DNA from: a virus
Taxonomy: Duplodnaviria; Caudoviricetes
Strand: one strand, 5' to 3'
Virus record (IMG/VR): IMGVR_UViG_3300027212_000010
Coordinates: 3,097 to 67,096 of that record
Length of the DNA stretch: 64,000 nucleotides
Below, piece after piece: positions 1 to 64,000 of this stretch. Both the position numbers and the translations under genes were made by a program. Numbering within the stretch: the stretch's first letter is position 1; each line of letters opens with the position of its first letter. The notes beneath the pieces are model-generated. The model saw nothing but the letters and a program-made list of their open reading frames with translations, searched no databases and was not told where the DNA came from.

Positions 1-89
1 AGGGAGCGGGTTGGGTTGATTTGTCAGACCTACCCGATACAATAAAACTAGATATAGAAATCGCACTACTACAAGAAGGAGCACTATAA

Positions 90-239
90 ATGACTATCAC
101 TTACTCAATATGGGACGGCGCACAACTACTAGGCGTTGATTTCAAGGCAACTAGCGCAGATGAAATGAATAAGGTCGTAGCAGACCTAATGAAAGTTTCT
201 CGTAATGTCGTAGCACATATGCGAAAGGTTGAAATGTAA
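90..239 (+). CDS. hypothetical protein (49 aa)
   Basis: Read by hand: MTITYSIWDG...KVEM. RBS AGAAGGAG, downstream of promoter at 22-43, TAATG-coupled to next ORF. Confidence 0.7.
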   Translation: MTITYSIWDGAQLLGVDFKATSADEMNKVVADLMKVSRNVVAHMRKVEM

Positions 240-394
240 TGATACCTACAGGATTTGAGTTATCTATAACTAACGAATACGGATTTGAGTTTGATAGTTT
301 CTTAGGGGCTATCTACTTACCTTGGCACACTATTATTATCACCGCCCTAGCACTAATCGCTTATAAGATTTATAAGAGAAAGAAGAATAAGTAA
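239..394 (+). CDS. small membrane protein (51 aa)
   Basis: MIPTGFELS...hydrophobic stretch followed by KIYKRKKNK; TAATG overlaps at both ends. Confidence 0.65.
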   Translation: MIPTGFELSITNEYGFEFDSFLGAIYLPWHTIIITALALIAYKIYKRKKNK

Positions 395-507
395 TGACTA
401 CTAATCGCCTACTAACTACCGCCGTCCAATTACTACTAGCGGGCGTTACTATCCCGCTACTAATCGCCGTAATCAAAGATATAAAAAATGGGGGACTAAA
501 TGAATAA
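394..507 (+). CDS. small hydrophobic protein (37 aa)
   Basis: MTTNRLLTTAVQLLLAGVTIPLLIAVIKDIKNGGLNE; coupled to both neighbours. Confidence 0.55.
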   Translation: MTTNRLLTTAVQLLLAGVTIPLLIAVIKDIKNGGLNE

Positions 508-697
508 ATCACAATTAGAGAAAGACTTAGAAATAAAAGAAAGCTTTATAGATTTACTAAATGATATTTATCCTACTGTAAAAATCGGTTACTCTACATT
601 CACACCCGCCGAAATTCTAGAGTGTTGCGATCCCGTAGCGTTTGCGATTGGATTAGTGGAGCACGAGGATTATTTAGCAGAATTAGAAAATGAATAA
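500..697 (+). CDS. hypothetical protein
   Basis: ORF track; GGGGG RBS; part of operon. Confidence 0.7.
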   Translation: MNKSQLEKDLEIKESFIDLLNDIYPTVKIGYSTFTPAEILECCDPVAFAIGLVEHEDYLAELENE

Positions 698-736
698 ATA
701 AATAACGGCGTGTCGGCTTGACAAATCGGCAAGCCG

Positions 737-906
737 CCCGCATATGTATGGGGTTATCCACAGGGTTAAGAGAGTTATCCACAACCCCTGGAATTTGCAG
801 CACGACACGCCCGAGATCTTTGTGATGTTTATCACAACACCCACGCTCCACATATTGAGACAAACTCTTGCAAAATTAACACTTTGTCAGTCCTATCCGC
901 TATAAT
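737..906 (+). promoter_or_regulatory. composite module 1: palindrome, 2 DnaA boxes, CCTGGAATTT, CRP-type box, TGTCAG promoter
   Basis: CCCGCATATGTATGGG 737-752; TTATCCACA 754-762 and 775-783; CCTG 787; TGTGA-N6-TCACA 821-836; TGTCAG 885; TATAAT 901. Confidence 0.85.
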
Positions 907-937
907 GTCTACTATAACAACAACGAAAGGAAGTCAA

Positions 938-1069
938 ATGAATCTAGATGAATTCAAGGCTCATGTTACAGAAACACGCAAGCAATCTAAAATCGAGGCG
1001 ATGTCAGTCCTCTCTGCTACAATTACCAAATCAACAACAACGAAAGAAGGTGCCACTAATGGCAACTAA
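938..1069 (+). CDS. hypothetical protein
   Basis: Start moved to ATG 938 after CAACGAAAGGAAG RBS. Confidence 0.6.
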   Translation: MNLDEFKAHVTETRKQSKIEAMSVLSATITKSTTTKEGATNGN

Positions 1070-1265
1070 ACTATACACAATCGAAAACTTGCTAATCGGC
1101 AAGAATTACCGCTCAAACTCTCGCCACTTTTCAGGTGAGATTATTTCTGCAACTGCTCGCCCTGAAATTTGGTATGGCGAAAAAACTGAAGCGTTTTTAA
1201 TCGAAGTTAGAACTGGTGGCTTGCGAAATAAATTCGCAACAATCGCAGTAAAGGTTGGTGAATAA
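1059..1265 (+). CDS. hypothetical protein
   Basis: MATKLYTIENLL...; RBS GAAGG, downstream of promoter at 1002. Confidence 0.7.
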   Translation: MATKLYTIENLLIGKNYRSNSRHFSGEIISATARPEIWYGEKTEAFLIEVRTGGLRNKFATIAVKVGE

Positions 1266-1409
1266 ATGGGAATGGTAAAAGATAGCCTTGACGGGATTTT
1301 TCTTTGCGATAATTGCGACACTCTCGCAACTGTATGGCAAAAGGGAAACACAATTGAAATCACACAATGCAAATGCGTAACACTAGATTGGGAGAGCGAC
1401 AATGTATAA
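1266..1409 (+). CDS. small Cys-rich protein (47 aa)
   Basis: MGMVKDSLDGIFLCDNCDT...QCKCV; CxxC...CxC. Confidence 0.6.
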   Translation: MGMVKDSLDGIFLCDNCDTLATVWQKGNTIEITQCKCVTLDWESDNV

Positions 1410-1611
1410 AATAACTTTATCTTATGACGGAAATGCACCACACTGGCAACAAGACTACGCAAGCGAATTTGATGCGTGGAAAGATTTCTTTGCATTTACT
1501 GATTGGGGATTTGCTAACGAATTCTCAACTGTAAATATTTACAATTCAGAAATGAAATGCTTTACTAAACATTTTTATCGTGAGGAAAGAAAGGTCGTAA
1601 CTGTAAAATGA
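1402..1611 (+). CDS. hypothetical protein
   Basis: ORF track; overlapping operon. Confidence 0.7.
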   Translation: MYKITLSYDGNAPHWQQDYASEFDAWKDFFAFTDWGFANEFSTVNIYNSEMKCFTKHFYREERKVVTVK

Positions 1612-1802
1612 CAATGACACGCAAGCACTTCGAGGCAATTGCTGAAATCTTAAATTATAATTCAGGTAAAACTCACCCTGCTGTTTTTTCTAAAATGGTT
1701 TTAGACTTTGCGGAATTGTGTGCAAATGAAAATCCTAATTTCAATGTAACTAAATTCTATGAAGCGAGTAACTATGTCATTCCAAAACTCTCTACGAGAT
1801 AA
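1608..1802 (+). CDS. hypothetical protein
   Basis: ORF track; ATGA overlap. Confidence 0.7.
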   Translation: MTMTRKHFEAIAEILNYNSGKTHPAVFSKMVLDFAELCANENPNFNVTKFYEASNYVIPKLSTR

Positions 1803-1908
1803 AGTAAAACGCATTCAGGAATTGCGTCGCAGTAATGCGGCGCAACCTGTTCGCAATAAAAAAACTTACACACGCAAGATCAAACATAAAAATAAAAATG
1901 CAGAGTAA
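1774..1908 (+). CDS. small basic protein (44 aa)
   Basis: MSFQNSLRDKVKRIQELRRSNAAQPVRNKKTYTRKIKHK; the ELRRSNAA motif resembles small actinophage proteins as I recall them. Confidence 0.55.
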   Translation: MSFQNSLRDKVKRIQELRRSNAAQPVRNKKTYTRKIKHKNKNAE

Positions 1909-1927
1909 TGCATAAGTATGCAGCTGG

Positions 1928-2027
1928 CCCGCATATGTGCGGGGTCGGGCGTGTCGTTATGATGTGATCTAAATCACCCTGGAAATTTGCGTGTCGATTA
2001 GGAAATGTCAGTCTGTTCTGTTATAAT
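1928..2027 (+). promoter_or_regulatory. composite module 2 (palindrome, GGCGTGTCG, CRP-type box, promoter)
   Basis: CCCGCATATGTGCGGG 1928-1943; TGTGA-N6-TCACC 1963-1978; CCTG 1978; TGTCAG 2006; TATAAT 2022. Confidence 0.8.
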
Positions 2028-2057
2028 TCTCTTAACTACCAACGAAAGAGGTTCCTC

Positions 2058-2267
2058 ATGGAATTATTTACCGTCGCTTGCTTGAACTATGAAATTTGTG
2101 GCGCTCAAGAAACTTTTGATTCTGTTGAAGAGTATGAAATTTATGGAGATGACTGGACTTGTGGCGAATGCTACGATTCAGAAGAAATGGAATTCTATGA
2201 ACTAGGTGGCTGGGCGGATTCCGACGCCCTTGCTTCCGCTGGCCATGGCATGGATGAGGATTACTAA
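2058..2267 (+). CDS. acidic Cys-containing hypothetical protein
   Basis: RBS AAAGAGG; CxxxxxC...CxxC. Confidence 0.7.
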   Translation: MELFTVACLNYEICGAQETFDSVEEYEIYGDDWTCGECYDSEEMEFYELGGWADSDALASAGHGMDEDY

Positions 2268-2298
2268 TATGTCAGACGTCACCGCTATAATTACCCCT

Positions 2299-3018
2299 AT
2301 GAAATTAAAACGTTCTAATGACCGCAAGGTGGCTAACCTTGTCACAAAAAATGGCAAGCAAGCAGCAATTGCGAACACGTTCGGATTACCTGCAGGCAAG
2401 GCCTACTCGTGCCCTGGCGCCACTAGTATTTGCGAAAGCGTGTGCTATGCGGGAAAGCTTGAAAAGTTATTCCCTGGCGTAAAAACTAATCTGTTACACA
2501 ATTGGGAATTGTTACGCAATGCAGACAATGACACAATGGTGGCCCTATTAGAAGAAATGATTATTGATTTTGTTTCTGATTGTGATAAGAAGAGTGCTCC
2601 TAAGTTATTCCGTATCCACTGGGACGGCGATTTCTTTAATGATATTTATACATATGCCTGGAAGACTGTTATCATGAACCACCCCGATATTCAATTTTGG
2701 GTTTACACACGTGTAAAGTCTGCAGCGCTTATTCTTAAGGATGTTGTTAATCTTTCACTGTATTATTCTACCGATGATGAGAATAAGGAAATAGCATTCG
2801 ATTTAAAGAAGAATTCTAAGGTCCGCCTTGCTTACCTAGGCAAGACATTCGCGGCCACCGAAGACACGATGAAAGAGTTAACGGGCAAGCCTGGCGCTAA
2901 GTGTCCCGAGAATATGAAATCAATTCCGCTTATCTCTAGCAATGGGTCCGCCTGTGTTTCTTGTGGTCTCTGTGTCTACGGTAAAGCAGACATTCGATTT
3001 TCTGCGAGTAAAAAATAA
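2299..3018 (+). CDS. GP88-like protein (radical-SAM-like fold family)
   Basis: FGLPAG...SCPGAT..C...CYA and RIHWDGDFF motifs. Start inferred at 2299 (leaderless, 13 nt after TATAAT 2286). Confidence 0.7.
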   Translation: MKLKRSNDRKVANLVTKNGKQAAIANTFGLPAGKAYSCPGATSICESVCYAGKLEKLFPGVKTNLLHNWELLRNADNDTMVALLEEMIIDFVSDCDKKSAPKLFRIHWDGDFFNDIYTYAWKTVIMNHPDIQFWVYTRVKSAALILKDVVNLSLYYSTDDENKEIAFDLKKNSKVRLAYLGKTFAATEDTMKELTGKPGAKCPENMKSIPLISSNGSACVSCGLCVYGKADIRFSASKK

Positions 3019-3170
3019 TGCATGATGTTATTGGATCCCTGATCGGAATTATATTAATCATGTTTTTATTATCACCAATTATTTTAACGGTGTACATGTT
3101 GTGGAGCTCTAAAATAGATATCGATAACGACGGCCAGGATGATTTGCCTTATCGTTGGGAAAATAAATAG
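3018..3170 (+). CDS. small membrane protein (50 aa)
   Basis: MHDVIGSLIGIILIMFLLSPIILTVYML...DIDNDGQDD; one TM helix followed by a DxDxDG loop. Confidence 0.55.
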   Translation: MHDVIGSLIGIILIMFLLSPIILTVYMLWSSKIDIDNDGQDDLPYRWENK

Positions 3171-3184
3171 GCTGGTACCCTATC

Positions 3185-3345
3185 GGCGTGTTCCCTTGAC
3201 AAAAGGGGACCGCTGCCCCCATATGTGCGGGGTTATCCACAGGCTTACGGGAGTTATCCACAGACCCTGAAAATTTGTGAGAAATATCACAAAGCTCCGA
3301 CACGCCGAGAATGGATTAGGTAATGTCAGTGCCCTATGCTAAAAT
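3185..3345 (+). promoter_or_regulatory. composite module 3 (palindrome, 2 DnaA boxes, CRP-type box, promoter)
   Basis: Palindrome 3216-3231; TTATCCACA 3233 and 3254; CCTG 3266; TGTGA-N6-TCACA 3276-3291; TGTCAG 3324; TAAAAT 3340. Confidence 0.85.
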
Positions 3346-3374
3346 ACTCTTATCCAACCAACGAAAGGTAACAA

Positions 3375-3599
3375 ATGTCTAATCTAATGAAAGTTCCACA
3401 CACAGTTGAGTTCGAGGCAGTAATTGACTTGGACAAGATTCCCGCTAACTTACTACCTGCGCTAATTGCACTTGACACTTATTCAGTTACAAAGATGTGC
3501 AAAGAAGCAACACTACACGCACTTGGAATGTCAAATGTAATTCCACTTGCTAATGAAAATAACACTTGGGCTGAAGTAACAATTAAGGAAGGTAACTAA
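3375..3599 (+). CDS. hypothetical protein
   Basis: RBS CAACGAAAGG. Confidence 0.75.
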   Translation: MSNLMKVPHTVEFEAVIDLDKIPANLLPALIALDTYSVTKMCKEATLHALGMSNVIPLANENNTWAEVTIKEGN

Positions 3600-3601
3600 C
3601 A

Positions 3602-3871
3602 ATGGGAAATAACACTGCGCTAGATTTAGCAAGCGAGTTTGATTTAGAACAAGGTATTGCTTATCACTTACAAGGTAATCATTACCCGCCCGTTCCACTT
3701 TCTATGGTGAAGCCTTGCATCGATGCTATCGATGCTTGGTGGGAAGAAGATTCAGATAGACTAATTGAAATGCCTGAAGGCGTATCTTATCGTGGAGATA
3801 AGTTTGCACCTGCTCACGCAATAATTGACCAGCATCACCTACACGCTTGGCTGCAAGATACCGACTACTGA
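3602..3871 (+). CDS. hypothetical protein
   Basis: ORF track; RBS AAGGAAGG. Confidence 0.75.
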   Translation: MGNNTALDLASEFDLEQGIAYHLQGNHYPPVPLSMVKPCIDAIDAWWEEDSDRLIEMPEGVSYRGDKFAPAHAIIDQHHLHAWLQDTDY

Positions 3872-3886
3872 GATCAAAACCAGGCG

Positions 3887-3961
3887 TGTGAGATTACTCA
3901 CACGCTTGGCATCTCAAATAATAAGATTGGGGTAGTAAATGTCAGACCCCTTTGCTATAAT
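3887..3961 (+). promoter_or_regulatory. CRP-type box plus TGTCAG promoter
   Basis: TGTGAGATTACTCACA 3887-3902; TGTCAG 3940; TATAAT 3956. Confidence 0.8.
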
Positions 3962-3986
3962 AAGACCCTACAAGAAAGGAAGCAAA

Positions 3987-4169
3987 ATGACAGTAAATGG
4001 ATACACTTACAAGGTTGGCGATTTATTCACCACCCTAAAGTCAAAAAAGACAGGAGTAATCAAAGAGATTATTCCTAACGCATCTGGCTCGGTGCGAGTG
4101 CTACTAGAAATGCCAACAAAGGAAACTCGTTGGACAACAGTTAGCGACTCAGCCCTAACAGGCGCATAA
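3987..4169 (+). CDS. small SH3/KOW-like beta protein
   Basis: YKVGDLF...KTGVIKEI...VRVLLE; start after AAAGGAAG RBS. Confidence 0.6.
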   Translation: MTVNGYTYKVGDLFTTLKSKKTGVIKEIIPNASGSVRVLLEMPTKETRWTTVSDSALTGA

Positions 4170-4333
4170 AAAGGAGGCACACACCCTAACAGGGTGCTAA
4201 GCCACGAAACAGGGGCAGTTTGAGAGAGTGTTCTCGCCCAATGTCGTAAGTAAGAACTCTCTCCCTTCGGGGAAATGTCAGACCCCCCTGCTATACTATC
4301 CATAACAACCAACCAACGAAAGGTAATAAATAA

Positions 4334-4750
4334 ATGAGCAGACAAATCACAGTAAAGGTAGCAACAAGCAAAGTAATCAAGGCACTAGAAGGCACTCTTG
4401 CTAAACTAGAAAATGATTACAACACACAAACAGCCAAAGAAGCAAAGTTCGGCAAAGCGCAAGAAGCGTGGCGCAAGGAAATTGGTGCTTGGGCTATAAA
4501 GAACTTCGCAAAGGCAGAGAACCTTCGCACAAACTATCGTTCTTGGAACAACACCCTCAATGTTGATTTCGACATCATCACAAAGGAAGGAAACTTTCCT
4601 ACTGAACCTGAAAAGGACTTTGAGGTTATCCATCAGCACCAGTATCGTGAGATGAAAGAGGACATCACAAATGCTCTCACCATCTTAAAGATGACAGATG
4701 AGGAAACAGTAAATGCTTCTACAATGAAGCAGATTGCTAAGTATCTCTAA
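4334..4750 (+). CDS. hypothetical protein
   Basis: RBS CAACGAAAGG; promoter at 4276. Confidence 0.8.
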   Translation: MSRQITVKVATSKVIKALEGTLAKLENDYNTQTAKEAKFGKAQEAWRKEIGAWAIKNFAKAENLRTNYRSWNNTLNVDFDIITKEGNFPTEPEKDFEVIHQHQYREMKEDITNALTILKMTDEETVNASTMKQIAKYL

Positions 4751-4787
4751 GTAATTTGGGGGGCAGAACTAAAGTCCTGAACCCAAA

Positions 4788-4814
4788 CGACCTGAGTAAG
4801 TCGCCAAACTGCTC
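4788..4814 (+). ncRNA. candidate H-type pseudoknot, copy A
   Basis: CGAC/GTCG stem around loop CTGAGTAA; loop GAGTA can pair with TGCTC 4810-4814. Confidence 0.5.
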
Positions 4815-4849
4815 TCCCTTCGGGGACAACTACTAACAAAGGTAATACA

Positions 4850-5077
4850 ATGGCAAATCGTTTCAGAGTAGAAATCTACGACGCAAACAAAATGAATGAT
4901 GTAACTATTTATTCAGAGCAAGGTGTAGACAAAGAATACCTAACTGAATTAGTTTATTCTAATCTGCGAAAGTTTAGCGGAAAAGTAAATGCTTACGTTT
5001 TCGATAACGTAAAGAAAAAGAAAACAACAGCAATGTTTCTTGATGAGCACACAGTAAATAAATATAACGTAATTTAA
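4850..5077 (+). CDS. hypothetical protein
   Basis: RBS AAAGG. Confidence 0.75.
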   Translation: MANRFRVEIYDANKMNDVTIYSEQGVDKEYLTELVYSNLRKFSGKVNAYVFDNVKKKKTTAMFLDEHTVNKYNVI

Positions 5078-5122
5078 AACACGGCGCTGCAGTTGGGAAA
5101 TCCGATCTCAACTGCAAAGCTG

Positions 5123-5258
5123 CCCGCATAGGTGTGGGGTTATCCACAGGCTTACGACTGCTTGTGGATAACCCTGGAATTTTGTGAGATTACTCACACG
5201 GATCAAAACGGACAAATGACTAACTAATCTAGACAATGTCAGTGCCACCTGTTATAAT
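5123..5258 (+). promoter_or_regulatory. composite module 4 (palindrome, inverted DnaA box pair, CRP-type box, promoter)
   Basis: Palindrome 5123-5138; TTATCCACA 5140; TGTGGATAA 5163; CCTG 5173; TGTGA-N6-TCACA 5183-5198; TGTCAG 5237; TATAAT 5253. Confidence 0.85.
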
Positions 5259-5291
5259 TGCATCTACAACCAATCGAAAGGAAATAAATCC

Positions 5292-6296
5292 ATGGCTCAT
5301 AATCTAGAAATGGAAAACGGCGAAGTTGCTTTTGCTCTTCGTGGTGCACCTGCTTGGCATAATCTTGCCAATCGTATCTTCACACAAGATGAGGAAGTTA
5401 CAACCGCAACAATGCTTGAAGAAGCAAAGTTAGCGAATTGGAATGTTCGCTTGTCTCCACTAACTGACCACATCTCAGAATCTTGGAATGATGTATCTAA
5501 TGCATCTCTCGTGATTCGTGATAACCCATTCAACAAGGAAATCGATGTCCTTGCAACTGTCGGCAAGCGTTACAAGCCTGTGCAGAATGAAGAATTGTTT
5601 GCATTCGCTGATGCAATTCATGATGCCAATGCTGATTGCCGTTGGGAATCCGCTGGCTCTCTTAAGAAGGGCAAAGTTGTGTTTGGAACTGTTGATATTC
5701 CCCGCACAATGGTTCTTGACCCACAAGGCGCTAACGATGAAACTAAACTATATCTAATTGTTTGGACATCACACGATGGTTCTGTTGCTGTTCAAGCAGC
5801 CGTCACACCTGTTCGTGTTGTTTGCCAAAACACACTAAACCTTGCAATGAAGAATGCTAAGCAATCTTTCAAGATTCGCCACACGCAATCTGTTGAAGGT
5901 CGCATTCAAGTTGCTCGTGAAACTCTTGGGCTTGCTCTTGGTTATTTCGATGAATTCGAAGTTCAAGCAAAAGCACTTTACTCACAAGCAATTACCGATG
6001 CTGAATTCTCTAAGTTGATTCAGACAATCTATCCTAAGCCAGAAAAAGATGCTAAGGGCGCAATCAAAAAGTGGGAGAACAAAGTTGTTCTGCTTGATGA
6101 CCTTTATCATAACTCACCAACTAACGCTACAATCAAGGGAACAAAGTGGGGTGCGTTCAATGCACTAACTGAGCGCCTTGATTATTATCGTTCAGGTCGT
6201 GGCAATGGCGAAACACTTATGGCGGGTGCATCAGGGTTTGACCCAGTTCTAACCGCAGAAAAAAATAAGTTGTATCGCATGGTTGCAACTTTCTAA
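5292..6296 (+). CDS. DUF932 / TIGR03299 phage-plasmid protein
   Basis: MAH......AWH.L; Y.P.QN...F.F; SHDGS; PVRVVC.NTL; F..RHT motifs. Confidence 0.85.
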   Translation: MAHNLEMENGEVAFALRGAPAWHNLANRIFTQDEEVTTATMLEEAKLANWNVRLSPLTDHISESWNDVSNASLVIRDNPFNKEIDVLATVGKRYKPVQNEELFAFADAIHDANADCRWESAGSLKKGKVVFGTVDIPRTMVLDPQGANDETKLYLIVWTSHDGSVAVQAAVTPVRVVCQNTLNLAMKNAKQSFKIRHTQSVEGRIQVARETLGLALGYFDEFEVQAKALYSQAITDAEFSKLIQTIYPKPEKDAKGAIKKWENKVVLLDDLYHNSPTNATIKGTKWGAFNALTERLDYYRSGRGNGETLMAGASGFDPVLTAEKNKLYRMVATF

Positions 6297-6310
6297 AAAA
6301 AACTAAATAA

Positions 6311-6338
6311 AAATCCTGAGCATGATTTAAAACTGCTC
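6311..6338 (+). ncRNA. candidate H-type pseudoknot, copy B
   Basis: AAATC/GATTT stem around loop CTGAGCAT; GAGCA pairs with TGCTC 6334-6338. Confidence 0.5.
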
Positions 6339-6351
6339 AATATTTTTTTTT

Positions 6352-6425
6352 GATCTCATAGCTCAATTGGTTAGAGCGCTACCCTGTCACGGTAGAGGTT
6401 GCGAGTTCAAGTCTCGTTGGGATCG
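6352..6425 (+). tRNA. tRNA-Asp(GTC)
   Basis: Acceptor GATCTCA/TGGGATC, anticodon loop CTGTCAC, T-loop TTCAAGT, discriminator G; no CCA encoded. Confidence 0.92.
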
Positions 6426-6446
6426 CTTGACAAATGCCGAGAGATG

Positions 6447-6537
6447 CCCCCATATGTGCGGGTGTGATTCTTATCATACGAGAGGACTAAGAAACCCCTG
6501 GAATTCTATTGTATATGTCAGTGGGCCCTGGTACAAT
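6447..6537 (+). promoter_or_regulatory. composite module 5
   Basis: Palindrome 6447-6462; TGTGA-N6-TCATA 6463-6478; CCTG 6497; TGTCAG 6516; TACAAT 6532. Confidence 0.8.
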
Positions 6538-6543
6538 TCTCTC

Positions 6544-7206
6544 ATGACCAACGAACTAGTATCAAGCAAGTATACATTTGTCTGCGACCCAGATGAATGT
6601 GATTGTTTAATCGAATTAACATCATCTGATGGATTTGGATTCCCATCAGGTGTGACAGAACTCACATGTCCGTGTGGCCGTAAGACAACCTTATTGTCAG
6701 TGGAGCATGCTACAATTGCACCTTCAACCCAAACGAAAGAGGAAAAAATGGAAGAGACAACAACACCTGCAGTAACAGTTCCCGATACATATAACTCTAA
6801 TCTATTGGTTACCTACAAAGTAATCCGTGGCTATTCAGATGCAGAATATGCAACTGATAAAGTTGCATCTCTTGAATGGGACTTGCACAATGGACGCCAA
6901 TCTCAAAAAGTTGCAAATATGCTACAGGGCAAAATTGACACAGTCAAAGATATTATCACTGAAGCATATGGCGATTCAGAAGACCAAGAAACACTTCGTT
7001 CTATTGCTGAAGCGCTTGATATTCCATTAACTCGAACAGTTGAGTGGACTGCATCTATCGAGGTTAGCGGAACTATTGAATTAGATTTGCTTTCTGATTA
7101 TGATACTGACATCGAGTCAGAGATTACAGATACTCTTTATGTTGATGCACAGAATGGCAATGTTGAAATCGTTGACCAAGAAGTATGTCATGTTAGGGAA
7201 TGCTAA
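6544..7206 (+). CDS. hypothetical protein, Cys-rich N-terminus; probable second in-frame start at 6749
   Basis: Leaderless ATG 12 nt after TACAAT 6532. Internal promoter 6695-6716 and RBS AACGAAAGAGG precede MEETT. Confidence 0.7.
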   Translation: MTNELVSSKYTFVCDPDECDCLIELTSSDGFGFPSGVTELTCPCGRKTTLLSVEHATIAPSTQTKEEKMEETTTPAVTVPDTYNSNLLVTYKVIRGYSDAEYATDKVASLEWDLHNGRQSQKVANMLQGKIDTVKDIITEAYGDSEDQETLRSIAEALDIPLTRTVEWTASIEVSGTIELDLLSDYDTDIESEITDTLYVDAQNGNVEIVDQEVCHVREC

Positions 7207-7418
7207 TGTATTTTGAACTCACCGCTCCATCTCAGGTAGCCTTTGCAAGGGCTATCTGGGATGCAGAGTTAATCGGATTAGACCCAATGACAATTGGTCC
7301 GTTGACTTTCAACATCGGAACTGGTAGTATTGAGAAAGTAAGTCGCATTAGAGATAAGTATAACTTAAAAGAAAGTTATACATCAGAGTATGAACCGACA
7401 GGTTACACGGGGAGATAA
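7206..7418 (+). CDS. hypothetical protein
   Basis: TAATG coupling. Confidence 0.7.
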   Translation: MYFELTAPSQVAFARAIWDAELIGLDPMTIGPLTFNIGTGSIEKVSRIRDKYNLKESYTSEYEPTGYTGR

Positions 7419-7420
7419 AA

Positions 7421-7567
7421 ATGTCAGACTATAAAGATGGATTTGATGACGGGTATAAGTTTGCTCGTGAAGAGATTATGGAGAAGTTAGCAGAGATTGA
7501 TATTGCTGACATCGACTCTTGGATTCTTGACCGTCTTTCTGAGATGATCGAAGGTGGCAACCTGTGA
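7421..7567 (+). CDS. hypothetical protein (48 aa)
   Basis: MSDYKDGFDDGYKFAREE...; RBS GGGAG. Confidence 0.7.
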   Translation: MSDYKDGFDDGYKFAREEIMEKLAEIDIADIDSWILDRLSEMIEGGNL

Positions 7568-7755
7568 TGGCTGAATGGCTTAAGTGTGACCAATGTGCAG
7601 CTCAAGCAATGTGGCAAGCAAAGAAAGATGCTATGTCTCTTTATTTTTGCGGACATCATAAGAATAAGCAAGGCGAGTCGCTTGACGACTGGGCCGAGGA
7701 ACTGATACAATTGCTCAACTACGAGCAGAATCAACTACTAACAAAGGCGGAATAA
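7564..7755 (+). CDS. small Zn-binding protein (CDxCxAQA...FCGHH)
   Basis: Motif typical of small actinobacterial Zn proteins. Confidence 0.65.
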   Translation: MMAEWLKCDQCAAQAMWQAKKDAMSLYFCGHHKNKQGESLDDWAEELIQLLNYEQNQLLTKAE

Positions 7756-7756
7756 A

Positions 7757-8131
7757 ATGGGAGACAGAGCAAACTTTGGTTTTAAGGACCGTAAGGGCGA
7801 TACAGTATTTCTATACGGGCACTGGGCTGGACACCGCATGCTTGAGAATTTAGCAAATGCAGTCGAAGCGGCACGTCCACGTTGGACAGATGAATCATAT
7901 GCAACACGTATTGCTATCAGTCATTTAATTAATGATGAATGGAAAAGCGAAACGGGTTGGGGCATTAGCGTTAACCAATTAGCAGACAATGAGCACAAGG
8001 TACCTATTATTAATTGGGCCGCCAAAACGTTCACACTTATGGAAGAGGACCTCACCACGGAAGTATTCAGTTCTAGTTTGGATGTATTTGTAAATAAGTA
8101 CAGTCAACTAGAAGAGCCCGCTATGGTATAA
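7757..8131 (+). CDS. conserved phage hypothetical protein
   Basis: MGDRANFGF...LYGHWAG; RBS AAGGCGG. Confidence 0.75.
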   Translation: MGDRANFGFKDRKGDTVFLYGHWAGHRMLENLANAVEAARPRWTDESYATRIAISHLINDEWKSETGWGISVNQLADNEHKVPIINWAAKTFTLMEEDLTTEVFSSSLDVFVNKYSQLEEPAMV

Positions 8132-8136
8132 TTAAT

Positions 8137-8303
8137 CTAGGACTTAGGTCCTGGTTTTAATAAAGAATATGATATGGTGCGGCTAGTTAAGCGTGTCCCG
8201 CAAGTCGCTAAGTAAAGCGGATCTATTCCTTTCGTTGGAGATCCAGGCAGCCTTATCATTACCCCCTAGTCAGCTTCAGCTCTGATACTAGGGGGATTTT
8301 TTT
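8137..8303 (+). ncRNA. candidate standalone small RNA (about 165 nt)
   Basis: Extended -10 TG-G-TATAAT at 8124-8132, several hairpins, closed by an intrinsic terminator; longest ORF seen about 13 aa. Confidence 0.45.
8262..8303 (+). terminator. intrinsic terminator
   Basis: CCCCCTAGT...ACTAGGGGG stem followed by A and T7. Confidence 0.85.
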
Positions 8304-8305
8304 GG

Positions 8306-8451
8306 CCCGCAAAAGATTGAGGGTAACATAATTTGTTTACGACGTCAATTTAAAATCGCCTGAATTTCTGTGATCTTGACCACATGCATACAAAATGTGG
8401 TGTGACTCACACCCAAATAGTATTCCATATGTCAGTGGGTCAGTGTATAAT
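8306..8451 (+). promoter_or_regulatory. composite module 6 with two CRP-type boxes
   Basis: TTACG 8337; CCTG 8359; TGTGA-N6-CCACA 8369-8384; TGTGG-N6-TCACA 8396-8411; TGTCAG 8430; TATAAT 8446. Confidence 0.75.
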
Positions 8452-8478
8452 AATCACATATCAACGAAAGGATATAAT

Positions 8479-9222
8479 ATGCCAAATTGGGTGTATAACG
8501 GTTTAACAATTGAAGGTAATCCTGACCAAGTAAAGTCTTTAATTAAACAGATGAATAAGCCATTTGTTTATTCTATTGAAGCAAATGGTGATTTATCATT
8601 TGGGATTAGACAACGTAAGTTTGTTAATCCTATCTTCTCTTTTCATAATATCTATTCATATGTAGATGCTGGTGTATCTGAGAATGATTACCACTCTCAA
8701 CCGCCGTCCTCTAAAACAGATGAGAATTGGTTTAAGTTTGATACCAACGATTGGTATAACTTTAATGTCCGTGAGTGGGGCACTAAATGGGATGTGGCTG
8801 TATGTGAGGATGACAAGTATCCTAATACTAATATGGAGGAAGCCGAGAACGGTGAGAACTATGTAGTTCATTATAACTTTGAAACTGCTTGGTCTCGTCC
8901 AATGCCAGCCATTCAAAAACTATCTGCACAATACCCAACACTACTATTTACTTTATCATATGAGGAAGAAACAGGCTGGGGTGGAGAAATGGAAATCCTT
9001 CGTGGTGAAGTTATATCAGAATCAGAATATGATTCTATGTGCCGTGATTGTGATGCAACTGACCAAATGGAATACTGCGAAGAAGAAGACTGTGGTCAAA
9101 TTTGTGGCAACTGCCACTGGCTTGGCGAGGCAGACCTAGAGGCTGTGGCTAAATGTCAGACCCATAGTATATACTTAGAAACTAAAGTTCCCGAATATCG
9201 AAAGGCGGAAATAAATGGCTGA
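8479..9222 (+). CDS. YubB/DUF1281-like ferredoxin-fold protein
   Basis: MPNWVYN.L.I.G; WYNFN..EWGTKWD; FETAWS.P motifs; RBS CAACGAAAGG. Confidence 0.75.
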   Translation: MPNWVYNGLTIEGNPDQVKSLIKQMNKPFVYSIEANGDLSFGIRQRKFVNPIFSFHNIYSYVDAGVSENDYHSQPPSSKTDENWFKFDTNDWYNFNVREWGTKWDVAVCEDDKYPNTNMEEAENGENYVVHYNFETAWSRPMPAIQKLSAQYPTLLFTLSYEEETGWGGEMEILRGEVISESEYDSMCRDCDATDQMEYCEEEDCGQICGNCHWLGEADLEAVAKCQTHSIYLETKVPEYRKAEING

Positions 9223-9430
9223 GCAATTTATAGATACAATAGCAGAGCACATTACAGGTGCAATGCAACAAGAAATTGGTGAAGCGTTATTTGACCAATG
9301 GTCTTATAACAATTTAGAGGAGGGTGAGGCATATGCTGAATTTAGATTTATGGAATATGCTTCTCGTGAATTAAAGCAACAGTATAACGAATACTATGGC
9401 TATATTGAGGGAGATGAGTTCCTATTATGA
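9215..9430 (+). CDS. hypothetical protein
   Basis: RBS AAAGGCGG; promoter at 9154. Confidence 0.7.
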   Translation: MAEQFIDTIAEHITGAMQQEIGEALFDQWSYNNLEEGEAYAEFRFMEYASRELKQQYNEYYGYIEGDEFLL

Positions 9431-9603
9431 TGTTAGGATATACTGCAGAGGATTTAGATCGTATGACTAATGCTGTTCATGATGCTAAGTTATTTTATCT
9501 TAGGACCCCGTCCGATTTAATGGACAAGGAACCTTTGAGAAAAGACCTGGAGGATGCAGTCAGCTTTTTCCAAGGTCTGTGGGCAGAAGGGTATTTCGAC
9601 TAA
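9427..9603 (+). CDS. hypothetical protein (58 aa)
   Basis: MMLGYTAEDLDRMTNAV...WAEGYFD; ATGA overlap. Confidence 0.65.
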   Translation: MMLGYTAEDLDRMTNAVHDAKLFYLRTPSDLMDKEPLRKDLEDAVSFFQGLWAEGYFD

Positions 9604-9711
9604 TGGGGGCTAAATGTCAGCATTACTGGGAGTGTTCAGATGTCCCTGGAATTTTTACTTGTCAGTGCTCTATGGTAAGATACTTCAATAGAGAAACGGG
9701 CGAATATCATT

Positions 9712-9909
9712 ATGAATAAATCATCAAGGTTTATGGAGTATCTAAAGATACATCTAATTAGTTTAGAACAAGACTTAGAACAGATTGATTATGTAAATGG
9801 TCATCATTTCTATAGAGTTAAACAAGCAGAGATTGAAAACACCAGGCACATTTTGTCAGTGGCTACTGATATAATGAACTCTTCTAACGAAAGGTATAAC
9901 AATGAATAG
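9712..9909 (+). CDS. hypothetical protein
   Basis: Downstream of promoter at 9660. Confidence 0.65.
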   Translation: MNKSSRFMEYLKIHLISLEQDLEQIDYVNGHHFYRVKQAEIENTRHILSVATDIMNSSNERYNNE

Positions 9910-10198
9910 AACAGACATTGGGCTCCCGCCCCATTTGCAACGCATGGTCAACCTTGACATGGACGGTGCAGATATTCTGCACGGCGAACTAAAAGTGCTT
10001 ATGGTTGAGGCTGAGAAGCAATTGGAATATGCAACGGAAGCCGAAGAAGAATCAGGCGAAGCCATGGATTCCATGGAACGCAAATATTGGGAAGGCGTCC
10101 TTGAAACATATGGAGAACTATACGGTCTTACATATGACATAGCATTTGCTAAGAACGATAAACTAATTAGAGATATGAAGGAGCACGTAAATGGCTGA
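9902..10198 (+). CDS. hypothetical protein
   Basis: RBS AACGAAAGG; promoter at 9854. Confidence 0.75.
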   Translation: MNRTDIGLPPHLQRMVNLDMDGADILHGELKVLMVEAEKQLEYATEAEEESGEAMDSMERKYWEGVLETYGELYGLTYDIAFAKNDKLIRDMKEHVNG

Positions 10199-10550
10199 CA
10201 TGGACCTGCAGGAAAAGACACGCATGCAAGATACATATACTGAGATTGAAGATATCATTGCCAAGATAACTAAACTTCCTGTTGGCCTGCCCCTGGTTTG
10301 GGTGTATGCCTGGGATGTTGCACGGGATCTATACACAAACATCCAAGAGGGTGCCGAGGAAGAATACTGCGTCACAGAGGACATAGAAGACGTATGGCAG
10401 ATGTTCTGGGAAGACGCAGACAAGAATGGCTGGTCCCTAGAGTATGGCGCAGAAGACCTACACGAGGGCATTAGAGACTGGATGATTGACAGGAACATCA
10501 TTGATGAGGTCCCTGAAGATGATGAGGAGGAATCAGATGAAGATGAGTGA
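10191..10550 (+). CDS. acidic hypothetical protein
   Basis: RBS AAGGAG. Confidence 0.75.
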   Translation: MADMDLQEKTRMQDTYTEIEDIIAKITKLPVGLPLVWVYAWDVARDLYTNIQEGAEEEYCVTEDIEDVWQMFWEDADKNGWSLEYGAEDLHEGIRDWMIDRNIIDEVPEDDEEESDEDE

Positions 10551-10683
10551 CATATACTTGAATGATCAGTTAGACAAAGCCCAAAAGCTTTTGTGGGGTG
10601 GGTCCGAAACTGAGAATATTGAAGCACATAACATCATTGCTAAATTAATCAGTGATCGTATTGAGCAAGCAGATCTTTCGTAG
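10543..10683 (+). CDS. hypothetical protein
   Basis: Start moved to MSDIYL. Confidence 0.6.
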   Translation: MSDIYLNDQLDKAQKLLWGGSETENIEAHNIIAKLISDRIEQADLS

Positions 10684-10732
10684 GGGCCAAATTTTTTCCT
10701 TACGGTTGTAAAAGAAAATAGCCTGAAGCCTA

Positions 10733-10761
10733 TTTACAATTTTGTAAATAGTTGATATAAT
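10733..10761 (+). promoter_or_regulatory. sigmaA-type promoter with overlapping palindrome
   Basis: TTTACA-17-TATAAT; TTTACAA-TT-TTGTAAA covers the -35. Confidence 0.7.
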
Positions 10762-10793
10762 AAATAAAACATCTCTTGAAAGGGGATTATCAA

Positions 10794-10943
10794 ATGGCAA
10801 CAAAGCGTGAATATCTAAAGTCACAAGGCATTACAGTAGGTGTACGTGGTCGTTTCTCAGGAGCAGCTAAGGTGGCTCTAGCCGAGGCAGTAGCCAAGGG
10901 CGTTACATTTACAGCAGAAGTACCAGCAAACAAGGCGAAGTAA
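10794..10943 (+). CDS. standalone Lsr2 C-terminal DNA-binding-domain-like protein (49 aa)
   Basis: Not in ORF track. KREYLKSQGITVGVRGRF aligns without gaps to Lsr2 IREWARRNGHNVSTRGRI, including the RGR hook. Has its own promoter, RBS and terminator. Confidence 0.75.
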   Translation: MATKREYLKSQGITVGVRGRFSGAAKVALAEAVAKGVTFTAEVPANKAK

Positions 10944-10948
10944 TTCTT

Positions 10949-10996
10949 GGGACGGGGTTAGGGCTTCGTTGGTCCTTGACCCCGTCTCTTATTTTT
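10949..10996 (+). terminator. intrinsic terminator overlapping next promoter
   Basis: 15-bp stem GGGACGGGGTTAGGG/CCTTGACCCCGTCTC followed by TTATTTTT; contains TTGACC-17-TATAAT. Confidence 0.8.
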
Positions 10997-11028
10997 GATA
11001 TAATCTAAGGTCAGGCGGAAGGCGGAAT

Positions 11029-11391
11029 ATGAGTAAATCACCAGAAATCAAAGTAGCAGAATCAATAGTAAATCTAACAGAAGACCATTGGTTTAATCCA
11101 ACAATCTTTGGTAGATATTTGGCAGAACAGCCAATGTATACAATTGACAGAATTATGGAAATGGTTGTATCAATCATATCCGAACAATCTAAGATACATG
11201 GAGTTCATGGCTATACATCAGAAGGTTTGATGTTAGCAGTTGAATTAAATGAATGTATCAAGGCTTACCAAGAAGATAATCAATTAGAATCTCTTAAACT
11301 TCCAGCCCGTTCTTTTAAAGTTCCAAAGCGGGAGGAACCAATAGTAAGACAAGGGTTTGGATGGCGAGAAGAACAAGATCCATTCAATTAA
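11029..11391 (+). CDS. hypothetical protein
   Basis: ORF track; last + strand gene of the early arm. Confidence 0.75.
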   Translation: MSKSPEIKVAESIVNLTEDHWFNPTIFGRYLAEQPMYTIDRIMEMVVSIISEQSKIHGVHGYTSEGLMLAVELNECIKAYQEDNQLESLKLPARSFKVPKREEPIVRQGFGWREEQDPFN

Positions 11392-11960
11392 CAATAGACA
11401 TATATGAATAGATGAATGTCTGGTTAGATAGATAAACATATCTAGCCCAAATTATCCACAGGGTTATCCACATCCTGTGGATTTTTTGTATGTGTGGGCA
11501 TGGGGGCAGCTTTTTTCATTTACGACACATGATCTCAAATCCCTGAAATTTAAAACATGTGGGCCAAATTTCTCGTTTACGAGGCCTTGACAAATACGCC
11601 TGAAAATGCTACAGAATAATGTCTATATGATTAATTATACATATAGAATGTCGACAAATCTGTAGAGAATATGGCAGAATAAGCCAAAATCCCTTGCATA
11701 TTCTATTGACAAATATGGATCAATATGCTGCACATTTCGGCTATTGACATTACGATTAAGATGGGATATGCTCAATTACATATGTATGTTTAACTATATA
11801 TATCTATAGTATATGATATGTTATCTAGAGTATAAATTCTCCACAATACTCCACTTTGCTCCACTATATAAGCCTTCTAAGGGCTATTAGAGAGGAGATA
11901 AATGGGAGGGGGATATAGGAGTTAGGTGCCTAAATGATCTATTTTCCAGAGCTATCTGGC
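11392..11960. other. candidate replication origin / arm boundary
   Basis: ORF-free gap between convergent arms. TTATCCACA at 11452 and 11464; TTCTCCACA at 11837, the first of three CTCCAC copies at 10-bp period; AT-rich core. Confidence 0.5.
11454..11487 (+). terminator. intrinsic terminator built from DnaA boxes
   Basis: ATCCACAGG/CCTGTGGAT stem, loop GTTATCCACAT, then T-tract. Confidence 0.65.
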
Positions 11961-12200
11961 TTAGAGATGAATGCTATTAACTGGCTCTTTGGACCAATGT
12001 ATATAGGATCTAATATAGACTATTCCATAAGCTATTGCTGCAAATATGAATCCGTATTGATCTGTTGTTAAAGCGTATATGATCCATAGGAACTCATTGA
12101 ATAGTAATAGTAGCCAAGCCCATATTGTCTTCCGCCCCACAAAATATATGCCTGTTACCCCTATTGCCGCTAATATATACGACCATGCCATTATTCCCAC
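11961..12200 (-). CDS. PnuC-like small membrane protein
   Basis: Three TM helices; GIYFVGRK.IWAW...NEFLWI pattern. Confidence 0.5.
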   Translation of the reverse strand: MGIMAWSYILAAIGVTGIYFVGRKTIWAWLLLLFNEFLWIIYALTTDQYGFIFAAIAYGIVYIRSYIHWSKEPVNSIHL

Positions 12201-12436
12201 CTCGATGTCTTATGTACTTTAGTTCCCGCTATTAAATCTTTTACGTCCATATTTTGAACCTGAGACACAGGCCTAACTGATACTGAATTAGCAATTGATC
12301 CTGTTTTTCTAGCTTTTATCTTAGGCTTAGTAACGTTGTAAACACGTATCTTTTCAGGCCATAGCCCAGCAGCCTTCATTTCTCTTTCCCATTTGGCTAA
12401 TTCTTTTCTAGTCGGAAATCCATTTTGATCAGGCAT
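12191..12436 (-). CDS. hypothetical protein (leaderless)
   Basis: TTGACA-17-TATAAT with ATG exactly 12 nt after the -10 start. Confidence 0.7.
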   Translation of the reverse strand: MPDQNGFPTRKELAKWEREMKAAGLWPEKIRVYNVTKPKIKARKTGSIANSVSVRPVSQVQNMDVKDLIAGTKVHKTSRWE

Positions 12437-12518
12437 ATATTCATTATAGTATATATGACAGGTACTGTCAATGCCTCTCTACCGCCGAACTTTTTCACTA
12501 ATTGCGGTCTATATGGTA

Positions 12519-13448
12519 TTAAATTGGTATTGTTATAGTATTTGCAGATAAGGTAATTGCACCAGAATAACTAAATAGTCTGCCATTTATACTAGCTCCT
12601 GCTCCCGCTCCAATAGCTGCTGGGGATATTATTGTTCCTTGCCATGCCGCAGATGCTCCAATCGTTGTTGCTCCAACACAGTTAAAGTAGATCATGCTTG
12701 CCGTTGCTCCATTTATTAGATTAAAGGAAGTTGATGCAGCAGGAGCCCAAGCTGCACCTAACTGCATAATAAATGTTGCTCCTGGGTTATTTTGAGCATC
12801 AAAAGTAATTACTCCTGAATTTGTTACCGCTGCTCCTGCATGATAAACTCCAGGATAGAATGTTAAACCTATCAGATCCCCAGCCATATGTGGGGATGTT
12901 CCAACTAAAGCATTTGTTGCCGTTACTCTTATTGAGCCTGATGGAGTCATTCCCCAAAATGTATTATAAGCTGATTGAACATCAGTAGCAACTGCTGCTG
13001 AAGCTGAGTTCATATTATTTCTTGGATTACCAAATGCAGTTCCAGTTATTGCTGATGTAGTAAACGAAGATACTCCGCCATTTGATGTAGTAGCCCCTGC
13101 TACAGTTATAGTTGCTCCACCAATTGTATATCCTTGTCCTGCCCCTAAATAAACAACTTGGACTGCCCCTGTGTTAGGATCGATATCTAATAGATTTGCA
13201 ATAGACATCCATGCTCCATCTACATATATCTTTAATCTTTTAGATGTTGTGTCTAGCCACTGCATTCCTTGAAATACTGGTGTGGGTTCTAGCAATGATA
13301 TATGCAAAGAATTAATGTCGACATATCTTTTAGTTACTGCATGATTTAAGTTAATGGCATCTAATATTTCAGCAGTGCCACCAATAACAATTGATCCACC
13401 TACATCTAAACCATTTTTAACTTTAAAATTTTTTGAATTACTTGACAT
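12519..13448 (-). CDS. fibre-like protein with C-terminal DUF3494 ice-binding domain
   Basis: N-terminus KNFKVKNGL, AVTKRYVD, P...G.QWLDT....LKIY (fibre motifs). C-terminus DVQSAYN, TFYPGVY, ITFDAQNNP...FIMQ, GATTIGA...WQGTII, GA.INGRL...AITL (IBP-1 fold). Confidence 0.82.
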   Translation of the reverse strand: MSSNSKNFKVKNGLDVGGSIVIGGTAEILDAINLNHAVTKRYVDINSLHISLLEPTPVFQGMQWLDTTSKRLKIYVDGAWMSIANLLDIDPNTGAVQVVYLGAGQGYTIGGATITVAGATTSNGGVSSFTTSAITGTAFGNPRNNMNSASAAVATDVQSAYNTFWGMTPSGSIRVTATNALVGTSPHMAGDLIGLTFYPGVYHAGAAVTNSGVITFDAQNNPGATFIMQLGAAWAPAASTSFNLINGATASMIYFNCVGATTIGASAAWQGTIISPAAIGAGAGASINGRLFSYSGAITLSANTITIPI

Positions 13449-13644
13449 TTTTCCTCCTAGGAAAAATCAACCAAGCTGTTAGGTTCTGAATTACAATAAA
13501 TAATTCCCCTAGTAGATAATAACAGTATATCGCACATCTTAACCCAATGCGTTTATAAATCTTCTTTGTCTATGTCTTCTTTTATATCAAGATTGTCTAA
13601 TAGATCTAAATCAAGATATGCTTCAAGGTTATATAATATACCCA

Positions 13645-13869
13645 TTATGAGTTCCTAGGTATTAGTGTTTGTGGACCTTCTGTGCCAAATATAGACTTCT
13701 TAATAGGTACGCAGTTAGGAACTCTCTTTCCGCCCTTATCCTTCATGCCTACCTGCTTAAAGCCTTTCCAGCAAGCTTTCTCAAAGTTATTCCAATTGTC
13801 TTCTTCTTCGTTATCTGATTCATATCCTTTTGATATCTCTTCATCTGATGGTACGTTAATCTCTGACAT
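13645..13869 (-). CDS. protein with CWKGFKQVGMK.KGGKRVPNCVP motif
   Basis: Motif recurrent in aquatic phage proteins as I recall; start at MSEINV. Confidence 0.65.
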   Translation of the reverse strand: MSEINVPSDEEISKGYESDNEEEDNWNNFEKACWKGFKQVGMKDKGGKRVPNCVPIKKSIFGTEGPQTLIPRNS

Positions 13870-14056
13870 TGTTTTTCTCCATTTTCTTGCCAATCAATTC
13901 GGCTTTATTTCTTACCTTTTCGGCTGACGCTATAGTATTTTCTATAGATGCTTGAAAGGACTTGCACATCTTACATAGATCGAGCATATCTGGGTATTTG
14001 GCCCATGCGGCTTTATTGGTTTCTATTGAACATGTCTTGCACATTGGTGATGCCAT
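13856..14056 (-). CDS. small Zn-finger protein
   Basis: CKTC...CKMC. Confidence 0.65.
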   Translation of the reverse strand: MASPMCKTCSIETNKAAWAKYPDMLDLCKMCKSFQASIENTIASAEKVRNKAELIGKKMEKNNVRD

Positions 14057-14107
14057 TATATTGCTCTCTACTAATAGGGATTATACCCTTATAGTACTAT
14101 TATACAC

Positions 14108-14629
14108 CTATTGCTTTACATCAAAGAAGAGAATAATATTTGCTCTCTCCCCGCCCAAAACCTTATTGACTGAATGGGGATAGTTCTCATCACCCTTGAA
14201 ATAGACTAATGTGCCTTCATTAGGCTTATATGCTGTTGGAGTATTCTCATCATAGAAACAGATTTCGCCACCATCGTAATCATTAGTTAAATAAAGCAAA
14301 GCTGAATATCCTATAACTCCGTATCCATCCACACCGCCGTATGCATCTGTATGGTAGCCAAGTTCTTCGCCCTCACGCAATACCTGATACAGGACTCTAT
14401 TGATAGAGATCTGATCCCCTGGGAAACCAAACTCCCTCTGGATAGCCTCTACAAGTAGTTTGAAATCTGCATAAAACTCTTTGTCAGGATCATTAGCAAA
14501 CTGTTCAAAAGGATACAATTGTTTGCTTAGCAAGCCCATAGGGTTAACTGTTGCCTTTGATCTTAAAAAGGCATTGCAATCTTTAGCCGATTGTTCTGAA
14601 ATAAAATTATCTATTACTGTGGGTTGCAT
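14108..14629 (-). CDS. 2OG-Fe(II) oxygenase (P4Hc-like)
   Basis: HTD, SALLYLTNDYDGGE, H.V.KV.GGERA. Confidence 0.88.
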   Translation of the reverse strand: MQPTVIDNFISEQSAKDCNAFLRSKATVNPMGLLSKQLYPFEQFANDPDKEFYADFKLLVEAIQREFGFPGDQISINRVLYQVLREGEELGYHTDAYGGVDGYGVIGYSALLYLTNDYDGGEICFYDENTPTAYKPNEGTLVYFKGDENYPHSVNKVLGGERANIILFFDVKQ

Positions 14630-14805
14630 TTCTTTTCCTGTTCATATAAGGTCAACGTAGTTGACTAATTGTGCTCTACCGCCGCGAATTTCACTAATTG
14701 CGATCTATTTTGTAATATTCAGCATTAGATTTAAGCATTGCAGTATAAGCTCTCTTGAACTTAAAGTATTTGATAGGGTGCTTCCATTTGTTAATCACTT
14801 CTCTA

Positions 14806-15087
14806 TTATACATTAGATTCCTCTGCTTCACGAGCCCACTGGTCTTCCCATAGGCCCATCAATGATTGGTTACCAATATCATCAAAATAGTATCTGCCTC
14901 TGACTGGATTAAATGTCCAGCCATACCAAGTATCTCCCTCGGACCAAGTTAAATTAGTTGGGGTGTCATCTTCTTCATGCTGCTTAATTATGCGTAGCAA
15001 TTCGTCATTATCTCTTACAACTGCTTGTATGGCCTCTCTGAGGCGTCTTGGGCGCATTAGGTATTTTTCTACTAATTCATATAACAT
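14806..15087 (-). CDS. hypothetical protein (leaderless)
   Basis: TTGACG-17-TATACT with ATG at +12. Confidence 0.75.
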   Translation of the reverse strand: MLYELVEKYLMRPRRLREAIQAVVRDNDELLRIIKQHEEDDTPTNLTWSEGDTWYGWTFNPVRGRYYFDDIGNQSLMGLWEDQWAREAEESNV

Positions 15088-15099
15088 ATAAGAAGTATA

Positions 15100-15270
15100 C
15101 TATATCTGACGGGTAGCGTCAATGCCCTCTCTACCGCCGCACTTTTCGCACTTTTGATCATTTAGCTCGTGATACTGTAAATGAAAATCCATTAACTGAT
15201 AGGTTACTGCACAAAAGCATATTTGGCAATGCGTAAGCCAGAGGGATTTATCTTCCCAGGCTTTAGCCAT
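15100..15270 (-). CDS. C2H2-type Zn-finger microprotein (56 aa)
   Basis: Read by hand: HCQICFCAVTYQLMDFHLQYHE...CEKC. Confidence 0.6.
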   Translation of the reverse strand: MAKAWEDKSLWLTHCQICFCAVTYQLMDFHLQYHELNDQKCEKCGGREGIDATRQI

Positions 15271-15448
15271 TCTCGTCCAAAGATTCTATTTGGGCTACAG
15301 CCCAATCTTCAAACATCTTTACTAAGTTTACATTATATTCTTTAATATCATCTGCCACTACCATACATTCATTACATAAAATAAATAGATCATTATATTT
15401 GTTTATATAAGGATACATTTCGCCTCTATAATGGCATATATAGCACAT
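15263..15448 (-). CDS. small Zn-binding protein
   Basis: MCYIC...CNEC. Confidence 0.6.
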   Translation of the reverse strand: MCYICHYRGEMYPYINKYNDLFILCNECMVVADDIKEYNVNLVKMFEDWAVAQIESLDENG

Positions 15449-15450
15449 GG

Positions 15451-15585
15451 CTAGCTTATATAATAATTATTCATATGCTTTTTGCATACAGTAATTATTG
15501 TTGCTCCTAATTGATCCCAGTATAATCCCACTTCATTGCAGTAGTGACATTTGTCACTTTCTGGCTTATTAACGTCAATTATCAT
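15451..15585 (-). CDS. Zn-binding microprotein (44 aa)
   Basis: CHYC...VCKKH; read by hand. Confidence 0.55.
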   Translation of the reverse strand: MIIDVNKPESDKCHYCNEVGLYWDQLGATIITVCKKHMNNYYIS

Positions 15586-15793
15586 ATCTATCTTTTATCC
15601 TTCGCCATCTTCCCCATTGTGTAGGTACATCAAGTCCAATATACTCCTGACCTGTCTCTAAGTCAACGAGTAACCATTTCCCTGGAGCTTTTGTATGTAT
15701 AGTTAGATCAACGGCTTCTTTGAATTCGTGAACTTCCGCCCCTTGATACATTTTAGGTAAAAAGGGATATACGTTGTTCAATAGTTTTCTCAT
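15575..15793 (-). CDS. hypothetical protein
   Basis: ORF track; TATAAT 14 nt upstream. Confidence 0.7.
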   Translation of the reverse strand: MRKLLNNVYPFLPKMYQGAEVHEFKEAVDLTIHTKAPGKWLLVDLETGQEYIGLDVPTQWGRWRRIKDRYDN

Positions 15794-15813
15794 ACAGTAC
15801 TATTATATCTTAT

Positions 15814-15954
15814 TTAGAATGCTAAATCTCTAGGTATCATTATTTCGCAACGATCACAATAGTCATAGGTTGATCCAGTATAGGGGCACTGTCCTGCTTC
15901 AATTAAATTGTGTCCTTTAAAATAACATTTAATTCTATTTAAATAATGCTTCAT
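15814..15954 (-). CDS. Cys/His-rich microprotein (46 aa)
   Basis: MKHYLNRIKCYFKGH...CP...YCDRC; ATGA-coupled. Confidence 0.6.
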   Translation of the reverse strand: MKHYLNRIKCYFKGHNLIEAGQCPYTGSTYDYCDRCEIMIPRDLAF

Positions 15955-16100
15955 GGAACAATCCTTTTAATTTCATAAAAACACTCAGGGCATTCGCCTA
16001 TGTGCAACCATTTACCTGATTCTTGTATTATTAATTCGTTTAACCTGCCCTTGACATTCTTTTTGCATATTACACAATATGCTTCAAGATATACTGTCAT
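15951..16100 (-). CDS. DUF5679-like Zn-ribbon protein (49 aa)
   Basis: EAYCVICKK...GECPEC...IKRI; ATGA-coupled. Confidence 0.65.
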   Translation of the reverse strand: MTVYLEAYCVICKKNVKGRLNELIIQESGKWLHIGECPECFYEIKRIVP

Positions 16101-16252
16101 CTCTTCCAGGAGCCGCTCTCGCTGGGGTTTGGATCAGAGTCATGCTCTGCTATTGGTTCATCGGCTGGCCTGCCGTGTGAGCCATCACAGACTGGATAAG
16201 AGGCAGATCTACCGCACTGACATATTACGACAGCGCCATATTCAGTAGCCAT
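16097..16252 (-). CDS. CDGSH iron-sulfur (2Fe-2S) domain protein (51 aa)
   Basis: Not in ORF track. CQCGRSASYPVCDGSH exactly fits C-X-C-X2-S-X3-P-X-CDGSH; TAATG-coupled to the ahpD stop. Confidence 0.88.
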   Translation of the reverse strand: MATEYGAVVICQCGRSASYPVCDGSHGRPADEPIAEHDSDPNPSESGSWKR

Positions 16253-16764
16253 TATGCAGAAAGTATCTTTGATAAAGCATTTATTGTTGCAGAAATTCTG
16301 CCAATATCCCTTAGCTGTTCTACTGTATATCCTTCTTCTTTAAGTGTTTCATAGTGTGCTTTAACACAGAAGTGACATTTACCTACAATAGATGATGCCA
16401 ATGAATATGCTTCAAATTTAGCTTTAGTTGTTCCGCCATGTGTTGCAATTGCATTCATTCTTAATTGCGCTGGCAAACCTTTTAGATTGGGATCATCAGC
16501 CATTTCAATAAATGGATACCAAACATTATTTTGTGCCATGATAGCGCCAGCTGTAAGGGCTGCATTTTTTTCAACTTCGTCAGTTGCATTCGCAACTATA
16601 AAAGTAAGCAGTTTAGCATTACCTGTTGAAAATGCTGCTGCTATTGAAAGATATGTGGCCTGCTCGGGATCAATAGTTGATCTATTAATAACAGCATCAA
16701 GATTTAATTTGATGTCCTTAGCATACTCTGGAAGAGAGTCCTTAAGCTGGTCTACCCATAACAT
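16252..16764 (-). CDS. ahpD: alkyl hydroperoxide reductase AhpD
   Basis: LPEYAKDIKLNL; MAQNNVWY; SIVGKCHFCVKAH (CxxC plus His). Confidence 0.93.
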   Translation of the reverse strand: MLWVDQLKDSLPEYAKDIKLNLDAVINRSTIDPEQATYLSIAAAFSTGNAKLLTFIVANATDEVEKNAALTAGAIMAQNNVWYPFIEMADDPNLKGLPAQLRMNAIATHGGTTKAKFEAYSLASSIVGKCHFCVKAHYETLKEEGYTVEQLRDIGRISATINALSKILSA

Positions 16765-17300
16765 TATAGAGTTTCTCCTCCGAGTGGTCTATTGCATGCA
16801 CACAGCTCGCCTGTCTGTAATGCATCTAATACACGCAAAGCTTCATCTGCATTACGACCTACATCTAGGTTGTTGCATGTTACATGCTGAATGATATTAT
16901 CTGGGTCTACAATAAATGTAGCACGATATGTGACTCCAGATGAGTGGTGTACGCCTAGATCGTTAGCCAGCTGATGTGCTGTATCTGCAAATGACCATGA
17001 GTTCGTCTTCTTTAAATCATCATGTGCATTTCTCCATGCAATTTTACAAAATTCATTATCTACAGATCCTGTAAGCAAAACAGTATCTCTATCATTAAAA
17101 TCATTTACCAAAGCATCATACGCAACAATCTCTGTTGGACATACAAATGTAAAGTCCTTTGGATAGAAAGCAATTATCTTCCATTTACCTGGAAATGAGT
17201 CTTGTGTGATTACTTCAAATGAGCTATCTTCATAAGATAATGCTCCTGGCTTTACGCCTGTTACGGCAAAGTTGCCTAACTTTTCTCCTACTGTTTTCAT
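16764..17300 (-). CDS. ahpC: peroxiredoxin AhpC
   Basis: FYPKDFTFVCPTEI; RATFIVDP; DALQTGELCAC. Confidence 0.95.
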   Translation of the reverse strand: MKTVGEKLGNFAVTGVKPGALSYEDSSFEVITQDSFPGKWKIIAFYPKDFTFVCPTEIVAYDALVNDFNDRDTVLLTGSVDNEFCKIAWRNAHDDLKKTNSWSFADTAHQLANDLGVHHSSGVTYRATFIVDPDNIIQHVTCNNLDVGRNADEALRVLDALQTGELCACNRPLGGETL

Positions 17301-17388
17301 ATTATTGTGCTATCCAATACTTTATCAACAGCATCATCTATTGTTGGATAATGCTCTTTGGTACAACTACCGCATTCTCTACACACGG

Positions 17389-17595
17389 CTAAATTTTCTT
17401 TCGGCCCGTTTTCTTAGGTGGCTTTGGAACAAGACTTGTTTCTCTTCTTATTCCATGTCTGTTTATGTCCACTTTTAAACCCTGTCTAGGGTATCTCTTT
17501 GGGGTTCTTTCGCTTGTAACAGCACCAGCAGGCGCACCAGCGTTAGCTGGTGGCACCATGCCTGTACCATCTTCTTTTTTAATGCTATTAGTCAT
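17389..17595 (-). CDS. basic hypothetical protein
   Basis: ORF track. Confidence 0.55.
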   Translation of the reverse strand: MTNSIKKEDGTGMVPPANAGAPAGAVTSERTPKRYPRQGLKVDINRHGIRRETSLVPKPPKKTGRKKI

Positions 17596-17695
17596 TAGTT
17601 AAGCCTGACTCACCATCTCTAGATACATCTGTAATTGTGACTGGAGTAGCGCCCTTGGTGCTACCTACTGTTTCGCATCCGCATTCGTAACACAT
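17588..17695 (-). CDS. microprotein with N-terminal CxxCGC (35 aa)
   Basis: MCYECGCETVG...; TAATG-coupled. Confidence 0.55.
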   Translation of the reverse strand: MCYECGCETVGSTKGATPVTITDVSRDGESGLTND

Positions 17696-17859
17696 TAGTT
17701 GCAGTTCTCACAATTCTTTACAGCACAATCAGCGTCGCCTCTTGTGTCTCTTGTGCATGCTACCTTTGTAGCAACTGATGCAGCAACGTTAGCTGCTGCT
17801 GAAATTACTGCCGCTTCAAATGTTGGAGCAACAATTTCTTCTTTTTTAAATAGATCCAT
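17695..17859 (-). CDS. Ala-rich microprotein with Cys-rich tail (54 aa)
   Basis: MDLFKKEE...CTRDTRGDADCAVKNCENCN. Confidence 0.55.
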   Translation of the reverse strand: MDLFKKEEIVAPTFEAAVISAAANVAASVATKVACTRDTRGDADCAVKNCENCN

Positions 17860-17861
17860 TT

Positions 17862-18011
17862 TTACTTTGGGCCCTGTGCTGATGCTTGGTTAGATACATC
17901 TGATGCTGGGAATGCAGCTGCTGGTGCCTCTGTGTAATTTTCTGTTGCCCATGGTGATGATCCTGCTGGCTTTGTTTCGTTAAATCCTTTTAAGTCTTTT
18001 CCGTCTGACAT
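17862..18011 (-). CDS. hypothetical protein (49 aa)
   Basis: MSDGKDLKGFNETKP...; RBS AGGAG. Confidence 0.55.
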   Translation of the reverse strand: MSDGKDLKGFNETKPAGSSPWATENYTEAPAAAFPASDVSNQASAQGPK

Positions 18012-18086
18012 TTTGTACTCCTATAGGTTATTTATTTAAGCAGGACTAGTATTCTGCTTATGACTCTATTATAGCATTATTGTTAT

Positions 18087-18341
18087 TTAGTTGACTAATT
18101 GGTCAGGAATCTCTTCCCACGGCGTAGATCTATGCATTCCAGAATACTTGCAGGGGCAAGCAATTCTAAAGGGATTGTCAAAGGGTAGCCTAGTCTTAAT
18201 TTCAACAATAGTTAGGCAGTCGGGGCAAATAAATGTAGACTGTTTCCAGGGGCCCGCTATGGGATTGTTTTCCTCAATAGCCGCTTTGTGTTTTAGATCT
18301 AACTCAATGGCAAGTTTTTTTTGTTGCTCTAGTTCGCTCAT
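18087..18341 (-). CDS. Zn-ribbon protein
   Basis: CPDC...CPC. Confidence 0.65.
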   Translation of the reverse strand: MSELEQQKKLAIELDLKHKAAIEENNPIAGPWKQSTFICPDCLTIVEIKTRLPFDNPFRIACPCKYSGMHRSTPWEEIPDQLVN

Positions 18342-18457
18342 GATTTATACTTTTCGTTCCAGTGCTGCTTACAGATTTCTATCATTTTAGACTCTGTAGT
18401 TGTTATATATTTTGCACTTTCAGTACAATCTTTAACTTCACAAATTGAGTTAGGCAT
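18338..18457 (-). CDS. Zn-binding microprotein (39 aa)
   Basis: CEVKDC...ICKQH. Confidence 0.55.
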   Translation of the reverse strand: MPNSICEVKDCTESAKYITTTESKMIEICKQHWNEKYKS

Positions 18458-18600
18458 TAATTACTTTGAACCCTGTGCCTTCTGACCACGATAACCTGTT
18501 TTTTTAATATTCATTGATCCTGGTTTCTTTTGACCGCTTGAATAAGATCCTGCCTGTCTTTGTGCTAATGCACGTTGCATCTTATCTAAATGTTTTCCCA

Positions 18601-18819
18601 TTATTTAATCTTTCTTCCAAATCTTGACCACGCTCTTTCGTGCAAGAAAAATCCAATCATTTCGCATGCTGTGTATATGATTGCAAATGTACCAGCGTAC
18701 TCCCAATGGGCTTCGCCAGTAATAGCCTTTTCAAAAAAATAGACTAGTGTACCAACAAACCCAATATGGACAGCTGGCCAAGTGATTGACTTATATAGAC
18801 TTCTTTTATTTGATTCCAT
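18601..18819 (-). CDS. DUF2061-like membrane protein (leaderless)
   Basis: ES.KRSLYKSITW...FFLHERAWSR. Confidence 0.75.
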   Translation of the reverse strand: MESNKRSLYKSITWPAVHIGFVGTLVYFFEKAITGEAHWEYAGTFAIIYTACEMIGFFLHERAWSRFGRKIK

Positions 18820-18839
18820 ATATCTATTCTACCATTCTT

Positions 18840-19448
18840 TTAGTTGAAAGAATACCCAACCTCTGGGATATTATATTTAAACTGTAATGCTGCTCTAGGG
18901 CCTGTTGTTGCAACGTCGTGTATCATTCCCCTGGGAATATAAACTACGTCTCCAGGAAGCAACTCAAACTCTGAGTATCCCTCTGATGATGAGCTTATGT
19001 TAGATTGACTATATGATCTTTTTTCTGATGCGTAAAATTTCCAGATAGTAGTACCGATACATTGCCAATAAAAATTATCTGTCTCATCAAAATGTGGATC
19101 TGATGGCTGCTCTTTTGCAAAATTGATATATGCAGATAAGGCTGATCCCTTGTATGGTATTGCGCTATTAAAAATATTAAAAAATTCTTCTATCTCTGGG
19201 TACCACTCTTGTTTGGGGCCAATGACATTTAAGTATAGGGGGTTCTTAAATAAAACCCCACGAACAAATCTTTCTCTATATGGATTACTTGGAACTTCTG
19301 CTATCCTGTTGTTCCAATACTGGTCATTTGTGTGCTGTATAAAATTTTCCCATTTAGGCACTACGCTACACAAAGACTTAAATACGTATGGTTTATTTAG
19401 ATCTTTACATTCTTGTAATATTAATTTTATTTCTTCTGTTGTATACAT
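18840..19448 (-). CDS. JmjC/cupin-4-like oxygenase
   Basis: HFDETDNFYWQCIG...WK.Y; L.PGDVVYIPRGMIH. Confidence 0.82.
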   Translation of the reverse strand: MYTTEEIKLILQECKDLNKPYVFKSLCSVVPKWENFIQHTNDQYWNNRIAEVPSNPYRERFVRGVLFKNPLYLNVIGPKQEWYPEIEEFFNIFNSAIPYKGSALSAYINFAKEQPSDPHFDETDNFYWQCIGTTIWKFYASEKRSYSQSNISSSSEGYSEFELLPGDVVYIPRGMIHDVATTGPRAALQFKYNIPEVGYSFN

Positions 19449-19456
19449 AATAGTAT

Positions 19457-19484
19457 TTGGACGGGGGTTTTACCCCCCGCCCAA
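19457..19484 (-). terminator. GC-rich hairpin, probable terminator
   Basis: TTGGGCGGGGG/CCCCCGTCCAA stem after the stop at 19489; weak U-tract. Confidence 0.5.
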
Positions 19485-19488
19485 AACC

Positions 19489-20523
19489 TTACTTCTTTAG
19501 TGCTACCTTTAACTTAGGGAACTTCTTGTTCCACTTAGTTGCAAGCGCATTGTATTCCGCCTTATATGTAGCCTTAGCAAGATCTGCTGAAGCTTTTGCT
19601 GTTGCTGCATCTGCTGCAAGCTTTGTTGCTGCATCGGCAATAGCCTTGTCTGATGCAACCTTGTCTGCTGCACGTCCAGCCTTTTCTGCAGCAAGTGCTG
19701 CATTAGCAACTGCAAGTTCTGATGTCTTTGCTGCAAGTTCACCTGCAAGATCACGAACTGCTACTGTTGCAACTACAGATCCAATTGGAGCTGTTAGGCC
19801 TGTTACGGCTGTTGCTACTGTTGCGTATGCTGTAACAACTACTGAGCCTGAAGCAGGAAGTGTAACAGTCTGCTCCTTTGTTCCAAGTGTTGCTACTGCT
19901 GTGTCTGTTGTAAGCGCTGTTGATGTCGCTGCACCATTTGAACTTACTAAAGTATTAATTGTTGCTCCACCCTTTACGTTACCGAATACATCGTATCCTG
20001 TTACCTTAAGAGTTGCAATTGTTCCCGCTGCTCCAGATGCTGGTGCGGTGATAGCGATTGAGTTCAAAGCACCAGCGGTGCCTTGTACATAGTAAACTGT
20101 TGTAGTTCCAGCACGAGTAATCGCTACTGTTCCTACTGCTGTGCTTTTAGTATATACATAAAAGTCTGCCGAGTTTCCAGTTCCTGTTGAAACTGAAAGT
20201 GTTGAAGACCCGCTTGATGCGGTAACTGGTGCTGTTGATGTTGCTAGCGCAGTAACAATTGTTGCATTAGTTGCAACTGCTGTTACTACTGTTCCAGTGT
20301 CTACTGATGTTACAGCAATCTTTAATGCATCTGCTGCATCGATACTGTTGTCTGCTGGTACTGGTAGTGCTACAGGAGTTGTTACTACTGTTCCACCTGT
20401 TGCTGCAGATCCCGCCACCGTTAGGGTAACAGTTCCAGCGTTAGCGTTAGCTGCTGGCGATACAAGCATTGTGCTAGTCAGGGCTGCAGCGATGATTAGC
20501 GATACTCTTTTGAATGATTTCAT
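19489..20523 (-). CDS. secreted Ala/Thr/Val-rich Ig-like surface protein
   Basis: Signal peptide MKSFKRVSLIIAAALTSTMLVSPAANA; beta-rich body; Ala coiled coil; basic tail YNALATKWNKKFP. Confidence 0.75.
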   Translation of the reverse strand: MKSFKRVSLIIAAALTSTMLVSPAANANAGTVTLTVAGSAATGGTVVTTPVALPVPADNSIDAADALKIAVTSVDTGTVVTAVATNATIVTALATSTAPVTASSGSSTLSVSTGTGNSADFYVYTKSTAVGTVAITRAGTTTVYYVQGTAGALNSIAITAPASGAAGTIATLKVTGYDVFGNVKGGATINTLVSSNGAATSTALTTDTAVATLGTKEQTVTLPASGSVVVTAYATVATAVTGLTAPIGSVVATVAVRDLAGELAAKTSELAVANAALAAEKAGRAADKVASDKAIADAATKLAADAATAKASADLAKATYKAEYNALATKWNKKFPKLKVALKK

Positions 20524-20619
20524 TCTATTTATTTCTCCTTCTATTAGTCTGACTCTTAACGAGTACAGAATTTGTGATGTTCTCACACTATGTAAGACGC
20601 TTTTCTTATTCAAATGTCG

Positions 20620-20814
20620 CTACATTAGCGCATCTATTTTTACATGAAATGAACATGGATCTCCACCATCATCCCATTCTTGTGACTCTTCTTCTGTTAA
20701 TGGCGGGCCTTCATGTGTATTACAAAATACATCTGAAACCCAACCTCTGTCATAACCATTTTTAAGCCATATTTCAAACTCTAAATGATCTGCATCTATA
20801 TTTTCTAGATCCAT
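20620..20814 (-). CDS. hypothetical protein (CNTHEG.P motif)
   Basis: ORF track. Confidence 0.65.
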   Translation of the reverse strand: MDLENIDADHLEFEIWLKNGYDRGWVSDVFCNTHEGPPLTEEESQEWDDGGDPCSFHVKIDALM

Positions 20815-21107
20815 TCTGAAAGCTCCTCCAGCATAATATGCTTGGGCTTGGCACCCATGATAGTTTTTACAGGGGTACCATGCTTAAATAGTACCATAGT
20901 CGGGATAGAGGTTACTGAGTATTCTGCTGATTTGATAGGATTCTCATCAACATTTAACTTTCCAACCCATAAACCAACCTCATTTGATATCTCATCTAGG
21001 ATTGGAGATACCTTCTTGCATGGGCCACACCATGGTGCCCAAAAATCTATAAGCACAAGATTATGATTCTGCAGAACAGAATCAAAGGATTCATCTGTGA
21101 CTATCAT
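20805..21107 (-). CDS. trxA: thioredoxin
   Basis: DFWAPWCGPCK; SIPTM. Confidence 0.95.
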   Translation of the reverse strand: MIVTDESFDSVLQNHNLVLIDFWAPWCGPCKKVSPILDEISNEVGLWVGKLNVDENPIKSAEYSVTSIPTMVLFKHGTPVKTIMGAKPKHIMLEELSEWI

Positions 21108-21310
21108 TTGTCCTTAAGTTCCTCCGCTGCTGCGTTGAATCTATTCATAAAGTCTTGGATTACAAATAGTGTTGTTTCATGTGCATTTTTTGACATTGCG
21201 CTAAATGCTTGCTGATTCTTTTCATCATCAGGCATTGCTGAGACCCACTTGTTATATAGGCCTTCAGCAACCTCCCCGACAATTTCATCCATCAGTGTTA
21301 ATTCAGCCAT
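21104..21310 (-). CDS. hypothetical protein
   Basis: Start moved to MAELTL. Confidence 0.65.
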   Translation of the reverse strand: MAELTLMDEIVGEVAEGLYNKWVSAMPDDEKNQQAFSAMSKNAHETTLFVIQDFMNRFNAAAEELKDK

Positions 21311-22436
21311 TAAGCTTTGCCAACCATGTTGCTCTAGTTGCAGCAAGTTTATCTGCTGCTATCTTTACTGATGCATCGTATTCCGCCTGTGCTGCTAACA
21401 ATGCAGCATCTACTTGTACTTTTAATGCTGCCTGTGCTGCTGCCTGTGCTGCTGCTTGGGCTGCTGCTTGGGCTGCTGCGGTTTCTGCTGCAGTTGGTCC
21501 AGCCTGTGTTGGCATGTATGATAGAGCAGCACTTAAATTAATAAGCTTTGCAAATGTTCCCGCTCTTCCAGGTGCTGGTGATGCTGTATTTTTAAAAGCA
21601 TCCATTGCCTGATTGTATGTGTATGAAGGCTTTGATGATCTTAAGGCCAACCATAGTCCTGCTGCAGATTGTGTTGCTGCAGATGAACCTGCAATATTTT
21701 TCATTATATTACCTGGAGATGCCACAGTAACATATCCAGCGGCGTAAAAGTCTAGTAAAGTGTCGCTATTGCTATTGCTTGCAACAAGATTTCCCCTGTC
21801 AACAGCACCTACTGAAATTGAAGAAGGGATGCATGAAGGCCAATCAATGCGAGCATAGTCCTTACCGTTTCCTACAGCAAAGAATGTTGCTACATTAATT
21901 GAAATAAGATCTTTAATTGCCTGCTCTGTAGTTGGTGTCTTTGGGCAATAATCTGTTCCTGGAGCACCCAAGTTGTGGTGTCCTTGTGCCATTGTTACGG
22001 CCTGAATATTATACTTTGATGAGTTGTTTTTTACCCACTCTAAAGCTTTATCTACGGCAGAAGCAGTTGGATTAATTCTTCCTCCTGTTGCATTATTGCC
22101 CACAATTCTAATAAACACAATATTTAGATTTGGGTTAGATAATAGCAATGTGGAAGCCATTTGTGTTCCGTGCTCAAAGCCATTTAAATTAATAATGCTT
22201 GCAGGAACTACAGCAGCACGAGGGCTTTCTTCAAATGATGTTCCATTTGGACATAAAGTAAATTCCAATATACAAACTTGAGTTACAATCTTACCTTGGA
22301 ATGATGGTAAAGTATCGTCAATACCTGTATCGATGATTGCAACTGAGGGTGCCAATGGTGCGGCGTTAGCAGTATATGCTGCTAGAGGTAGTGCAAGTGA
22401 TAGTGATAGTAATGCAGTTATTAGTTTTTTAGTCAT
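21303..22436 (-). CDS. secreted subtilase (S8 peptidase), leaderless
   Basis: Signal peptide; IIDTG, HGTQMA, GSSAAT triad; TTGACA-16-TAGAAT promoter. Confidence 0.85.
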   Translation of the reverse strand: MTKKLITALLSLSLALPLAAYTANAAPLAPSVAIIDTGIDDTLPSFQGKIVTQVCILEFTLCPNGTSFEESPRAAVVPASIINLNGFEHGTQMASTLLLSNPNLNIVFIRIVGNNATGGRINPTASAVDKALEWVKNNSSKYNIQAVTMAQGHHNLGAPGTDYCPKTPTTEQAIKDLISINVATFFAVGNGKDYARIDWPSCIPSSISVGAVDRGNLVASNSNSDTLLDFYAAGYVTVASPGNIMKNIAGSSAATQSAAGLWLALRSSKPSYTYNQAMDAFKNTASPAPGRAGTFAKLINLSAALSYMPTQAGPTAAETAAAQAAAQAAAQAAAQAALKVQVDAALLAAQAEYDASVKIAADKLAATRATWLAKLNG

Positions 22437-22466
22437 GCCTTAATTCTACTAAATATTAGCAGGATG

Positions 22467-22664
22467 TCAAGGGGTCTCTTTGGTATTCTTATACCATTTG
22501 CCAGCGTCGAGCCTAGACTCCAGGGCATCGATCTCTGCTGCATGATCAATTTCCATCTCTTGTGATGCCATTACATTGTTTATTGCAAGACTAAGTAATT
22601 CAAGAGTCATTTCCATTCTGACTACCGTCAGTTCAAGCTGTCTAAGTCTTTCTGATTTTCTCAT
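22467..22664 (-). CDS. coiled-coil hypothetical protein
   Basis: ORF track. Confidence 0.65.
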   Translation of the reverse strand: MRKSERLRQLELTVVRMEMTLELLSLAINNVMASQEMEIDHAAEIDALESRLDAGKWYKNTKETP

Positions 22665-23014
22665 TCCATTGTCTCTCTGTCTAGTAAAGTAGGTGCCGTT
22701 GCCCTACTACCACAATTTGCACATTCCATGTCTAGGAAGTATGTGGCTATTTCAAAATCTTCAAACATTACCTTTACATTCCAAATGTTACAGCCGCATG
22801 GGCATAGGTGGGTTGGTGTTCCTCTAAGATCCATTGCGTGATCATAATTCTCTGGCTTTAAATCATTGATGTCCATAGGCCCTGAGTTTTTAAGTTGCTC
22901 TATTGCTTCTTCTACAAGATTTATGTAATAAATTCCAACTTTATATCTTGCTCTAAACCATTGGACAGAAACAATTACAAAAAGTGTAGCAGCAATTATA
23001 AACAAGGTCTTCAT
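22661..23014 (-). CDS. membrane-anchored Zn-binding protein (leaderless)
   Basis: N-terminal TM; CPCGC...CANCG. Confidence 0.7.
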   Translation of the reverse strand: MKTLFIIAATLFVIVSVQWFRARYKVGIYYINLVEEAIEQLKNSGPMDINDLKPENYDHAMDLRGTPTHLCPCGCNIWNVKVMFEDFEIATYFLDMECANCGSRATAPTLLDRETME

Positions 23015-23028
23015 AAATCAATTATACA

Positions 23029-23586
23029 CTAAACTTGGATATATGTATAGGGTGCTGCTACGCTCATATTAAACTCAGTTGCTGCTTCTAATGCCGCCTT
23101 TAGTCGTAAGCGTGGATTCTTCTGATTCTTGGTAGCGTATAAAGCTCCTAGGGCTATCATTCCACCACTGCCTTCTGCCATATAGTTTACAATGTTTTCT
23201 CCAACATGAAAGTCTTCATCAATGGTAAATATTCTACCGCATACTCCAACTATAAAAATTCCGCCAGTGTCTTCTTCTGATGAAGATCCTACACTTCCGT
23301 ATCCATTATCTTTGAATGCCGCTTTAACTGAATCAACAAACTTAGTTCTCATAAACTTATCTAAACCTGAGTTAGTTTTTGTTGGAGTGTATTTGGGTGG
23401 CGTCCACATATACTGAAGAATTTGACCCATGCGAAAGGAATCTGTAAAAGCAACTCCGTACTGTCCAACCTTAAAAACTTTTGGCTCTTTTCTTGATAAG
23501 ATCCAACCAGTCTTGTCGTCTGATGCGGCATGGTCTGATCCCATGTAAACAACACCATTTTGGGCAATAGCAACAATACAAGTCAT
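23029..23586 (-). CDS. HslV/proteasome-like Ntn-hydrolase (leaderless)
   Basis: MTCIVA (Thr2 nucleophile), GSD, KVF, EGSGG..ALGAL. Confidence 0.7.
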   Translation of the reverse strand: MTCIVAIAQNGVVYMGSDHAASDDKTGWILSRKEPKVFKVGQYGVAFTDSFRMGQILQYMWTPPKYTPTKTNSGLDKFMRTKFVDSVKAAFKDNGYGSVGSSSEEDTGGIFIVGVCGRIFTIDEDFHVGENIVNYMAEGSGGMIALGALYATKNQKNPRLRLKAALEAATEFNMSVAAPYTYIQV

Positions 23587-23618
23587 ATTATTAGTATACT
23601 ATTTATAAATTCGAAATG

Positions 23619-23936
23619 CTAGAGGTTTTCATGGAGGTCTTCATGCATTTCTATATGTGTTAATTTAAGCATAGTTCCCTCTAGCTCTGCCTTTACCTGA
23701 ATTAGTTCCTGCAAAGCCTCAAAATATTTATCTTTCCATTCATTTAAATCCTTCTCTAATTTATATAGTTTTATTTGAAGGTCTTTAATTTCAATTAAAA
23801 GCTGATCGTGAGCTTTATCTGCTATCTGTGCAACTTTATCTTTTTTTACTCGCCTAGAATTAATCCATGCCGTAAATACACCGCTTATAGAGGCGGCGAA
23901 CAGAGTTATTAGTATCTGAGTTATAGAGATATTCAT
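23619..23936 (-). CDS. TM plus coiled-coil protein
   Basis: N-terminal TM helix followed by heptads. Confidence 0.65.
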   Translation of the reverse strand: MNISITQILITLFAASISGVFTAWINSRRVKKDKVAQIADKAHDQLLIEIKDLQIKLYKLEKDLNEWKDKYFEALQELIQVKAELEGTMLKLTHIEMHEDLHENL

Positions 23937-23966
23937 TATATCTATAATTATACCTTATAATCTATG

Positions 23967-24203
23967 TTAAATTAAAAGTTCTGAAGCAGTTATATCTAAG
24001 CCAATATATTTCTTTTTTGCAATATGTTCCTTAACATGTTCAGATCCATACTGCCTTCCTGCTAAAATTACAATCCATCTAGGCTCTAATTTATTATCTG
24101 TGCAGCTTTGACATAACAATAGATTGACTGCAAGCAGAGAAGATTTCTTTGCTGAAAGCTCGTTTTTGCTCTTGTTGCATGAATAACATAATACTTTTTC
24201 CAT
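23967..24203 (-). CDS. Zn-binding protein
   Basis: CYSC...CQSC. Confidence 0.7.
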   Translation of the reverse strand: MEKVLCYSCNKSKNELSAKKSSLLAVNLLLCQSCTDNKLEPRWIVILAGRQYGSEHVKEHIAKKKYIGLDITASELLI

Positions 24204-24205
24204 TT

Positions 24206-24958
24206 TTAATTTACCTTAATCCATTTCATGTATTTGTTTCTTTCTATTCTTTGTCTTAATTGTTCTTTTGCTTTCCATTCTTCTGGGTCCCACTTTTCTT
24301 TTTCTAAAAGGTATTCTGGGTCTCCATCGTATCTATAATGCCAAAAAGATCTTATGATGTATTTATCTCCCTCTATAACGTTTTTAACCCCATGATAGTA
24401 TGGTGCGCCTGAAGGAAAAATTACCATATCTCCAGCTTTAGCCTTATAATGAATTATCTCTTCACTGGGCTCAATCTTAAACATAACCTCTCCACCCTCA
24501 TAATCATCATTAATATAAAGGTTTGCGGTTACTCCATGCTTAATTCCTGGCATCTTTGATTTTTCTTGTTGATAGTCAGTATGAAATGGCAATATCAGTC
24601 CAGTGTACTTTACTTTCTTTGGAAAATATTTGCAAAGTTGTGGGTCAGATGAATGCCAATTTGGCAGATCAACATTATTTCTTAAAATGTAATCGGCAGT
24701 TGTTTCTTTAAAGATTTTTCCAAAAGCATTGCTGATGTAGGATTTATTTTCATCTATCTCTTTTGTTTTTGTTACAAATTCTTGAGGGTTCCCAGAGTAG
24801 GATTCAGTAATTAAAGTGGTATAGTTTCCAAAGCCACCCCATGGCTTCCATAAATCTTCCTTAACATCAAGAACGGCATTAAAAAAATTAGGCTCTTCGT
24901 TTAAAACTCCATGATATACATCAACCCCTGGATACAATGTTGTAATATTAAAACTCAT
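24206..24958 (-). CDS. 2OG-Fe(II) oxygenase
   Basis: HTD; LYINDDYEGGE; YYHGVK.V.EGDKY. Confidence 0.88.
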   Translation of the reverse strand: MSFNITTLYPGVDVYHGVLNEEPNFFNAVLDVKEDLWKPWGGFGNYTTLITESYSGNPQEFVTKTKEIDENKSYISNAFGKIFKETTADYILRNNVDLPNWHSSDPQLCKYFPKKVKYTGLILPFHTDYQQEKSKMPGIKHGVTANLYINDDYEGGEVMFKIEPSEEIIHYKAKAGDMVIFPSGAPYYHGVKNVIEGDKYIIRSFWHYRYDGDPEYLLEKEKWDPEEWKAKEQLRQRIERNKYMKWIKVN

Positions 24959-25272
24959 TTTGTTTTACCCCCTGGCTTTCCTTCAAGCTCAACTCTAACA
25001 CCATAAGACTGAAGAATATTTTTTACCATTTCTATATATTCTATAACCCTAACCCTCATTGATCCGTCGTATTGTGCAAAATTATTTTCATACAACCTTA
25101 TTGCTAAAAAGTCAGGATATTTTACAATATCCATTTCAAGATCTGGTGCAGGGGACTTCAACTCTCTTACCTTTAACGCCATCTCTTTATTATAGAACAC
25201 TGGCTTATTTGGTTCTCCAGTCCATTCATTCACGCCATATTTAAAGTGATCTTTATTCTTATCAATAAACAT
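24955..25272 (-). CDS. hypothetical protein
   Basis: ORF track. Confidence 0.7.
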   Translation of the reverse strand: MFIDKNKDHFKYGVNEWTGEPNKPVFYNKEMALKVRELKSPAPDLEMDIVKYPDFLAIRLYENNFAQYDGSMRVRVIEYIEMVKNILQSYGVRVELEGKPGGKTK

Positions 25273-25573
25273 GCTTTTCCTTTATACGCTTCCACACATC
25301 TTTTGTTTTATGTGCGTTCTTAGACTTATCTAATGATCCTGAGCTTAAGTAAACTCCGCCCCAGATTCCATAGTCACTATTTGCAACACCTTCATCATGG
25401 CAAATTTTAATTACTGGGCAAGACAAGCAAGCCTCATCAATGTTTTTTGCTATGTTTATATCAGACTCATATTTATCAAAAAATAAATTAGTGTCCATCC
25501 CCTTGCATAGGGCAAGGTCATACCACTTTACATCTTCTTTATCTATACCTAAATCATTTAAAATGTTTGACAT
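25262..25573 (-). CDS. whiB: WhiB-family Fe-S transcription factor
   Basis: W...ALC.G.D..LFF; CLSCPV...C; GIWGG. Confidence 0.9.
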   Translation of the reverse strand: MSNILNDLGIDKEDVKWYDLALCKGMDTNLFFDKYESDINIAKNIDEACLSCPVIKICHDEGVANSDYGIWGGVYLSSGSLDKSKNAHKTKDVWKRIKEKHVY

Positions 25574-25787
25574 ATTTTTTAGACAGCTTCCAGATTCCTT
25601 CTTGGCCTATAGAAAACTTTTCTACTTTGCCCCAAGCATTTTGTCTGTACATTCCATTGATAGATGTATAGCCGCCGTTATCTTTTTTCCATATAACAAG
25701 ATCGTAGTTGTTCCAAAACGATTCCTGTGTTTTTGATTGAGATCTTTTGATAAAAATCTCAACGCCTTTCTCCGTTAAATACAACAA
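25554..25787 (-). CDS. hypothetical protein
   Basis: ORF track. Confidence 0.65.
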   Translation of the reverse strand: MLYLTEKGVEIFIKRSQSKTQESFWNNYDLVIWKKDNGGYTSINGMYRQNAWGKVEKFSIGQEGIWKLSKKYVKHFK

Positions 25788-25806
25788 ATTACTTTACCTT
25801 TTCTAG

Positions 25807-25888
25807 TACCCGAAGTCGGACTTGAACCGACATGCTATGAAGCAACAAATTTTAAGTCTGTCGTGTATACCGATTCCACCATTCGGGC
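25807..25888 (-). tRNA. tRNA-Leu(TAA)
   Basis: GCCCGAA/TTCGGGT acceptor, loop CTTAAAA, long variable arm, TTCAAGT T-loop. Confidence 0.9.
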
Positions 25889-25893
25889 ATATG

Positions 25894-25966
25894 CTGGTCC
25901 ACCAGGTCTCGATCCTGGGACATCCAAATTAACAGTTTGGCGCTCTACCAACTGAGCTATGGACCA
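25894..25966 (-). tRNA. tRNA-Asn(GTT)
   Basis: TGGTCCA/TGGACCA acceptor, loop CTGTTAA. Confidence 0.88.
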
Positions 25967-26184
25967 ATATGCACAAAACCACTGTACTAGATAATTATAC
26001 CTTGTGTGCAGTGGCCGTGTCAATGATTGATTTGTGATATTTTTACGACATTAATCTTTTTAATTTCGTCATCTATGTTAAATATATCATGAATGTATTC
26101 GTTTGCATCTTCGGTGTTAAAGGCCTCTACTTCTACCTCTATATCCAATTTAATACGATATTTATTCATAATACAATTATAGCA

Positions 26185-26475
26185 TTATTTAGAAGCTTTT
26201 TTATCTACTGCTAAGAAGGCAGCATTTATTTCTGCTACCGTCAATTTACCGTCGTCTAGGAAACCTCGTGCAAGCCTTTCAACTACGGTGGCAACGCCAA
26301 GAGTACCTGCTAATATAACTGCTTTGTATGTTTCAATTCCTACTATTGCTCCTGCTCCAATTACAGATAATCCAGATGCAGCAAATACTGCAATTATTCG
26401 CATTACAATATTATTAATGTTTGCAATTGCTCCTGAACCTACCTGTGTTGGCTCTTCAATATATGCCTTTGCCAT
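26185..26475 (-). CDS. membrane protein (holin candidate)
   Basis: Two TM helices, C-terminal DDGKLT.AEI. Confidence 0.55.
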   Translation of the reverse strand: MAKAYIEEPTQVGSGAIANINNIVMRIIAVFAASGLSVIGAGAIVGIETYKAVILAGTLGVATVVERLARGFLDDGKLTVAEINAAFLAVDKKASK

Positions 26476-26650
26476 TATTCTTCATCCCATTCTTTATTTC
26501 TAATTGGGTATGTAATTCCCCATGCAATTAATGTACCTACAATTGCATAACCTACTACTGTTTTTGCAGAACCATCAAGGACTACCCAGGCAATAAACAT
26601 ACCTAGAAGTGTCCAAAGTTGATCTATCATATCTTTGATTATTTTCTTTA

Positions 26651-28810
26651 TCATGGTCTTCTTCTCCTTATTCCCTTGGAATCGCCAGAGGCTCCTCCAC
26701 CACCTGATCCTCCAGAACTACTGCCCGTGGACCCTCCAGTGGTTCCTGTAGCGGCACCTACGGCATTTAATGCCGCACCTGTTGCTACAACTGTTGCTAC
26801 AACCATCTCAGTTGCTTCTTTTCTTTCTTCATCAGTCATGTCAGCACCTATGCTTCCAATAGCAGCAAGTGCTGCTTGTGGATCTGTAAATATTGCCTCT
26901 ACCAATGCTCCTGGATCTGTAACTAATTCAATATTTGCTGCTACCTCGGCAGTAATAATTAATACTTCGCCAGACTCTGATGTTCTAACTTCAATTGGAG
27001 TATCTGGTGGCAAATCTTTAAGTTCAACTCCAGCTGCTACAACTTCTGCTACTGAAATTGATTCTCCTGGGGCCAGGGTTTCTATTAATGCTGCTACTAC
27101 AATATCCTTTTGCTCTTCAGTTAATTCTTCCCCAGACTCTACGGCTTTCTTTATTTCTTCAACAACCTTTTCTTCTTCTTCTTTAATTGCCGCTAACTCT
27201 TCTGCAATTTCCGCTTCTTCTTCTGCTATGGCTGCTTCTTTTTCTGCTAGAGCATTTGCTATTTCTTGCTCCATAGCCTCTTGCTCTGCAGCAGCTCTTT
27301 CTTCTTCTGCTTTAGCATTTGCTTCTTCTTGTGCTTTTGCTTCTTCTTGTGCAATACGATCTGCCTCTGCTTGGGCTGCTGCTTCACGCTCTGCCTCTAG
27401 TGCTGCTAGTTCTGCTGCTATACGATCAGCCTCAGCATTTGCATCTATCTCTGCTTGAATCCTTGCTGCTTCTTCAGCCATTGCTGCTTCTTCTGCTGCA
27501 ACTTTAGCAGCGAGTTCTGCTGCTATTCTGTTTGCTTCTGCATTTGCAGCAGCGAGTTCTGCAAGCCTGTTTGCTTCCGCCTGTGCTGCTGCTGCTTGTT
27601 GTGCAATTAATGCTGCTGCTTCTGCTTGTATTCTTGCTGCTTCTGCTTGTTGTGCAGATAACTGGGCTGCTACCTGTGCTGCAATTTCTGCTTCAGTTGG
27701 TCCAGTTGGCGCAGTTGATATTGGCTCTGGTGCTGGTGTTTGTGTTGCAACAGGCGTAGGTGAAGGCTCTGGTGTTGGCGTAGGTGAAGGCTCTGGCGTT
27801 GGCGTAGGTGAAGGCTCTGGTGCTGGTGTAGGTGAAGGCTCTGGCGTTGGCGTAGGTGAAGGCTCTGGTGTTGGCGTAGGTGAAGGCTCTGGTGCTGGTG
27901 TAGGTGAAGGCTCTGGCGTTGGTGTAGGTGTTGGTGTAGGTGCTACATATGTAGACCCAGTAACAACATTTGAATTTGCAGAGTAAAGGGCAAATGTGTC
28001 GTTATCTGATCTAATATGAAATGACCATACTGTTCCTGCAGGACGAAGGCTGTCTAACAGGGAGTGATCAATTGTAATTGTTGTGTTTAAAGAATTTGGT
28101 CCGCCAACATTTCCAGTTGCAATTCCCCAGCCATTGCACCCAGAGCAATTAAAACTTATAGCATATCTTTCTGGCTGTGTGTTACCAGTATCTGGTGCTT
28201 GCCAGGATAGTACGGTTGATGTTTCATTGCTAGATATAGTTAAATTTCTTGGGGCTCCAATGGTTTTAATAACTGTTGGCGTGACAGATAAAGAGGCATT
28301 AGTAAATATAGTTCCGTAGCATCCAGCCCAGCCTATTCCGTCTGTTCCGCTTATTGTTATTGTTACATTTTCATTTGGAGATGTGGTTGTTACTGTTAGC
28401 GTTTTATTAATTCCACTAGTAGAATAGTTGCCGCCTGTTGAATTATTTTGATTAGAGTCTTGAAGTCTAATTGTTGCTTGTGCTCCAGGAACATCTGATC
28501 TGTTCCGAGCATTTACTGTAAATACTACAGATGAAGGTTGAGATATTACTACTACTTGTGTGACTGGCCTGTCTGTGCCGTATGACATAACTAAAGCATT
28601 TTCTTGCCAAACTCCAAGGCTTGGTCCAGCATCGGCGCAGGCATCATTACTATTTACAGCCCCAGTAATATTTGCTCCAGACCACCCTCCGCCAGTTGAC
28701 GAGAAAGATCCGTTTATTAGTGTGTCTGCAGCATTAGCTTGGGAGGGACCAGCAAAAAGCCAACCTACTGAGAGTAGGAAGGCTGTAAATATTCTTAATT
28801 TCTTAGTCAA
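26651..28810 (-). CDS. large secreted/anchored protein: Fn3-like domain, Pro-Thr linker, Ala/Glu coiled coil
   Basis: Signal peptide; APRNL...LSWQAP...Y (Fn3); (TPEPSPTP)n; hydrophobic C-terminal segment followed by GIRRRRP. Confidence 0.75.
27753..27920. repeat. 7 x 24-bp tandem repeat encoding the Pro/Thr linker
   Basis: Unit GGCGTAGGTGAAGGCTCTGGTGTT with minor variants. Confidence 0.92.
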
Positions 28811-28877
28811 CTAAGGAACCCCCAGGTAATGCAATATTTTTGCTTACCTGTTAATTATAGCAGAATGTTAATTTAAA

Positions 28878-29066
28878 CTACTTAGGATTATCTGTTTTAT
28901 AAAAGCCGTTACCTTTAAACTGTATTCCAAACGGAGTAAAAAATCTTGTCATTGATGACTCACATTCAACGCATGTATATCCTGGATCTTCATCTGAAAT
29001 AGATCTGTGTACCGACATTAATGCGTGTGCATCATCGTATGAGCACTTGTATTCGTATACTGGCAT
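28878..29066 (-). CDS. FmdB-family Zn-ribbon regulator
   Basis: MPVYEYKC...CVEC...FKGNGFYKTD. Confidence 0.88.
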   Translation of the reverse strand: MPVYEYKCSYDDAHALMSVHRSISDEDPGYTCVECESSMTRFFTPFGIQFKGNGFYKTDNPK

Positions 29067-29122
29067 AACCGTCCCTAAAGTGCCTACTAGTAAAAGGCAC
29101 TAGTATATTGTACAATAGAAGT

Positions 29123-29710
29123 ATGGAAAAAGTCAATGTAGATAAATATGTAATAATGATAAAAGATATTGTAAGCCAAGAAGAGGCCGACGTGCTTTTG
29201 GATATTGCAAAAAATGCTTCTGTTGATGAGTGGGATGCGTATAGAAAAAGCCTAGGCGATGATGCCAAATTAGTAAATGCTGCTTACGGAGACTGGACCA
29301 AGCAAATGCTTTGGCTTGAGCTTAACCCACATTTATTAGAAAAAGCAAAAATGATAATAGATAAAATTCATAGCCGTTGTATATATTTAATAAATGATCA
29401 CTATCAAACCGACTACGTATTAGACCCCCTATACAATATATATAAGTTTAGAGATGGGGATTTTATGAAAGAGCATCACGATTCGGGGCTATCCCCTGAT
29501 ATTAAACTTGGTATTGTTTTATATCTTAACGATGACTTCGATGGCGGAGAGCTTTATTATCCTAAAGCAGGTTTAGAGATTAAACCAATTGCAAAATCTA
29601 TTGTAGTTCACCCCGCTGGAATGATGTACAGGCACGGTGTAAAAGAAGTAAAAAATGGTGAAAGGTTTAGTTTAGCTGGATTTGCTAGACTTAATTATTC
29701 CCAAAAATAA
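29123..29710 (+). CDS. 2OG-Fe(II) oxygenase (inverted, leaderless)
   Basis: HHD; LYLNDDFDGGE; HGVKEV..GERF; ATG 12 nt after TACAAT 29111. Confidence 0.88.
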   Translation: MEKVNVDKYVIMIKDIVSQEEADVLLDIAKNASVDEWDAYRKSLGDDAKLVNAAYGDWTKQMLWLELNPHLLEKAKMIIDKIHSRCIYLINDHYQTDYVLDPLYNIYKFRDGDFMKEHHDSGLSPDIKLGIVLYLNDDFDGGELYYPKAGLEIKPIAKSIVVHPAGMMYRHGVKEVKNGERFSLAGFARLNYSQK

Positions 29711-30357
29711 TTCTCTGGCATAACAAAAGGTCTTTTAGAGTGTGTGCCTTTTTCGTTTGCGGCCTGTGGTCTGTGTATACTATCTTTAAATTGATAAGAC
29801 AATACTATTCCAGCTCTAGGGCTAATATGATTTACAGCATGCTGTACGCCAGTAGGAACTACTATGACATCTCCTGGCTCCATGTTATATACAAATGATG
29901 GCTCAGTATCTTCTGAATTAATTCTTGTTTCCCAAACCGTAGGTCCTTGACATTGCCAATGTACATTTACCCAATCATCTGCGTGTGATGGAACATTTGG
30001 CTCATTTGAATTAAAATTAATAAATGAAGTTCCGCCCCAGGCATTTTCTTCATATATGATATCAAATAAATTCTTAAGCTCAAGTATCTCTGGGAAAAAA
30101 TTTCTAGATTTTCCTGGCTCATTGATAACATCTCTTACTTGATAGTAAAAGTTATGCTTTTGTAACACACCGTTTAATATCTTATATTCTGGCGCAGTGT
30201 TCATTGCCTTTATTGCTGGGCCTTTATTTACTTGATAATTAAAATGATTTAAAAATTGATCCCAAGATGGGGTAACAGGTATTAAATTTTTAAAAAATGC
30301 AGGAACGCCATCTTTTGTAGACTGCTCTACTATTGCTTTTACTTCTGTTAGCTTCAT
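29695..30357 (-). CDS. JmjC/cupin-4-like oxygenase
   Basis: HAD...HWQCQG..VW; MEPGDVIVVP.G..H. Confidence 0.8.
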   Translation of the reverse strand: MKLTEVKAIVEQSTKDGVPAFFKNLIPVTPSWDQFLNHFNYQVNKGPAIKAMNTAPEYKILNGVLQKHNFYYQVRDVINEPGKSRNFFPEILELKNLFDIIYEENAWGGTSFINFNSNEPNVPSHADDWVNVHWQCQGPTVWETRINSEDTEPSFVYNMEPGDVIVVPTGVQHAVNHISPRAGIVLSYQFKDSIHRPQAANEKGTHSKRPFVMPENYFWE

Positions 30358-30758
30358 TTCTTTTTAGATCTAGCTTTCGCAAGTGCTTCAAAGTCCTTTA
30401 CCTTGGTATCCCCCAGGTATCCCCAAGCATATCCATCAGCAATCATTTGTTCATTGACTGATACTTTAGATCCATCTAGGAATAGCCATCCAAGGATACG
30501 CCCGTATTTTTCTGATGAGTCCATCTTCTCTGTCTTAATAACAACATCTTTGGCGTCTTTAATCTTAGACTTTACATACTCTTTAGCTTCAAGTCCCAAA
30601 ACCTTTTCGGCTTTATTGGTTGTTCTACTTTCTGGAGTATCAATTCCAGCTAGTCTGACTCTTGAGCTAAATGATATGTCAAAACCTAGATCAATCTCTA
30701 CGTCTATTGTATCTCCGTCTACTACGTTAGTCACTTTCTTAACATGGTATTCGTACAT
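30354..30758 (-). CDS. thermonuclease (SNase family)
   Basis: VVDGDTI; RVRLAGIDTPE; EKYGRILG. Confidence 0.92.
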   Translation of the reverse strand: MYEYHVKKVTNVVDGDTIDVEIDLGFDISFSSRVRLAGIDTPESRTTNKAEKVLGLEAKEYVKSKIKDAKDVVIKTEKMDSSEKYGRILGWLFLDGSKVSVNEQMIADGYAWGYLGDTKVKDFEALAKARSKKK

Positions 30759-31339
30759 TACTTTTTCTTTACTGCCGCCTTCTTTACAGGGGCCGCCTTC
30801 TTTGTTGGTGCAGACTTCTTTACCGCAGCTGCCTTTGGCGCTGGTGCATCCCAGTCTGGACGAGCAACTGACATTACAAGACTATACGCTCTCTTCTTTA
30901 GGAATACGCCGTCTCCGTTTGCTTGTGATCCCTTTGAGCTTCCGCTAGTGTTTCCTTCGTAGCAGTGCAAATTTTTTCCATCATTTTTTACAACAATTCC
31001 AACGTGTTCTGTATCGGTTGGTGTCTTATCAAAGTTAAAGAATACAACATCTCCTGCTTGTGCTTGTCCAATTGGAACAATTCTCTTGTTCTTTGCAAAC
31101 CATTGTGCTCCTGCATCGCATGATGCAAAGCCTTTCTTTGTTGAAGCGGCAACTAGGTGAACTAATCCTGCATCATCAAAGCATCCTGAAACGAACATTG
31201 CACACCAAGGTTGGTGATTCATTCCGTATCTCTTTCCAAAAACTGTATCGTTATTTGGTCCTTCTGCATATCCCTCATCAGCATACTTCTTTGCTGCTGC
31301 TACGACCTTTGCGGCCAGTGGGTGTGTGGTTTGTGCCAT
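30758..31339 (-). CDS. CHAP-domain endolysin/amidase
   Basis: PWCAMFV; HVGIV; EGNT; Lys/Ala/Pro-rich tail. Confidence 0.85.
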   Translation of the reverse strand: MAQTTHPLAAKVVAAAKKYADEGYAEGPNNDTVFGKRYGMNHQPWCAMFVSGCFDDAGLVHLVAASTKKGFASCDAGAQWFAKNKRIVPIGQAQAGDVVFFNFDKTPTDTEHVGIVVKNDGKNLHCYEGNTSGSSKGSQANGDGVFLKKRAYSLVMSVARPDWDAPAPKAAAVKKSAPTKKAAPVKKAAVKKK

Positions 31340-31352
31340 TTTATTTCTCCTA

Positions 31353-32036
31353 TTATCTACTTAGATTATTAACATGTAGTATTGATATATGCTCTACATT
31401 AACATGTTTTGGTACTGTTATTGACCATTTAATTGCATCGGCAACATCTTCTGGAGTTAAAGAATTAATTCCCCCACGATCACCTCTGCTATCAATATTT
31501 CCTGGTGCTATTTCTGTAACTCTTATGTTACTTTGAAATAATTCAAATCTTAAAATTTCGGCAAGGGCTACCTCTGCATGTTTTGCAACAGTATAGCTAC
31601 TTCCTCCACGATATACGTAATGACCCGCCATAGAAGTTATGAGGACAACATTTCCTCCGCCATTGCTAATCATAATTGGAGCAATTTGTTTTGTAAGATT
31701 TACTGCACCAATTACATTTAGGTCAAAAGCTTTTGTCCAGTTTTCAATATCATCATCGAGTATGCTATTTGGAAGATTAAATCCTCCGCCTGCATTGTTT
31801 ACAAGTGCTACTATATTTCTTCCAGCCAAGTTCTGGCAAAAATCATATACCTGATCTGCTTTTGTTATGTCTACTGCATAGACTTCAATATTTTCATTTT
31901 TAATGGTATTAAGCTGATCGATATCTCTAGCAATTCCTATTACATGATATCCGCTTTCAGATAAAAGCTTAGCGGTTGACTTTCCAACACCGTAGGACGC
32001 ACCTGTTACAATAACTATAGGGTTTTCATTTTCCAT
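31353..32036 (-). CDS. short-chain dehydrogenase/reductase (leaderless)
   Basis: TGASYGVG; NNAG; YTVAK. Confidence 0.9.
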   Translation of the reverse strand: MENENPIVIVTGASYGVGKSTAKLLSESGYHVIGIARDIDQLNTIKNENIEVYAVDITKADQVYDFCQNLAGRNIVALVNNAGGGFNLPNSILDDDIENWTKAFDLNVIGAVNLTKQIAPIMISNGGGNVVLITSMAGHYVYRGGSSYTVAKHAEVALAEILRFELFQSNIRVTEIAPGNIDSRGDRGGINSLTPEDVADAIKWSITVPKHVNVEHISILHVNNLSR

Positions 32037-32065
32037 TATTTTAGTATACCATTTCTATTTTTGTG

Positions 32066-32136
32066 CTTTGGGTACAGGAATCGGACCTATATTGTCCGTT
32101 TCGGAAACGGGTGTCCGACCATTAGACGAACCCAAA
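32066..32136 (-). tRNA. atypical tRNA, anticodon CCG (Arg)
   Basis: TTTGGGT/ACCCAAA acceptor; loop TTCCGAA; T-loop TCCGATT; C-A mismatch in anticodon stem. Confidence 0.6.
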
Positions 32137-32170
32137 TTACATTATAAGTATAACATACTGCTAAATAAAA

Positions 32171-32245
32171 TGGTACCCCTGGCTGGGATCGAACCAGCGA
32201 CCTACAGATTAGAAGTCTGTTGCTCTTCCGCTGAGCTACAAAGGT
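32171..32245 (-). tRNA. tRNA-Arg(TCT)
   Basis: ACCTTTG/CAGGGGT acceptor, loop CTTCTAA, CCA encoded. Confidence 0.92.
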
Positions 32246-32268
32246 ATATCATGATTATAGTATTTACT

Positions 32269-33180
32269 TTAAATATTGTCTATAGCAAATAGATCTGAAT
32301 AGTGTGCATGAGCATGTGAACCCATATGCTCTTGAGGATCTGTGCCAACCTTGAAAAATCTTGGGTCTAAATTCTCAATATCTCTATGGCATTCATTGTA
32401 ATTATTATCGTAGTCTGGCTTACTATTTACATAATTTTTAAATCCATAATTATGTTTATCAAAATGAATATTCAATTCGTTATGCCAGCTAGACCATTTA
32501 AAATCTATATCTGTCTGTAAAACATATTGCTCCAGCATTTTTATAGCAATTAAATTTGATCTAAATGGTACCGATGTAGGCATAATTTTTTCAATAGCAA
32601 TAGGCAGCTTTTCATATTTTGCCATAGATCTATCCGCATCTGAAACGGTATTTAAAAACTCTCCTATCTTTCCTTGAGAATTTTGTATAAATGTATTTTC
32701 ATTTGCTGCCTTAATAAACTTAAACCTTAAAAAGTCTGGCAACAAAAGTCTTAGATATTTTGGGTGACCGTACGACTCAAAGTATTTAAATACATCTTCT
32801 ACCATTGCAATTGTGCTGTTTCCTGGGTATGAAAGATTATTGTAAGACATGTTATTGTTTTTGGCTAACAGGTGAGTCCATGTCAACTCCTCTGGGACTC
32901 CGACTCCAAATGATTGGGAGCACCCAGATGTAAGTAGTTCTGATGACCCAAGCTCTGGTCCTCTGTATCCATGAGAATTAACAGAGTAGTCTACCTTTAT
33001 CTTGCCCTTGTATGTAAATTTTTTATAAGGCGCACCTAAGAATAGCTCTTTAACCATATTATTTTCTCTATACTGAGAGGTAATCAAATCTTCATATAGA
33101 TCATTTTCTTGCGCCTCAGATGTCAATATGCCAAAAAAATCTAGCGGGTATTTATCTTTGTCCCAAACTAATCTTTTCAT
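32269..33180 (-). CDS. SGNH-like hypothetical protein
   Basis: VNSHGYRG; GCSQSFGVG; C-terminal HMGSHAH. Confidence 0.55.
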   Translation of the reverse strand: MKRLVWDKDKYPLDFFGILTSEAQENDLYEDLITSQYRENNMVKELFLGAPYKKFTYKGKIKVDYSVNSHGYRGPELGSSELLTSGCSQSFGVGVPEELTWTHLLAKNNNMSYNNLSYPGNSTIAMVEDVFKYFESYGHPKYLRLLLPDFLRFKFIKAANENTFIQNSQGKIGEFLNTVSDADRSMAKYEKLPIAIEKIMPTSVPFRSNLIAIKMLEQYVLQTDIDFKWSSWHNELNIHFDKHNYGFKNYVNSKPDYDNNYNECHRDIENLDPRFFKVGTDPQEHMGSHAHAHYSDLFAIDNI

Positions 33181-33193
33181 TTAATCTCCTATG

Positions 33194-33267
33194 TGTGCCA
33201 GGTAGGACTTGAACCTACGATTACCGAATTATGAGTTCGGGGCTTTAACCAACTAAGCTACTGGCAC
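33194..33267 (-). tRNA. tRNA(CAT): Ile2 or elongator Met
   Basis: GTGCCAG/CTGGCAC acceptor with paired 1:72 (not initiator); loop CTCATAA. Confidence 0.85.
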
Positions 33268-33287
33268 CTAGTTGAATTATACTTTTA

Positions 33288-34049
33288 TTATTTAATATCG
33301 TCAATAGATAGTTCGTTAGCCAAATAGTTTACGATTGGTTCGTAGTATTCTTGTTTCATATGATCATTTAACAATATATTGATTGGCTTTTTTGGCTGCT
33401 TGTATGGCTCTATCATATCGTCACCCAGGATGTTTCTTGTATTTATAGGCTCAGGAAGACCACGCTCTAAGCATTGTTTTTTTAGTTCATCTATAAACAA
33501 CAGATGCTGTTCATGCCTCCGCTCAAATTCAATATCTGGATCACTTCTATTTTCTACCCATCCATTTGTAATAAAACAAATAAATTGAGGCAATGGCTCC
33601 ATGAATACAACTTCACATTTATTAAATTTCTTTAACACATTATCAATGTATTTCGAAACAACTTCTTTTGCTCCAAGGTAGCCTGGCAAATCTGTCTGTG
33701 GGAGCCAGTTTCTTATGTCTATGTAGCCTAGCCATGGGACAACTATCCTGCCTGCCTCATTCCATTCATCTAGCTGTCTCTTTTGTGTACCGCTTGCAAA
33801 ATTTTCAAAATCAAAGTTTAGCGCAGACCTCCCTGGATGTGATGACATCCATAGCTGGAGGCCTTTATCTTCATGAGTTTTTAAATAATCTTTTAGCCAT
33901 ATGTCCCTACCATCTTCAACAATATGAGTCACATAATTTTGTTCTGAATATTGATAGTCTAGCTTTCTATTTTGTAGAAAAAAAATATCAGGAACACAGT
34001 TTCCTATTTTAGATGTATGAGAGTCTCCTATTACTAATATCTTTTTCAT
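33288..34049 (-). CDS. SGNH-like hypothetical protein
   Basis: ILVIGDSH; C-terminal NDH. Confidence 0.5.
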   Translation of the reverse strand: MKKILVIGDSHTSKIGNCVPDIFFLQNRKLDYQYSEQNYVTHIVEDGRDIWLKDYLKTHEDKGLQLWMSSHPGRSALNFDFENFASGTQKRQLDEWNEAGRIVVPWLGYIDIRNWLPQTDLPGYLGAKEVVSKYIDNVLKKFNKCEVVFMEPLPQFICFITNGWVENRSDPDIEFERRHEQHLLFIDELKKQCLERGLPEPINTRNILGDDMIEPYKQPKKPINILLNDHMKQEYYEPIVNYLANELSIDDIK

Positions 34050-34051
34050 AT

Positions 34052-35473
34052 TTATCTAATTACCTTTGTGTTATACATAGATTCCCAATCTTTAATATCA
34101 TTTTCATCGTTAAGTAGTGGCTGACCTTTTATATTTAGGCTTGTATTTAAAAGAACTGGAACCCCAGTCTGCAGATAGAATTTATTTAAAACTCTCCAAA
34201 GGCCTCTGTGCTGATCCTTATTTACAGTTTGAACTCTTGATGTGCCATCTATATGAACAACAGAAGGAATCTTTTCTGGCTGCAAACACTTTACAGTGTA
34301 TTGCATGTAAGGAGATGTAAAGTCCATTTCAAACCATTTAGACGCACACTCTTCCATAACAACTGGTGCAAACGGCCTAAACAGCTCACGCTGTTTGATA
34401 TTGTTTACTTTATCCTTAATGCTTCTATCTCTTGGATCCGCTAGTATACTTCTGTTTCCTAATGCTCTGGGTCCATATTCAGCTCTTCCACTTGCAACTG
34501 CTACAATTCCATCTTTAAGTATGCCGTCAATTATTTTTTGAACTGGATATTCCCCGCCAAGATCGTGGCCAAGGTAAGGATCTTTCCATTCAATATGTTT
34601 TCCATACATTGCTGCTGCTGCTCCTAACGAGCTTCCAGCATCCCCAGGGTTTGGCATAATCCAAATCATATCAAAGATTTTCCATAGCAGAGTATTTGCT
34701 GAAGAGTTTAGAGCGCATCCACCCATGAACACCAAGTTATTTTTGCCAGTTAGCGACTTTGCCATACGCATAAAATCGTTAAGTCTTTGTTCGTAAACTA
34801 TTTGTGCTGCGGCTGCAATGTCAAACTTATCTTCTTCTGAAACCCAGCCCCAATCTGTGATTCCTTTATGAAAATTATATTTTTGGCTAGTATATGAAGG
34901 GAAATAGTCGTTAACCTTTTTATAGTATTTGGTCCAATCTCCGTATGCGGCCATGCCCATCATAATATATTCTTCCTGGTTTGGCATTAGCCCTATTAGC
35001 TGAGTAAATGCCGAATAGAATAATCCAAAACTAACTGGGTAGTTTTGCTTATACTTTAGTTTAATCTTATCACTTTCGCCAGTCCATATTGTAGAAGTGT
35101 TATATTCTCCTATGGCATCTAGAACCACTATAGCGGCATCGTTAAATGAACTCGTGTAATATCCTGCTGATGCATGGGAGTAGTGGTGGCCAAATGATTT
35201 ACGGGGTATCCCGTCGATCTTAAACCTTGGGTTCCATTCACCTGAACCACCTCTTACAAGCAGCCTAGAGGCCTTCAGAAGGGGTTTCTCGTAGTAGGCT
35301 ACAGCATCAGGTAGGCCGTAAGACAAAGCATCATTAACTAAACTATCATTGATATACCAATCATTTTTTTGCTTGCTATATCTCTCTGCATGACCTGCAA
35401 ATAATACCTTTCCGTCCTCTATTAAAGACACGGAGGCATCATGAGATGTCTCATTAATTCCTAATATTCTCAT
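34052..35473 (-). CDS. carbamoyltransferase (NodU/CmcH/TobZ family)
   Basis: HDASV; ERYSKQK; HHYSHA; VLDAIGE; GGCALN; EYGPRALGNRS; NTSLN. Confidence 0.93.
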   Translation of the reverse strand: MRILGINETSHDASVSLIEDGKVLFAGHAERYSKQKNDWYINDSLVNDALSYGLPDAVAYYEKPLLKASRLLVRGGSGEWNPRFKIDGIPRKSFGHHYSHASAGYYTSSFNDAAIVVLDAIGEYNTSTIWTGESDKIKLKYKQNYPVSFGLFYSAFTQLIGLMPNQEEYIMMGMAAYGDWTKYYKKVNDYFPSYTSQKYNFHKGITDWGWVSEEDKFDIAAAAQIVYEQRLNDFMRMAKSLTGKNNLVFMGGCALNSSANTLLWKIFDMIWIMPNPGDAGSSLGAAAAMYGKHIEWKDPYLGHDLGGEYPVQKIIDGILKDGIVAVASGRAEYGPRALGNRSILADPRDRSIKDKVNNIKQRELFRPFAPVVMEECASKWFEMDFTSPYMQYTVKCLQPEKIPSVVHIDGTSRVQTVNKDQHRGLWRVLNKFYLQTGVPVLLNTSLNIKGQPLLNDENDIKDWESMYNTKVIR

Positions 35474-35536
35474 TAGTATATAAACCTATTCTTTTTTTTC
35501 TTTTTAAATTTTTGAATTATTTTATATATGTAATAT

Positions 35537-36559
35537 TTAATTACTATCACGATTTAGGACTCCTTTTAAGTAATTTAAAAAAGTTTCAGCGTAATGCAGA
35601 TGTCTATGATGACCAAAATGTGAGTGTTCTATACCTTTTTCTCTATCAAGAGCTACGTGAAAACTTGTGCTGTTGTTTTTATCTTCGTGACAATTTATTT
35701 TATTTTTTGTTTCTGGATCATGCAGGATGTCCAAATCTCCAGAGACAGACCAATTTTCTGGGCTACAGCTAATATAATTTTCAAAGTTTATTTTTTTAAT
35801 AAGCTCATTAGTAGTAGTATCCCATGTGCTCCAAACAAAATCTATACCAGCTGCCTTACAATAAAGAGACAGCATATCTATATACTGAGCGGCGTACATG
35901 TGTGAAATTTCTTCAGTAATAACATCATTTGCGATCAGAGGTCTCTTATATATTCCTTTTGGGTTTTGTTCTGCAGAAACTGTTGTACTATTTTTAATCA
36001 TAAAATTCATATACTCTTTAGTTCTAAAATCATTTTCAGATTGAGTATTTGCCCATACAAAAGTCTTTTCATCATAAGAATCAAAAAATGATTGTGACGC
36101 AAGCAAAGCTTGATTATTAAATGTAAGGAATCTATTAAAGTCTGGGAACAATGCTACTATTTTTTTAGGGTTTCCAAATTCATTTATATAAGAAAAAATT
36201 TTACTTATCTGTCCAGGGATGCTGTCACCGTATCTTGCAACAGAGTTATACTCTACATGCAAATTATTACTTAATATGTAAGGCATTGTTTCTTCTATTG
36301 GTAGCCCTAGTCCTGAAGCTACTGAGCATCCAGCAAATAATAGATCTATATCTTTTTTAAATTTAGGTGATCTAAATCCATACTCGTTATATTCGCATAT
36401 GGAGCCGAACTCCATCCTCTTCCATCCACCGTTCTTTATAAGATTTAATTTATTCTTATATATATCAGACTCTATCCCTGGATAGTAGTATACAGACTTT
36501 GATGCCTTTTCATTAACAATTGATTCGGCAAGGCTGCTTGAAGTAAATTTAGCTTTCAT
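35537..36559 (-). CDS. SGNH-like hypothetical protein, paralogue of 32269-33180
   Basis: YNEYGFRS; GCSVASGLG; HFGHHRH. Confidence 0.55.
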   Translation of the reverse strand: MKAKFTSSSLAESIVNEKASKSVYYYPGIESDIYKNKLNLIKNGGWKRMEFGSICEYNEYGFRSPKFKKDIDLLFAGCSVASGLGLPIEETMPYILSNNLHVEYNSVARYGDSIPGQISKIFSYINEFGNPKKIVALFPDFNRFLTFNNQALLASQSFFDSYDEKTFVWANTQSENDFRTKEYMNFMIKNSTTVSAEQNPKGIYKRPLIANDVITEEISHMYAAQYIDMLSLYCKAAGIDFVWSTWDTTTNELIKKINFENYISCSPENWSVSGDLDILHDPETKNKINCHEDKNNSTSFHVALDREKGIEHSHFGHHRHLHYAETFLNYLKGVLNRDSN

Positions 36560-36788
36560 TTTTGGATATACCAGATTCTACAATCTGCTGAACATACTCT
36601 GAAAAATGTTTTCTAATTGCTCCCATGGGTCTTGATCCAAATGCCTCCCATAATCTTTTATACTCTATTATATTTTGTAGTGTAGTTGGGCAAACCACAA
36701 TACCATTGTATGATTTCATTACAATTGGAAGAGGTACGTGTTTACTGCAACACTTACATTCTTTGGCTAGCTCTTGATATTCGCTCAT
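36549..36788 (-). CDS. Cys-containing hypothetical protein
   Basis: ORF track. Confidence 0.65.
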   Translation of the reverse strand: MSEYQELAKECKCCSKHVPLPIVMKSYNGIVVCPTTLQNIIEYKRLWEAFGSRPMGAIRKHFSEYVQQIVESGISKNES

Positions 36789-38599
36789 ATTATTTGCATC
36801 CTGTCCATTGCTTCTCTTAAGTCCTGGGGCATTCTTGGTGCCCTGATCAGATTATAGGATGTTGTATCTGGGTCATCCTTGTCCCCAAAGTCATTGTCAT
36901 AGCTCATTGATTCATAAGTATGTACATTTATTTCTTGATTATTATCAAATCTAGTTCTACTAATTGAATTAAATATAGCTCCACAAGTAGCATCCGCCAA
37001 GTCTTTTGACCCCTTTCTAGGGTGGTCAACCTTGTCTCTCATGATTCTAAGTTGACATAGTTCATCTATAAGCAATGGTATGTGCGGCCCTATTAGTCTT
37101 TCTTCCGCCACAATCATTGCCATATCATCATAGTGTTTTTTAGCGACAGACAGAATCTCTGTATTGATGCCATATTGTTTTAGTTGTTGCATCATATCAT
37201 GAGAGTTCCATCTGTCAAAAGTACATATTGCTATATTAAAGCCTCTAGTTTTAAGAGAAAGAATGTAGTCTTTAACTTCTGTAAAGTCAACAGACTTGTC
37301 TGGTGTAGGAGTCCAATATCTAACTGCGTCTATCTCTACAATAGGGGCGGGCTGTGAGTATGTATCTGTTACCTTTACGTTAACCCATTTGTTTACATGA
37401 GCCATCGTTACTGCACAATGGTCATGCTTCTGTGCCAAGTCTACGTGTATATAATATTTTTTATCTGGGTCTGGCAAAAACCACTCTTCAAGTCTGCCGA
37501 AGTTGTCTACGGCAATTGCTCCCACATTAAATGCTTTTTCTACTTTTTCTCTTGACTTAAAGAATGCGTCAATTGCGTCTGGTGGCATGCAAGCAAATCT
37601 TGAAAGAGCATCTGTTGGGTTTGTATAGAAGGCTGTTTTAAAATCGTCAATTTTTCTAACTGGATTAACTTCCCAAGTTGGGCGTTTAAGAGCATAAACT
37701 TTAGGTATTTTGTAAGATACAATATGATCTTCTTCCCATTGAATCTCAAACTCATTACCTTCAGTTCCATCTGGTAACTCCTCATACATCTTAAATTTGT
37801 GATCTCTAATTACAGTTTCTTTTTCTCCAATTACAGCGTCGTACCTTTGCTGAATATAGTCATTTTTAAATCTAGGGAACGATAGCAAAATAACCTTTCC
37901 AAAGTCTGGGAAACGTGAGTCTACTGATGCCCTATACATATCATACACCGCACTACCTGTTTTTGCTTGATCGTGGCCCGTCGTATTTTCAATTGCAAAG
38001 CCAGAAATTTCATCAAGAATAACAACAATAACGTTATATCCTTCCCAGGCTTCTCTTTCTGAGTGACCTGAGTGTACTGTTATTGCTTTACTGAATTGAA
38101 TTTCAGAAGCCTTTGAATAATATTTCCCTATAAACCATGGAGACTTATCTATTCTACTTTTAAATCCTTTAAAGAATACATTGTTTGCCTGTTGTGAGTT
38201 AATAGCAATATTAATAATATCAATAGAATCTCCTGGGGGCTTTCCATAATATGTTGCTGGGTCTTTTAAACACAATAGTAAATATACTATATATGCAACT
38301 GCAATTGTTGAGCAGTAATCTTTTCCTGAACCTTTGCCAAGTTGTGCAACTACTTCATTTGCTGTCTGCTTAAATCTTATTGCACCTTCGTCTTCTCCAA
38401 ACAACTTCTTTAGTGTTGACTCTTTGTATATCTGAGAGCTTTTTTCAATCAGAAGGTACTGGTATTCTGAAAGAGGTGGTAGTCCTAGATAGTTTGGATC
38501 GTTAACAAATGTTCTAAGATCAACAGGCTTTTCTTCAAACTCTTCGCCATCTAAAATATCAATTAAATCTGAAAAATCAAACGACATCAGCGTCCTCAA
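36785..38599 (-). CDS. terL: terminase large subunit
   Basis: Walker A GKGSGKD; Walker B VILDE; nuclease HVDLA, FDRW, KDLADA. Confidence 0.88.
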   Translation of the reverse strand: MRTLMSFDFSDLIDILDGEEFEEKPVDLRTFVNDPNYLGLPPLSEYQYLLIEKSSQIYKESTLKKLFGEDEGAIRFKQTANEVVAQLGKGSGKDYCSTIAVAYIVYLLLCLKDPATYYGKPPGDSIDIINIAINSQQANNVFFKGFKSRIDKSPWFIGKYYSKASEIQFSKAITVHSGHSEREAWEGYNVIVVILDEISGFAIENTTGHDQAKTGSAVYDMYRASVDSRFPDFGKVILLSFPRFKNDYIQQRYDAVIGEKETVIRDHKFKMYEELPDGTEGNEFEIQWEEDHIVSYKIPKVYALKRPTWEVNPVRKIDDFKTAFYTNPTDALSRFACMPPDAIDAFFKSREKVEKAFNVGAIAVDNFGRLEEWFLPDPDKKYYIHVDLAQKHDHCAVTMAHVNKWVNVKVTDTYSQPAPIVEIDAVRYWTPTPDKSVDFTEVKDYILSLKTRGFNIAICTFDRWNSHDMMQQLKQYGINTEILSVAKKHYDDMAMIVAEERLIGPHIPLLIDELCQLRIMRDKVDHPRKGSKDLADATCGAIFNSISRTRFDNNQEINVHTYESMSYDNDFGDKDDPDTTSYNLIRAPRMPQDLREAMDRMQII

Positions 38600-39113
38600 T
38601 TACAATTGCTTCAACAATTCCTGTAATCTGAGAAAGTCTTTTTGCAACATCCATTTTGCATTTAGGACAAGATGCGGTTACTTCTTTTAATATGCCAACC
38701 AAGATCTCCTGCTTACGCTCTGTCTCTGCAATCTGAGATGCTATCTGAGTGTTTTCTAACACGCCGATTGACTGTAGCATTGCTATTCTTTTTGTTTCTA
38801 TATCTGCGATTAACTTTAAAGCTCCTGCCTTTACGCTTAGCTGGCCCTGTGTGTCTGCATCTTCTACCGTTTTCCAAGCTTCTTTTATCAGCATTGCGTA
38901 GTGCTGGTCTGCGCCAGATATGGCCTCTCTTGCACGGTCACGAATATTGCTGTCGTTATGAACAACAGACTTCCATTCATCAACGTACTCTAAAACTTCT
39001 TTGCGTGAGAATCCTGTAAGCGTGGCTATCTGAGTTGCTGAATTGCCCTTTAAAAGCTCTTCCACAACCCTATTCATGCGATCAAAATGTACTGCTGGCT
39101 CTATTTCGCTCAT
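38577..39113 (-). CDS. HTH protein, probable terminase small subunit (leaderless)
   Basis: N-terminal HTH, helical body, overlaps terL start. Confidence 0.5.
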   Translation of the reverse strand: MSEIEPAVHFDRMNRVVEELLKGNSATQIATLTGFSRKEVLEYVDEWKSVVHNDSNIRDRAREAISGADQHYAMLIKEAWKTVEDADTQGQLSVKAGALKLIADIETKRIAMLQSIGVLENTQIASQIAETERKQEILVGILKEVTASCPKCKMDVAKRLSQITGIVEAIVIEDADVV

Positions 39114-39140
39114 ATATAAATTATACCATGTTTTAGTTGA

Positions 39141-39467
39141 CTAAGACTTATTGGCAATTTTTAAAAGAATTAGGTATCCTATTAGATCATCAATATCATT
39201 GTCTCCAGGGAAAGCCTGATCATTCTGAATTCTATTTAACTTGTCATCAATACGGACTCTAATTTGTTCCTTTGAATCCGCCTTTGAAAATATACGAATT
39301 GGATCTAGCGCTGAGTTCCCATACGACACATTCTTTTTAATTAGCATCTCTGCCATCTCTAAACACTCAACAATAATTTTTTGTCCTGATGGTGCATCTG
39401 TTGCAATTAATTGAAGGTCGGTTATCCACGCCTGGTACCCGCCCGATTTATTTGGGTAGTCACTCAT
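39141..39467 (-). CDS. DUF1599-like nucleotide-modification-associated protein
   Basis: KKNVSYGNS; RIDDKLNRI; DLIGYLIL. Confidence 0.65.
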   Translation of the reverse strand: MSDYPNKSGGYQAWITDLQLIATDAPSGQKIIVECLEMAEMLIKKNVSYGNSALDPIRIFSKADSKEQIRVRIDDKLNRIQNDQAFPGDNDIDDLIGYLILLKIANKS

Positions 39468-39610
39468 TTTTTTCTTAGCAGTCCAAACTCTTGTAAATAT
39501 CTCTGTATAGTCATAGCAGAGACACCGCACTCTTTACCTATTTCTGTAACTGTTTTCTTTTGTACTATGTACCTTCTGTAAAGCCAATCTTTACTCTGAT
39601 AAAGTTTCAT
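39464..39610 (-). CDS. small HTH DNA-binding protein (48 aa)
   Basis: MKLYQSKDWL...TVTEIGKECGVSAMTIQRYL; read by hand. Confidence 0.7.
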   Translation of the reverse strand: MKLYQSKDWLYRRYIVQKKTVTEIGKECGVSAMTIQRYLQEFGLLRKK

Positions 39611-40173
39611 CGCTTAGTAAGCACCTGGTTACTATAATGTGCAATACCAAAACTATCTGCAACGTCAAAATCCACAATTTCTAAACCATATTTCTTATTA
39701 AAGTAATCAGCAGTTCTTTGCTTCCTCATATTACGTAATTGATTCTTATACCATGAATCTGCATAGCCTGGGTTTGCCAACCTTATTCCAGACTTCTCAT
39801 CCTTTGTCGGATTCTTGTTGCCAATGTACGCCTGCCACGAGGATGGGCTAATAGTAATAACCTTAGCGCCAGTAGACATGAGCTCAGCAATAACAACTCC
39901 ATAGACATAAGACAATTTTATCACAGCATCTGGTGATCTGACAAGTATGGCTCCTTCTACGGCAATATAATCACTCTTAAGTTCATCTAACATCATTGCC
40001 ATTTTATTTTTTGCATCATGAATTTTTTCATAAATGTCTTCTCCGACAAGATTGATCTTTCCCCATTTTAAAGGGACATCATCTTCCATTAAGCAAAAAG
40101 CTATAGAGTTTGTTGAGGCGTCTATACCTAACACTCTATTGGCTTTAGTTTTAACTAGGCTAGCTAATTTCAT
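39607..40173 (-). CDS. RuvC-like Holliday junction resolvase
   Basis: LGIDAS; IAVE; D.ADS.GIA. Confidence 0.8.
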   Translation of the reverse strand: MKLASLVKTKANRVLGIDASTNSIAFCLMEDDVPLKWGKINLVGEDIYEKIHDAKNKMAMMLDELKSDYIAVEGAILVRSPDAVIKLSYVYGVVIAELMSTGAKVITISPSSWQAYIGNKNPTKDEKSGIRLANPGYADSWYKNQLRNMRKQRTADYFNKKYGLEIVDFDVADSFGIAHYSNQVLTKR

Positions 40174-40438
40174 TTATAATTTCCGAGATCATCTTTTTAG
40201 CCTTAGCATAATTAGTTTTTGAACAAGAAGAGCATATATTTTCTGTGTTATATCTACTTAGCTCAGACTTGCATTTTTTGCAATTTCTCAGGGCTCCTTT
40301 TTTAATTGCTTTCTTTTCATAATATTTATCCATGATCCTCTTGTTTGTTGCAATTCTGCAACACTCATCAGAGCAATATTTTTGATTATGTGTTCTCGAA
40401 ACAAACTCAGACATGCATTCTTTATTTGCACATATCAC
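40160..40438 (-). CDS. Zn-finger protein
   Basis: C...C...YCSDEC...CKKC...CSSC. Confidence 0.7.
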   Translation of the reverse strand: MICANKECMSEFVSRTHNQKYCSDECCRIATNKRIMDKYYEKKAIKKGALRNCKKCKSELSRYNTENICSSCSKTNYAKAKKMISEIINEIS

Positions 40439-41232
40439 AGAATAAAGTCCTCGTATAACTCTATTTGAACTGTACCTGTTGGGCCAGACTTATCGTAGCA
40501 TTGTTTTTTTACTGGGCAATAAGTGCAGGGCATTTTTGATTTAGTTGCGCCTGCTGGCCTCATTGGAAGATCTCCATTTTTAAAGTTATCGTAAACCTCT
40601 TGCATCCATAAGAAGGCATTTTCAATCAGGGCTTTATTCTTTTCATTCATTGAGATTGGAATGATAAGTATCTCTTGAGTATTTTTATTTTCGTACAGGA
40701 AGAATCCTTCTTTAGCATTTTTTAATTTCATGTATGTTAAAAGCTGAAGCATGTGATTTGAAGAAGACTTCATTTCTGATTGTCTTGTATCCCAAACCTC
40801 TTGCTTTGCTGTTTTAATTTCACCAATTACTGTCTCGCCATCATACTCCATAATAAGATCTATGAAGCCTCTGATTGGCGGATACTCATTAACAATCTCT
40901 TCTTCTTCCGCTTTCCACTGAGGCATGGTAGAAATAAGCTTCTGTAGTCTTTCATGCGCCTGAGTTCCCTGTGCCATATTAGCAATTGCAACTGCATCGT
41001 TATCATCAATAAAAACTGCGCCAGAAAAAGCCATATACCAATATCTAGGACACTTACCATGACCGTAACCCAATGAACTTGGACTGAATGACTTCTTAGT
41101 CATCTCTCCGTCTGCTCGTTTAGTATTGCGATATGACTCATCAAGAAGTTGAGCAAACAACTCTGGATCAAAAAACTTACCAGTATGTTTTTTAAACTTA
41201 AGGTTCTTTACAATATCTCTAGCCATTAGCAA
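40435..41232 (-). CDS. Cas4-like PD-(D/E)XK exonuclease
   Basis: CPRY; GT..H; GFIDLI; EIKT; QL..Y; CTYCPVKKQC. Confidence 0.85.
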   Translation of the reverse strand: MLMARDIVKNLKFKKHTGKFFDPELFAQLLDESYRNTKRADGEMTKKSFSPSSLGYGHGKCPRYWYMAFSGAVFIDDNDAVAIANMAQGTQAHERLQKLISTMPQWKAEEEEIVNEYPPIRGFIDLIMEYDGETVIGEIKTAKQEVWDTRQSEMKSSSNHMLQLLTYMKLKNAKEGFFLYENKNTQEILIIPISMNEKNKALIENAFLWMQEVYDNFKNGDLPMRPAGATKSKMPCTYCPVKKQCYDKSGPTGTVQIELYEDFIL

Positions 41233-41383
41233 ACCTAAAAACTAAATCAGCGCCGAGCCAAATGCCAATGATCCCCATAACTGCAGGAAAATATGGTGGT
41301 GCTGGAACTGGCAATTTAAATGCTGCAAATATTCCGCCTAGGATAGCTCCTGTCAACGTACAAAGAAGTATGTCTTTAATCAT
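41219..41383 (-). CDS. XapX/DUF1427-like small membrane protein (54 aa)
   Basis: G...G.IFA.FKLPVPAPP...GIIGIWLG; read by hand. Confidence 0.7.
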   Translation of the reverse strand: MIKDILLCTLTGAILGGIFAAFKLPVPAPPYFPAVMGIIGIWLGADLVFRFANG

Positions 41384-41721
41384 TATGAGTTATACCTTAC
41401 TACATACTTAAGTGCATCTACAAGTTTGTCTATGGACTCCTTTACTGAATAGTAAACGTTTTTCTTGTTGTTATTAATAGTTCCCGCTTTGTCCTTTGCA
41501 ATAGTAGAATATACAGAGGCCATCACTGCAAACTTGGTAGACATTGCTTGAAGCTCCATGATTAGCATGGGGGCTTTTGCGGAAGGAACTTCAGGGTTCA
41601 TTAGTATCTTAACAACAATGGCCAAAGCCTTATCTAAGTGTTCGTCTTTCATGTACTCATGAAGGTCATTGAACTCTGTTATATCGCTGATTAGCTGAAG
41701 AGTGTTCTTATCTTCTGTCAT
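41383..41721 (-). CDS. hypothetical helical protein
   Basis: ORF track. Confidence 0.75.
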   Translation of the reverse strand: MTEDKNTLQLISDITEFNDLHEYMKDEHLDKALAIVVKILMNPEVPSAKAPMLIMELQAMSTKFAVMASVYSTIAKDKAGTINNNKKNVYYSVKESIDKLVDALKYVVRYNS

Positions 41722-41808
41722 TTTTAATCCTCTTGTCCCATTTGTCTATAAATAATCCTAGCGGATAACCCACAGAGAATCCTATCATAATCCCGAAGAT
41801 TAATCTAG

Positions 41809-42780
41809 TCACTGGTTTCTACCGTCTACATAAATATGATTTTCTTTAGCCACTTCAATTTTAATAGAAGGATTTACATCATGCCATTTTGTTCCTTCAA
41901 TTCTAACTTCACGATCATATATTCCAGTAGAGACCTTTTCTTGAACGTCAGCATCTACAATGCGAAGCCACTCTTCTTCTCCGTATTTTTCAATGCCATC
42001 TGCCCATTCTTTTGATCCTGGGTAATCCCATTGTGCAAAAACTCTAACAAAAACTTTTTTGTTTCCTTCAGTAACAGCTTTTGCCGAATGAAAATATGGC
42101 ATGCCAGATGGGAAAACAGTGACATCTCCAACTCCTGGTTTGTAAGTAACGACCTTTGGCACTTCGTCAATTTCGTTTAAGAACTCAACTTCTCCTCCTG
42201 TATAATCATCGTTTACATAAATGGTGATTGTTATAATCTGTTGTGCTCTTGGCTGACCAACTCTATGCTTATGTGCATCTGTATGAAATGTAATTGCAAG
42301 ATTTTTTTCGGCATGTATATCATGCTTTAAAACTTCTATGACAGAGTAATGCATTCTTCCAGCACCCGCTTCATTTAGCTTCCAGTTGTCGATATACTCT
42401 GGCCAATATCCAGACTCTGACCATTCATTTATATAGTCTTTAAAAACTACAGCGAATATGTCATAAAGCTTTTCTCTAAAGCTATATAAAAATTCAAGAT
42501 TATCATCACCAATATCTGTTGGCTTTTGCTTAGAGTTAAAAAATGTCTTTTTGCCAAAGGTGTGCCACGGAACCCACTCATTTATTGGAGAGATGTCTGC
42601 CATTTCTTTTGGCAAGACTCCGTGGTTATCACCTCTTGTAGAAAGCTCTTCGTGTGTTATTTCAAATTGGCTTGTATCATTTTCATAGAGATCCATTAAA
42701 CTATAAAATCTCTTTAGATCTTCCTTGTCAAACATGTCTCTATATATAACAACCTGTGGCATTACTTCGTACTTATTCAT
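41809..42780 (-). CDS. 2OG-Fe(II) oxygenase
   Basis: HTD; IYVNDDYTGGE; PYFHSAK.V.EG.K. Confidence 0.85.
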   Translation of the reverse strand: MNKYEVMPQVVIYRDMFDKEDLKRFYSLMDLYENDTSQFEITHEELSTRGDNHGVLPKEMADISPINEWVPWHTFGKKTFFNSKQKPTDIGDDNLEFLYSFREKLYDIFAVVFKDYINEWSESGYWPEYIDNWKLNEAGAGRMHYSVIEVLKHDIHAEKNLAITFHTDAHKHRVGQPRAQQIITITIYVNDDYTGGEVEFLNEIDEVPKVVTYKPGVGDVTVFPSGMPYFHSAKAVTEGNKKVFVRVFAQWDYPGSKEWADGIEKYGEEEWLRIVDADVQEKVSTGIYDREVRIEGTKWHDVNPSIKIEVAKENHIYVDGRNQ

Positions 42781-43078
42781 GATTTTCCTCCCAGAAATGT
42801 ATTAGATCTTCTAATACTGCCCACTCAATAATTCCAAGTCTTACCTTAGAATCTTTTCCTATAATAATCTTTAATGCTGGATGCATATCCCTGTTTACTT
42901 TAAATGTGTCCGTACAAATTTTTGCCCAGTTATCTTTATTTAAAGTAAAGGATGTACCTGCTTCTTTGTAATCCACAAGGAATTGATTCCATTGTGCATC
43001 ACCCTTTTGATAATCGCCTCTGCCTGAATTTTTTTGCGCTTTAGCGCCGTCTCTTTTTACTTCTGCTCTTTCTGACAT
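42773..43078 (-). CDS. Hjc-like PD-(D/E)XK nuclease
   Basis: NSGRG...KGD; VDYKE. Confidence 0.5.
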   Translation of the reverse strand: MSERAEVKRDGAKAQKNSGRGDYQKGDAQWNQFLVDYKEAGTSFTLNKDNWAKICTDTFKVNRDMHPALKIIIGKDSKVRLGIIEWAVLEDLIHFWEENHE

Positions 43079-43278
43079 CATCCGACCTTGTGTCTTGTTT
43101 CGTGACCGTCTTTGCATTTCCAATACATCTCCATGCTTTGATTGTTAAATTCATAAGATTCTACATAAAGATCGCATTTTGAACAAGGCCTAATGCTCTC
43201 TATAATTTCAATGCTACCGTCAATGACAGGAGTATCTAAATTTACTTTATTTAAAAACTCATCAAGATTTGGCATCAA
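43078..43278 (-). CDS. Zn-ribbon protein
   Basis: CSKC...CKDGH. Confidence 0.65.
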   Translation of the reverse strand: MMPNLDEFLNKVNLDTPVIDGSIEIIESIRPCSKCDLYVESYEFNNQSMEMYWKCKDGHETRHKVG

Positions 43279-44266
43279 TGTCCTTTATAAGACCATCAAC
43301 AACTTTAGGGTTGCCTCTTAGATAAGCTACGGCTTTAGCACGTCCCTGAAGTCTTTCTCCATTAACAGTATACCAAGCTCCACCTTTTTCCACTGCCCCG
43401 ACCATCTCTGCAACGTCAAGAGTTTCTCCTACTGAATCAACGCCTAAAGATTCTCCTTGATAGTAGAAGTCGTATTGTCCTGAAAGGTTAGGGGGGCCGA
43501 GCTTGTTGTAATCAATAATCCAATTGACTGGCCTGCCAACTCTTTGTTCAATAATTTTGTCACCAACTTTAATGCCTGCCTTAATCGCATTTGCTTCAGC
43601 CTCTGAGGACCAAAGCTTAATAACTGTTGAAGAAAAGAATTTGACTGCCATTCCCCCTGTTGGGATATGGGAAGCATGCATAGATCCAAATTGATTTCTT
43701 TGCTGTGAGATGAGAACCAGTAATGTGTTTTTATTTGCATAGTTTAACATTTTGACTGCGTGAGTCATATCCTTTGCTTCGGCGCCGATTTGCTTTGTGT
43801 CTTGCAAATCCTTCATTTCATTTCCATCTTTTTCAAAATAAATTGCTGGCAATAATGCTGAAATAGAATCTACAACAATAATATCTACGCCCGCATCCAT
43901 TAATTTTGTAGCAACATCCACCATGTCATTGACGGTTTTTGCTGGAGAGTAAATAAGAGAAGAGGAATCTACTCCCAACTGTTCAGCCCATGATTGATCA
44001 TAAGATGCTTCTGCATCAATCCAAGCGCATGTCTTTCCTTCTTTTTGTGCAAGAGCAATCATCTGTAAACAAAATGAAGATTTGCCTGCAGACTTATTTC
44101 CCCAAACAAGGGCCTGTCTGCCGTAGCCTAATCCACCTCTTAATGCCATGTTAAGGCCAATACTTGGTGTCTTTTGTTTTTCAACCTTTACATCTTGTGC
44201 TGCTTTTACTCTTGCTCTTGTTTTTGGATCTAATCCTGCTAGGATGTCATCAATCGCTATAGTCAT
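43262..44266 (-). CDS. recA: RecA-like recombinase
   Basis: WGNKSAGKS; WIDAE; VVDSISAL; TGGMAVKF; GAWY. Confidence 0.93.
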   Translation of the reverse strand: MTIAIDDILAGLDPKTRARVKAAQDVKVEKQKTPSIGLNMALRGGLGYGRQALVWGNKSAGKSSFCLQMIALAQKEGKTCAWIDAEASYDQSWAEQLGVDSSSLIYSPAKTVNDMVDVATKLMDAGVDIIVVDSISALLPAIYFEKDGNEMKDLQDTKQIGAEAKDMTHAVKMLNYANKNTLLVLISQQRNQFGSMHASHIPTGGMAVKFFSSTVIKLWSSEAEANAIKAGIKVGDKIIEQRVGRPVNWIIDYNKLGPPNLSGQYDFYYQGESLGVDSVGETLDVAEMVGAVEKGGAWYTVNGERLQGRAKAVAYLRGNPKVVDGLIKDIDAKS

Positions 44267-44297
44267 TTTTTTCTCTCTCTTTGATACAATTATATCA

Positions 44298-44687
44298 TTA
44301 AAATAAATTGCCGTGAAGTGCTGGTCGGTCCTTATTTATTTCTATTTTATTAAATAAAACTTCATCTAAACTATGAGTTACAAAGCCAGCATTTCGCATA
44401 GATGCATACAAATCAAGAGTTCTAATTATAATGTCAACCATTTCTTCAACAATCTGCTCAGACCCTTTATTTTTTCTAATCGCTTCAAGGACTTCAGTTA
44501 CTTCAGAATGAACCAATGCAAGCTTATTGCCAAAGACATCAAAGTTTTTTGGGTTATTCCAAAAACCTTTTTCAATTGCCGTTTCGTGAAGTAGTGCTGA
44601 TAAAACATCTAGCCCATAGTCTGTTACAAGCTCTACGTCATTACTCGAAGTCTGTAATGAGCTGGTCGTTATTTGTCCCTGATTCAT
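44298..44687 (-). CDS. MazG-like NTP pyrophosphohydrolase
   Basis: LALVHSEVTEVLEA; EEMVDIIIR.LD. Confidence 0.8.
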   Translation of the reverse strand: MNQGQITTSSLQTSSNDVELVTDYGLDVLSALLHETAIEKGFWNNPKNFDVFGNKLALVHSEVTEVLEAIRKNKGSEQIVEEMVDIIIRTLDLYASMRNAGFVTHSLDEVLFNKIEINKDRPALHGNLF

Positions 44688-44874
44688 CTTTTCCTTTTAA
44701 CTTAAACTTAAATGATTGATTCTCTGAGTCGTAATCAACTTGAAGCTCTTTATCAATTGTTGCTGCGTTAATAAATAAATCGCTAGGTATTGTAATTTCA
44801 TTTTGCATTTCTAATATTGCAACTAATATCTTTGATACATTTAATGATGCAAAAATATCTTGTTCTTGTGTCAT
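44641..44874 (-). CDS. hypothetical protein, paralogue 1 of 3
   Basis: LNVSKILVAIL...YDSENQSFKFKL. Confidence 0.7.
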   Translation of the reverse strand: MTQEQDIFASLNVSKILVAILEMQNEITIPSDLFINAATIDKELQVDYDSENQSFKFKLKGKDESGTNNDQLITDFE

Positions 44875-45305
44875 TCTTCCTCCTTAAGGAATTTTATGCC
44901 ATAGACATTCCATGGCCTTCTTATTGAAAAGAAGCCTACAGTTTCATTATTATTCTGTGTATGAAGACCTTCTTCATAACTTACAATTCTCATTGATACC
45001 TTGTCTGTCTTGGCGTTGTAATAAACATTAACGTGTCCGCCAATATCTTTGATGTAGTCATGAAAGTCTGGATCATATGGGTTTACAGATGTGTCATTAG
45101 GTGGCATGTCGTATTTGTTTAAATGAATTAAATCTTTTCTATCAAAAACAAACTCGCCAAGATTCTCAAATAAAAGAGTTAAAAGAACTGAAGAGTTTAA
45201 CCTATTAAACATTTCAGTAACCTGACTATTTCTTCTATCAGTTTCTTCTGCAGTTAATGTCCTGCCATCATCGTGATAGTCAGTAGGCGTCCAATTTTTT
45301 TCCAT
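44871..45305 (-). CDS. hypothetical protein, paralogue 2 of 3
   Basis: LNSSVLLTLLF...YNAKTDKVSMRI. Confidence 0.7.
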   Translation of the reverse strand: MEKNWTPTDYHDDGRTLTAEETDRRNSQVTEMFNRLNSSVLLTLLFENLGEFVFDRKDLIHLNKYDMPPNDTSVNPYDPDFHDYIKDIGGHVNVYYNAKTDKVSMRIVSYEEGLHTQNNNETVGFFSIRRPWNVYGIKFLKEEE

Positions 45306-45316
45306 ATCATCGTCTC

Positions 45317-45679
45317 CTAGGAATGTGCATAGTCATTCCATCTTGATCTTAGGCAAACGTATCCAATGCTGTTGCCAACTCCCACAAGTGCCTCTGCTTC
45401 TTCTCGTGACATAAGATTAAATGTAAACACCTTTTCTTGAGAGTCATAATCAATCTGTGCGTATCCACCAGACTCTTTTATGTAGTCCATATAGGTGTCC
45501 ATGTAGGTATCTATGGCATTAAAGTCTTGTAAGTCCTCTGGCTTGTGATAATTTGTTATGTTATCAAGCTCTTCTTTTGTAATAGAAACTGGGCCGACTG
45601 ATTTTAAAACTGCTGTCAGCAAATTGGAAGCATTAAATCTTTTTACTAGCACCTCTAATGATGGCGGTTCTTCTGTCAT
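45317..45679 (-). CDS. hypothetical protein, paralogue 3 of 3
   Basis: FNASNLLTAVL...YDSQEKVFTFNL. Confidence 0.7.
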   Translation of the reverse strand: MTEEPPSLEVLVKRFNASNLLTAVLKSVGPVSITKEELDNITNYHKPEDLQDFNAIDTYMDTYMDYIKESGGYAQIDYDSQEKVFTFNLMSREEAEALVGVGNSIGYVCLRSRWNDYAHS

Positions 45680-48600
45680 TTTATTTCCTTTATATTCAAG
45701 GTTCCATCATCCAATTTGGCTAATGTAACTTTACATTTCATTCCCTCACGCATCTTAGCAAGAGTCATTTTGTACATTGCTGGGAAAGCAATTGCTCTAG
45801 TTAAAACTTTATTCTTATCTGATAGAACTATGTGGCTCATCTGTTTTCCTGCCTTAGTTGTATATGGGGTAAAGTTTACCACAACATACTCGTCTTCTTC
45901 AAGGTCGTACGACTTAGCATATAGATAGTCGACAAATAAATCATTTGATTTTGGATCTATATCGCTTACCTTGACATACCTTGCAATACGATTATCTCCA
46001 ACAAGGATAAAGTACATTTGATTTGTTTCAATTTGAGTCTGCTCTGTATGGAATAGCCCTACTGTTCCAGTCTCATCTACCAGTTCAACTCTGGCCCAAC
46101 CATTACCTCGTTTAATTGATTTAACCATTCCAAACATAACAAATGATCCTAGGTCGTCAAAGTCTTCAATAGGTCTAGCCTGTGCTTTAATCCTAGGTGG
46201 TATCCCTTCTAAATTAAAACTTGGAATGCTTAGGTATTCGTAGTAATTGTCTTTTTCATTTCCCTGCCTTTTGTTATCAGGGAACGCAGCACCGCCGATG
46301 GCGTTAAGAGCAGCAACAGCACGGCTATTAATGCCAGAACCTTTCTTTGATGCCTTCTCAATAAAATCAGCATAATCACTGTAAGGTCTTCTTTCTATGA
46401 TCTTGTTTGCAATACTATCTGAAATAAACTTTACTTCAGCTAGCCCAAATCTAATAGAATCTTTTTGTAATGAAAAGTATAGCCCTGATTCATTAATGTG
46501 TGGGAGCAATACCTTAAGGCCTAATCTTTTTGCCTCAATTAAATACTCTGTTCTGGCGTCTTTGTCATTTTCATTTTTAAGAATTGAAAACATGAACTCA
46601 AGCGGATAATAAAACTTAAGCCAAGCAGTATAGTAACTAAGCATAGAGTAAGCAACAGCATGGGAGCGGTTAAAAGAATAACCAGCATGCGCTTCAAAAT
46701 CGTGCCACAACGCTTCGGCTTTTTTCTTAGTAATGTGTTTTGAAGCCCCAGTAACAAACTTATCTTTGAACTGGTCAAATTCTTTTGCATCTTTTTTCTT
46801 TCCAATAATCTTGCGGACCTTATCAGCCTCTGCCCAAGTCATACCGCCAAGGTGTACACATGCCTGCATAACCTGCTCTTGATATATAATAACACCATAT
46901 GTATTCTCGGTAAAAGGCTTCATGATTGTGTGCATGTAGTCTACGGCTTCATTGCCATTCTTACGATTAATGTATGCCGCTCCTACTGTATTCATTGCAC
47001 CAGGTCGTACGAGGGCATTAGAGGCAGCAAGATCTTCAAATTTATCTATGCCCATTTTAATCAAAAGGTTTGTGTAGGGTGTTGCTTCTGCTTGGAACAC
47101 ACCCTTTGTATAACCATCATTCAGCATCTTATACACATCGGCGTCATCCATAGCCATTTCAGAAAGATTTATTGTATTGCCATGTCTGTCCTTAATTGAC
47201 TTAAGAGTGTCAGAGATCACAGATAAAGTCTTAAGACCTAGCGCATCTAGCTTAATAAGACCTATATCTGCAACCGTATCCATATCGTATGCGACGACTG
47301 GAATTCTTCCTGATACCTTATCTTGGGAGTCTTCACGAGATTCTACTGGTGCAAACTTTCTTAAATCATCTTTTGCAACCACTACTCCAGCGGCGTGTAC
47401 TCCAACAGATCTGATTCTTCCACGTAGTCTATCGGCAAGCCAAACAACTTCTGGGTATCTCAATCTAAATTCTTTTGTATTTGGCGAATCAATAAAGTCT
47501 TCAAATGTATCTACCGATTTTAATGCACGGTTAACTTCTTGAAGAGGAACCATAAATACACGAGCAGCATCTCTAACGACACCCTTGTCCTTGAAGTAAG
47601 TGTATGTAGAAATAGAAGCAACGTGCTTAAACTTCTTTTTTAGATAGTCTTTAACTTCTTTTCTGCGACGGTCTTCAAAGTCAGTATCAATATCTGGAAA
47701 GTCATTACGCTCTTCATTAATAAATCTAAAGAACAAAAGGTTATATTTAATTGGATCTACATCTGTAATTCCAAGTGCGTAGCAAACAAGTGAGCCTGCT
47801 GCAGAACCACGGCCTGGCCCAACACGAATATCATTTTCTTTTGCCCAATTAATCATATCTCCAACAACAAGGAAGTATGAGGCAAAGTTTTTCTTAGCAA
47901 TAATGCTAAGCTCTTCGTTAAGCCTGTCAATATAGGCAGGGTCTGAAGCCTTCTGAAGGCTCTCTAGGCCCTTTTCAGCCAACTCCCTTAGTCTTTCATC
48001 GGCATCAGTCTTTGGCACTGGCAGCAGGTCTAAGCCCTGATAGAAGTCATATTCTCCTACCTTGTCTGCAATCTCCATTGTATTCTCATAGATGTCTGTT
48101 CGATTAATTCCAGCCTTATTAAAGTCTGCCTCTATCTCAGAACGGTTTTGAATAAATAAATTCATATCTTGAAATGAAATTCTGCGGTCAGGATAAAGAT
48201 AATTAAATCTATCTAACATGTCTTTCATGTTTCTAGACATATCAAAGTCAGCATCTTTATCAAACTTAGGAGATGTTGATAGAATTAATAACGCTTCCTC
48301 TAGGATTCTATCTTCTTCTTTAGCAAAGTGAGCATCTCCTGTTGCAACCGCCTTAATTTCAAGCTTGTCTGCTAATTCTAAAAGGGCGGAGTTGATCTCC
48401 ACAGGGTTATGTGATTGCACTTCCACGTAAAAATCTTGTCCGAAAGTTTGTTTAAAGTCTTTGAGAAGAAGTTCTGCTTCCTCCATGTTACCTTTATCGA
48501 TAGCCTTACTAATGAGTCCATTAAGACATCCGCTGAGAACGATAATACCTTCGCTATAATCATTTAAAATCTCCCTATCAATACGTGGCTTATGATAAAA

Positions 48601-48945
48601 GCCCTCGTTCCAAGCAAGCTCCTGTAGAGTATTTATATTCTCCAACCCCTTTTTATTTTTCGCTAGCAAAATAATATGGTTATAGGCTTGAATAGACTTG
48701 TCTGTTTTAGAAGACCTGTCAAACCTATCCGTTGGAGAAATGTACGCCTCAACACCAAGAATCGGCTTAATGCCAATTTCCTTTGCGGCAATTTGCATAT
48801 CTCTGTGTGAAGAGAGAGTGCCATGGTCTGTAATTGCAATCGCAGTTTGTCCAGCATCCAGCGCTGCTTGGCATAATTCTTTAGGTGAATTTAGTCCATC
48901 CATTAACGAATAATAGGAGTGAACGTGTAGGTGTGCAAAGCTCAT
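45676..48945 (-). CDS. dnaE: DNA polymerase III alpha subunit
   Basis: PHP HLHVHS.YS.LDG; GPGRGSAAGS; PDIDTDF; HAAGVV; KLDALGL; YSFN.SHA. Confidence 0.97.
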   Translation of the reverse strand: MSFAHLHVHSYYSLMDGLNSPKELCQAALDAGQTAIAITDHGTLSSHRDMQIAAKEIGIKPILGVEAYISPTDRFDRSSKTDKSIQAYNHIILLAKNKKGLENINTLQELAWNEGFYHKPRIDREILNDYSEGIIVLSGCLNGLISKAIDKGNMEEAELLLKDFKQTFGQDFYVEVQSHNPVEINSALLELADKLEIKAVATGDAHFAKEEDRILEEALLILSTSPKFDKDADFDMSRNMKDMLDRFNYLYPDRRISFQDMNLFIQNRSEIEADFNKAGINRTDIYENTMEIADKVGEYDFYQGLDLLPVPKTDADERLRELAEKGLESLQKASDPAYIDRLNEELSIIAKKNFASYFLVVGDMINWAKENDIRVGPGRGSAAGSLVCYALGITDVDPIKYNLLFFRFINEERNDFPDIDTDFEDRRRKEVKDYLKKKFKHVASISTYTYFKDKGVVRDAARVFMVPLQEVNRALKSVDTFEDFIDSPNTKEFRLRYPEVVWLADRLRGRIRSVGVHAAGVVVAKDDLRKFAPVESREDSQDKVSGRIPVVAYDMDTVADIGLIKLDALGLKTLSVISDTLKSIKDRHGNTINLSEMAMDDADVYKMLNDGYTKGVFQAEATPYTNLLIKMGIDKFEDLAASNALVRPGAMNTVGAAYINRKNGNEAVDYMHTIMKPFTENTYGVIIYQEQVMQACVHLGGMTWAEADKVRKIIGKKKDAKEFDQFKDKFVTGASKHITKKKAEALWHDFEAHAGYSFNRSHAVAYSMLSYYTAWLKFYYPLEFMFSILKNENDKDARTEYLIEAKRLGLKVLLPHINESGLYFSLQKDSIRFGLAEVKFISDSIANKIIERRPYSDYADFIEKASKKGSGINSRAVAALNAIGGAAFPDNKRQGNEKDNYYEYLSIPSFNLEGIPPRIKAQARPIEDFDDLGSFVMFGMVKSIKRGNGWARVELVDETGTVGLFHTEQTQIETNQMYFILVGDNRIARYVKVSDIDPKSNDLFVDYLYAKSYDLEEDEYVVVNFTPYTTKAGKQMSHIVLSDKNKVLTRAIAFPAMYKMTLAKMREGMKCKVTLAKLDDGTLNIKEIK

Positions 48946-49136
48946 GCTCTTGCCGTTTTCTCAAGGTAGTGAATTACATCGCAATCTATATCACAAAGAT
49001 CAAGAGATATAATATCTGCCACAATATCTGATCTAATTGAGTTCATTACTGCTCTGGTCAATTGCTGATCAAGATCTAATTCAAGATTAACATACTTAAC
49101 CCAAGGTTTGCGTAATGTGTATGGTCCAATTTTCAT
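48942..49136 (-). CDS. hypothetical protein
   Basis: ORF track. Confidence 0.6.
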   Translation of the reverse strand: MKIGPYTLRKPWVKYVNLELDLDQQLTRAVMNSIRSDIVADIISLDLCDIDCDVIHYLEKTARA

Positions 49137-49354
49137 TCTAACTCCTTCTCAATAGCTTCAATGGTTAAGCAAGGTAAGGCATCTCCACACTCGCACATAT
49201 CAGGACCGCAACAATCATTTTCGCCGCATCCCATATATCTTGGCTTATGTAATTCCACTACTGCACGAAGGGCGTGTACTGATTGAGCATCACCATTGTA
49301 AAGTGCAACATCTAATCTACGATTGATTTCAATTAGCAATTCATCGTGTGTCAT
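49133..49354 (-). CDS. Cys-rich hypothetical protein
   Basis: ALRAVVELH.P...C...C. Confidence 0.65.
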   Translation of the reverse strand: MTHDELLIEINRRLDVALYNGDAQSVHALRAVVELHKPRYMGCGENDCCGPDMCECGDALPCLTIEAIEKELE

Positions 49355-49493
49355 TTTAGATCCTTAGATACTAGATACTTGTCCATGAGCTGATCAAAGA
49401 CTTCTTTACATTTCTCATCACTCCAGCCATTTTCCATGCCAGTAGTTGATACCGCTTCTCTTAGTTTAATCTTATACCAGAATAGATCATTCA

Positions 49494-49700
49494 TTAATAT
49501 CCGCCTAAGCATTCATTTCTAGTATGATAAAGTCTGATCTTGGTCATTGTTTTTTTATTTGGTGCATATAGCTCTTCACCGCAACATGCTGATTTTAAAT
49601 ACCATTCTTTTGCAAAGAAATCATATAGCATTCCTTTATAATTTCTATATTTGTGCGCCACAAAAACATCAAAAGGATCTGGAATTTCGTAAGTGGTCAT
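49494..49700 (-). CDS. hypothetical protein (leaderless)
   Basis: TTGACT-17-TAGAAT with ATG at +12. Confidence 0.7.
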   Translation of the reverse strand: MTTYEIPDPFDVFVAHKYRNYKGMLYDFFAKEWYLKSACCGEELYAPNKKTMTKIRLYHTRNECLGGY

Positions 49701-49723
49701 AATGGTATTCTACTAAATAGAAT

Positions 49724-49747
49724 AGGGGCAGTCAATAGACTGCCCCT
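49724..49747 (-). terminator. perfect 10-bp hairpin after SSB, overlapping next -35
   Basis: AGGGGCAGTC-AATA-GACTGCCCCT. Confidence 0.7.
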
Positions 49748-49759
49748 AGACATATTAAT

Positions 49760-50431
49760 TTACCAGTCTACGCTACTGCCAGATGCAGAAGCTTCTTCGG
49801 TGTGCCCGCCTTCACCAGCAAAGAATGCTTCTTGCTCTGTGTATGGCATATCACGAACTGCGGTTGTTTCCAAGTCGTAAAGTTCAAGTGATGAAGAATC
49901 AAATGGAGCCTCATCCTTTGCGAGTGGAATAATTGTATAACTTGTATCGGTCTTTGTGCCTGAGCGCTTAATGCGCCACATTAGGTTTGTAATTGAACCC
50001 ATTTCTCCAGCGTATTCAATTAGTGTTGGTGTGATTGTCTTTCCGCTTGAACCCTGAGAAAGAATTGCCACGTATGGATCTTCTTTTCCATCGTCAATAA
50101 GAACATTGGTGTAAAGTCGTGAACGACCTTTCCATCCCGCCTTGTAGTCCTTTCGGTGTTGTTCGCAACCATAGCACTTGCCTTGGTCTTCCATAGAACA
50201 TAAAGCCTTGCGGCGGTAGTCTTTTGGATTTGTGTGCTCTACGGCAATAAAGCCTAAGCCATTCTTTTCGTTGTATGTTGGTGAATCTGGATCAAGCTCT
50301 TGAAGGAAACGAACCTTCACGCTTTCTGCATCTTCAAGTTTTGCCCAACGAGCTTTCACTCCGTCTCCGCCTGAGTGTTGCGGTGCATCCATAACCTTAT
50401 TCAGGTCTTTTAGTCCTTTAACGATACCCAT
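49760..50431 (-). CDS. ssDNA-binding protein (gp32-like)
   Basis: VRFL.E; H...C...CYGC; TSYTIIP; acidic tail ending in W; located in the replication cluster. Confidence 0.65.
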   Translation of the reverse strand: MGIVKGLKDLNKVMDAPQHSGGDGVKARWAKLEDAESVKVRFLQELDPDSPTYNEKNGLGFIAVEHTNPKDYRRKALCSMEDQGKCYGCEQHRKDYKAGWKGRSRLYTNVLIDDGKEDPYVAILSQGSSGKTITPTLIEYAGEMGSITNLMWRIKRSGTKTDTSYTIIPLAKDEAPFDSSSLELYDLETTAVRDMPYTEQEAFFAGEGGHTEEASASGSSVDW

Positions 50432-50479
50432 TGTATCTCCTTATTTTATAGTTGATGGTATAGATCCATCTGTCTTACT

Positions 50480-50501
50480 AGTATAGCATTACCAACTGAC
50501 A
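50480..50501 (-). promoter_or_regulatory. 16th TGTCAG-N10-TATACT promoter, upstream of SSB
   Basis: Minus strand reads TTGAAT-A-TGTCAG-TTGGTAATGC-TATACT. Confidence 0.75.
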
Positions 50502-51481
50502 TATTCAATATGGGAGACAGAATTTTTAATGCATTGTTTTATTTCCTGGTCCGTCATATCGCCTACATCTTTTGCGTCATGAGGGTATATCCTACCATAA
50601 TCGTATGATGCCCACAAGATGTCTTTTGTATTTAATCTATTTGCAATACTTAGGCCAAGCTCACGCCCAGCCTCATCAGCATCAGTCATTATTATAATTG
50701 TGCTGAAATATTTATTTAATAGCCTTTGTTGCTGAGAAGATAGAGATCCTCCAAGCGTGGCTACAACATTAGGGAAGCCAGCCTGATGCACACGGATTGC
50801 ATCAAAGCTAGACTCAACTATTATGACATTGCTGCCAATTTTTTTAGCACGATGTATATTAAACATTGTTTTGCTTTTAGGCAAATTTGTACTATTCTTA
50901 AAAGACTTTCCTTCAATTGATCTTCCAACAATTCCAATTGGTATACCGTCTGGGCTGTGAACTGGAACAGTAACCATCCCCATGTTTTTAGAGTAGCCTA
51001 AATCAAAATCAACAATTGATTGGCCTTCAATTCCCCTAGACTTAAAATAATCTTTTCCTTCTTGTGTAGAAACTAATTCAGTATAAAGCTTTACAAGAGT
51101 TTCTTTTGGGAACTCTTCAAATTCTGGCTTGTCTTCCATTAAGCCTTCAAGCAATTCATCAAAATTTTCTAGCACTTCATTTTGCTTTGAGCCAATAAAT
51201 CTTAGTGCTTCAAAATCATTCTTGTGCAGAATTCTTTTAACAAGTTCGACAAGGTTGCCAGACTCACCACATGCTGGGTTGTAGCAGAGCCATGCACCAT
51301 TCTCACAACTAATGCTAAAGCTTGCAGTGTGTCTATTGGAATGGAATGGACAATACATTAATAAATTATTATTTGCTTCTGAAGTTTCATGTAGGCCTAA
51401 AGCCTTTACAATTGCTTTTACTTGCGAGATAGCGTATTGCGTGGAATCAGCTTTCCTTGCGTAATTGCCTCTGAGTGCCAT
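50489..51481 (-). CDS. dnaG: DNA primase (CHC2 Zn finger plus TOPRIM)
   Basis: CPFH...CYNPAC; IVGRS; IVESSFDA; DADEAG. Confidence 0.9.
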   Translation of the reverse strand: MALRGNYARKADSTQYAISQVKAIVKALGLHETSEANNNLLMYCPFHSNRHTASFSISCENGAWLCYNPACGESGNLVELVKRILHKNDFEALRFIGSKQNEVLENFDELLEGLMEDKPEFEEFPKETLVKLYTELVSTQEGKDYFKSRGIEGQSIVDFDLGYSKNMGMVTVPVHSPDGIPIGIVGRSIEGKSFKNSTNLPKSKTMFNIHRAKKIGSNVIIVESSFDAIRVHQAGFPNVVATLGGSLSSQQQRLLNKYFSTIIIMTDADEAGRELGLSIANRLNTKDILWASYDYGRIYPHDAKDVGDMTDQEIKQCIKNSVSHIEYVSW

Positions 51482-51708
51482 GCTTTCTTCTTTCCCACGT
51501 ATACCCCATAGAGTGTCATTAGGAACACCCATGTCGATCCATCAAATTCTACCGAAAAGTTAGTATCTATGTCAAGTACCCTAAGATATCCCTTGTCCCT
51601 CATCTGGTGCGTAAGCATACTTTCATATTGATGCTTAATGCGAACCATATCAGAGTCGTCTAGAAATTCAACTCTAACCTGAAATCTTTTTATCGTTTTG
51701 TGATTCAT
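51418..51708 (-). CDS. hypothetical protein
   Basis: Start at MNHKTI. Confidence 0.7.
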   Translation of the reverse strand: MNHKTIKRFQVRVEFLDDSDMVRIKHQYESMLTHQMRDKGYLRVLDIDTNFSVEFDGSTWVFLMTLYGVYVGKKKAWHSEAITQGKLIPRNTLSRK

Positions 51709-52936
51709 TATTTTGGAACGGATTCTCATAAATCTCTTTGACGATACCCCTGTTGATATCCCAATCTAAGTATAAACCAAACTCATGTCCATGTCGATTC
51801 TTGCGTGATACCACCTCAATCATATTTGTTCCTGGGTATCTGTGAACAGCCATAGCCATGTCTGCATCATATTCAATTGCCTTTGACCAAGCCACCTGCG
51901 ACATCATTGGTGGGTTATCTTGATCTGAAACGTCGTCTGCAGTTGCTGCAGTAATATCAATAATTGGAATATTGTTTGATACTGCTAGCATCTTGAACTC
52001 ACGAGAAACATTTCGGTTACGTTCAACTTCAGAATTACTTCGCTTGTTATCGTTAAATAGCTGATGATAGTCAAGGATTACTAGGTCTGGTTTGTGCTGG
52101 TCAATCTTACCTTGAATAGTTGCAGGAGTTACTTCAGTATTTCCCTCATTGGAAATAAGAATAAAGCTGTTTTTGTTTTCAAATTTCTTCTGAGACCATG
52201 AGCGGAAGTCATCAATATTAATATCACCCTTGGAAAAATCTGAAGCCTTAAACAGTCCTGAGCCAAGCATAGTATAGATACGATCACGCATATTCTCTGG
52301 GGACATTTCAAGAGAAACAATCATAGGCTTAAATCCTTGTTCCCATGCCTTACATGCAAGATATGAAGTAAACCATGTCTTACCACGGCCTGGCCAGCCG
52401 ATAGCGACGATTAGGTGCCCTGGAGCCATACCTGTTGGGTAAGCTAGGTCTATGGCCTCAAAACCCGTCCTGATGCCTGGAGAGCCACCCATTTCAGCAG
52501 ACCTTACACGCAATAACTCCATGTGCCTAATTGCGGCATCCGCATCAGTAATATCTAAGTCTCTTACATTATTGGTAAATCTGCTTAGACCAGCAAGCTG
52601 ACTTTGCATTTGTTCTAATACTCTTGAGGCAGCATCCTCTTTTAATGCTGAGCCACTCTTTAATAAAATGTTTTTTAATTTAGCAGATAGAAATTCATTT
52701 TTAAGTGTATCTAAATAGTAGCCAGTCTCTGCTTTAGTGTCTACTGGCTCAAAGTCTTTAAACTTTTCTTGAAGGATTCCTACTTCTGGTACAGCCTTAA
52801 ATTTATAATAATATGATTTTAGCCCTTCCCAAATATCTTTATGGGAGGTAAATAGATCGTCTACATTGTCTGCTAGCAAGGTGCTTATATCTTTATTTTT
52901 ACATACAGCAGAGATTAATGTTGCTTCTGTATTCAC
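51674..52936 (-). CDS. dnaB: replicative helicase
   Basis: GWPGRGKT; SLEMS; ILDYHQL; WSKAIEYDAD; KNRHG. Confidence 0.93.
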   Translation of the reverse strand: MNTEATLISAVCKNKDISTLLADNVDDLFTSHKDIWEGLKSYYYKFKAVPEVGILQEKFKDFEPVDTKAETGYYLDTLKNEFLSAKLKNILLKSGSALKEDAASRVLEQMQSQLAGLSRFTNNVRDLDITDADAAIRHMELLRVRSAEMGGSPGIRTGFEAIDLAYPTGMAPGHLIVAIGWPGRGKTWFTSYLACKAWEQGFKPMIVSLEMSPENMRDRIYTMLGSGLFKASDFSKGDINIDDFRSWSQKKFENKNSFILISNEGNTEVTPATIQGKIDQHKPDLVILDYHQLFNDNKRSNSEVERNRNVSREFKMLAVSNNIPIIDITAATADDVSDQDNPPMMSQVAWSKAIEYDADMAMAVHRYPGTNMIEVVSRKNRHGHEFGLYLDWDINRGIVKEIYENPFQNNESQNDKKISG

Positions 52937-53256
52937 TCTATTCCGCCTTGCTCTACCATCTTCTTCGTTTCTTCCAGTAACAAACGACGCTTTTCTTTAT
53001 CCTTTTCAATCTCAATCTTAAGTGCATCCATCTTATCAAAGTTATAAAAGAAGAATTGAAGTGGGTGCCCATTTTTAGTTAGCCCAAAATAATACTCTAG
53101 AAGTTCTTTTGCACGAGTATATCCTACACTATCAATGACGTCTTGCATAGCCCACTTTTCACGGAACTTATTAATAGTAACAGCCCTATTATATTTTTCT
53201 TTATATAGGTTCTGATAAAGAGTCAAAAGGATATACGGCTCTTTACTGTTTGCCAC
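52933..53256 (-). CDS. hypothetical protein
   Basis: ORF track; ATGA-coupled to dnaB. Confidence 0.75.
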   Translation of the reverse strand: MANSKEPYILLTLYQNLYKEKYNRAVTINKFREKWAMQDVIDSVGYTRAKELLEYYFGLTKNGHPLQFFFYNFDKMDALKIEIEKDKEKRRLLLEETKKMVEQGGIE

Positions 53257-53449
53257 GCTTTAGTTCTTCCTCTACCTCTTGAGTTTTCTGAATTAGTTTA
53301 TTTTCAACAAAAGCATATACTCTTTCGGTGGCAGCATCAACCGTCTCTCCTTGTCTGACATCATCCTCAATGCCGACTCCGATTTTAATGCTCTCATAAT
53401 TACCAAGATTTCTGGTAAATGATAGGTCTACTTTTACTTTTGTTGTCAC
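53243..53449 (-). CDS. conserved phage protein (TRNLGNYES motif)
   Basis: ORF track. Confidence 0.75.
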   Translation of the reverse strand: MTTKVKVDLSFTRNLGNYESIKIGVGIEDDVRQGETVDAATERVYAFVENKLIQKTQEVEEELKRGKQ

Positions 53450-53679
53450 TTGTGCTCCTTCTTAATATGGTTAGATAATGTTATGTGTGCAAAATCAGAT
53501 CGCACTTCAAGCTCTTTGTTACATTCAGGGCATATGACTATGCGACTACTTGCCATCTTTTGAGCCAACAATCTTTAATACCACTGGGCCATTTAATGAA
53601 TTCCAGTAATCTGTCTCTGCTTCTTTCTTGCGCTTTTTAGAAGCACCAGTTTCAAGTGTATACTTCACTGGTTCAACCA

Positions 53680-54165
53680 TTACTCCGCCTTCCATATTGG
53701 GATAAACTTTCCCTCATCGGTTTTAGTATACAATATAAAGTTGTTTTTGAGAAGCCCCAATAATTCTGCCTTAGATGGAATTTCAGAAGAATGGCCTGAG
53801 TCTAATATATGTTGATGTATATCAAGTATGTGTTTTTGATTAAACATATATTTGGACCAAGTCGGGCTATCTGGATCACCAATTGGATATATCTTTGCTG
53901 GAGATAAAACCTTTCCCTCTAAGATATAATCTTGTATTGTAACTCTATGCTTATTAAGCATGGCTGAAACTTCTACAATAGTATAGGCATTTTCCATATT
54001 CTTTTTTGCTTGAGAATATGAATACATAACTCTTTTTTTGTCTACATAGCACCAAGCAACTAGTTCATCTTTTGATCTTGATGAACTAAGTACCTTATGG
54101 ATCTTATCGTTTAAGAAGAAATACCGTAGGTTTTTTGATTTGCCGTCTCTTTTTGATCTAGCCAT
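53680..54165 (-). CDS. putative HTH DNA-binding protein
   Basis: YTIVEVSAMLNKHRVTIQDYI. Confidence 0.55.
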   Translation of the reverse strand: MARSKRDGKSKNLRYFFLNDKIHKVLSSSRSKDELVAWCYVDKKRVMYSYSQAKKNMENAYTIVEVSAMLNKHRVTIQDYILEGKVLSPAKIYPIGDPDSPTWSKYMFNQKHILDIHQHILDSGHSSEIPSKAELLGLLKNNFILYTKTDEGKFIPIWKAE

Positions 54166-54296
54166 TTACCGAAAGCACTCGTTTCTTTATTGATCATCCA
54201 GCGTTTCCCGCACATTATACAGAAAAGCTCCATATGAAGTTTTTGTGAAAATACTCTGTCAACAAAAACTCTACCTCTACATTTTCCACACCACAT
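54111..54296 (-). CDS. Zn-ribbon protein
   Basis: MWCGKC.G...CIMCG.RW. Confidence 0.7.
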   Translation of the reverse strand: MWCGKCRGRVFVDRVFSQKLHMELFCIMCGKRWMINKETSAFGKWLDQKETANQKTYGISS

Positions 54297-55096
54297 TATA
54301 AAGTAAACAACTTTCCGTCTACAACGCATGAGTAGTCTGGTGAAACGTGAATCATCTGTACGTGAGGATAATCATTTACAATATGTGCAACAGCAAATCC
54401 CTTTTGCCAGTCATGGTGCTGAGTGTATTTCATTCCTGGACCCTTTTCATCACACATGTGCCCAATCTCGTATCCTCTTAATGTTTCGCCTTCTCCATTA
54501 TTTCTTAGTTCATAAGTAACCATGTGTGAAGCAATTCTATGAGAGTGTCCTCTAATCAAAGATATCTGCATGTCTTCCATGTCTTTTCTTGCTGAGCCTG
54601 TTGCTGCAATTGACATTCCATGGTGTACGTGAATATCTCCGAAGCGGCGCTTTGGAAGATCGTCATAATAAATATACTCATACCCCAAAGAGTCTAATGA
54701 CCACAGGGCTTCTGGTGTTACTTCATTGATGTAGTCTGGAAGTTTAGCATCTATATAATTAAAAATTCTTATGTCGTGATTTCCAAGTGCTGAGAATAGC
54801 TGTGCGTTTGGAAGCATCTCTCTAGTCTTAGCATAGAAATCCCTAGCGCCTTTTGCCTCATGTCGCATCATTGGCACAATTAAATCTTTGCTATCGTTCT
54901 TATGCAATTGTAAAAATTCTGCAGAGCGTCCTTCAGTATACTTGCTATAGCAAGCCTGATCATCTGTATCGCCAAGGTAGTCAACGACGTCTGGCTTAAA
55001 CCACTTCATTACCTTAAACCATAGAGCAATCATCTTGTCATCTTGGTATGGGAACTGCTGATCGGATGAAAGCATCCATTTTAAATCGTTACTCAT
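54296..55096 (-). CDS. calcineurin-like metallophosphoesterase
   Basis: SDQQ; YLGD; LGNHD; VHHG; RGHSH. Confidence 0.85.
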   Translation of the reverse strand: MSNDLKWMLSSDQQFPYQDDKMIALWFKVMKWFKPDVVDYLGDTDDQACYSKYTEGRSAEFLQLHKNDSKDLIVPMMRHEAKGARDFYAKTREMLPNAQLFSALGNHDIRIFNYIDAKLPDYINEVTPEALWSLDSLGYEYIYYDDLPKRRFGDIHVHHGMSIAATGSARKDMEDMQISLIRGHSHRIASHMVTYELRNNGEGETLRGYEIGHMCDEKGPGMKYTQHHDWQKGFAVAHIVNDYPHVQMIHVSPDYSCVVDGKLFTL

Positions 55097-55181
55097 TATC
55101 TACCTTTATACGAAAAAAGTCACGGGTACGTGACTTAGATGTTACAATAATTGTAACATATTAGTGGAGCGTGTCAATAGG

Positions 55182-55628
55182 TTAAGCGAGCTGTCCTGTA
55201 ACAAATAATGTAAATTTCATGGTGCCATTTGCTGTACTAGTTCTAAATAGCAAATCGCAAGATGTGGCACCAACGCTCACAACTTGAGGGAAAATCTGTG
55301 AATTGGCAAATGACGAAGTTGAGTTCATTTGAACCCAAACAGAAGGTGTTCCTACAAAGGTCTTGCCATAGGATACCGTTTTAGCATTTGTTGCTGAAGC
55401 AGCAGAAGAAACTTTTACTGAGCTTGGGACTGGAACAATTGTATTATATGCAACTGTGGTTTTCTTTGTAGGGTCTGTTGCATTTGAAAGTCCAGAGGCA
55501 TCCACGGCAATATTAGATACCGTTTCTCCCTTTGCTACAGTCTGTAGGTTCTGTATAATTAAACCAAGCAGGTCTGATGTTACAGGGTCTCCTGCATTAA
55601 TAGACATTGGTTTTAATGTAATTGCCAT
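55182..55628 (-). CDS. tail-associated protein (lectin-like C-terminus)
   Basis: Located in tail module; VSYGKTF...PSVWV pattern. Confidence 0.5.
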   Translation of the reverse strand: MAITLKPMSINAGDPVTSDLLGLIIQNLQTVAKGETVSNIAVDASGLSNATDPTKKTTVAYNTIVPVPSSVKVSSAASATNAKTVSYGKTFVGTPSVWVQMNSTSSFANSQIFPQVVSVGATSCDLLFRTSTANGTMKFTLFVTGQLA

Positions 55629-55631
55629 TTA

Positions 55632-55790
55632 TTACTCCTTTGGCTGTTCCGCTGGAACTTCCATCTTTTGAATTTGTTCTATCAATTGTGTTATTTCTGC
55701 ACGAAGCAAAGCAATATGTGTCTCATACTGTGAGACAATTTCGCCAATTCTTTGCTGTAGTGCTTGAATAACTAATTCTGTTTTATCCAT
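55632..55790 (-). CDS. coiled-coil tail chaperone-like protein
   Basis: MDKTELVIQALQQRIG... Confidence 0.55.
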   Translation of the reverse strand: MDKTELVIQALQQRIGEIVSQYETHIALLRAEITQLIEQIQKMEVPAEQPKE

Positions 55791-55824
55791 TGTATTTCCG
55801 TTTCTATTCATCATAAGGATACCA

Positions 55825-58530
55825 TTATCCTTCTAGGGCGTCAAGTCTTGCTTGAAGAGTATCTATCTTATTAACCATTTCTTTAAATGCTCCAACTAAA
55901 TACATTGGTATCTTTTCATATGCTACAGACTCTGGAGCCCCATCCTTATATATAACAAGATCATTATTTGGCTCAATATCATGAACATCTTCTGCAATTA
56001 AACCAAGGTGGGTTTGATCTGGTCTATCTGAATAATCTGATTTAAAATTAAATGTGACTGGGCTTAAAGATCCAATTAAGCTATACATTAATGGTGTATT
56101 TTGATATTCAATATTTTCTTTGTATTGGCGGCTAGATGATGTTACATACACTCTAAGGTATCCGCTTGAATCTTGAACTACGGTAGATCCAGATCCTGGT
56201 GCAGTTGTTGAAGTTCCTAAAGTATTAGCAAATATCGCACCGCTTGTAAGAAGTTTTGTTTTTGGTCCGCTTGCAAGTCCCTGTGTATCGGATCCACCGT
56301 GACCTACCATGACGTTACCGCTGGCTCTTAAATCATTCCATCTAAATGTAGGGGTTCCTAGATCGTAGTTGGATCCTCCCCCCCAATAAGGGTAGCAGTG
56401 GGTTGTCCAACCACCAGTGCTTGTAGACTGAAAACCAATTCCTCCAATTGACAAGCAGTCTGCTCCGCCTAGGTTTCCTTTTGTATTTATAAATGATGTT
56501 CCGCTACCAGCTACTAAAGTCTGTCCAGTTAGTGTCCCTGCTTTTATTTTTTCAGCAGAAATTTCAAAAGCTGCTATAAAGTCTGCAACAACAGCATTAG
56601 CAGACAATGTTCCTGTTCTAATTAAACCGCCTTCAATTGTTGTTGTATTTGTTGGATTGGCTGTTGTGCTATTAATAAACTCAACAATCTTTTCTCTACT
56701 AAATCCAGAAGCGGGGAGAGCAGCATTTGATTTAGTGAATGCATCTGTAAGTCTAGTATTAAGGTTATTTCCGTTTATTGTTACACCTGTACCGAGTGTT
56801 CCTGTAAATGTTCCATTAGCTTGTAATGCATTTGCTCCTGCGCTTGCATTAGAGACTACCGTGGATGCCGCAGTTCCTCCAATCGTTACAGTTCCAGATA
56901 TGGAGGTTGCTCCATCAATAACTGCACCTGTTGCATAAAGCTTTCCGCTTGAATTTACTTTAAATGCGGCAGCTGAAGATGACTGTGAGCCTACCCAAAT
57001 TCTATATTCATCTGTTGCGCTTAATTTTACAACAGAAGGTATTGTTCCTGTTGTATCTCCTAGCGTTATTGTTCCATTGCTTTCTAGCTTTGTATTACTA
57101 CTAGAAATAGTTCCTGTAGTTTGTGCAGTTCCATTTATTGTCCATCCGCCGATATATCCTTGACGTGCATCAAGTTTTCCATCAGCTTGAGTAATTGCAA
57201 CAGTCTGAGCATTATTAGTGTCGTATGCAAATAGTCCAGAGCTATTGAGTCTTACTCTTGCTCCTGCATTTGCAGCAGCACCAGCAAATAAAGAACCTCC
57301 GTTTAGCTGGACATCTCCAGTAAATGAACCACCAGTAGCATTTATTCTTCCTGTTGTGTATACATTGGAGCCATCCCAATATAAAAAGTTTGTTGCGCTA
57401 CCAACTCTGAATTGGCCAGTGTTAAGCCAAAAGTTGTGTCCAAAGTTTGTAGAAGATTTATTCAATATTATTCCACTATAGGTGCCAGCAGTTTGGCTTG
57501 GTGTTATTGTTGTTGAAGTGTTAATTGATTGTGCTATGCCAGTTCCTATTTTAAATAGGTCTGCTGTTTTCCCGCCGATTGATAAAACTGATTTTAGCTG
57601 GGCCCATACATCTGCTGGTGCATCTGGATCTATAATTGGCCCAAAGGTTCCAGAGAATGGGGAAGCCCAAGAAATTGCATTGTATGGGCTCTTTGCTGTT
57701 ACCTGATAGTAATATAATGTGTTTGGTATAAGTCCTGTTGTTGTAAACGATGTAGTTGTTTTACCATCTACCTGACCATATTCCCAAATTGGGTTTGGTG
57801 TAGTTGCTGGATTTTGTGTTGTCCATCTAATAACATACCCTGCTGTATTTGTATCAAAGTTTTGATTCCATGTAAATGTGGAGCCTGCACTAAATCCAGT
57901 TTTGTCATTTGCATCTATAAAAGGATAAGGTGTGGCTCCTGTTGGTGCAGAAGGAGGGGTAGAAGTATCTGGGTCCGCATTCTTTGGAGTTACTGATCCG
58001 CCAGCATCTGGTCCAACTGCAATTACATCTGTGTTGTTTTGAGTTAGCCACTTATCTCTTGATCTAACTTTAACCCAACGTGGTGCAAAGTCAGATGTAT
58101 TAATACTAACATTTGTGGAGTTACCAACATACACAATATACTGATTAGCAAAATCTGCTGTAAGGCTTTCAAAAATAACAATATCTTCTTGAACGCTTGT
58201 TGGGTCTATTGTAAATTTAACTCCATAGGACTTAAATCCTGCAGTTAGCGTTAGGCCTTGAACGCCTTTGGTTAAGTTGGGTATATCAAATCCATATGTA
58301 ACTATTGGTGATCTTGGTCCTAGGCTTAACAATAAAGTTTCTGGGTCTTGGTATTCATACTGAAACCAAAATGAAAAGATTTTGTTTGCTCTAGTTAGCG
58401 GTACCTTTATTGTTATATCAAATGAATCGTTAGACTTTTCAGCAGCCTTAGCCGCAGCGGCTGTATCTGTTTTCTGTAAATCGGGCTTGCCATACCATTT
58501 TTCCCAATTTGCTGCGTCTAGTGCACCCAT
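55825..58530 (-). CDS. tail fibre with Fn3 and C-terminal S74 intramolecular chaperone
   Basis: GLIPNTLYYYQVTA (Fn3); GGWTI repeats; SSRQYKENI...PVTFNFK...GLIAEDV. Confidence 0.85.
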   Translation of the reverse strand: MGALDAANWEKWYGKPDLQKTDTAAAAKAAEKSNDSFDITIKVPLTRANKIFSFWFQYEYQDPETLLLSLGPRSPIVTYGFDIPNLTKGVQGLTLTAGFKSYGVKFTIDPTSVQEDIVIFESLTADFANQYIVYVGNSTNVSINTSDFAPRWVKVRSRDKWLTQNNTDVIAVGPDAGGSVTPKNADPDTSTPPSAPTGATPYPFIDANDKTGFSAGSTFTWNQNFDTNTAGYVIRWTTQNPATTPNPIWEYGQVDGKTTTSFTTTGLIPNTLYYYQVTAKSPYNAISWASPFSGTFGPIIDPDAPADVWAQLKSVLSIGGKTADLFKIGTGIAQSINTSTTITPSQTAGTYSGIILNKSSTNFGHNFWLNTGQFRVGSATNFLYWDGSNVYTTGRINATGGSFTGDVQLNGGSLFAGAAANAGARVRLNSSGLFAYDTNNAQTVAITQADGKLDARQGYIGGWTINGTAQTTGTISSSNTKLESNGTITLGDTTGTIPSVVKLSATDEYRIWVGSQSSSAAAFKVNSSGKLYATGAVIDGATSISGTVTIGGTAASTVVSNASAGANALQANGTFTGTLGTGVTINGNNLNTRLTDAFTKSNAALPASGFSREKIVEFINSTTANPTNTTTIEGGLIRTGTLSANAVVADFIAAFEISAEKIKAGTLTGQTLVAGSGTSFINTKGNLGGADCLSIGGIGFQSTSTGGWTTHCYPYWGGGSNYDLGTPTFRWNDLRASGNVMVGHGGSDTQGLASGPKTKLLTSGAIFANTLGTSTTAPGSGSTVVQDSSGYLRVYVTSSSRQYKENIEYQNTPLMYSLIGSLSPVTFNFKSDYSDRPDQTHLGLIAEDVHDIEPNNDLVIYKDGAPESVAYEKIPMYLVGAFKEMVNKIDTLQARLDALEG

Positions 58531-59487
58531 TTAGAATGTTAATCCTAATCTATACTCAATATCCATCTGTCGGCCCAAGGACTTTGTAATTGGTGATGAA
58601 AGGACAGATCTGCTAATTAATCCATAGTCTGACCTAAATGAGTCCTCATCATTAATTCTTAATCCATCCATAAGAACTGTAGATGATCCTGAAGACTTTG
58701 CTTTTACTCCAACTGATATTCTTGTTATTGAAGTGTTGTCTGGAGTTCCGCTTCCGTATGAGCTGCTATATAAATTGTTTAAAGTTAAAGATTTTATCTT
58801 ATTCCCTACAGAAAGATCTCCTAAGAATCTTATTTCATAGTAGTCTGTAGATGAGCTGTAGGCTCTAACAAATACATAATCTAGGTTTGTATCGCTTTGA
58901 TTGTAAGCTAAAGTCATGCTGTCATTTGGGCTGTACCCAGATAGGTCCAAATTTAAATCGTAAGAATATTTTTTTAAAGAAGAAGATGTAGCAGCAATAG
59001 GTATGTAATACGTTCCTATTAGGGGAATTGGTGTTGACACTGCTTCTACAGCTAGTCCAGCATCATCTAGCCAATACTGACCACTTTCAAAGTTGGATAT
59101 AGAACGGCTAGAGTAGTCTGTAGATCCTAGAGTTACGCTTGGGTACAAGCCTATCTCATTAATTGTTCCAGATACTTCTGGTGGCAATGTTGCTTTATAG
59201 ACTACCCCGTATGTTGTTAATCCAGTAAGTGCACTAGTTTGTATATCTGGGCTACTTAAAGTAACTCTTGATTTATAAAACTCAAAACCTAACTGTGTAT
59301 CATTTACGGTTGCTGCAGTAGTTGATATTCCTATTGCAATATCTTTTAATGGATTGGTTGATTGACCAGCTAGGTATTCAGTTATGTATCTTTTGCCGTA
59401 CTTTGTTAAAATGTTTTTAGATCTTCCAATCTCAATTCCATCTTGCAAAAAAACATATTCTCCGTTTATCATTAATTTATATTGCAT
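58531..59487 (-). CDS. minor tail/baseplate protein
   Basis: N.LT..G; L.FEF.K.RV; INEIGLY; located in tail module. Confidence 0.6.
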   Translation of the reverse strand: MQYKLMINGEYVFLQDGIEIGRSKNILTKYGKRYITEYLAGQSTNPLKDIAIGISTTAATVNDTQLGFEFYKSRVTLSSPDIQTSALTGLTTYGVVYKATLPPEVSGTINEIGLYPSVTLGSTDYSSRSISNFESGQYWLDDAGLAVEAVSTPIPLIGTYYIPIAATSSSLKKYSYDLNLDLSGYSPNDSMTLAYNQSDTNLDYVFVRAYSSSTDYYEIRFLGDLSVGNKIKSLTLNNLYSSSYGSGTPDNTSITRISVGVKAKSSGSSTVLMDGLRINDEDSFRSDYGLISRSVLSSPITKSLGRQMDIEYRLGLTF

Positions 59488-59845
59488 ATCCTGCCACTCC
59501 CGTTACTTCGCTGCCGACGCTATTTTTTATGTTAAATTTAAATTCCACAAACTGATTTCCATTTCCATCAGTTACCATGTTCTTGCTAATCAATGTTATG
59601 TCTTCTAGTCTTGGTGCACCCTTTGGGGTTATCTCTTCGTCACCCTCGCCCGTACCGTCGCCTGGATCATCTGGATCTTCTTCCTCATTGCCTACCCCTA
59701 CAGACTGTACTGGCTCAAGGCTTCCCTTGTTAACAATAACATATGAGTCTGGATTAAGAACACCAATTAAAGGGTCTCCTGTGTATAACAAAATCTTTTT
59801 AGACTTTGGTATTTTAGATGCGGGTACTTTAATGTTATCGGCCAT
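59477..59845 (-). CDS. minor tail protein (leaderless)
   Basis: TAGAAT with ATG at +12; located in tail module. Confidence 0.55.
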   Translation of the reverse strand: MADNIKVPASKIPKSKKILLYTGDPLIGVLNPDSYVIVNKGSLEPVQSVGVGNEEEDPDDPGDGTGEGDEEITPKGAPRLEDITLISKNMVTDGNGNQFVEFKFNIKNSVGSEVTGVAGYAI

Positions 59846-59862
59846 ATTTACATTCTACCATT

Positions 59863-62800
59863 TCATCCTGCATAAATCGATCTACAAACAACCTGGGTGG
59901 TTGGTGAATTTTGATCGTATGTTGTATCTAAAGATAGCACAACATATTTGCCCACAGAAGGAGGAGAGGAATCTTCTGATGAATATAGCTTATTTAAAGG
60001 ATATGATATTTCTACAACATCTCCTATTTGGAGTAATGGATTTATAAATGTTTGAAGGGTAACAACCCTTTGTTGCTTGGCCCATTGGTCTGTCATCCAA
60101 TCTGCCAGCTTCATAGCCTCTGATTCTTTTTGTATCCAGACCGACTCAAAGCTAACCTGCTCTGCTTTGTCGGCATCTGTTAATTTAGGATTCATATACT
60201 CGTACTGCTCAGTTGGTCCCAGGTAGTCTCCGACTACAATAAATTGTCTTTCTGCCCCGTTATCAAGAGGAGTAAATGCTCCTGTGTTATTCATTACAAA
60301 TATATCCATTGTATATGAATCTAAAGACGATCCCACAATTGTAACGTCTGGATTTTGAACAAGTATTGGGTATCTTGGAAATGTTGGGCCGCTAGCAAAC
60401 CTAGACTTAACTCTCCTGAGCTCTCTAGCCACTGGGCCAAATTCTTTTACCCATATTGCATATTCTGCAGTTGTTCCTTTTTCAAAAACAAAATCTGATA
60501 TAGTTTTTACAAGTGCTGAGTTTTCTCCGAGGAATCCGTGATAGATGCTAAAATAATTATTGCTGACAAACTCATTGTCTGTAATCGGAGCAGAATAAAC
60601 ATAATCAAAAGAACAAATTCCTTGCAATGAAACAAGCCCGATCTTATTGGTTAAAGTTATTGGAGACGTATCAACAACAGAAAACTGTTTGCTATTGATC
60701 ATTATCTTAAATATTCTTGATGCAGTACCATTAATTGTTTGATCGGTAGCCTTAATGTCAACTCTGTAAAGCTCTCCACCATTTATGTTAGTTATAATAG
60801 TTCCATCAGAATCTTTTTGACTGCTTATCATTGACACTGGTTTGCCCGCTACTATTTTGTAGAAGTTTATATCCTTATAATTTGTTTCTCCATTTGAGTT
60901 TTGGGAAGTTCCCATGGTTAAGAAGTATCCACTTGAGTTAGAATCATTTAATGAAAAGGCTAATCCAGAAAGAGCTCTCTGCTCTCCTGTAGCTTGTTTA
61001 GTTTTTGGATCTACTATTAATGGGAAATATAGATTTGTTCCTATAATAAAGTTCTTGCCCCCCGTATACTTGGCATTTGTGGTGGCCATTGAATATACTG
61101 TATTTAATGGATAAGAGGCTGGCTTGGTAGGATCAACGTTAGGCACTGGAATAGAATTTGGTGCCGTAAGAGTCATAAATGATCTTGAAATTGGATTTAA
61201 TAAATTGTTTGTAGAGTCTGGAACCATGTTGGTTAGTTGAAATACATAATCGCTATCTGTAAATACTCCTGATACGGAATTCCATTTCTGGCCACGCCAC
61301 TCTTCCTTTAGTGGTGTTATGTTTGCACTGTGTGTAAGGTCAGCCGTATTGCCAGCTGGGACAACCCCAAAAGCATTTCTAGTTTTAATTCTGTATCTTC
61401 CAGTAGCTGCAAAAGTTTGTGGTGCAGCCAGACCTTGAAATTTTGAAACATCGGAATCTGAGGTCATCCACTTAACATCTGTAGGGCCAACATATTTTAA
61501 TATAGATGGATTGTAGGTCGCTGTTGCCAACTTGACGTATGTATATTCTATTGCATCAAATTCAATTATTTCTTTGTCTAGTATTAGATACCCTGAAAAA
61601 GAATATATTTGCTTATCTCCACCTTCAACAACTACGGGCTCAATATGAACAACACCATTTGCAGAAACTTCTCCCGCAGAGTTTGTATCGGCAGGGGCTA
61701 CAGGCAATAAGTCTTTTACTAGTGCTCCTGCTCCTAACATAGAAACTGCTGATCTATAAATAGGTTCTGCTGAAGTTAGATAAGCTGATCCTAATTGTGG
61801 CGTATACACAACCTTTACTGCTTTTACTGTAGGAATGTTTTCTACATTCAAGTCTGATATATTTGCCAAGTTAGACCCAATTGCATTGTATCTAAAATTA
61901 AACTGTGTGCCCCTGTCTTTAAAGATATAATCTCTTGGATAAAATTGCAGCACATCGTTTTCATCAAATGTTGCAATCATCTGTGTATCCTTACAAAGGT
62001 CCTGTATGTGCTGCCATACTGTTTGGGCGCTGTCTGTATACCAATATTGTGGAGTGATGCTTGCAGTATCGTTTGCTGGCAAATTAAAATTATAGTTAGT
62101 GAATCCAATTGAGTCTAGTAGCCTTCTTATAATTGCTGTAGATGACATCTCGCTTGTAACAACATCTGGTGGTTTTATGTATTGTAACTCTTTTGCACCG
62201 TCTAGTCCTGTTATATCTATTTCTCCAAATTCACTTACAGTAAAGTCGTTTGTATAAAATACTCCAAGCTTTACTTTCTGTGATGCAATTGTTGTAAATG
62301 GAATAATCTTAACATTAGTGTATAGATTAACCTTAGACTTATCAAATGCAATTAATTTATCATGATATGCATACAGCTTATCAAATGCATTTATGGATAG
62401 ATTAATAGAATTTGCTGTAACATTTCCTACTGGAATTAATCCAGCTACTTCATCAGATGAATTTTTATTAATTGAAAATGATACCAGTCTGTCTGATACG
62501 TTTATTACATACTTGGGTGCTATCTCTATTATTCCTAAGTACCCGCCTGATTCTGATATTGTATTTACCTGAAGTTTTAGACCTGCAATATCAACAGGAG
62601 ATGAAGGAGATGTAAACTCATCTGTTGACCATGTTGATCCGTTGTAGTATAAATCTACCACGCCTTTGTTTGGAGCATCTGGGGCAGTTGTTCCTGTATA
62701 AATTAATGTTTCTGTTCCAGTAAGTCCTACTGTCTTTAAATTCCATGATGTAGGCTTGCCGTGTGATGTCTCAAACTTAATTGTAATTTTGTTTGTAACT

Positions 62801-63270
62801 GCTGCAACATTATTTATCTTAGGGTATGTTAGTGTTAGTATACAGTTTGATAAAGCATTGCTGGCTCCTGTTGTTTTAGCAATCCAGTACTTGTAAGCTG
62901 TCTTGACGCCTGGATAGTAGAGTCTATAATCAAATGCCTTTGATGAGTTATAGTTGGCTGCATTTAATACGCCTGAAGTTTTTCTGGCAGCAAGTGTGGG
63001 GTCTCCAAGAATCAAATACTGTATCCCCGCAGACTTTGGTCTTCTTGGATCAATAATGCTTGTTATTGGAAAAAGCTTTTGATAAGGCTTGGCTCCTGAT
63101 GGATTTGTGTATGCAAGGGATCCTTCTGGATTATCTGTAGTTCCGCCTGGCCCCATAATTGTTGCGCCTGCAATCAAATCATTCATGTTGTATTCAAACC
63201 AGCAACCGTTAGTCATCTGAAGTGTTGTTGATTTATTTATAGCATCAAGTACTATTGGAGCTGATAACAT
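59863..63270 (-). CDS. large tail tip/hub protein
   Basis: 1135 aa, two genes after the tape measure; QMIATFDENDVLQF; LQIGDVVEI. Confidence 0.7.
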   Translation of the reverse strand: MLSAPIVLDAINKSTTLQMTNGCWFEYNMNDLIAGATIMGPGGTTDNPEGSLAYTNPSGAKPYQKLFPITSIIDPRRPKSAGIQYLILGDPTLAARKTSGVLNAANYNSSKAFDYRLYYPGVKTAYKYWIAKTTGASNALSNCILTLTYPKINNVAAVTNKITIKFETSHGKPTSWNLKTVGLTGTETLIYTGTTAPDAPNKGVVDLYYNGSTWSTDEFTSPSSPVDIAGLKLQVNTISESGGYLGIIEIAPKYVINVSDRLVSFSINKNSSDEVAGLIPVGNVTANSINLSINAFDKLYAYHDKLIAFDKSKVNLYTNVKIIPFTTIASQKVKLGVFYTNDFTVSEFGEIDITGLDGAKELQYIKPPDVVTSEMSSTAIIRRLLDSIGFTNYNFNLPANDTASITPQYWYTDSAQTVWQHIQDLCKDTQMIATFDENDVLQFYPRDYIFKDRGTQFNFRYNAIGSNLANISDLNVENIPTVKAVKVVYTPQLGSAYLTSAEPIYRSAVSMLGAGALVKDLLPVAPADTNSAGEVSANGVVHIEPVVVEGGDKQIYSFSGYLILDKEIIEFDAIEYTYVKLATATYNPSILKYVGPTDVKWMTSDSDVSKFQGLAAPQTFAATGRYRIKTRNAFGVVPAGNTADLTHSANITPLKEEWRGQKWNSVSGVFTDSDYVFQLTNMVPDSTNNLLNPISRSFMTLTAPNSIPVPNVDPTKPASYPLNTVYSMATTNAKYTGGKNFIIGTNLYFPLIVDPKTKQATGEQRALSGLAFSLNDSNSSGYFLTMGTSQNSNGETNYKDINFYKIVAGKPVSMISSQKDSDGTIITNINGGELYRVDIKATDQTINGTASRIFKIMINSKQFSVVDTSPITLTNKIGLVSLQGICSFDYVYSAPITDNEFVSNNYFSIYHGFLGENSALVKTISDFVFEKGTTAEYAIWVKEFGPVARELRRVKSRFASGPTFPRYPILVQNPDVTIVGSSLDSYTMDIFVMNNTGAFTPLDNGAERQFIVVGDYLGPTEQYEYMNPKLTDADKAEQVSFESVWIQKESEAMKLADWMTDQWAKQQRVVTLQTFINPLLQIGDVVEISYPLNKLYSSEDSSPPSVGKYVVLSLDTTYDQNSPTTQVVCRSIYAG

Positions 63271-63728
63271 TATACTTCTTCCAGGCTAATAGAAACATCC
63301 CAAAACTCTTGAGCAACATCTGCAGTTTTTTCTTTTACATTTCTTTTAATCACAGTAAATGAGCAAGCTGTAAATGACATTGTTAAAATTTCATCTCTTG
63401 CAGATACTCCGTTATATGATATCTTAACCTTAAAGGTTCCTGTTCCTTTGCCATGGTAAAAAGACCTTAAGGAAGAAGCCCCTAGTCCACCATCAACTGT
63501 CATGGCGTCATTGGTTGGTAGCATGCTCCAACTTGCGCCTATGGATTTTTTATCTGCAATAAATATCTTTCTGAGGGAGCCGTTAGACATTCTTTGAGTA
63601 CTTTCAATTCTATTAGTATCAATTGAAACGGGTGCTCTGTTATGCTCAGTTATTTTTGACCATACTGGTGTGTCGTTTGTTGATGTATCTAAAAATAGTA
63701 GGGAGCCTACTGGCAGGGTTAGCGTCAT
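63270..63728 (-). CDS. distal-tail-like minor tail protein
   Basis: Follows the tape measure; RMSNGSLR..IADK..W..L. Confidence 0.6.
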   Translation of the reverse strand: MTLTLPVGSLLFLDTSTNDTPVWSKITEHNRAPVSIDTNRIESTQRMSNGSLRKIFIADKKSIGASWSMLPTNDAMTVDGGLGASSLRSFYHGKGTGTFKVKISYNGVSARDEILTMSFTACSFTVIKRNVKEKTADVAQEFWDVSISLEEV

Positions 63729-64000
63729 GTTCTAATACTCACATTCTTATTGCTTCCAACCATTTTACCATTAATCGAATCAATACTCTTGATTGCGGTA
63801 ATTGTTTTTCTAGTAACAAGATCTGACAATTGATTAATATCCCCATCGTAACCATTAATATTATTTGTAATATTAACTACAGCTCCTGAACCTGAAGATA
63901 CGCCTCTATCTCTCATAGGCTCAAATCTTAAAGCTGCCTGCTTAACATCATATTTTGGAGAAGCATATGGAACTTTGCCCATGTTTGGAACAACCATATT
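63725..64000 (-). CDS. tape measure protein C-terminus (partial)
   Basis: Frame is open to the window end; MVVPN...VVNITNNING-type tail precedes the distal tail gene. Confidence 0.55.
   Translation of the reverse strand, partial: NMVVPNMGKVPYASPKYDVKQAALRFEPMRDRGVSSGSGAVVNITNNINGYDGDINQLSDLVTRKTITAIKSIDSINGKMVGSNKNVSIRT

Follow-up and report, generated by a model that had tools for sequence, protein, structure and literature searches.

A promoter array with PafBC-type sequence and spacing in an uncultured lake phage of actinobacteria

The phage IMGVR_UViG_3300027212_000010 was analysed over a stretch of 64 kb, here called the window. Its small-gene block starts at a divergent junction some 620 nt ahead of the window and runs up to the long - strand arm (Table 1). 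Many small ORFs of the phage are without assigned function and a WhiB gene is present; an early or host-takeover role is probable for the small genes of the block. Several modules of the block contain CRP-type palindromes and DnaA boxes in their upstream part. On the + strand, 17 TGTCAG hexamers are found within 1-10 kb, and in 15 of them a gap of exactly 10 nt separates the box from TAnnnT; our recount returned the same numbers as the preliminary description and also bore out that all 15 copies have A or T as base 7 and that ten of the 15 have an extended -10 TG (at -15/-14). Over both strands of the window, TGTCAG-N10-TAnnnT occurs 17 times against 0.59 expected, and the largest count in 100 shuffles was 4. 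Fifteen of these matches are the + strand sites at 22-9875, one precedes the SSB gene and one, at 47208, lies antisense within the DnaE gene and is probably a chance occurrence. Two further copies lie on the contig ahead of the window (contig positions 2478 and 2753), and the N10 spacing is present in 17 of the 19 + strand TGTCAG hexamers of the contig's block. The long opposite arm has candidate ordinary -35/-10 promoters instead.

Table 1. Promoters with PafBC-type sequence and spacing, and the gene block that they serve (window positions)
Feature	Position	Strand	Remarks
PafBC-type promoter, TGTCAG-N10-TACAAT	22..43	+	Next ORF start near 90
PafBC-type promoter, TGTCAG-N10-TATAAT	885..906	+	AACGAAAGGA ribosome site, then ATG
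PafBC-type promoter, extended -10	1002..1023	+	
PafBC-type promoter, extended -10	2006..2027	+	
PafBC-type promoter of GP88-family gene	2270..2291	+	Leaderless ATG at 2299
PafBC-type promoter, extended -10	3324..3345	+	
PafBC-type promoter, extended -10	3940..3961	+	
PafBC-type promoter, extended -10	4276..4297	+	
PafBC-type promoter of DUF932 gene (5292-6296)	5237..5258	+	Also -35-like TAGACA; footprint, 56 distinct orthologous sequences
PafBC-type promoter	6516..6537	+	Leaderless ATG at 6544
PafBC-type promoter, extended -10	6695..6716	+	
PafBC-type promoter	8430..8451	+	
PafBC-type promoter	9154..9175	+	
PafBC-type promoter, extended -10	9660..9681	+	
PafBC-type promoter, extended -10, last in block	9854..9875	+	
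PafBC-type promoter before SSB gene (49760-50431)	50480..50501	-	Near-identical copies in relatives G003 and G004
Small-gene block served by these promoters	1..11391	+	Continues upstream of the window

Across the 18 contig copies (the 15 + strand copies of the window, the two upstream and the SSB copy) the TGTCAG box is invariant, and the position matrix has G at -14 in 16 of them. The same matrix gives no sign of a -35 element at 17 nt before the -10, as had been described for most copies, and the site at 5237 is the sole copy with a -35-like hexamer. The flanks are AT-rich and the -10 is near-consensus, mostly TGnTATAAT. Two ways of reading the box as a -35 element were rejected: as CTGACA of divergent promoters on the other strand it has no TAnnnT complement at the right place, and ATGTCA would leave a spacer of 11 nt, which is too short. 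The ATG at 6544, which had been taken as leaderless, lies 6 nt after its -10 and that of the GP88-family gene 7 nt after; both starts are kept in relatives, in which the intervening 6-7 nt vary, and they indirectly place the start of transcription at this distance. The - strand copy sits 48 nt upstream of an ORF that is indeed an SSB gene (phrog_9721, E 2.7e-47), and apart from SSB the genes served are not DNA-repair genes.

The arrangement is conserved. In 80 related viral contigs we counted 1088 N10 pairs, compared with at most 16 at N8, N9 or N11 and with 3 N10 pairs on the other strand; motif, exact spacing and GTC core are kept across these contigs, and the spacer is variable. The gene strand of the relatives carries 563 distinct extended -10 sites, with TGTCAG at 314 of them, and the box variants AGTCAA, TGTCGG, AGTCGA and TGTCAT all retain GTC. 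Among 56 distinct orthologous sequences from in front of the DUF932 gene, AATGTCAG does not vary and neither do most positions of the extended -10, whereas most spacer positions do. In five related records (92-100% complete) the copies are confined to one strand of a single block of about 10 kb, and two of the five also have the copy at the SSB gene. A more distant relative (amino-acid identity 50-69%) also retains the promoters. Among cultured phages, those of Streptomyces in the Stanwilliamsviridae are the nearest (DnaE 58% identical), and no enrichment of the motif was detected in the cultured phages BillNye, Braelyn, L5, TM4 and phiC31.

The PafBC-dependent promoter motif, tGTCgg(N10)tA(N3)T, has its box at -28 to -23, does without a -35 element and is read by 'sigma adaptation' (PMC8635444). 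An earlier written form is tTGTCRgtg-8nt-TAnnnT, and such RecA-NDp (recA P1-type) promoters are known from Mycobacterium and other Actinobacteria (PMC8635444, PMC5656591, PMC11804915). The GTC triplet of the box is read by R46/R50 of PafB, and PafBC leaves sigma region 4 folded (PMC8635444); it joins RNA polymerase only if this is already promoter-bound and ssDNA is present (PMC11804915). The phage sites have a GTC-core box at -28 to -23, an exact N10 to TAnnnT and no -35 consensus, and the phage possesses 18 promoters with PafBC-type sequence and spacing. Since box, spacing and GTC core equal the published motif, the element is already described, and the earlier view of it as unmatched to a described element does not hold; the activator-dependent class proposed there, with a box at -28 to -23 in place of the -35, would be the PafBC class itself. 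Judging from the sequences, we consider, with a probability of about 0.65, that the phage sites truly function as promoters and belong to the PafBC-dependent (RecA-NDp) class, with host PafBC as their likely reader. RecA-NDp and phage sites have in common the 22-nt architecture, composed of a (T)GTC(R)G box at -28 to -23, N10 and TAnnnT, as well as a non-palindromic box with an invariant GTC core and the lack of a -35; one phage gene served, that for SSB, likewise belongs to DNA metabolism. They differ in that 17 of the phage sites are arrayed in about 10.5 kb before small genes of unassigned function rather than repair genes, in the constant TGTCAG box, in the mostly TG-extended, near-consensus -10 and AT-rich flanks, in the palindromes and DnaA boxes upstream of several modules, and in that no activator gene was matched in the phage records searched.

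As to which protein reads the box, the preliminary description had named WhiB, two genes called as HTH and a host factor; the last of these fits, and nothing points to the others. WYL, HTH_PafC, MotCF, AsiA and Sigma70_r2 domains had no match in this contig, and the same searches were negative for four or five related records, including four rated as 100% complete; MotCF and AsiA were without match in 5 phage records and Sigma70_r2 in 6, of which five are at least 92% complete. PHROGs yielded no named function for 39141-39530 or 53680-54165. As none of these domains is found in the phage records searched, the factor is probably host PafBC and not WhiB or the HTH genes. A non-WYL protein made by the phage, be it WhiB or a small protein of unassigned function, could nevertheless read TGTCAG and recruit or re-aim the host RNA polymerase, in the manner of the MotA/AsiA-dependent middle class of T4. 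Many unassigned small ORFs and the WhiB gene are available for this role, consensus -35/-10 promoters elsewhere in the phage could express the factor first, and WYL matches are missing from some small actinobacterial genomes. However, a host system with this very box, spacing and GTC core already exists, and such agreement by chance would be striking; the records searched gave no match to a MotA, AsiA, sigma, WYL or PafC-HTH domain, and no WhiB-type protein is known to read a box of this kind, which together make a phage-made reader unlikely.

For host PafBC as the reader, the occurrence of the system in the phylum matters. In large actinobacterial genomes the motif outnumbers a control pattern (73 vs 0, 56 vs 2 and 43 vs 1), and of the 201 genomes sampled from the phylum, 172 have WYL genes. 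The low-GC, 1.5-Mb actinobacterial genome G028 contains an adjacent pafB-pafC pair and has the same box before recA, dprA and an AddB/UvrD-like (helicase-nuclease) gene. There was no WYL match in 29 of the 201 genomes, many of these 29 being small (1.3-1.8 Mb); in one of them, G013, recA has a LexA box and a -35/-10 promoter as its sole elements, and if the phage host were of this kind, the PafBC explanation would fail. With window positions 15-35 kb as the blastn query, 401 genomes of the phylum gave tRNA-sized matches only, and tetranucleotide similarity to 20 small genomes produced no clear winner. A peroxiredoxin-like gene of the phage was rejected as a guide to the host, its matches being Burkholderiales and short contigs, probably mis-binned phage DNA.

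Other readings concern what the box does. The sites could be constitutive extended -10 promoters whose TGTCAG boxes mainly titrate host PafBC and so blunt the DNA-damage/defence response; this would suit the 18 sites per genome, which are multiplied by replication, the G at -14 in 16 of the 18, the near-consensus -10 of most sites and the link of PafBC to phage resistance in mycobacteria (2025 study, as cited in PMC12848934). But the boxes always stand in promoter register and never alone, and since PafBC joins only promoter-bound RNA polymerase with ssDNA (PMC11804915), titration would be inseparable from transcription; we regard this reading as improbable. TGTCAG might also be the operator of a phage or host repressor that closes the block later in infection, the spacer being a classic repressor location. 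TGTCAG is asymmetric, as are the operator sites of mycobacteriophage L5, which occur in one orientation. This explanation has a very slim chance, given that TGTCAG lacks dyad symmetry, that its invariable 10-nt register with the -10 points to RNA polymerase contact and that the exact match to an activator-dependent class is the simpler explanation. Finally, it is barely credible that the repeat is not a promoter and acts as an RNA-level or DNA-structure signal in long read-through transcripts, such as a processing site or hairpin: a few copies do have short complementary flanks around TGTCAG, but the pairing of native flanks is not significantly better than that of swapped ones (permutation p = 0.09), TGnTATAAT is a textbook -10 and the leaderless ATGs coincide with the expected start site.

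If host PafBC is the reader, the host housekeeping RNA polymerase would bind the TAnnnT -10, mostly TGnTATAAT, and ssDNA-bound PafBC would insert between sigma region 4 and the DNA. The helix-turn-helix of PafB would then read the GTC core of TGTCAG at -28 to -23, replacing the -35 contact ('sigma adaptation'), and transcripts would start 6-7 nt after the -10, being either leaderless or provided with a 20-35-nt leader and a GAAAGG ribosome site. The small-gene block of about 10 kb and the SSB gene would thereby be coupled to the ssDNA/DNA-damage alarm of the host, and the phage probably borrows the host's DNA-damage switch. Our observations cover the sequence, spacing, strand and conservation of the sites, their placement ahead of genes and the lack of matches to the protein domains searched in the phage; the way in which PafBC reads such promoters is taken from the literature, and we infer the action of host PafBC on the sites, the source of the ssDNA signal and the timing of block expression. 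The signal might come from incoming or replicating phage DNA, from host DNA breakdown or from earlier UV damage of the lake host. It is hard to account for the activity of an ssDNA-dependent activator at the onset of infection, which we count against the PafBC reading, together with the absence of DNA-repair genes other than SSB among those served. In addition, the near-consensus extended -10 probably permits a basal, PafBC-independent start, and because an extended -10 is able to work without an activator, PafBC dependence is not implied by the sequence. We see an even chance that this lytic phage hands the switch of its whole host-takeover block to a host ssDNA sensor, with infection or prior UV damage as the trigger via PafBC.

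PafBC and sigma adaptation are known so far only as a host DNA-damage response, and in the literature covered by full-text searches there was no report of PafBC-type promoters used by a phage. Should the phage indeed switch its block through the host ssDNA sensor, no earlier virus would be known to make use of sigma adaptation, and a DNA-damage alarm would have been turned into a phage timer. If a widespread family of lake phages uses PafBC for its small-gene block, phage and host would be in conflict over the activator, and the importance of the ssDNA trigger in infection would have a natural explanation. Each genome would then offer about 18 natural promoter variants, with hundreds among the relatives, to dissect the requirements for the -26 box and the spacer. 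The motif would also serve as a sequence-only marker of early genes in uncultured actinophages and as a hint on the hosts of such phages, which must have pafBC.

Many close promoters in a one-strand block, with one tiny gene or a few behind each, also characterize the early regions of the large lytic phages SPO1, T5 and T4. Those arrays, which drive host-takeover blocks, differ in consisting of ordinary -35/-10 promoters used by the host polymerase unaided. Like T4 middle promoters, the phage sites have a box in place of the -35, set close to a normal -10 at a constant spacing, and in both the reader would bridge DNA and sigma region 4, so that the phage re-aims the host housekeeping polymerase. 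The T4 MotA box, with a consensus of about TGCTT centred at -30, is not the TGTCAG box, and no MotA/AsiA domain was matched in the phage records searched. Whereas the T4 factors are phage-made and remodel sigma, the host protein that is likely to act here keeps region 4 of sigma folded. The parallel with T4 MotA, noted in the preliminary description, has also been drawn by the authors of the PafBC structure (PMC8635444).

The window spans positions 3097-67096 of a viral contig of 67,096 bases with a G+C content of 38%. Within the window, the hexamer TGTCAG by itself is not enriched (34 copies vs ~30 expected); the composite pattern TGTCAG-N10-TAnnnT occurs 17 times on the two strands, as compared to 0.59 occurrences expected, and shuffled sequences never contained more than four. 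One of these matches lies antisense within the DnaE gene and is probably due to chance. Including two copies just upstream of the window, the contig carries 17 copies within ~10.5 kb and one on the other arm, and all numbers given in the preliminary description were reproduced in our recount. A position matrix built from the 18 copies reads (A)(W)A-TGTCAG-W-S-S-n-n-n-c-T-G-c-TAtAAT, with a G at -14 in 16 and a T at -15 in 12 of the copies, and shows no -35 signal at the expected location.

The preliminary description could not match this element to a described one; comparison with the published consensus of the RecA-NDp (recA P1) promoters of mycobacteria reveals the same box, the same spacing and the same TAnnnT. 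By sequence, TGTCAG-N10-TAnnnT matches this class, and the promoter class itself is already known. The mycobacterial RecA-independent DNA-damage promoter is given as tTGTCRgtg-8nt-TAnnnT in PMC5656591 (citing Gamulin 2004), and its ChIP-seq form is tGTCgg(N10)tA(N3)T, with the 5' part at -23 to -28 and the -35 absent (PMC8635444). These promoters are not recognized by the holoenzyme alone; PafBC, a WYL-domain heterodimer, inserts between SigA region 4 and the DNA, and PafB residues R46 and R50 read a GTC triplet that is almost invariant across actinobacteria, a mechanism termed 'sigma adaptation' by the authors, who compare it with T4 MotA/AsiA (PMC8635444). The PafBC level is constant (PMC5656591) and the protein is activated through ssDNA binding (PMC8635444, PMC11804915). 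Use of PafBC-type promoters by phages, in arrays, is described in none of the papers searched; a 2025 study on PafBC and mycobacteriophage resistance is cited in PMC12848934.

To find relatives, a viral collection was searched with the DUF932 protein of the block, which yielded 263 related stretches, and 80 loci with DUF932 proteins 91-100% identical were kept. Each contains 8-18 motif copies on the gene strand and nearly none on the opposite strand. Five related records of 115-120 kb, with completeness ratings of 92-100%, have their copies in a single ~10-kb block on one strand, and two of the five also have the copy at the SSB gene, nearly identical in sequence. Recurrent box variants in the relatives, namely AGTCAA, TGTCGG, AGTCGA and TGTCAT, all retain GTC. 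Upstream of DUF932, 56 distinct orthologous sequences show a (near-)invariant AATGTCAG, extended -10 (one variable position), ribosome site and TGTGA/TCACA palindrome, and the spacer 3' of TGTCAG is mostly variable. A more distant relative (L194, G007:C304), a contig from a Lake Mendota genome bin with early genes of 50-69% amino-acid identity, has kept the promoters with different -10 flavours. This contig and two others, L195 (G006:C102) and L196 (G007:C756), have a G+C content of ~38% and the same promoters and come from bins named Beijerinckiaceae and Acidimicrobiaceae; for L195 and L196, no match was reported. All three are probably phage DNA mis-binned into bacterial genomes. TGTCRG-N10-TAnnnT is not enriched in the five cultured actinophages L5, TM4, phiC31, BillNye and Braelyn.

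A scan of genomes of the phylum for the motif, with the motif read backwards as control, revealed strong enrichment in some: 73 vs 0 in an 8.5-Mb genome, 56 vs 2 in a 7.9-Mb, 43 vs 1 in a 9.2-Mb and 29 vs 2 in a 2.5-Mb genome. Most sites in the enriched genomes have the form TGTCAGTGG...TAnnnT. Of 201 genomes sampled from the phylum, 172 have WYL genes, typically two neighbours or one fused gene. Some of the genomes that entered the motif counts, a 401-genome blastn and the WYL survey carry an unpublished flag (G009, G026, G056, G090, G096, G128, G155, G181, G326, G344), on which no specific claim is based; G006, G007, G013, G028, G032, G052, G062 and G198 are unflagged. Genome G028 (1.5 Mb, G+C ~39% in the pieces read) encodes an adjacent pair, a WYL + WCX protein and an HTH_PafC (73 bits, cut-off 32) + WYL + WCX protein, with the PafB chain of M. 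smegmatis, from the polymerase-PafBC complex 7p5x, as closest solved relative; the R50 position is retained, and R46 is opposite a Q with an R adjacent. Its recA is preceded by TGTCGC-N10-TATTAT, and TGTCAG-N10-TAnnnT lies ahead of dprA, an AddB/UvrD-like gene and a DUF763 gene. The pair and boxes indicate that a PafBC regulon of this form occurs in actinobacteria with small, low-GC genomes, and G028 looks like the kind of host that the PafBC reading requires. The WYL domain had no match in 29 of the 201 genomes (G013, G021, G042, G057, G072, G081, G095, G109 and others), many of 1.3-1.8 Mb, and recA of G013 is preceded only by a LexA-box promoter. Some lineages may have lost PafBC through genome streamlining, which bears on which lake actinobacteria could serve as hosts.

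Our main reading, to which we assign a probability of about 0.65, is that the TGTCAG promoters are read by PafBC of the host. Host RNA polymerase-SigA together with ssDNA-loaded PafBC would transcribe from the 18 sites, the extended -10 would probably allow a basal, PafBC-independent start, and the ssDNA signal might stem from infection itself or from earlier host damage. Weak points are that extended -10 promoters can function unaided, and the genomes without a WYL match, with the LexA-box-only recA promoter of G013.

Several rival readings are of low probability. A phage-made protein might read the box; WYL, HTH_PafC, MotCF, AsiA and Sigma70_r2 had no match in the contig and 4-5 related records (four rated 100% complete), and one relative gave an HTH_PafC hit of 12.5 bits, which falls short of any threshold. 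The boxes might also form a sink for PafBC, TGTCAG might be the operator of a repressor, or the repeat might be an RNA signal. An ORF directly follows every copy, and in the 80 loci 1088 box/-10 pairs are spaced by N10, as compared to 16 by N8, 9 by N9 and 8 by N11, with three N10 pairs on the opposite strand; the relatives have 563 distinct gene-strand sites with an extended -10, of which 314 have TGTCAG at -28 to -23.

Most ORFs behind the promoters have a leader of 20-35 nt ending in a GAAAGG-type ribosome site, and the ORF behind the minus-strand copy is SSB (phrog_9721, E 2.7e-47). Two block genes are leaderless, with ATGs at 2299 (GP88-family gene) and 6544 located 6-7 nt past the -10 without a ribosome site, an arrangement kept in relatives; the start at 2299 takes 31 codons off the longest reading frame of the GP88-family gene. 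The block begins at a divergent junction ~620-950 nt upstream of the window, where two genes of ~299 aa run in the opposite direction from a TTGACA-16-TATACT promoter, and at ~11.4-12.2 kb it meets the long minus-strand arm with primase, DnaB, SSB, DnaE, WhiB, tRNAs and tail genes. This arm has several near-consensus -35/-10 promoter candidates, such as those at 12471 and 26023, which match at 12/12 positions, and two promoter classes are therefore suggested: the TGTCAG class, apparently restricted to the small-gene block and SSB, and an ordinary -35/-10 class. The perfect candidates suggest that host polymerase would read the ordinary consensus too. By DnaE, the closest cultured relatives are Streptomyces phages of the Stanwilliamsviridae (58% identity).

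Promoter and repeat features of the phage contig
Feature	Position	Strand	Remark
TGTCAG-N10-TAnnnT, 15 matches	22-9875	+	pattern search of window
TGTCAG-N10-TAnnnT, single match	50480-50501	-	upstream of SSB gene
TGTCAG-N10-TAnnnT, single match	47208	antisense	within DnaE gene; pattern search
TGTCAG-N10-TAnnnT, 2 additional copies	contig, just upstream of window	+	pattern search
Perfect TTGACA-17/18-TATAAT promoter candidates	12443-12471, 25995-26023	-	consensus match, long arm
CRP/GlxR-type palindromes	821-836, 3276-3291, 3887-3904, 5183-5200 and others		ahead of several TGTCAG promoters
Perfect DnaA boxes (TTATCCACA)	754-768, 3233-3247, 5140-5174, 11452-11489		often paired/inverted
Small hairpin repeat GCCCGCATATGTGCGGGG, 5 copies	736-754, 1927-1945, 3215-3233, 5122-5140, 6446-6464

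Several TGTCAG promoters have a CRP/GlxR-type palindrome (TGTGA-N6-TCACA) 50-85 nt upstream, and at the DUF932 promoter both half-sites are invariant in the 56 orthologous sequences. Given this conservation, a second host factor may feed into the TGTCAG promoters. The DnaA boxes are found in repeated intergenic modules of the block and some also form terminator-like hairpins; the small hairpin repeats belong to a modular intergenic scaffold, and three of the five copies are preceded by a CTTGACAAA motif. A tRNA-Asp gene (6352-6426) lies within the block shortly upstream of promoter 6516, and five further tRNA genes are found on the other arm.

Follow-up and report, generated by a model that had tools for sequence, protein, structure and literature searches.

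In the early-gene arm of this freshwater actinobacterial phage, a three-part signal resembling a promoter of a new type is present in ten strictly oriented copies. The consensus of this signal, here called the scaffold, is TGnGGG, 13 nt, TTACG(R), 16 or 17 nt, and C-CCTGRAAWTT. Within the window, i.e., the whole 64-kb stretch of phage DNA that was analyzed, the exact core TTACG-N16/17-CCTGRA was found six times (0.04 expected; none of 100 shuffles reached six). When GGG-N13-TTACG-N16/17-CCTGRA was searched for with one mismatch allowed overall, exactly the ten sites named in a preliminary description of this DNA were returned, all of them on the + strand, with no copy in the remainder of the 64 kb and none in 100 shuffles. 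Every copy is intergenic and located 5' of genes; the equal motif density in coding or late regions that the preliminary description had named as evidence against a scaffold was not seen, these regions of the window being free of the motif.

Organization of the scaffold copies

All ten coordinates of the TTACG-like pentamers were confirmed in the window sequence: 766 (TTAAG), 1957 (TTATG), 3245, 5152, 6476 (ATACG), 8337, 9623 (TTACT), 10700, 11520 and 11577. The accompanying CCTG(A/G)A begins 21 nt after the pentamer in copies 1-5 and 22 nt after it in copies 6-10. A 16-bp near-palindrome, reported to start exactly 29 nt before the pentamer in five of the copies, is present there as described. 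Its 3' half, TGnGGG, had been overlooked as an element; it occupies positions -19 to -14 from TTACG in 10/10 copies, and the scaffold is therefore considered to have three parts.

The copies differ in what fills the stretches between these elements, termed slot 1 (between GGG and TTACG, 13 nt in copies 1-8) and slot 2 (between TTACG and CCTG, 16 nt in copies 1-5 and 17 nt in copies 6-8). Copy 1 (747..796; TATGGG, TTAAG, CCTGGAATTT) has DnaA boxes at 754 and 775, which occupy both slots. In copy 2 (1938..1987; TGCGGG, TTATG, CCTGGAAATT), slot 1 holds GGCGTGTCG and the spacer a CRP-like box (1963-1978). Direct DnaA boxes are found at 3233 and 3254 in copy 3 (3226..3275; TGCGGG, TTACG, CCTGAAAATT), with a CRP/Rex-like box at 3276-3291, 10 nt past the start of CCTG. 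Copy 4 (5133..5182; TGTGGG, TTACG, CCTGGAATTT) contains inverted DnaA boxes at 5140 and 5163 that can be folded into a 17-bp hairpin around TTACG, and a CRP/Rex-like box at 5183-5198. Copy 5 (6457..6506; TGCGGG, ATACG, CCTGGAATTC) lies immediately 3' of a tRNA-Asp gene (6352-6426) and has a CRP-like box (6463-6478) in slot 1. Copy 6 (8318..8368; TGAGGG, TTACG, CCTGAATTTC) is preceded by a canonical terminator (8263-8303) and followed by a CRP-like box (8369-8384). Copy 7 (9604..9654; TGGGGG, TTACT, CCTGGAATTT) begins on the stop codon of the preceding gene and is devoid of the 5' hairpin half; copy 8 (10681..10731; TAGGGG, TTACG, CCTGAAGCCT) has no hairpin and is followed by the sigma-A-type promoter (10733-10761) of a gene for a 49-aa Lsr2-like protein. 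Copies 9 (11501..11551) and 10 (11558..11608, 57 bp after copy 9) form a tandem pair in the non-coding gap past the early arm; the latter has TTGACA within its spacer and a conserved stem, GCTACAG...CTGTAGAG, downstream.

These fillers bear out the earlier proposal that contents (DnaA, CRP-type, GGCGTGTCG) change at constant spacing; the boxes used resemble operators and are few in kind. All eight perfect DnaA boxes (TTATCCACA) of the window are located either within scaffold modules or in the gap that follows the early arm (0.84 expected), and GGCGTGTCG occurs at 707, 803 (minus strand), 1948 and 3298 (minus strand). CRP-type boxes of the window's modules start at 1963, 3276, 5183, 6463 and 8369. 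In three non-orthologous modules a CRP/Rex-like box sits exactly 10 nt past the start of CCTG, a position at which it is also found in 21% of 572 unique copies. Since its offset from CCTG is fixed and its distance to the PafBC promoter (see below) is variable, the box is positioned by the scaffold, and its placement would suit an operator lying over a transcription start.

Copy 1 is accompanied by an optional hairpin on the + strand (737..753), in which TGnGGG supplies the 3' arm; hairpins of this kind also occur at 1928-1944, 3216-3232, 5123-5139, 6447-6462 and 8306-8323. The palindrome as such was rejected as a part of the scaffold: conservation is confined to its 3' half, and about 50% of the copies have the 5' half, which covaries in sequence with the stem and forms the optional hairpin. 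At least five Watson-Crick pairs can be formed in the hairpin of 166 of 369 copies.

As had been stated for most copies, a TGTCAG promoter lies downstream; TGTCAG-N10-TAnnnT follows 7/10 of them and occurs 15 times in the early arm (17 motif matches, 0.98 expected). The one 3' of copy 1 (885..906, + strand) reads TGTCAG-N10-TATAAT, and its equivalents are located at 2006, 3324, 5237, 6516, 8430 and 9660. By sequence, these promoters match the published motif of PafBC-dependent promoters, tGTCgg-N10-tAnnnT, whose first block spans -28 to -23 (PMC8635444). The scaffold is never the lone promoter-like element before a coding gene, a promoter of the PafBC or sigma-A type always being next. The distance to this promoter ranges from 15 to 135 nt, with nearly all values from 51 to 76 present and no single helical phase; it is thus neither fixed nor helically phased in the manner of an upstream activating site, and for this reason the modular enhancer suggested in the preliminary description is not supported.

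Conservation in relatives

The geometry of the scaffold was upheld in 80 related phage loci, where a relaxed three-part scan found 621 copies on the gene strand and one on the opposite strand. The exact core was counted 397 times on the gene strand and three times on the opposite strand, in 209 distinct sequences. Among spacings below 20 nt in these loci, TTACG and CCTG were separated by 16 nt (n=155), 17 nt (n=242) or 18 nt (n=1), and the distance from GGG to TTACG is an invariant 13 nt in the relatives. In 99 non-redundant copies, GGG is conserved at 96-97%, TTACG at T94 T98 A100 C87 G96 and CCTG at 92-94%, followed by A95 and A72; the spacer is A/T-rich, and an A-tract lies ahead of CCCTG. 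DnaA boxes occupy each slot at 22%, and the spacers also carry CRP/Rex-like boxes and TTGACA. A complete 116-kb relative has nine copies, all on the gene strand and restricted to the early arm. The non-coding gap where the arms converge contains the scaffold in tandem groups of 2-4, spaced at 47-50 or 56-57 bp. More than 120 stretches with the motif were found in a scan of viral contigs, and one early protein of this phage group has 3,528 homologues.

Possible functions of the scaffold

Each copy is tentatively read as a promoter-type recognition site for RNA polymerase on the sense strand, equipped with operator slots, a reading that we hold with slightly less than even confidence. TTACG(R) would serve as the -35-like element and C-CCTGRAAWTT, 16 or 17 nt 3' of it, as the -10-like element, and TGnGGG would be a rigidly positioned upstream element about 50 nt ahead of the presumed start. 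The sequence-free slots 1 and 2, together with a third stretch free in sequence from 10 nt past the start of CCTG, would act as operator slots, occupied by DnaA boxes, CRP/Rex-type palindromes or further boxes depending on the module; a host regulator that binds one of them would obstruct the scaffold. The scaffold heads early transcription units and points with the early genes, mostly preceded by a hairpin whose 3' arm reuses the GGG element, and a second, independent promoter, mostly of the host PafBC type, always lies 3' of it. The sequences directly show the motif with its geometry, strand bias, confinement to the early arm, conservation and slot contents; promoter identity, sense firing, and binding of the boxes by DnaA and a CRP/Rex-type protein are inferences.

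The spacer tolerance of about one base (16 or 17 nt, with a single 18) is typical of sigma-factor promoters, and the intergenic position and common orientation upstream of genes likewise agree with two-block promoters of the sigma-70 family. The tandem copies of the gap share their direction with the sigma-A-like promoters located there. It counts against this reading that promoters do not usually have a conserved G-rich block near -50. Because the downstream block is C-CCTGRAAWTT and not of the TAnnnT type, the host main sigma factor is unlikely to read the scaffold unaided. Five complete or near-complete relatives contain no sigma-factor domain at the Pfam threshold (Sigma70_r2 and Sigma70_ECF gave no match, and all region-4 matches were sub-threshold), and a WYL activator was not found in the four relatives searched. 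No motif excess over the control and no host regulon was detected in 688 actinobacterial genomes, a sample outside which the host of the phage may lie. It is a rather unlikely prospect that the scaffold is either a site of new RNA polymerase reprogramming, with an adaptor, or a sigma-like factor without recognizable similarity to known ones, reading GGG, TTACG and CCTGRAA together under gating by DnaA and a CRP/Rex-type protein, or a set of antisense promoters that silence early genes.

Somewhat unlikely, too, is a docking site without promoter function, at which a phage or host DNA-binding protein or complex would mark the borders of early transcription units; such a protein might block read-through, insulate units, control the next promoter or act at a nearby replication origin. 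The scaffold always follows one unit and precedes the promoter of the unit after it, and it is never the sole promoter ahead of a gene; its three elements are spaced at about two helical turns and separated by A/T tracts, and copies are grouped in tandem between converging arms; the searches for a sigma factor and a host regulon, which were negative, also agree with docking. However, a one-base tolerance between unlike half-sites is typical of sigma factors and not of rigid DNA-binding proteins, the early arm yielded no candidate DNA-binding protein, and the distance to the next promoter is unphased.

The resemblance of the minus strand to an ECF-type promoter, pointed out in the preliminary description, holds for CGTAA at 16/17 nt and fails for the AAC core, which is missing, and for a minus-strand gene to drive, of which there is none. 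A promoter of this kind (AAWTTYCAGGG-n-TTTT, the remainder of the 16/17-nt gap, CGTAA) would fire back into the preceding early operon, and the antisense RNA, led by the CCC...GGG hairpin, would aid early shut-off; we consider this improbable. CGTAA (87-100% conserved) is a CGT-type -10 element at an appropriate gap of 16/17 nt, its rigid distance to CCC fits a -10 with a downstream element, and the -35 block is followed by a T-tract, which is also a feature of the consensus of ECF promoters read by sigma-E and sigma-W. The reading would also account for the tandem copies at the 3' end of the arm and for the scaffold never being a gene's only promoter. Yet the -35 block reads TTYCAGGG, the early arm comprises + strand genes only, and the phage yielded neither an ECF factor nor a sigma factor of another type. 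As the motif is absent from the rest of the genome, an ECF-type factor would have to serve antisense transcription alone. Hairpin mismatches (23 A.C vs 17 G.T) show no excess of the type expected of a minus-strand RNA, minus-strand folds past the presumed starts do not exceed shuffles in stability in 5/6 modules tested, and the CRP-like box would fall near -46, where activating sites are not usually located.

That the repeats are mainly short homology patches for the exchange of gene cassettes is very improbable: the arm is mosaic (some segments occur in 7-20 of the 80 relatives, adjoining ones in 65-80) and strong clusters of homology breakpoints lie just past modules (2025-2050, 3375, 6500 and 8500), but equally strong clusters occur at scaffold-free gene borders (1025, 1250, 1400, 2275, 3000 and 10500), those near modules fall at the junction of ribosome-binding site and gene, outside the scaffold, and the pattern of conservation cannot be accounted for by recombination, for which motif, spacing and orientation need not be strict.

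The phage group is abundant in lakes, and it infects actinobacteria that are uncultured or little studied and about whose transcription signals almost nothing is known. A directional signal as sharply defined as the scaffold, with operator slots that can be exchanged, offers a practical starting point in the search for its reading factor. Located beside promoters of PafBC, the DNA-damage activator of the host, the scaffold could show how early genes are wired to DnaA, a CRP/Rex-type protein and PafBC together. Should the reader be a new polymerase adaptor, the idea of 'sigma adaptation' would be extended beyond PafBC; should the scaffold merely be a lineage-specific promoter, it would still provide a useful annotation rule for these phage genomes.

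Comparison with known systems

Early promoters of Streptomyces phage phiC31 have conserved inverted repeats, the palindrome of fixed sequence being a repressor operator, and cluster K mycobacteriophages carry start-associated sequences. Like the scaffold, these are actinophage-specific motifs that are repeated many times before early genes and lie beside palindromes; the sequences are unlike, however, and the scaffold hairpin has a variable stem and is optional. With ECF promoters such as that of sigma-W (TGAAAC-N16-CGTA), the minus strand of the scaffold has in common a CGTA-type element, a strict spacing of 16/17 nt and a T-tract that follows the second block; it differs in a -35 without AAC, an orientation opposed to all arm genes and the lack of a detected cognate sigma factor.

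In phage T4, early and middle promoters (MotA/AsiA) reportedly stand in tandem before prereplicative genes, one class needing an activator that replaces -35 recognition; both classes retain the sigma-70 -10, and the adaptor is phage-encoded. Two classes of promoter-like element in tandem before the same genes are also seen here, whereas the scaffold is without a sigma-A -10 and no candidate adaptor is named for it.

The PeSL (promoter-early stem-loop) cassettes of T4-type phages (PMC2839356, PMC4122927) are likewise short composites of a stem-loop and a promoter-like element, repeated in a single orientation among the small early genes of a mosaic region. PeSLs contain an ordinary sigma-70 early promoter; the scaffold, in contrast, matches no known promoter consensus, consists of three parts with operator slots, and any role of it in recombination is putative. 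Indels are mediated by PeSLs, in which terminator and promoter are combined in one motif (PMC4122927). The cassette borders proposed by analogy with them remain a fair comparison; the breakpoints here fall at gene borders generally.

The GTC triplet at -26 and the TAnnnT -10 of PafBC promoters are both missing from the scaffold, and its conserved blocks are 16/17 nt apart and not 10. PafBC promoters are an actinobacterial promoter class without a normal -35 that is read via an added factor ('sigma adaptation'; PMC8635444), features in which the scaffold would resemble them, and 15 promoters of that class are found in the phage within the same arm, seven of them directly downstream of a scaffold.

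Conserved blocks and distribution of the scaffold

The scaffold is a three-part signal composed of TGnGGG, 13 nt, TTACG(R), 16 or 17 nt and C-CCTGRAAWTT. The window contains ten copies (modules 1-10), all on the plus strand, starting at 747, 1938, 3226, 5133, 6457, 8318, 9604, 10681, 11501 and 11558. The ten pentamers and ten CCTG(A/G)A blocks of the preliminary description were all found at their reported positions, 21 or 22 nt apart, and the palindromes said to begin 29 nt ahead of the pentamer were confirmed in all five copies named. The GGG block was overlooked in that description, and the signal has three blocks. In an alignment of 280 unique copies from relatives, T-G-n-G-G-G occupies positions -19 to -14 from TTACG, and its G residues reach 94-99%; no more than 60-70% of these copies have the palindrome's 5' half (CCC, -29 to -27). 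Within the window the GGG block occurs in 10/10 copies, including the five that lack a palindrome.

Consensus percentages were determined on a set thinned to 99 dissimilar copies. In this set conservation of GGG is 96-97%, the pentamer is T94 T98 A100 C87 G96 followed by a purine, and the third block has C70 at -1 and continues C94 C93 T92 G94, a purine, A95 A72 W T66 T64. The spacer is A/T-rich, with an A-tract directly 5' of CCCTG. The distance between GGG and TTACG is rigid (13 nt), and that between TTACG and CCTG is 16 nt in 155 cases, 17 nt in 242 and 18 nt in one.

The first part of the window (1-11.4 kb, here named the early arm) carries small genes on the plus strand only, and minus-strand genes are found from 11.96 kb on. 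Exact matches to TTACG-N16/17-CCTGRA number six in the window (0.04 expected). A three-block scan with at most one mismatch returned the ten sites alone, with no others on either strand of the 64 kb and no matches in 100 shuffles. A complete 116-kb relative has 9/9 copies in its early arm on the gene strand, and across 80 related loci, in which the exact core was found as 209 different sequences, 621 copies follow the strand of the genes and a single copy the opposite strand. A stringent motif scan of a viral contig collection yielded at least 120 stretches; of the 79 loci examined, 78 have DNA in common with this phage group, and scaffolds and PafBC-type promoters are co-stranded in every locus having them. 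Checked in relatives and across the genome for the ways in which it might have failed, the reported regularity held: all but one copy in the 80 loci lie on the gene strand, the spacing is kept and the window has no matches in coding or late regions.

Slot fillers, hairpins and neighbouring promoters

Variable boxes occur in three slots, namely the 13 nt between GGG and TTACG, the spacer between TTACG and CCTG, and the position 10 nt after the CCTG start. Among 572 unique copies, a DnaA box was found in the 13-nt slot in 22% and in the spacer in 22%, TTGACA in the spacer in 10%, and TGTGA-N6-TCACA exactly 10 nt past the CCTG start in 21%. In the window, a TGTGA-type box at +10 is present in three unrelated modules (3276, 5183 and 8369), among which the distance to the next promoter differs. 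We take a TTGTGAG-N4-ATCACAA box to be as compatible with a Rex operator as with a CRP/GlxR site. Perfect TTATCCACA boxes number eight in the window, and none lies outside the modules and the gap that follows the arm. GGCGTGTCG, which includes the GACAC core of WhiA sites, occurs eight times with at most one mismatch (1.9 expected). It is perfect at 707-715, 803-811 (minus), 1948-1956 and 3298-3306 (minus), with a one-mismatch copy at 1988; these five sites belong to modules 1-3 only, and module 1 is flanked by an inverted pair.

The hairpin (CCC...GGG, with the TGnGGG block as its 3' half) is optional, and at least five Watson-Crick pairs are formed in just 166/369 unique copies. Comparison of 42 orthologous copies of the module that precedes the DUF932 gene shows a stem that varies in sequence (CCCGCAG/CTGCGGG, CCCCC/GGGGG, CCCCT/AGGGG) and keeps its pairing. 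Internal stem mismatches (G.T 17, A.C 23) show no bias and so do not reveal the transcribed strand. A strand-specific RNA hairpin was rejected on these unbiased mismatch types and on minus-strand folds no better than shuffles in 5/6 modules tested. We interpret the hairpin as an end structure belonging to the preceding unit, added onto the fixed GGG block. In module 4 (5135-5176, plus), inverted DnaA boxes can form a 17-bp hairpin around TTACG that ends in CCCTG and a T-rich tail and is terminator-like by scan score. CTTGACAAA, which contains a perfect -35 hexamer without a good -10 after it, is found at 717, 3198 and 6426 (plus), 18-21 nt 5' of the hairpin in three unrelated modules.

TGTCAG-N10-TAnnnT has 17 matches in the window (0.98 expected); the plus strand of the early arm accounts for 15. 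These 15 sites (22-9875) fit the published PafBC ('sigma adaptation') actinobacterial promoter, tGTCgg(N10)tA(N3)T, whose first block spans -23 to -28 (PMC8635444). A search for a WYL domain, covering four complete or near-complete relatives, found none, and a phage-encoded PafBC-like activator was rejected; with no WYL protein of its own, the phage would need PafBC of the host for these promoters. Between scaffold and PafBC-type promoter the distance is 15-135 nt, the scaffold being upstream, with no single helical phase, which disfavours the modular enhancer with host-factor sites proposed in the preliminary description. No coding gene has the scaffold as the sole promoter-like element upstream.

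In the gap (11.4-11.96 kb), a terminator made of DnaA boxes (11454-11482) is followed by two scaffold copies, and relatives have two to four tandem scaffolds in this place at intervals of 47-50 or 56-57 bp. The spacer of the last gap copy contains TTGACA, a conserved stem GCTACAG...CTGTAGAG (with compensatory CTACAC...GTGTAG in relatives) lies 3' of the last scaffold, and the sigma-A-like promoters of the gap share the scaffold direction. The stretch 11609-11960, 3' of the tandem scaffolds, is non-coding and strongly conserved; it contains the stem, TTGACA-N17-TATGCT promoters and three copies of CTCCAC spaced by about 10-11 bp, and could represent an origin or a small RNA. Rfam matched a tRNA alone over 1-13 kb.

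Phage, host and candidate reading factors

The IMG/VR record measures 67 kb (window: bases 3097-67096) with an estimated completeness of about 62%; complete relatives measure 112-120 kb. The window codes for DNA polymerase III alpha, DnaB, primase, RecA (43262-44266, minus), RuvC and a WhiB protein (25262-25573, minus; Pfam 43.5 bits, cut-off 23.6). WhiB, an Lsr2-like mini-protein and PafBC-type promoters are signs of an actinobacterial host, and the sample sources point to a freshwater origin. Among cultured phages the nearest are the BillNye-group phages of Streptomyces, with 58% identity in DNA polymerase III alpha, and a search of BillNye found neither scaffold nor PafBC-type promoters. 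The closest genomic relatives of the phage AhpC (16764-17300, minus) come mostly from Proteobacteria such as Burkholderiales (60-70% identity) rather than from Actinobacteria, and AhpC is thus uninformative for host assignment. A tape-measure protein of 3,892 aa with an OmpA-like domain (locus L199 of the complete relative G001, 29682-41360) implies an extremely long tail; identification of this ORF as the tape measure led to rejection of an N4-type virion RNA polymerase with hairpin promoters.

A phage-encoded sigma factor was rejected as the reader of the scaffold. The Sigma70_r2 and Sigma70_ECF profiles had no matches in the phage, and no sigma domain reached the threshold in five complete or near-complete relatives. 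Region 4 gave sub-threshold matches to a 49-aa generic helix-turn-helix protein (39467-39613, minus) and a weak match (E 0.02) in a 220-aa early protein (6544-7206, plus), which has 3,528 metagenome homologues and no named family. The latter was modelled from 47 diverse homologues (pLDDT 84). The model has N-terminal beta-strand elements and a long helix, shows neither a sigma nor a helix-turn-helix fold, and matched nothing in the PDB at E <=0.001; the protein was dismissed as a sigma-like reader on this fold. From Cys motifs and weak fold matches, its N-terminus is in our reading a putative zinc ribbon. An internal PafBC-type promoter (6695), with a ribosome-binding site and ATG near 6748, suggests a second, shorter product of this gene. 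The 49-aa Lsr2-like protein (10794-10943, plus) matches the PHROG Lsr2-like DNA-bridging family (E 2.5e-7) and, weakly, the Pfam Lsr2 DNA-binding domain; its gene is equipped with a sigma-A-type promoter and a terminator of its own. Scans of 201, 401, 6 and 80 actinobacterial genomes for a host regulon gave matches not above control, a weak negative, as these genomes may not include the true host. Those recurrent matches that were examined are coding. (One match comes from G501, an unpublished genome counted among the 401; no claim depends on it.)

Readings of the scaffold

The reading that we favour, tentatively and at somewhat less than even confidence, is a promoter in the sense direction. 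It is favoured by two unlike blocks with a one-base tolerance in their distance, by strict gene co-orientation, an intergenic site heading units and an AT-rich spacer, and by an operator-like box at a fixed offset, at the expected transcription start. Against it stand the absence of a TAnnnT -10, the lack of a known factor and the second promoter that is always downstream. That ever-present promoter and the tandem arrays would be accounted for by a docking or boundary site, which leaves the one-base tolerance unexplained and is rather unlikely. The antisense ECF-type promoter on the minus strand, raised in the preliminary description, fits in its CGTAA, spacing and T-tract; it has no AAC core, no gene that it would drive and no sigma factor, and we consider it improbable. 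Recombination, earlier suggested in the form of PeSL-like cassette borders, is very improbable as the main function of the repeats, given that breakpoints are as common at ordinary gene borders; it may occur at the repeats as a by-product.

Likenesses to sigma-54, Bacillus sigma-H, sigma-32, Bacteroidetes and lambda boxB signals were rejected because spacing or pairing partners do not fit. To our knowledge, none of the promoters or operators described so far has this three-part consensus, and literature searches, not aimed at this motif, returned none of such consensus. The scaffold is best classed as a phage-specific promoter-terminator cassette.
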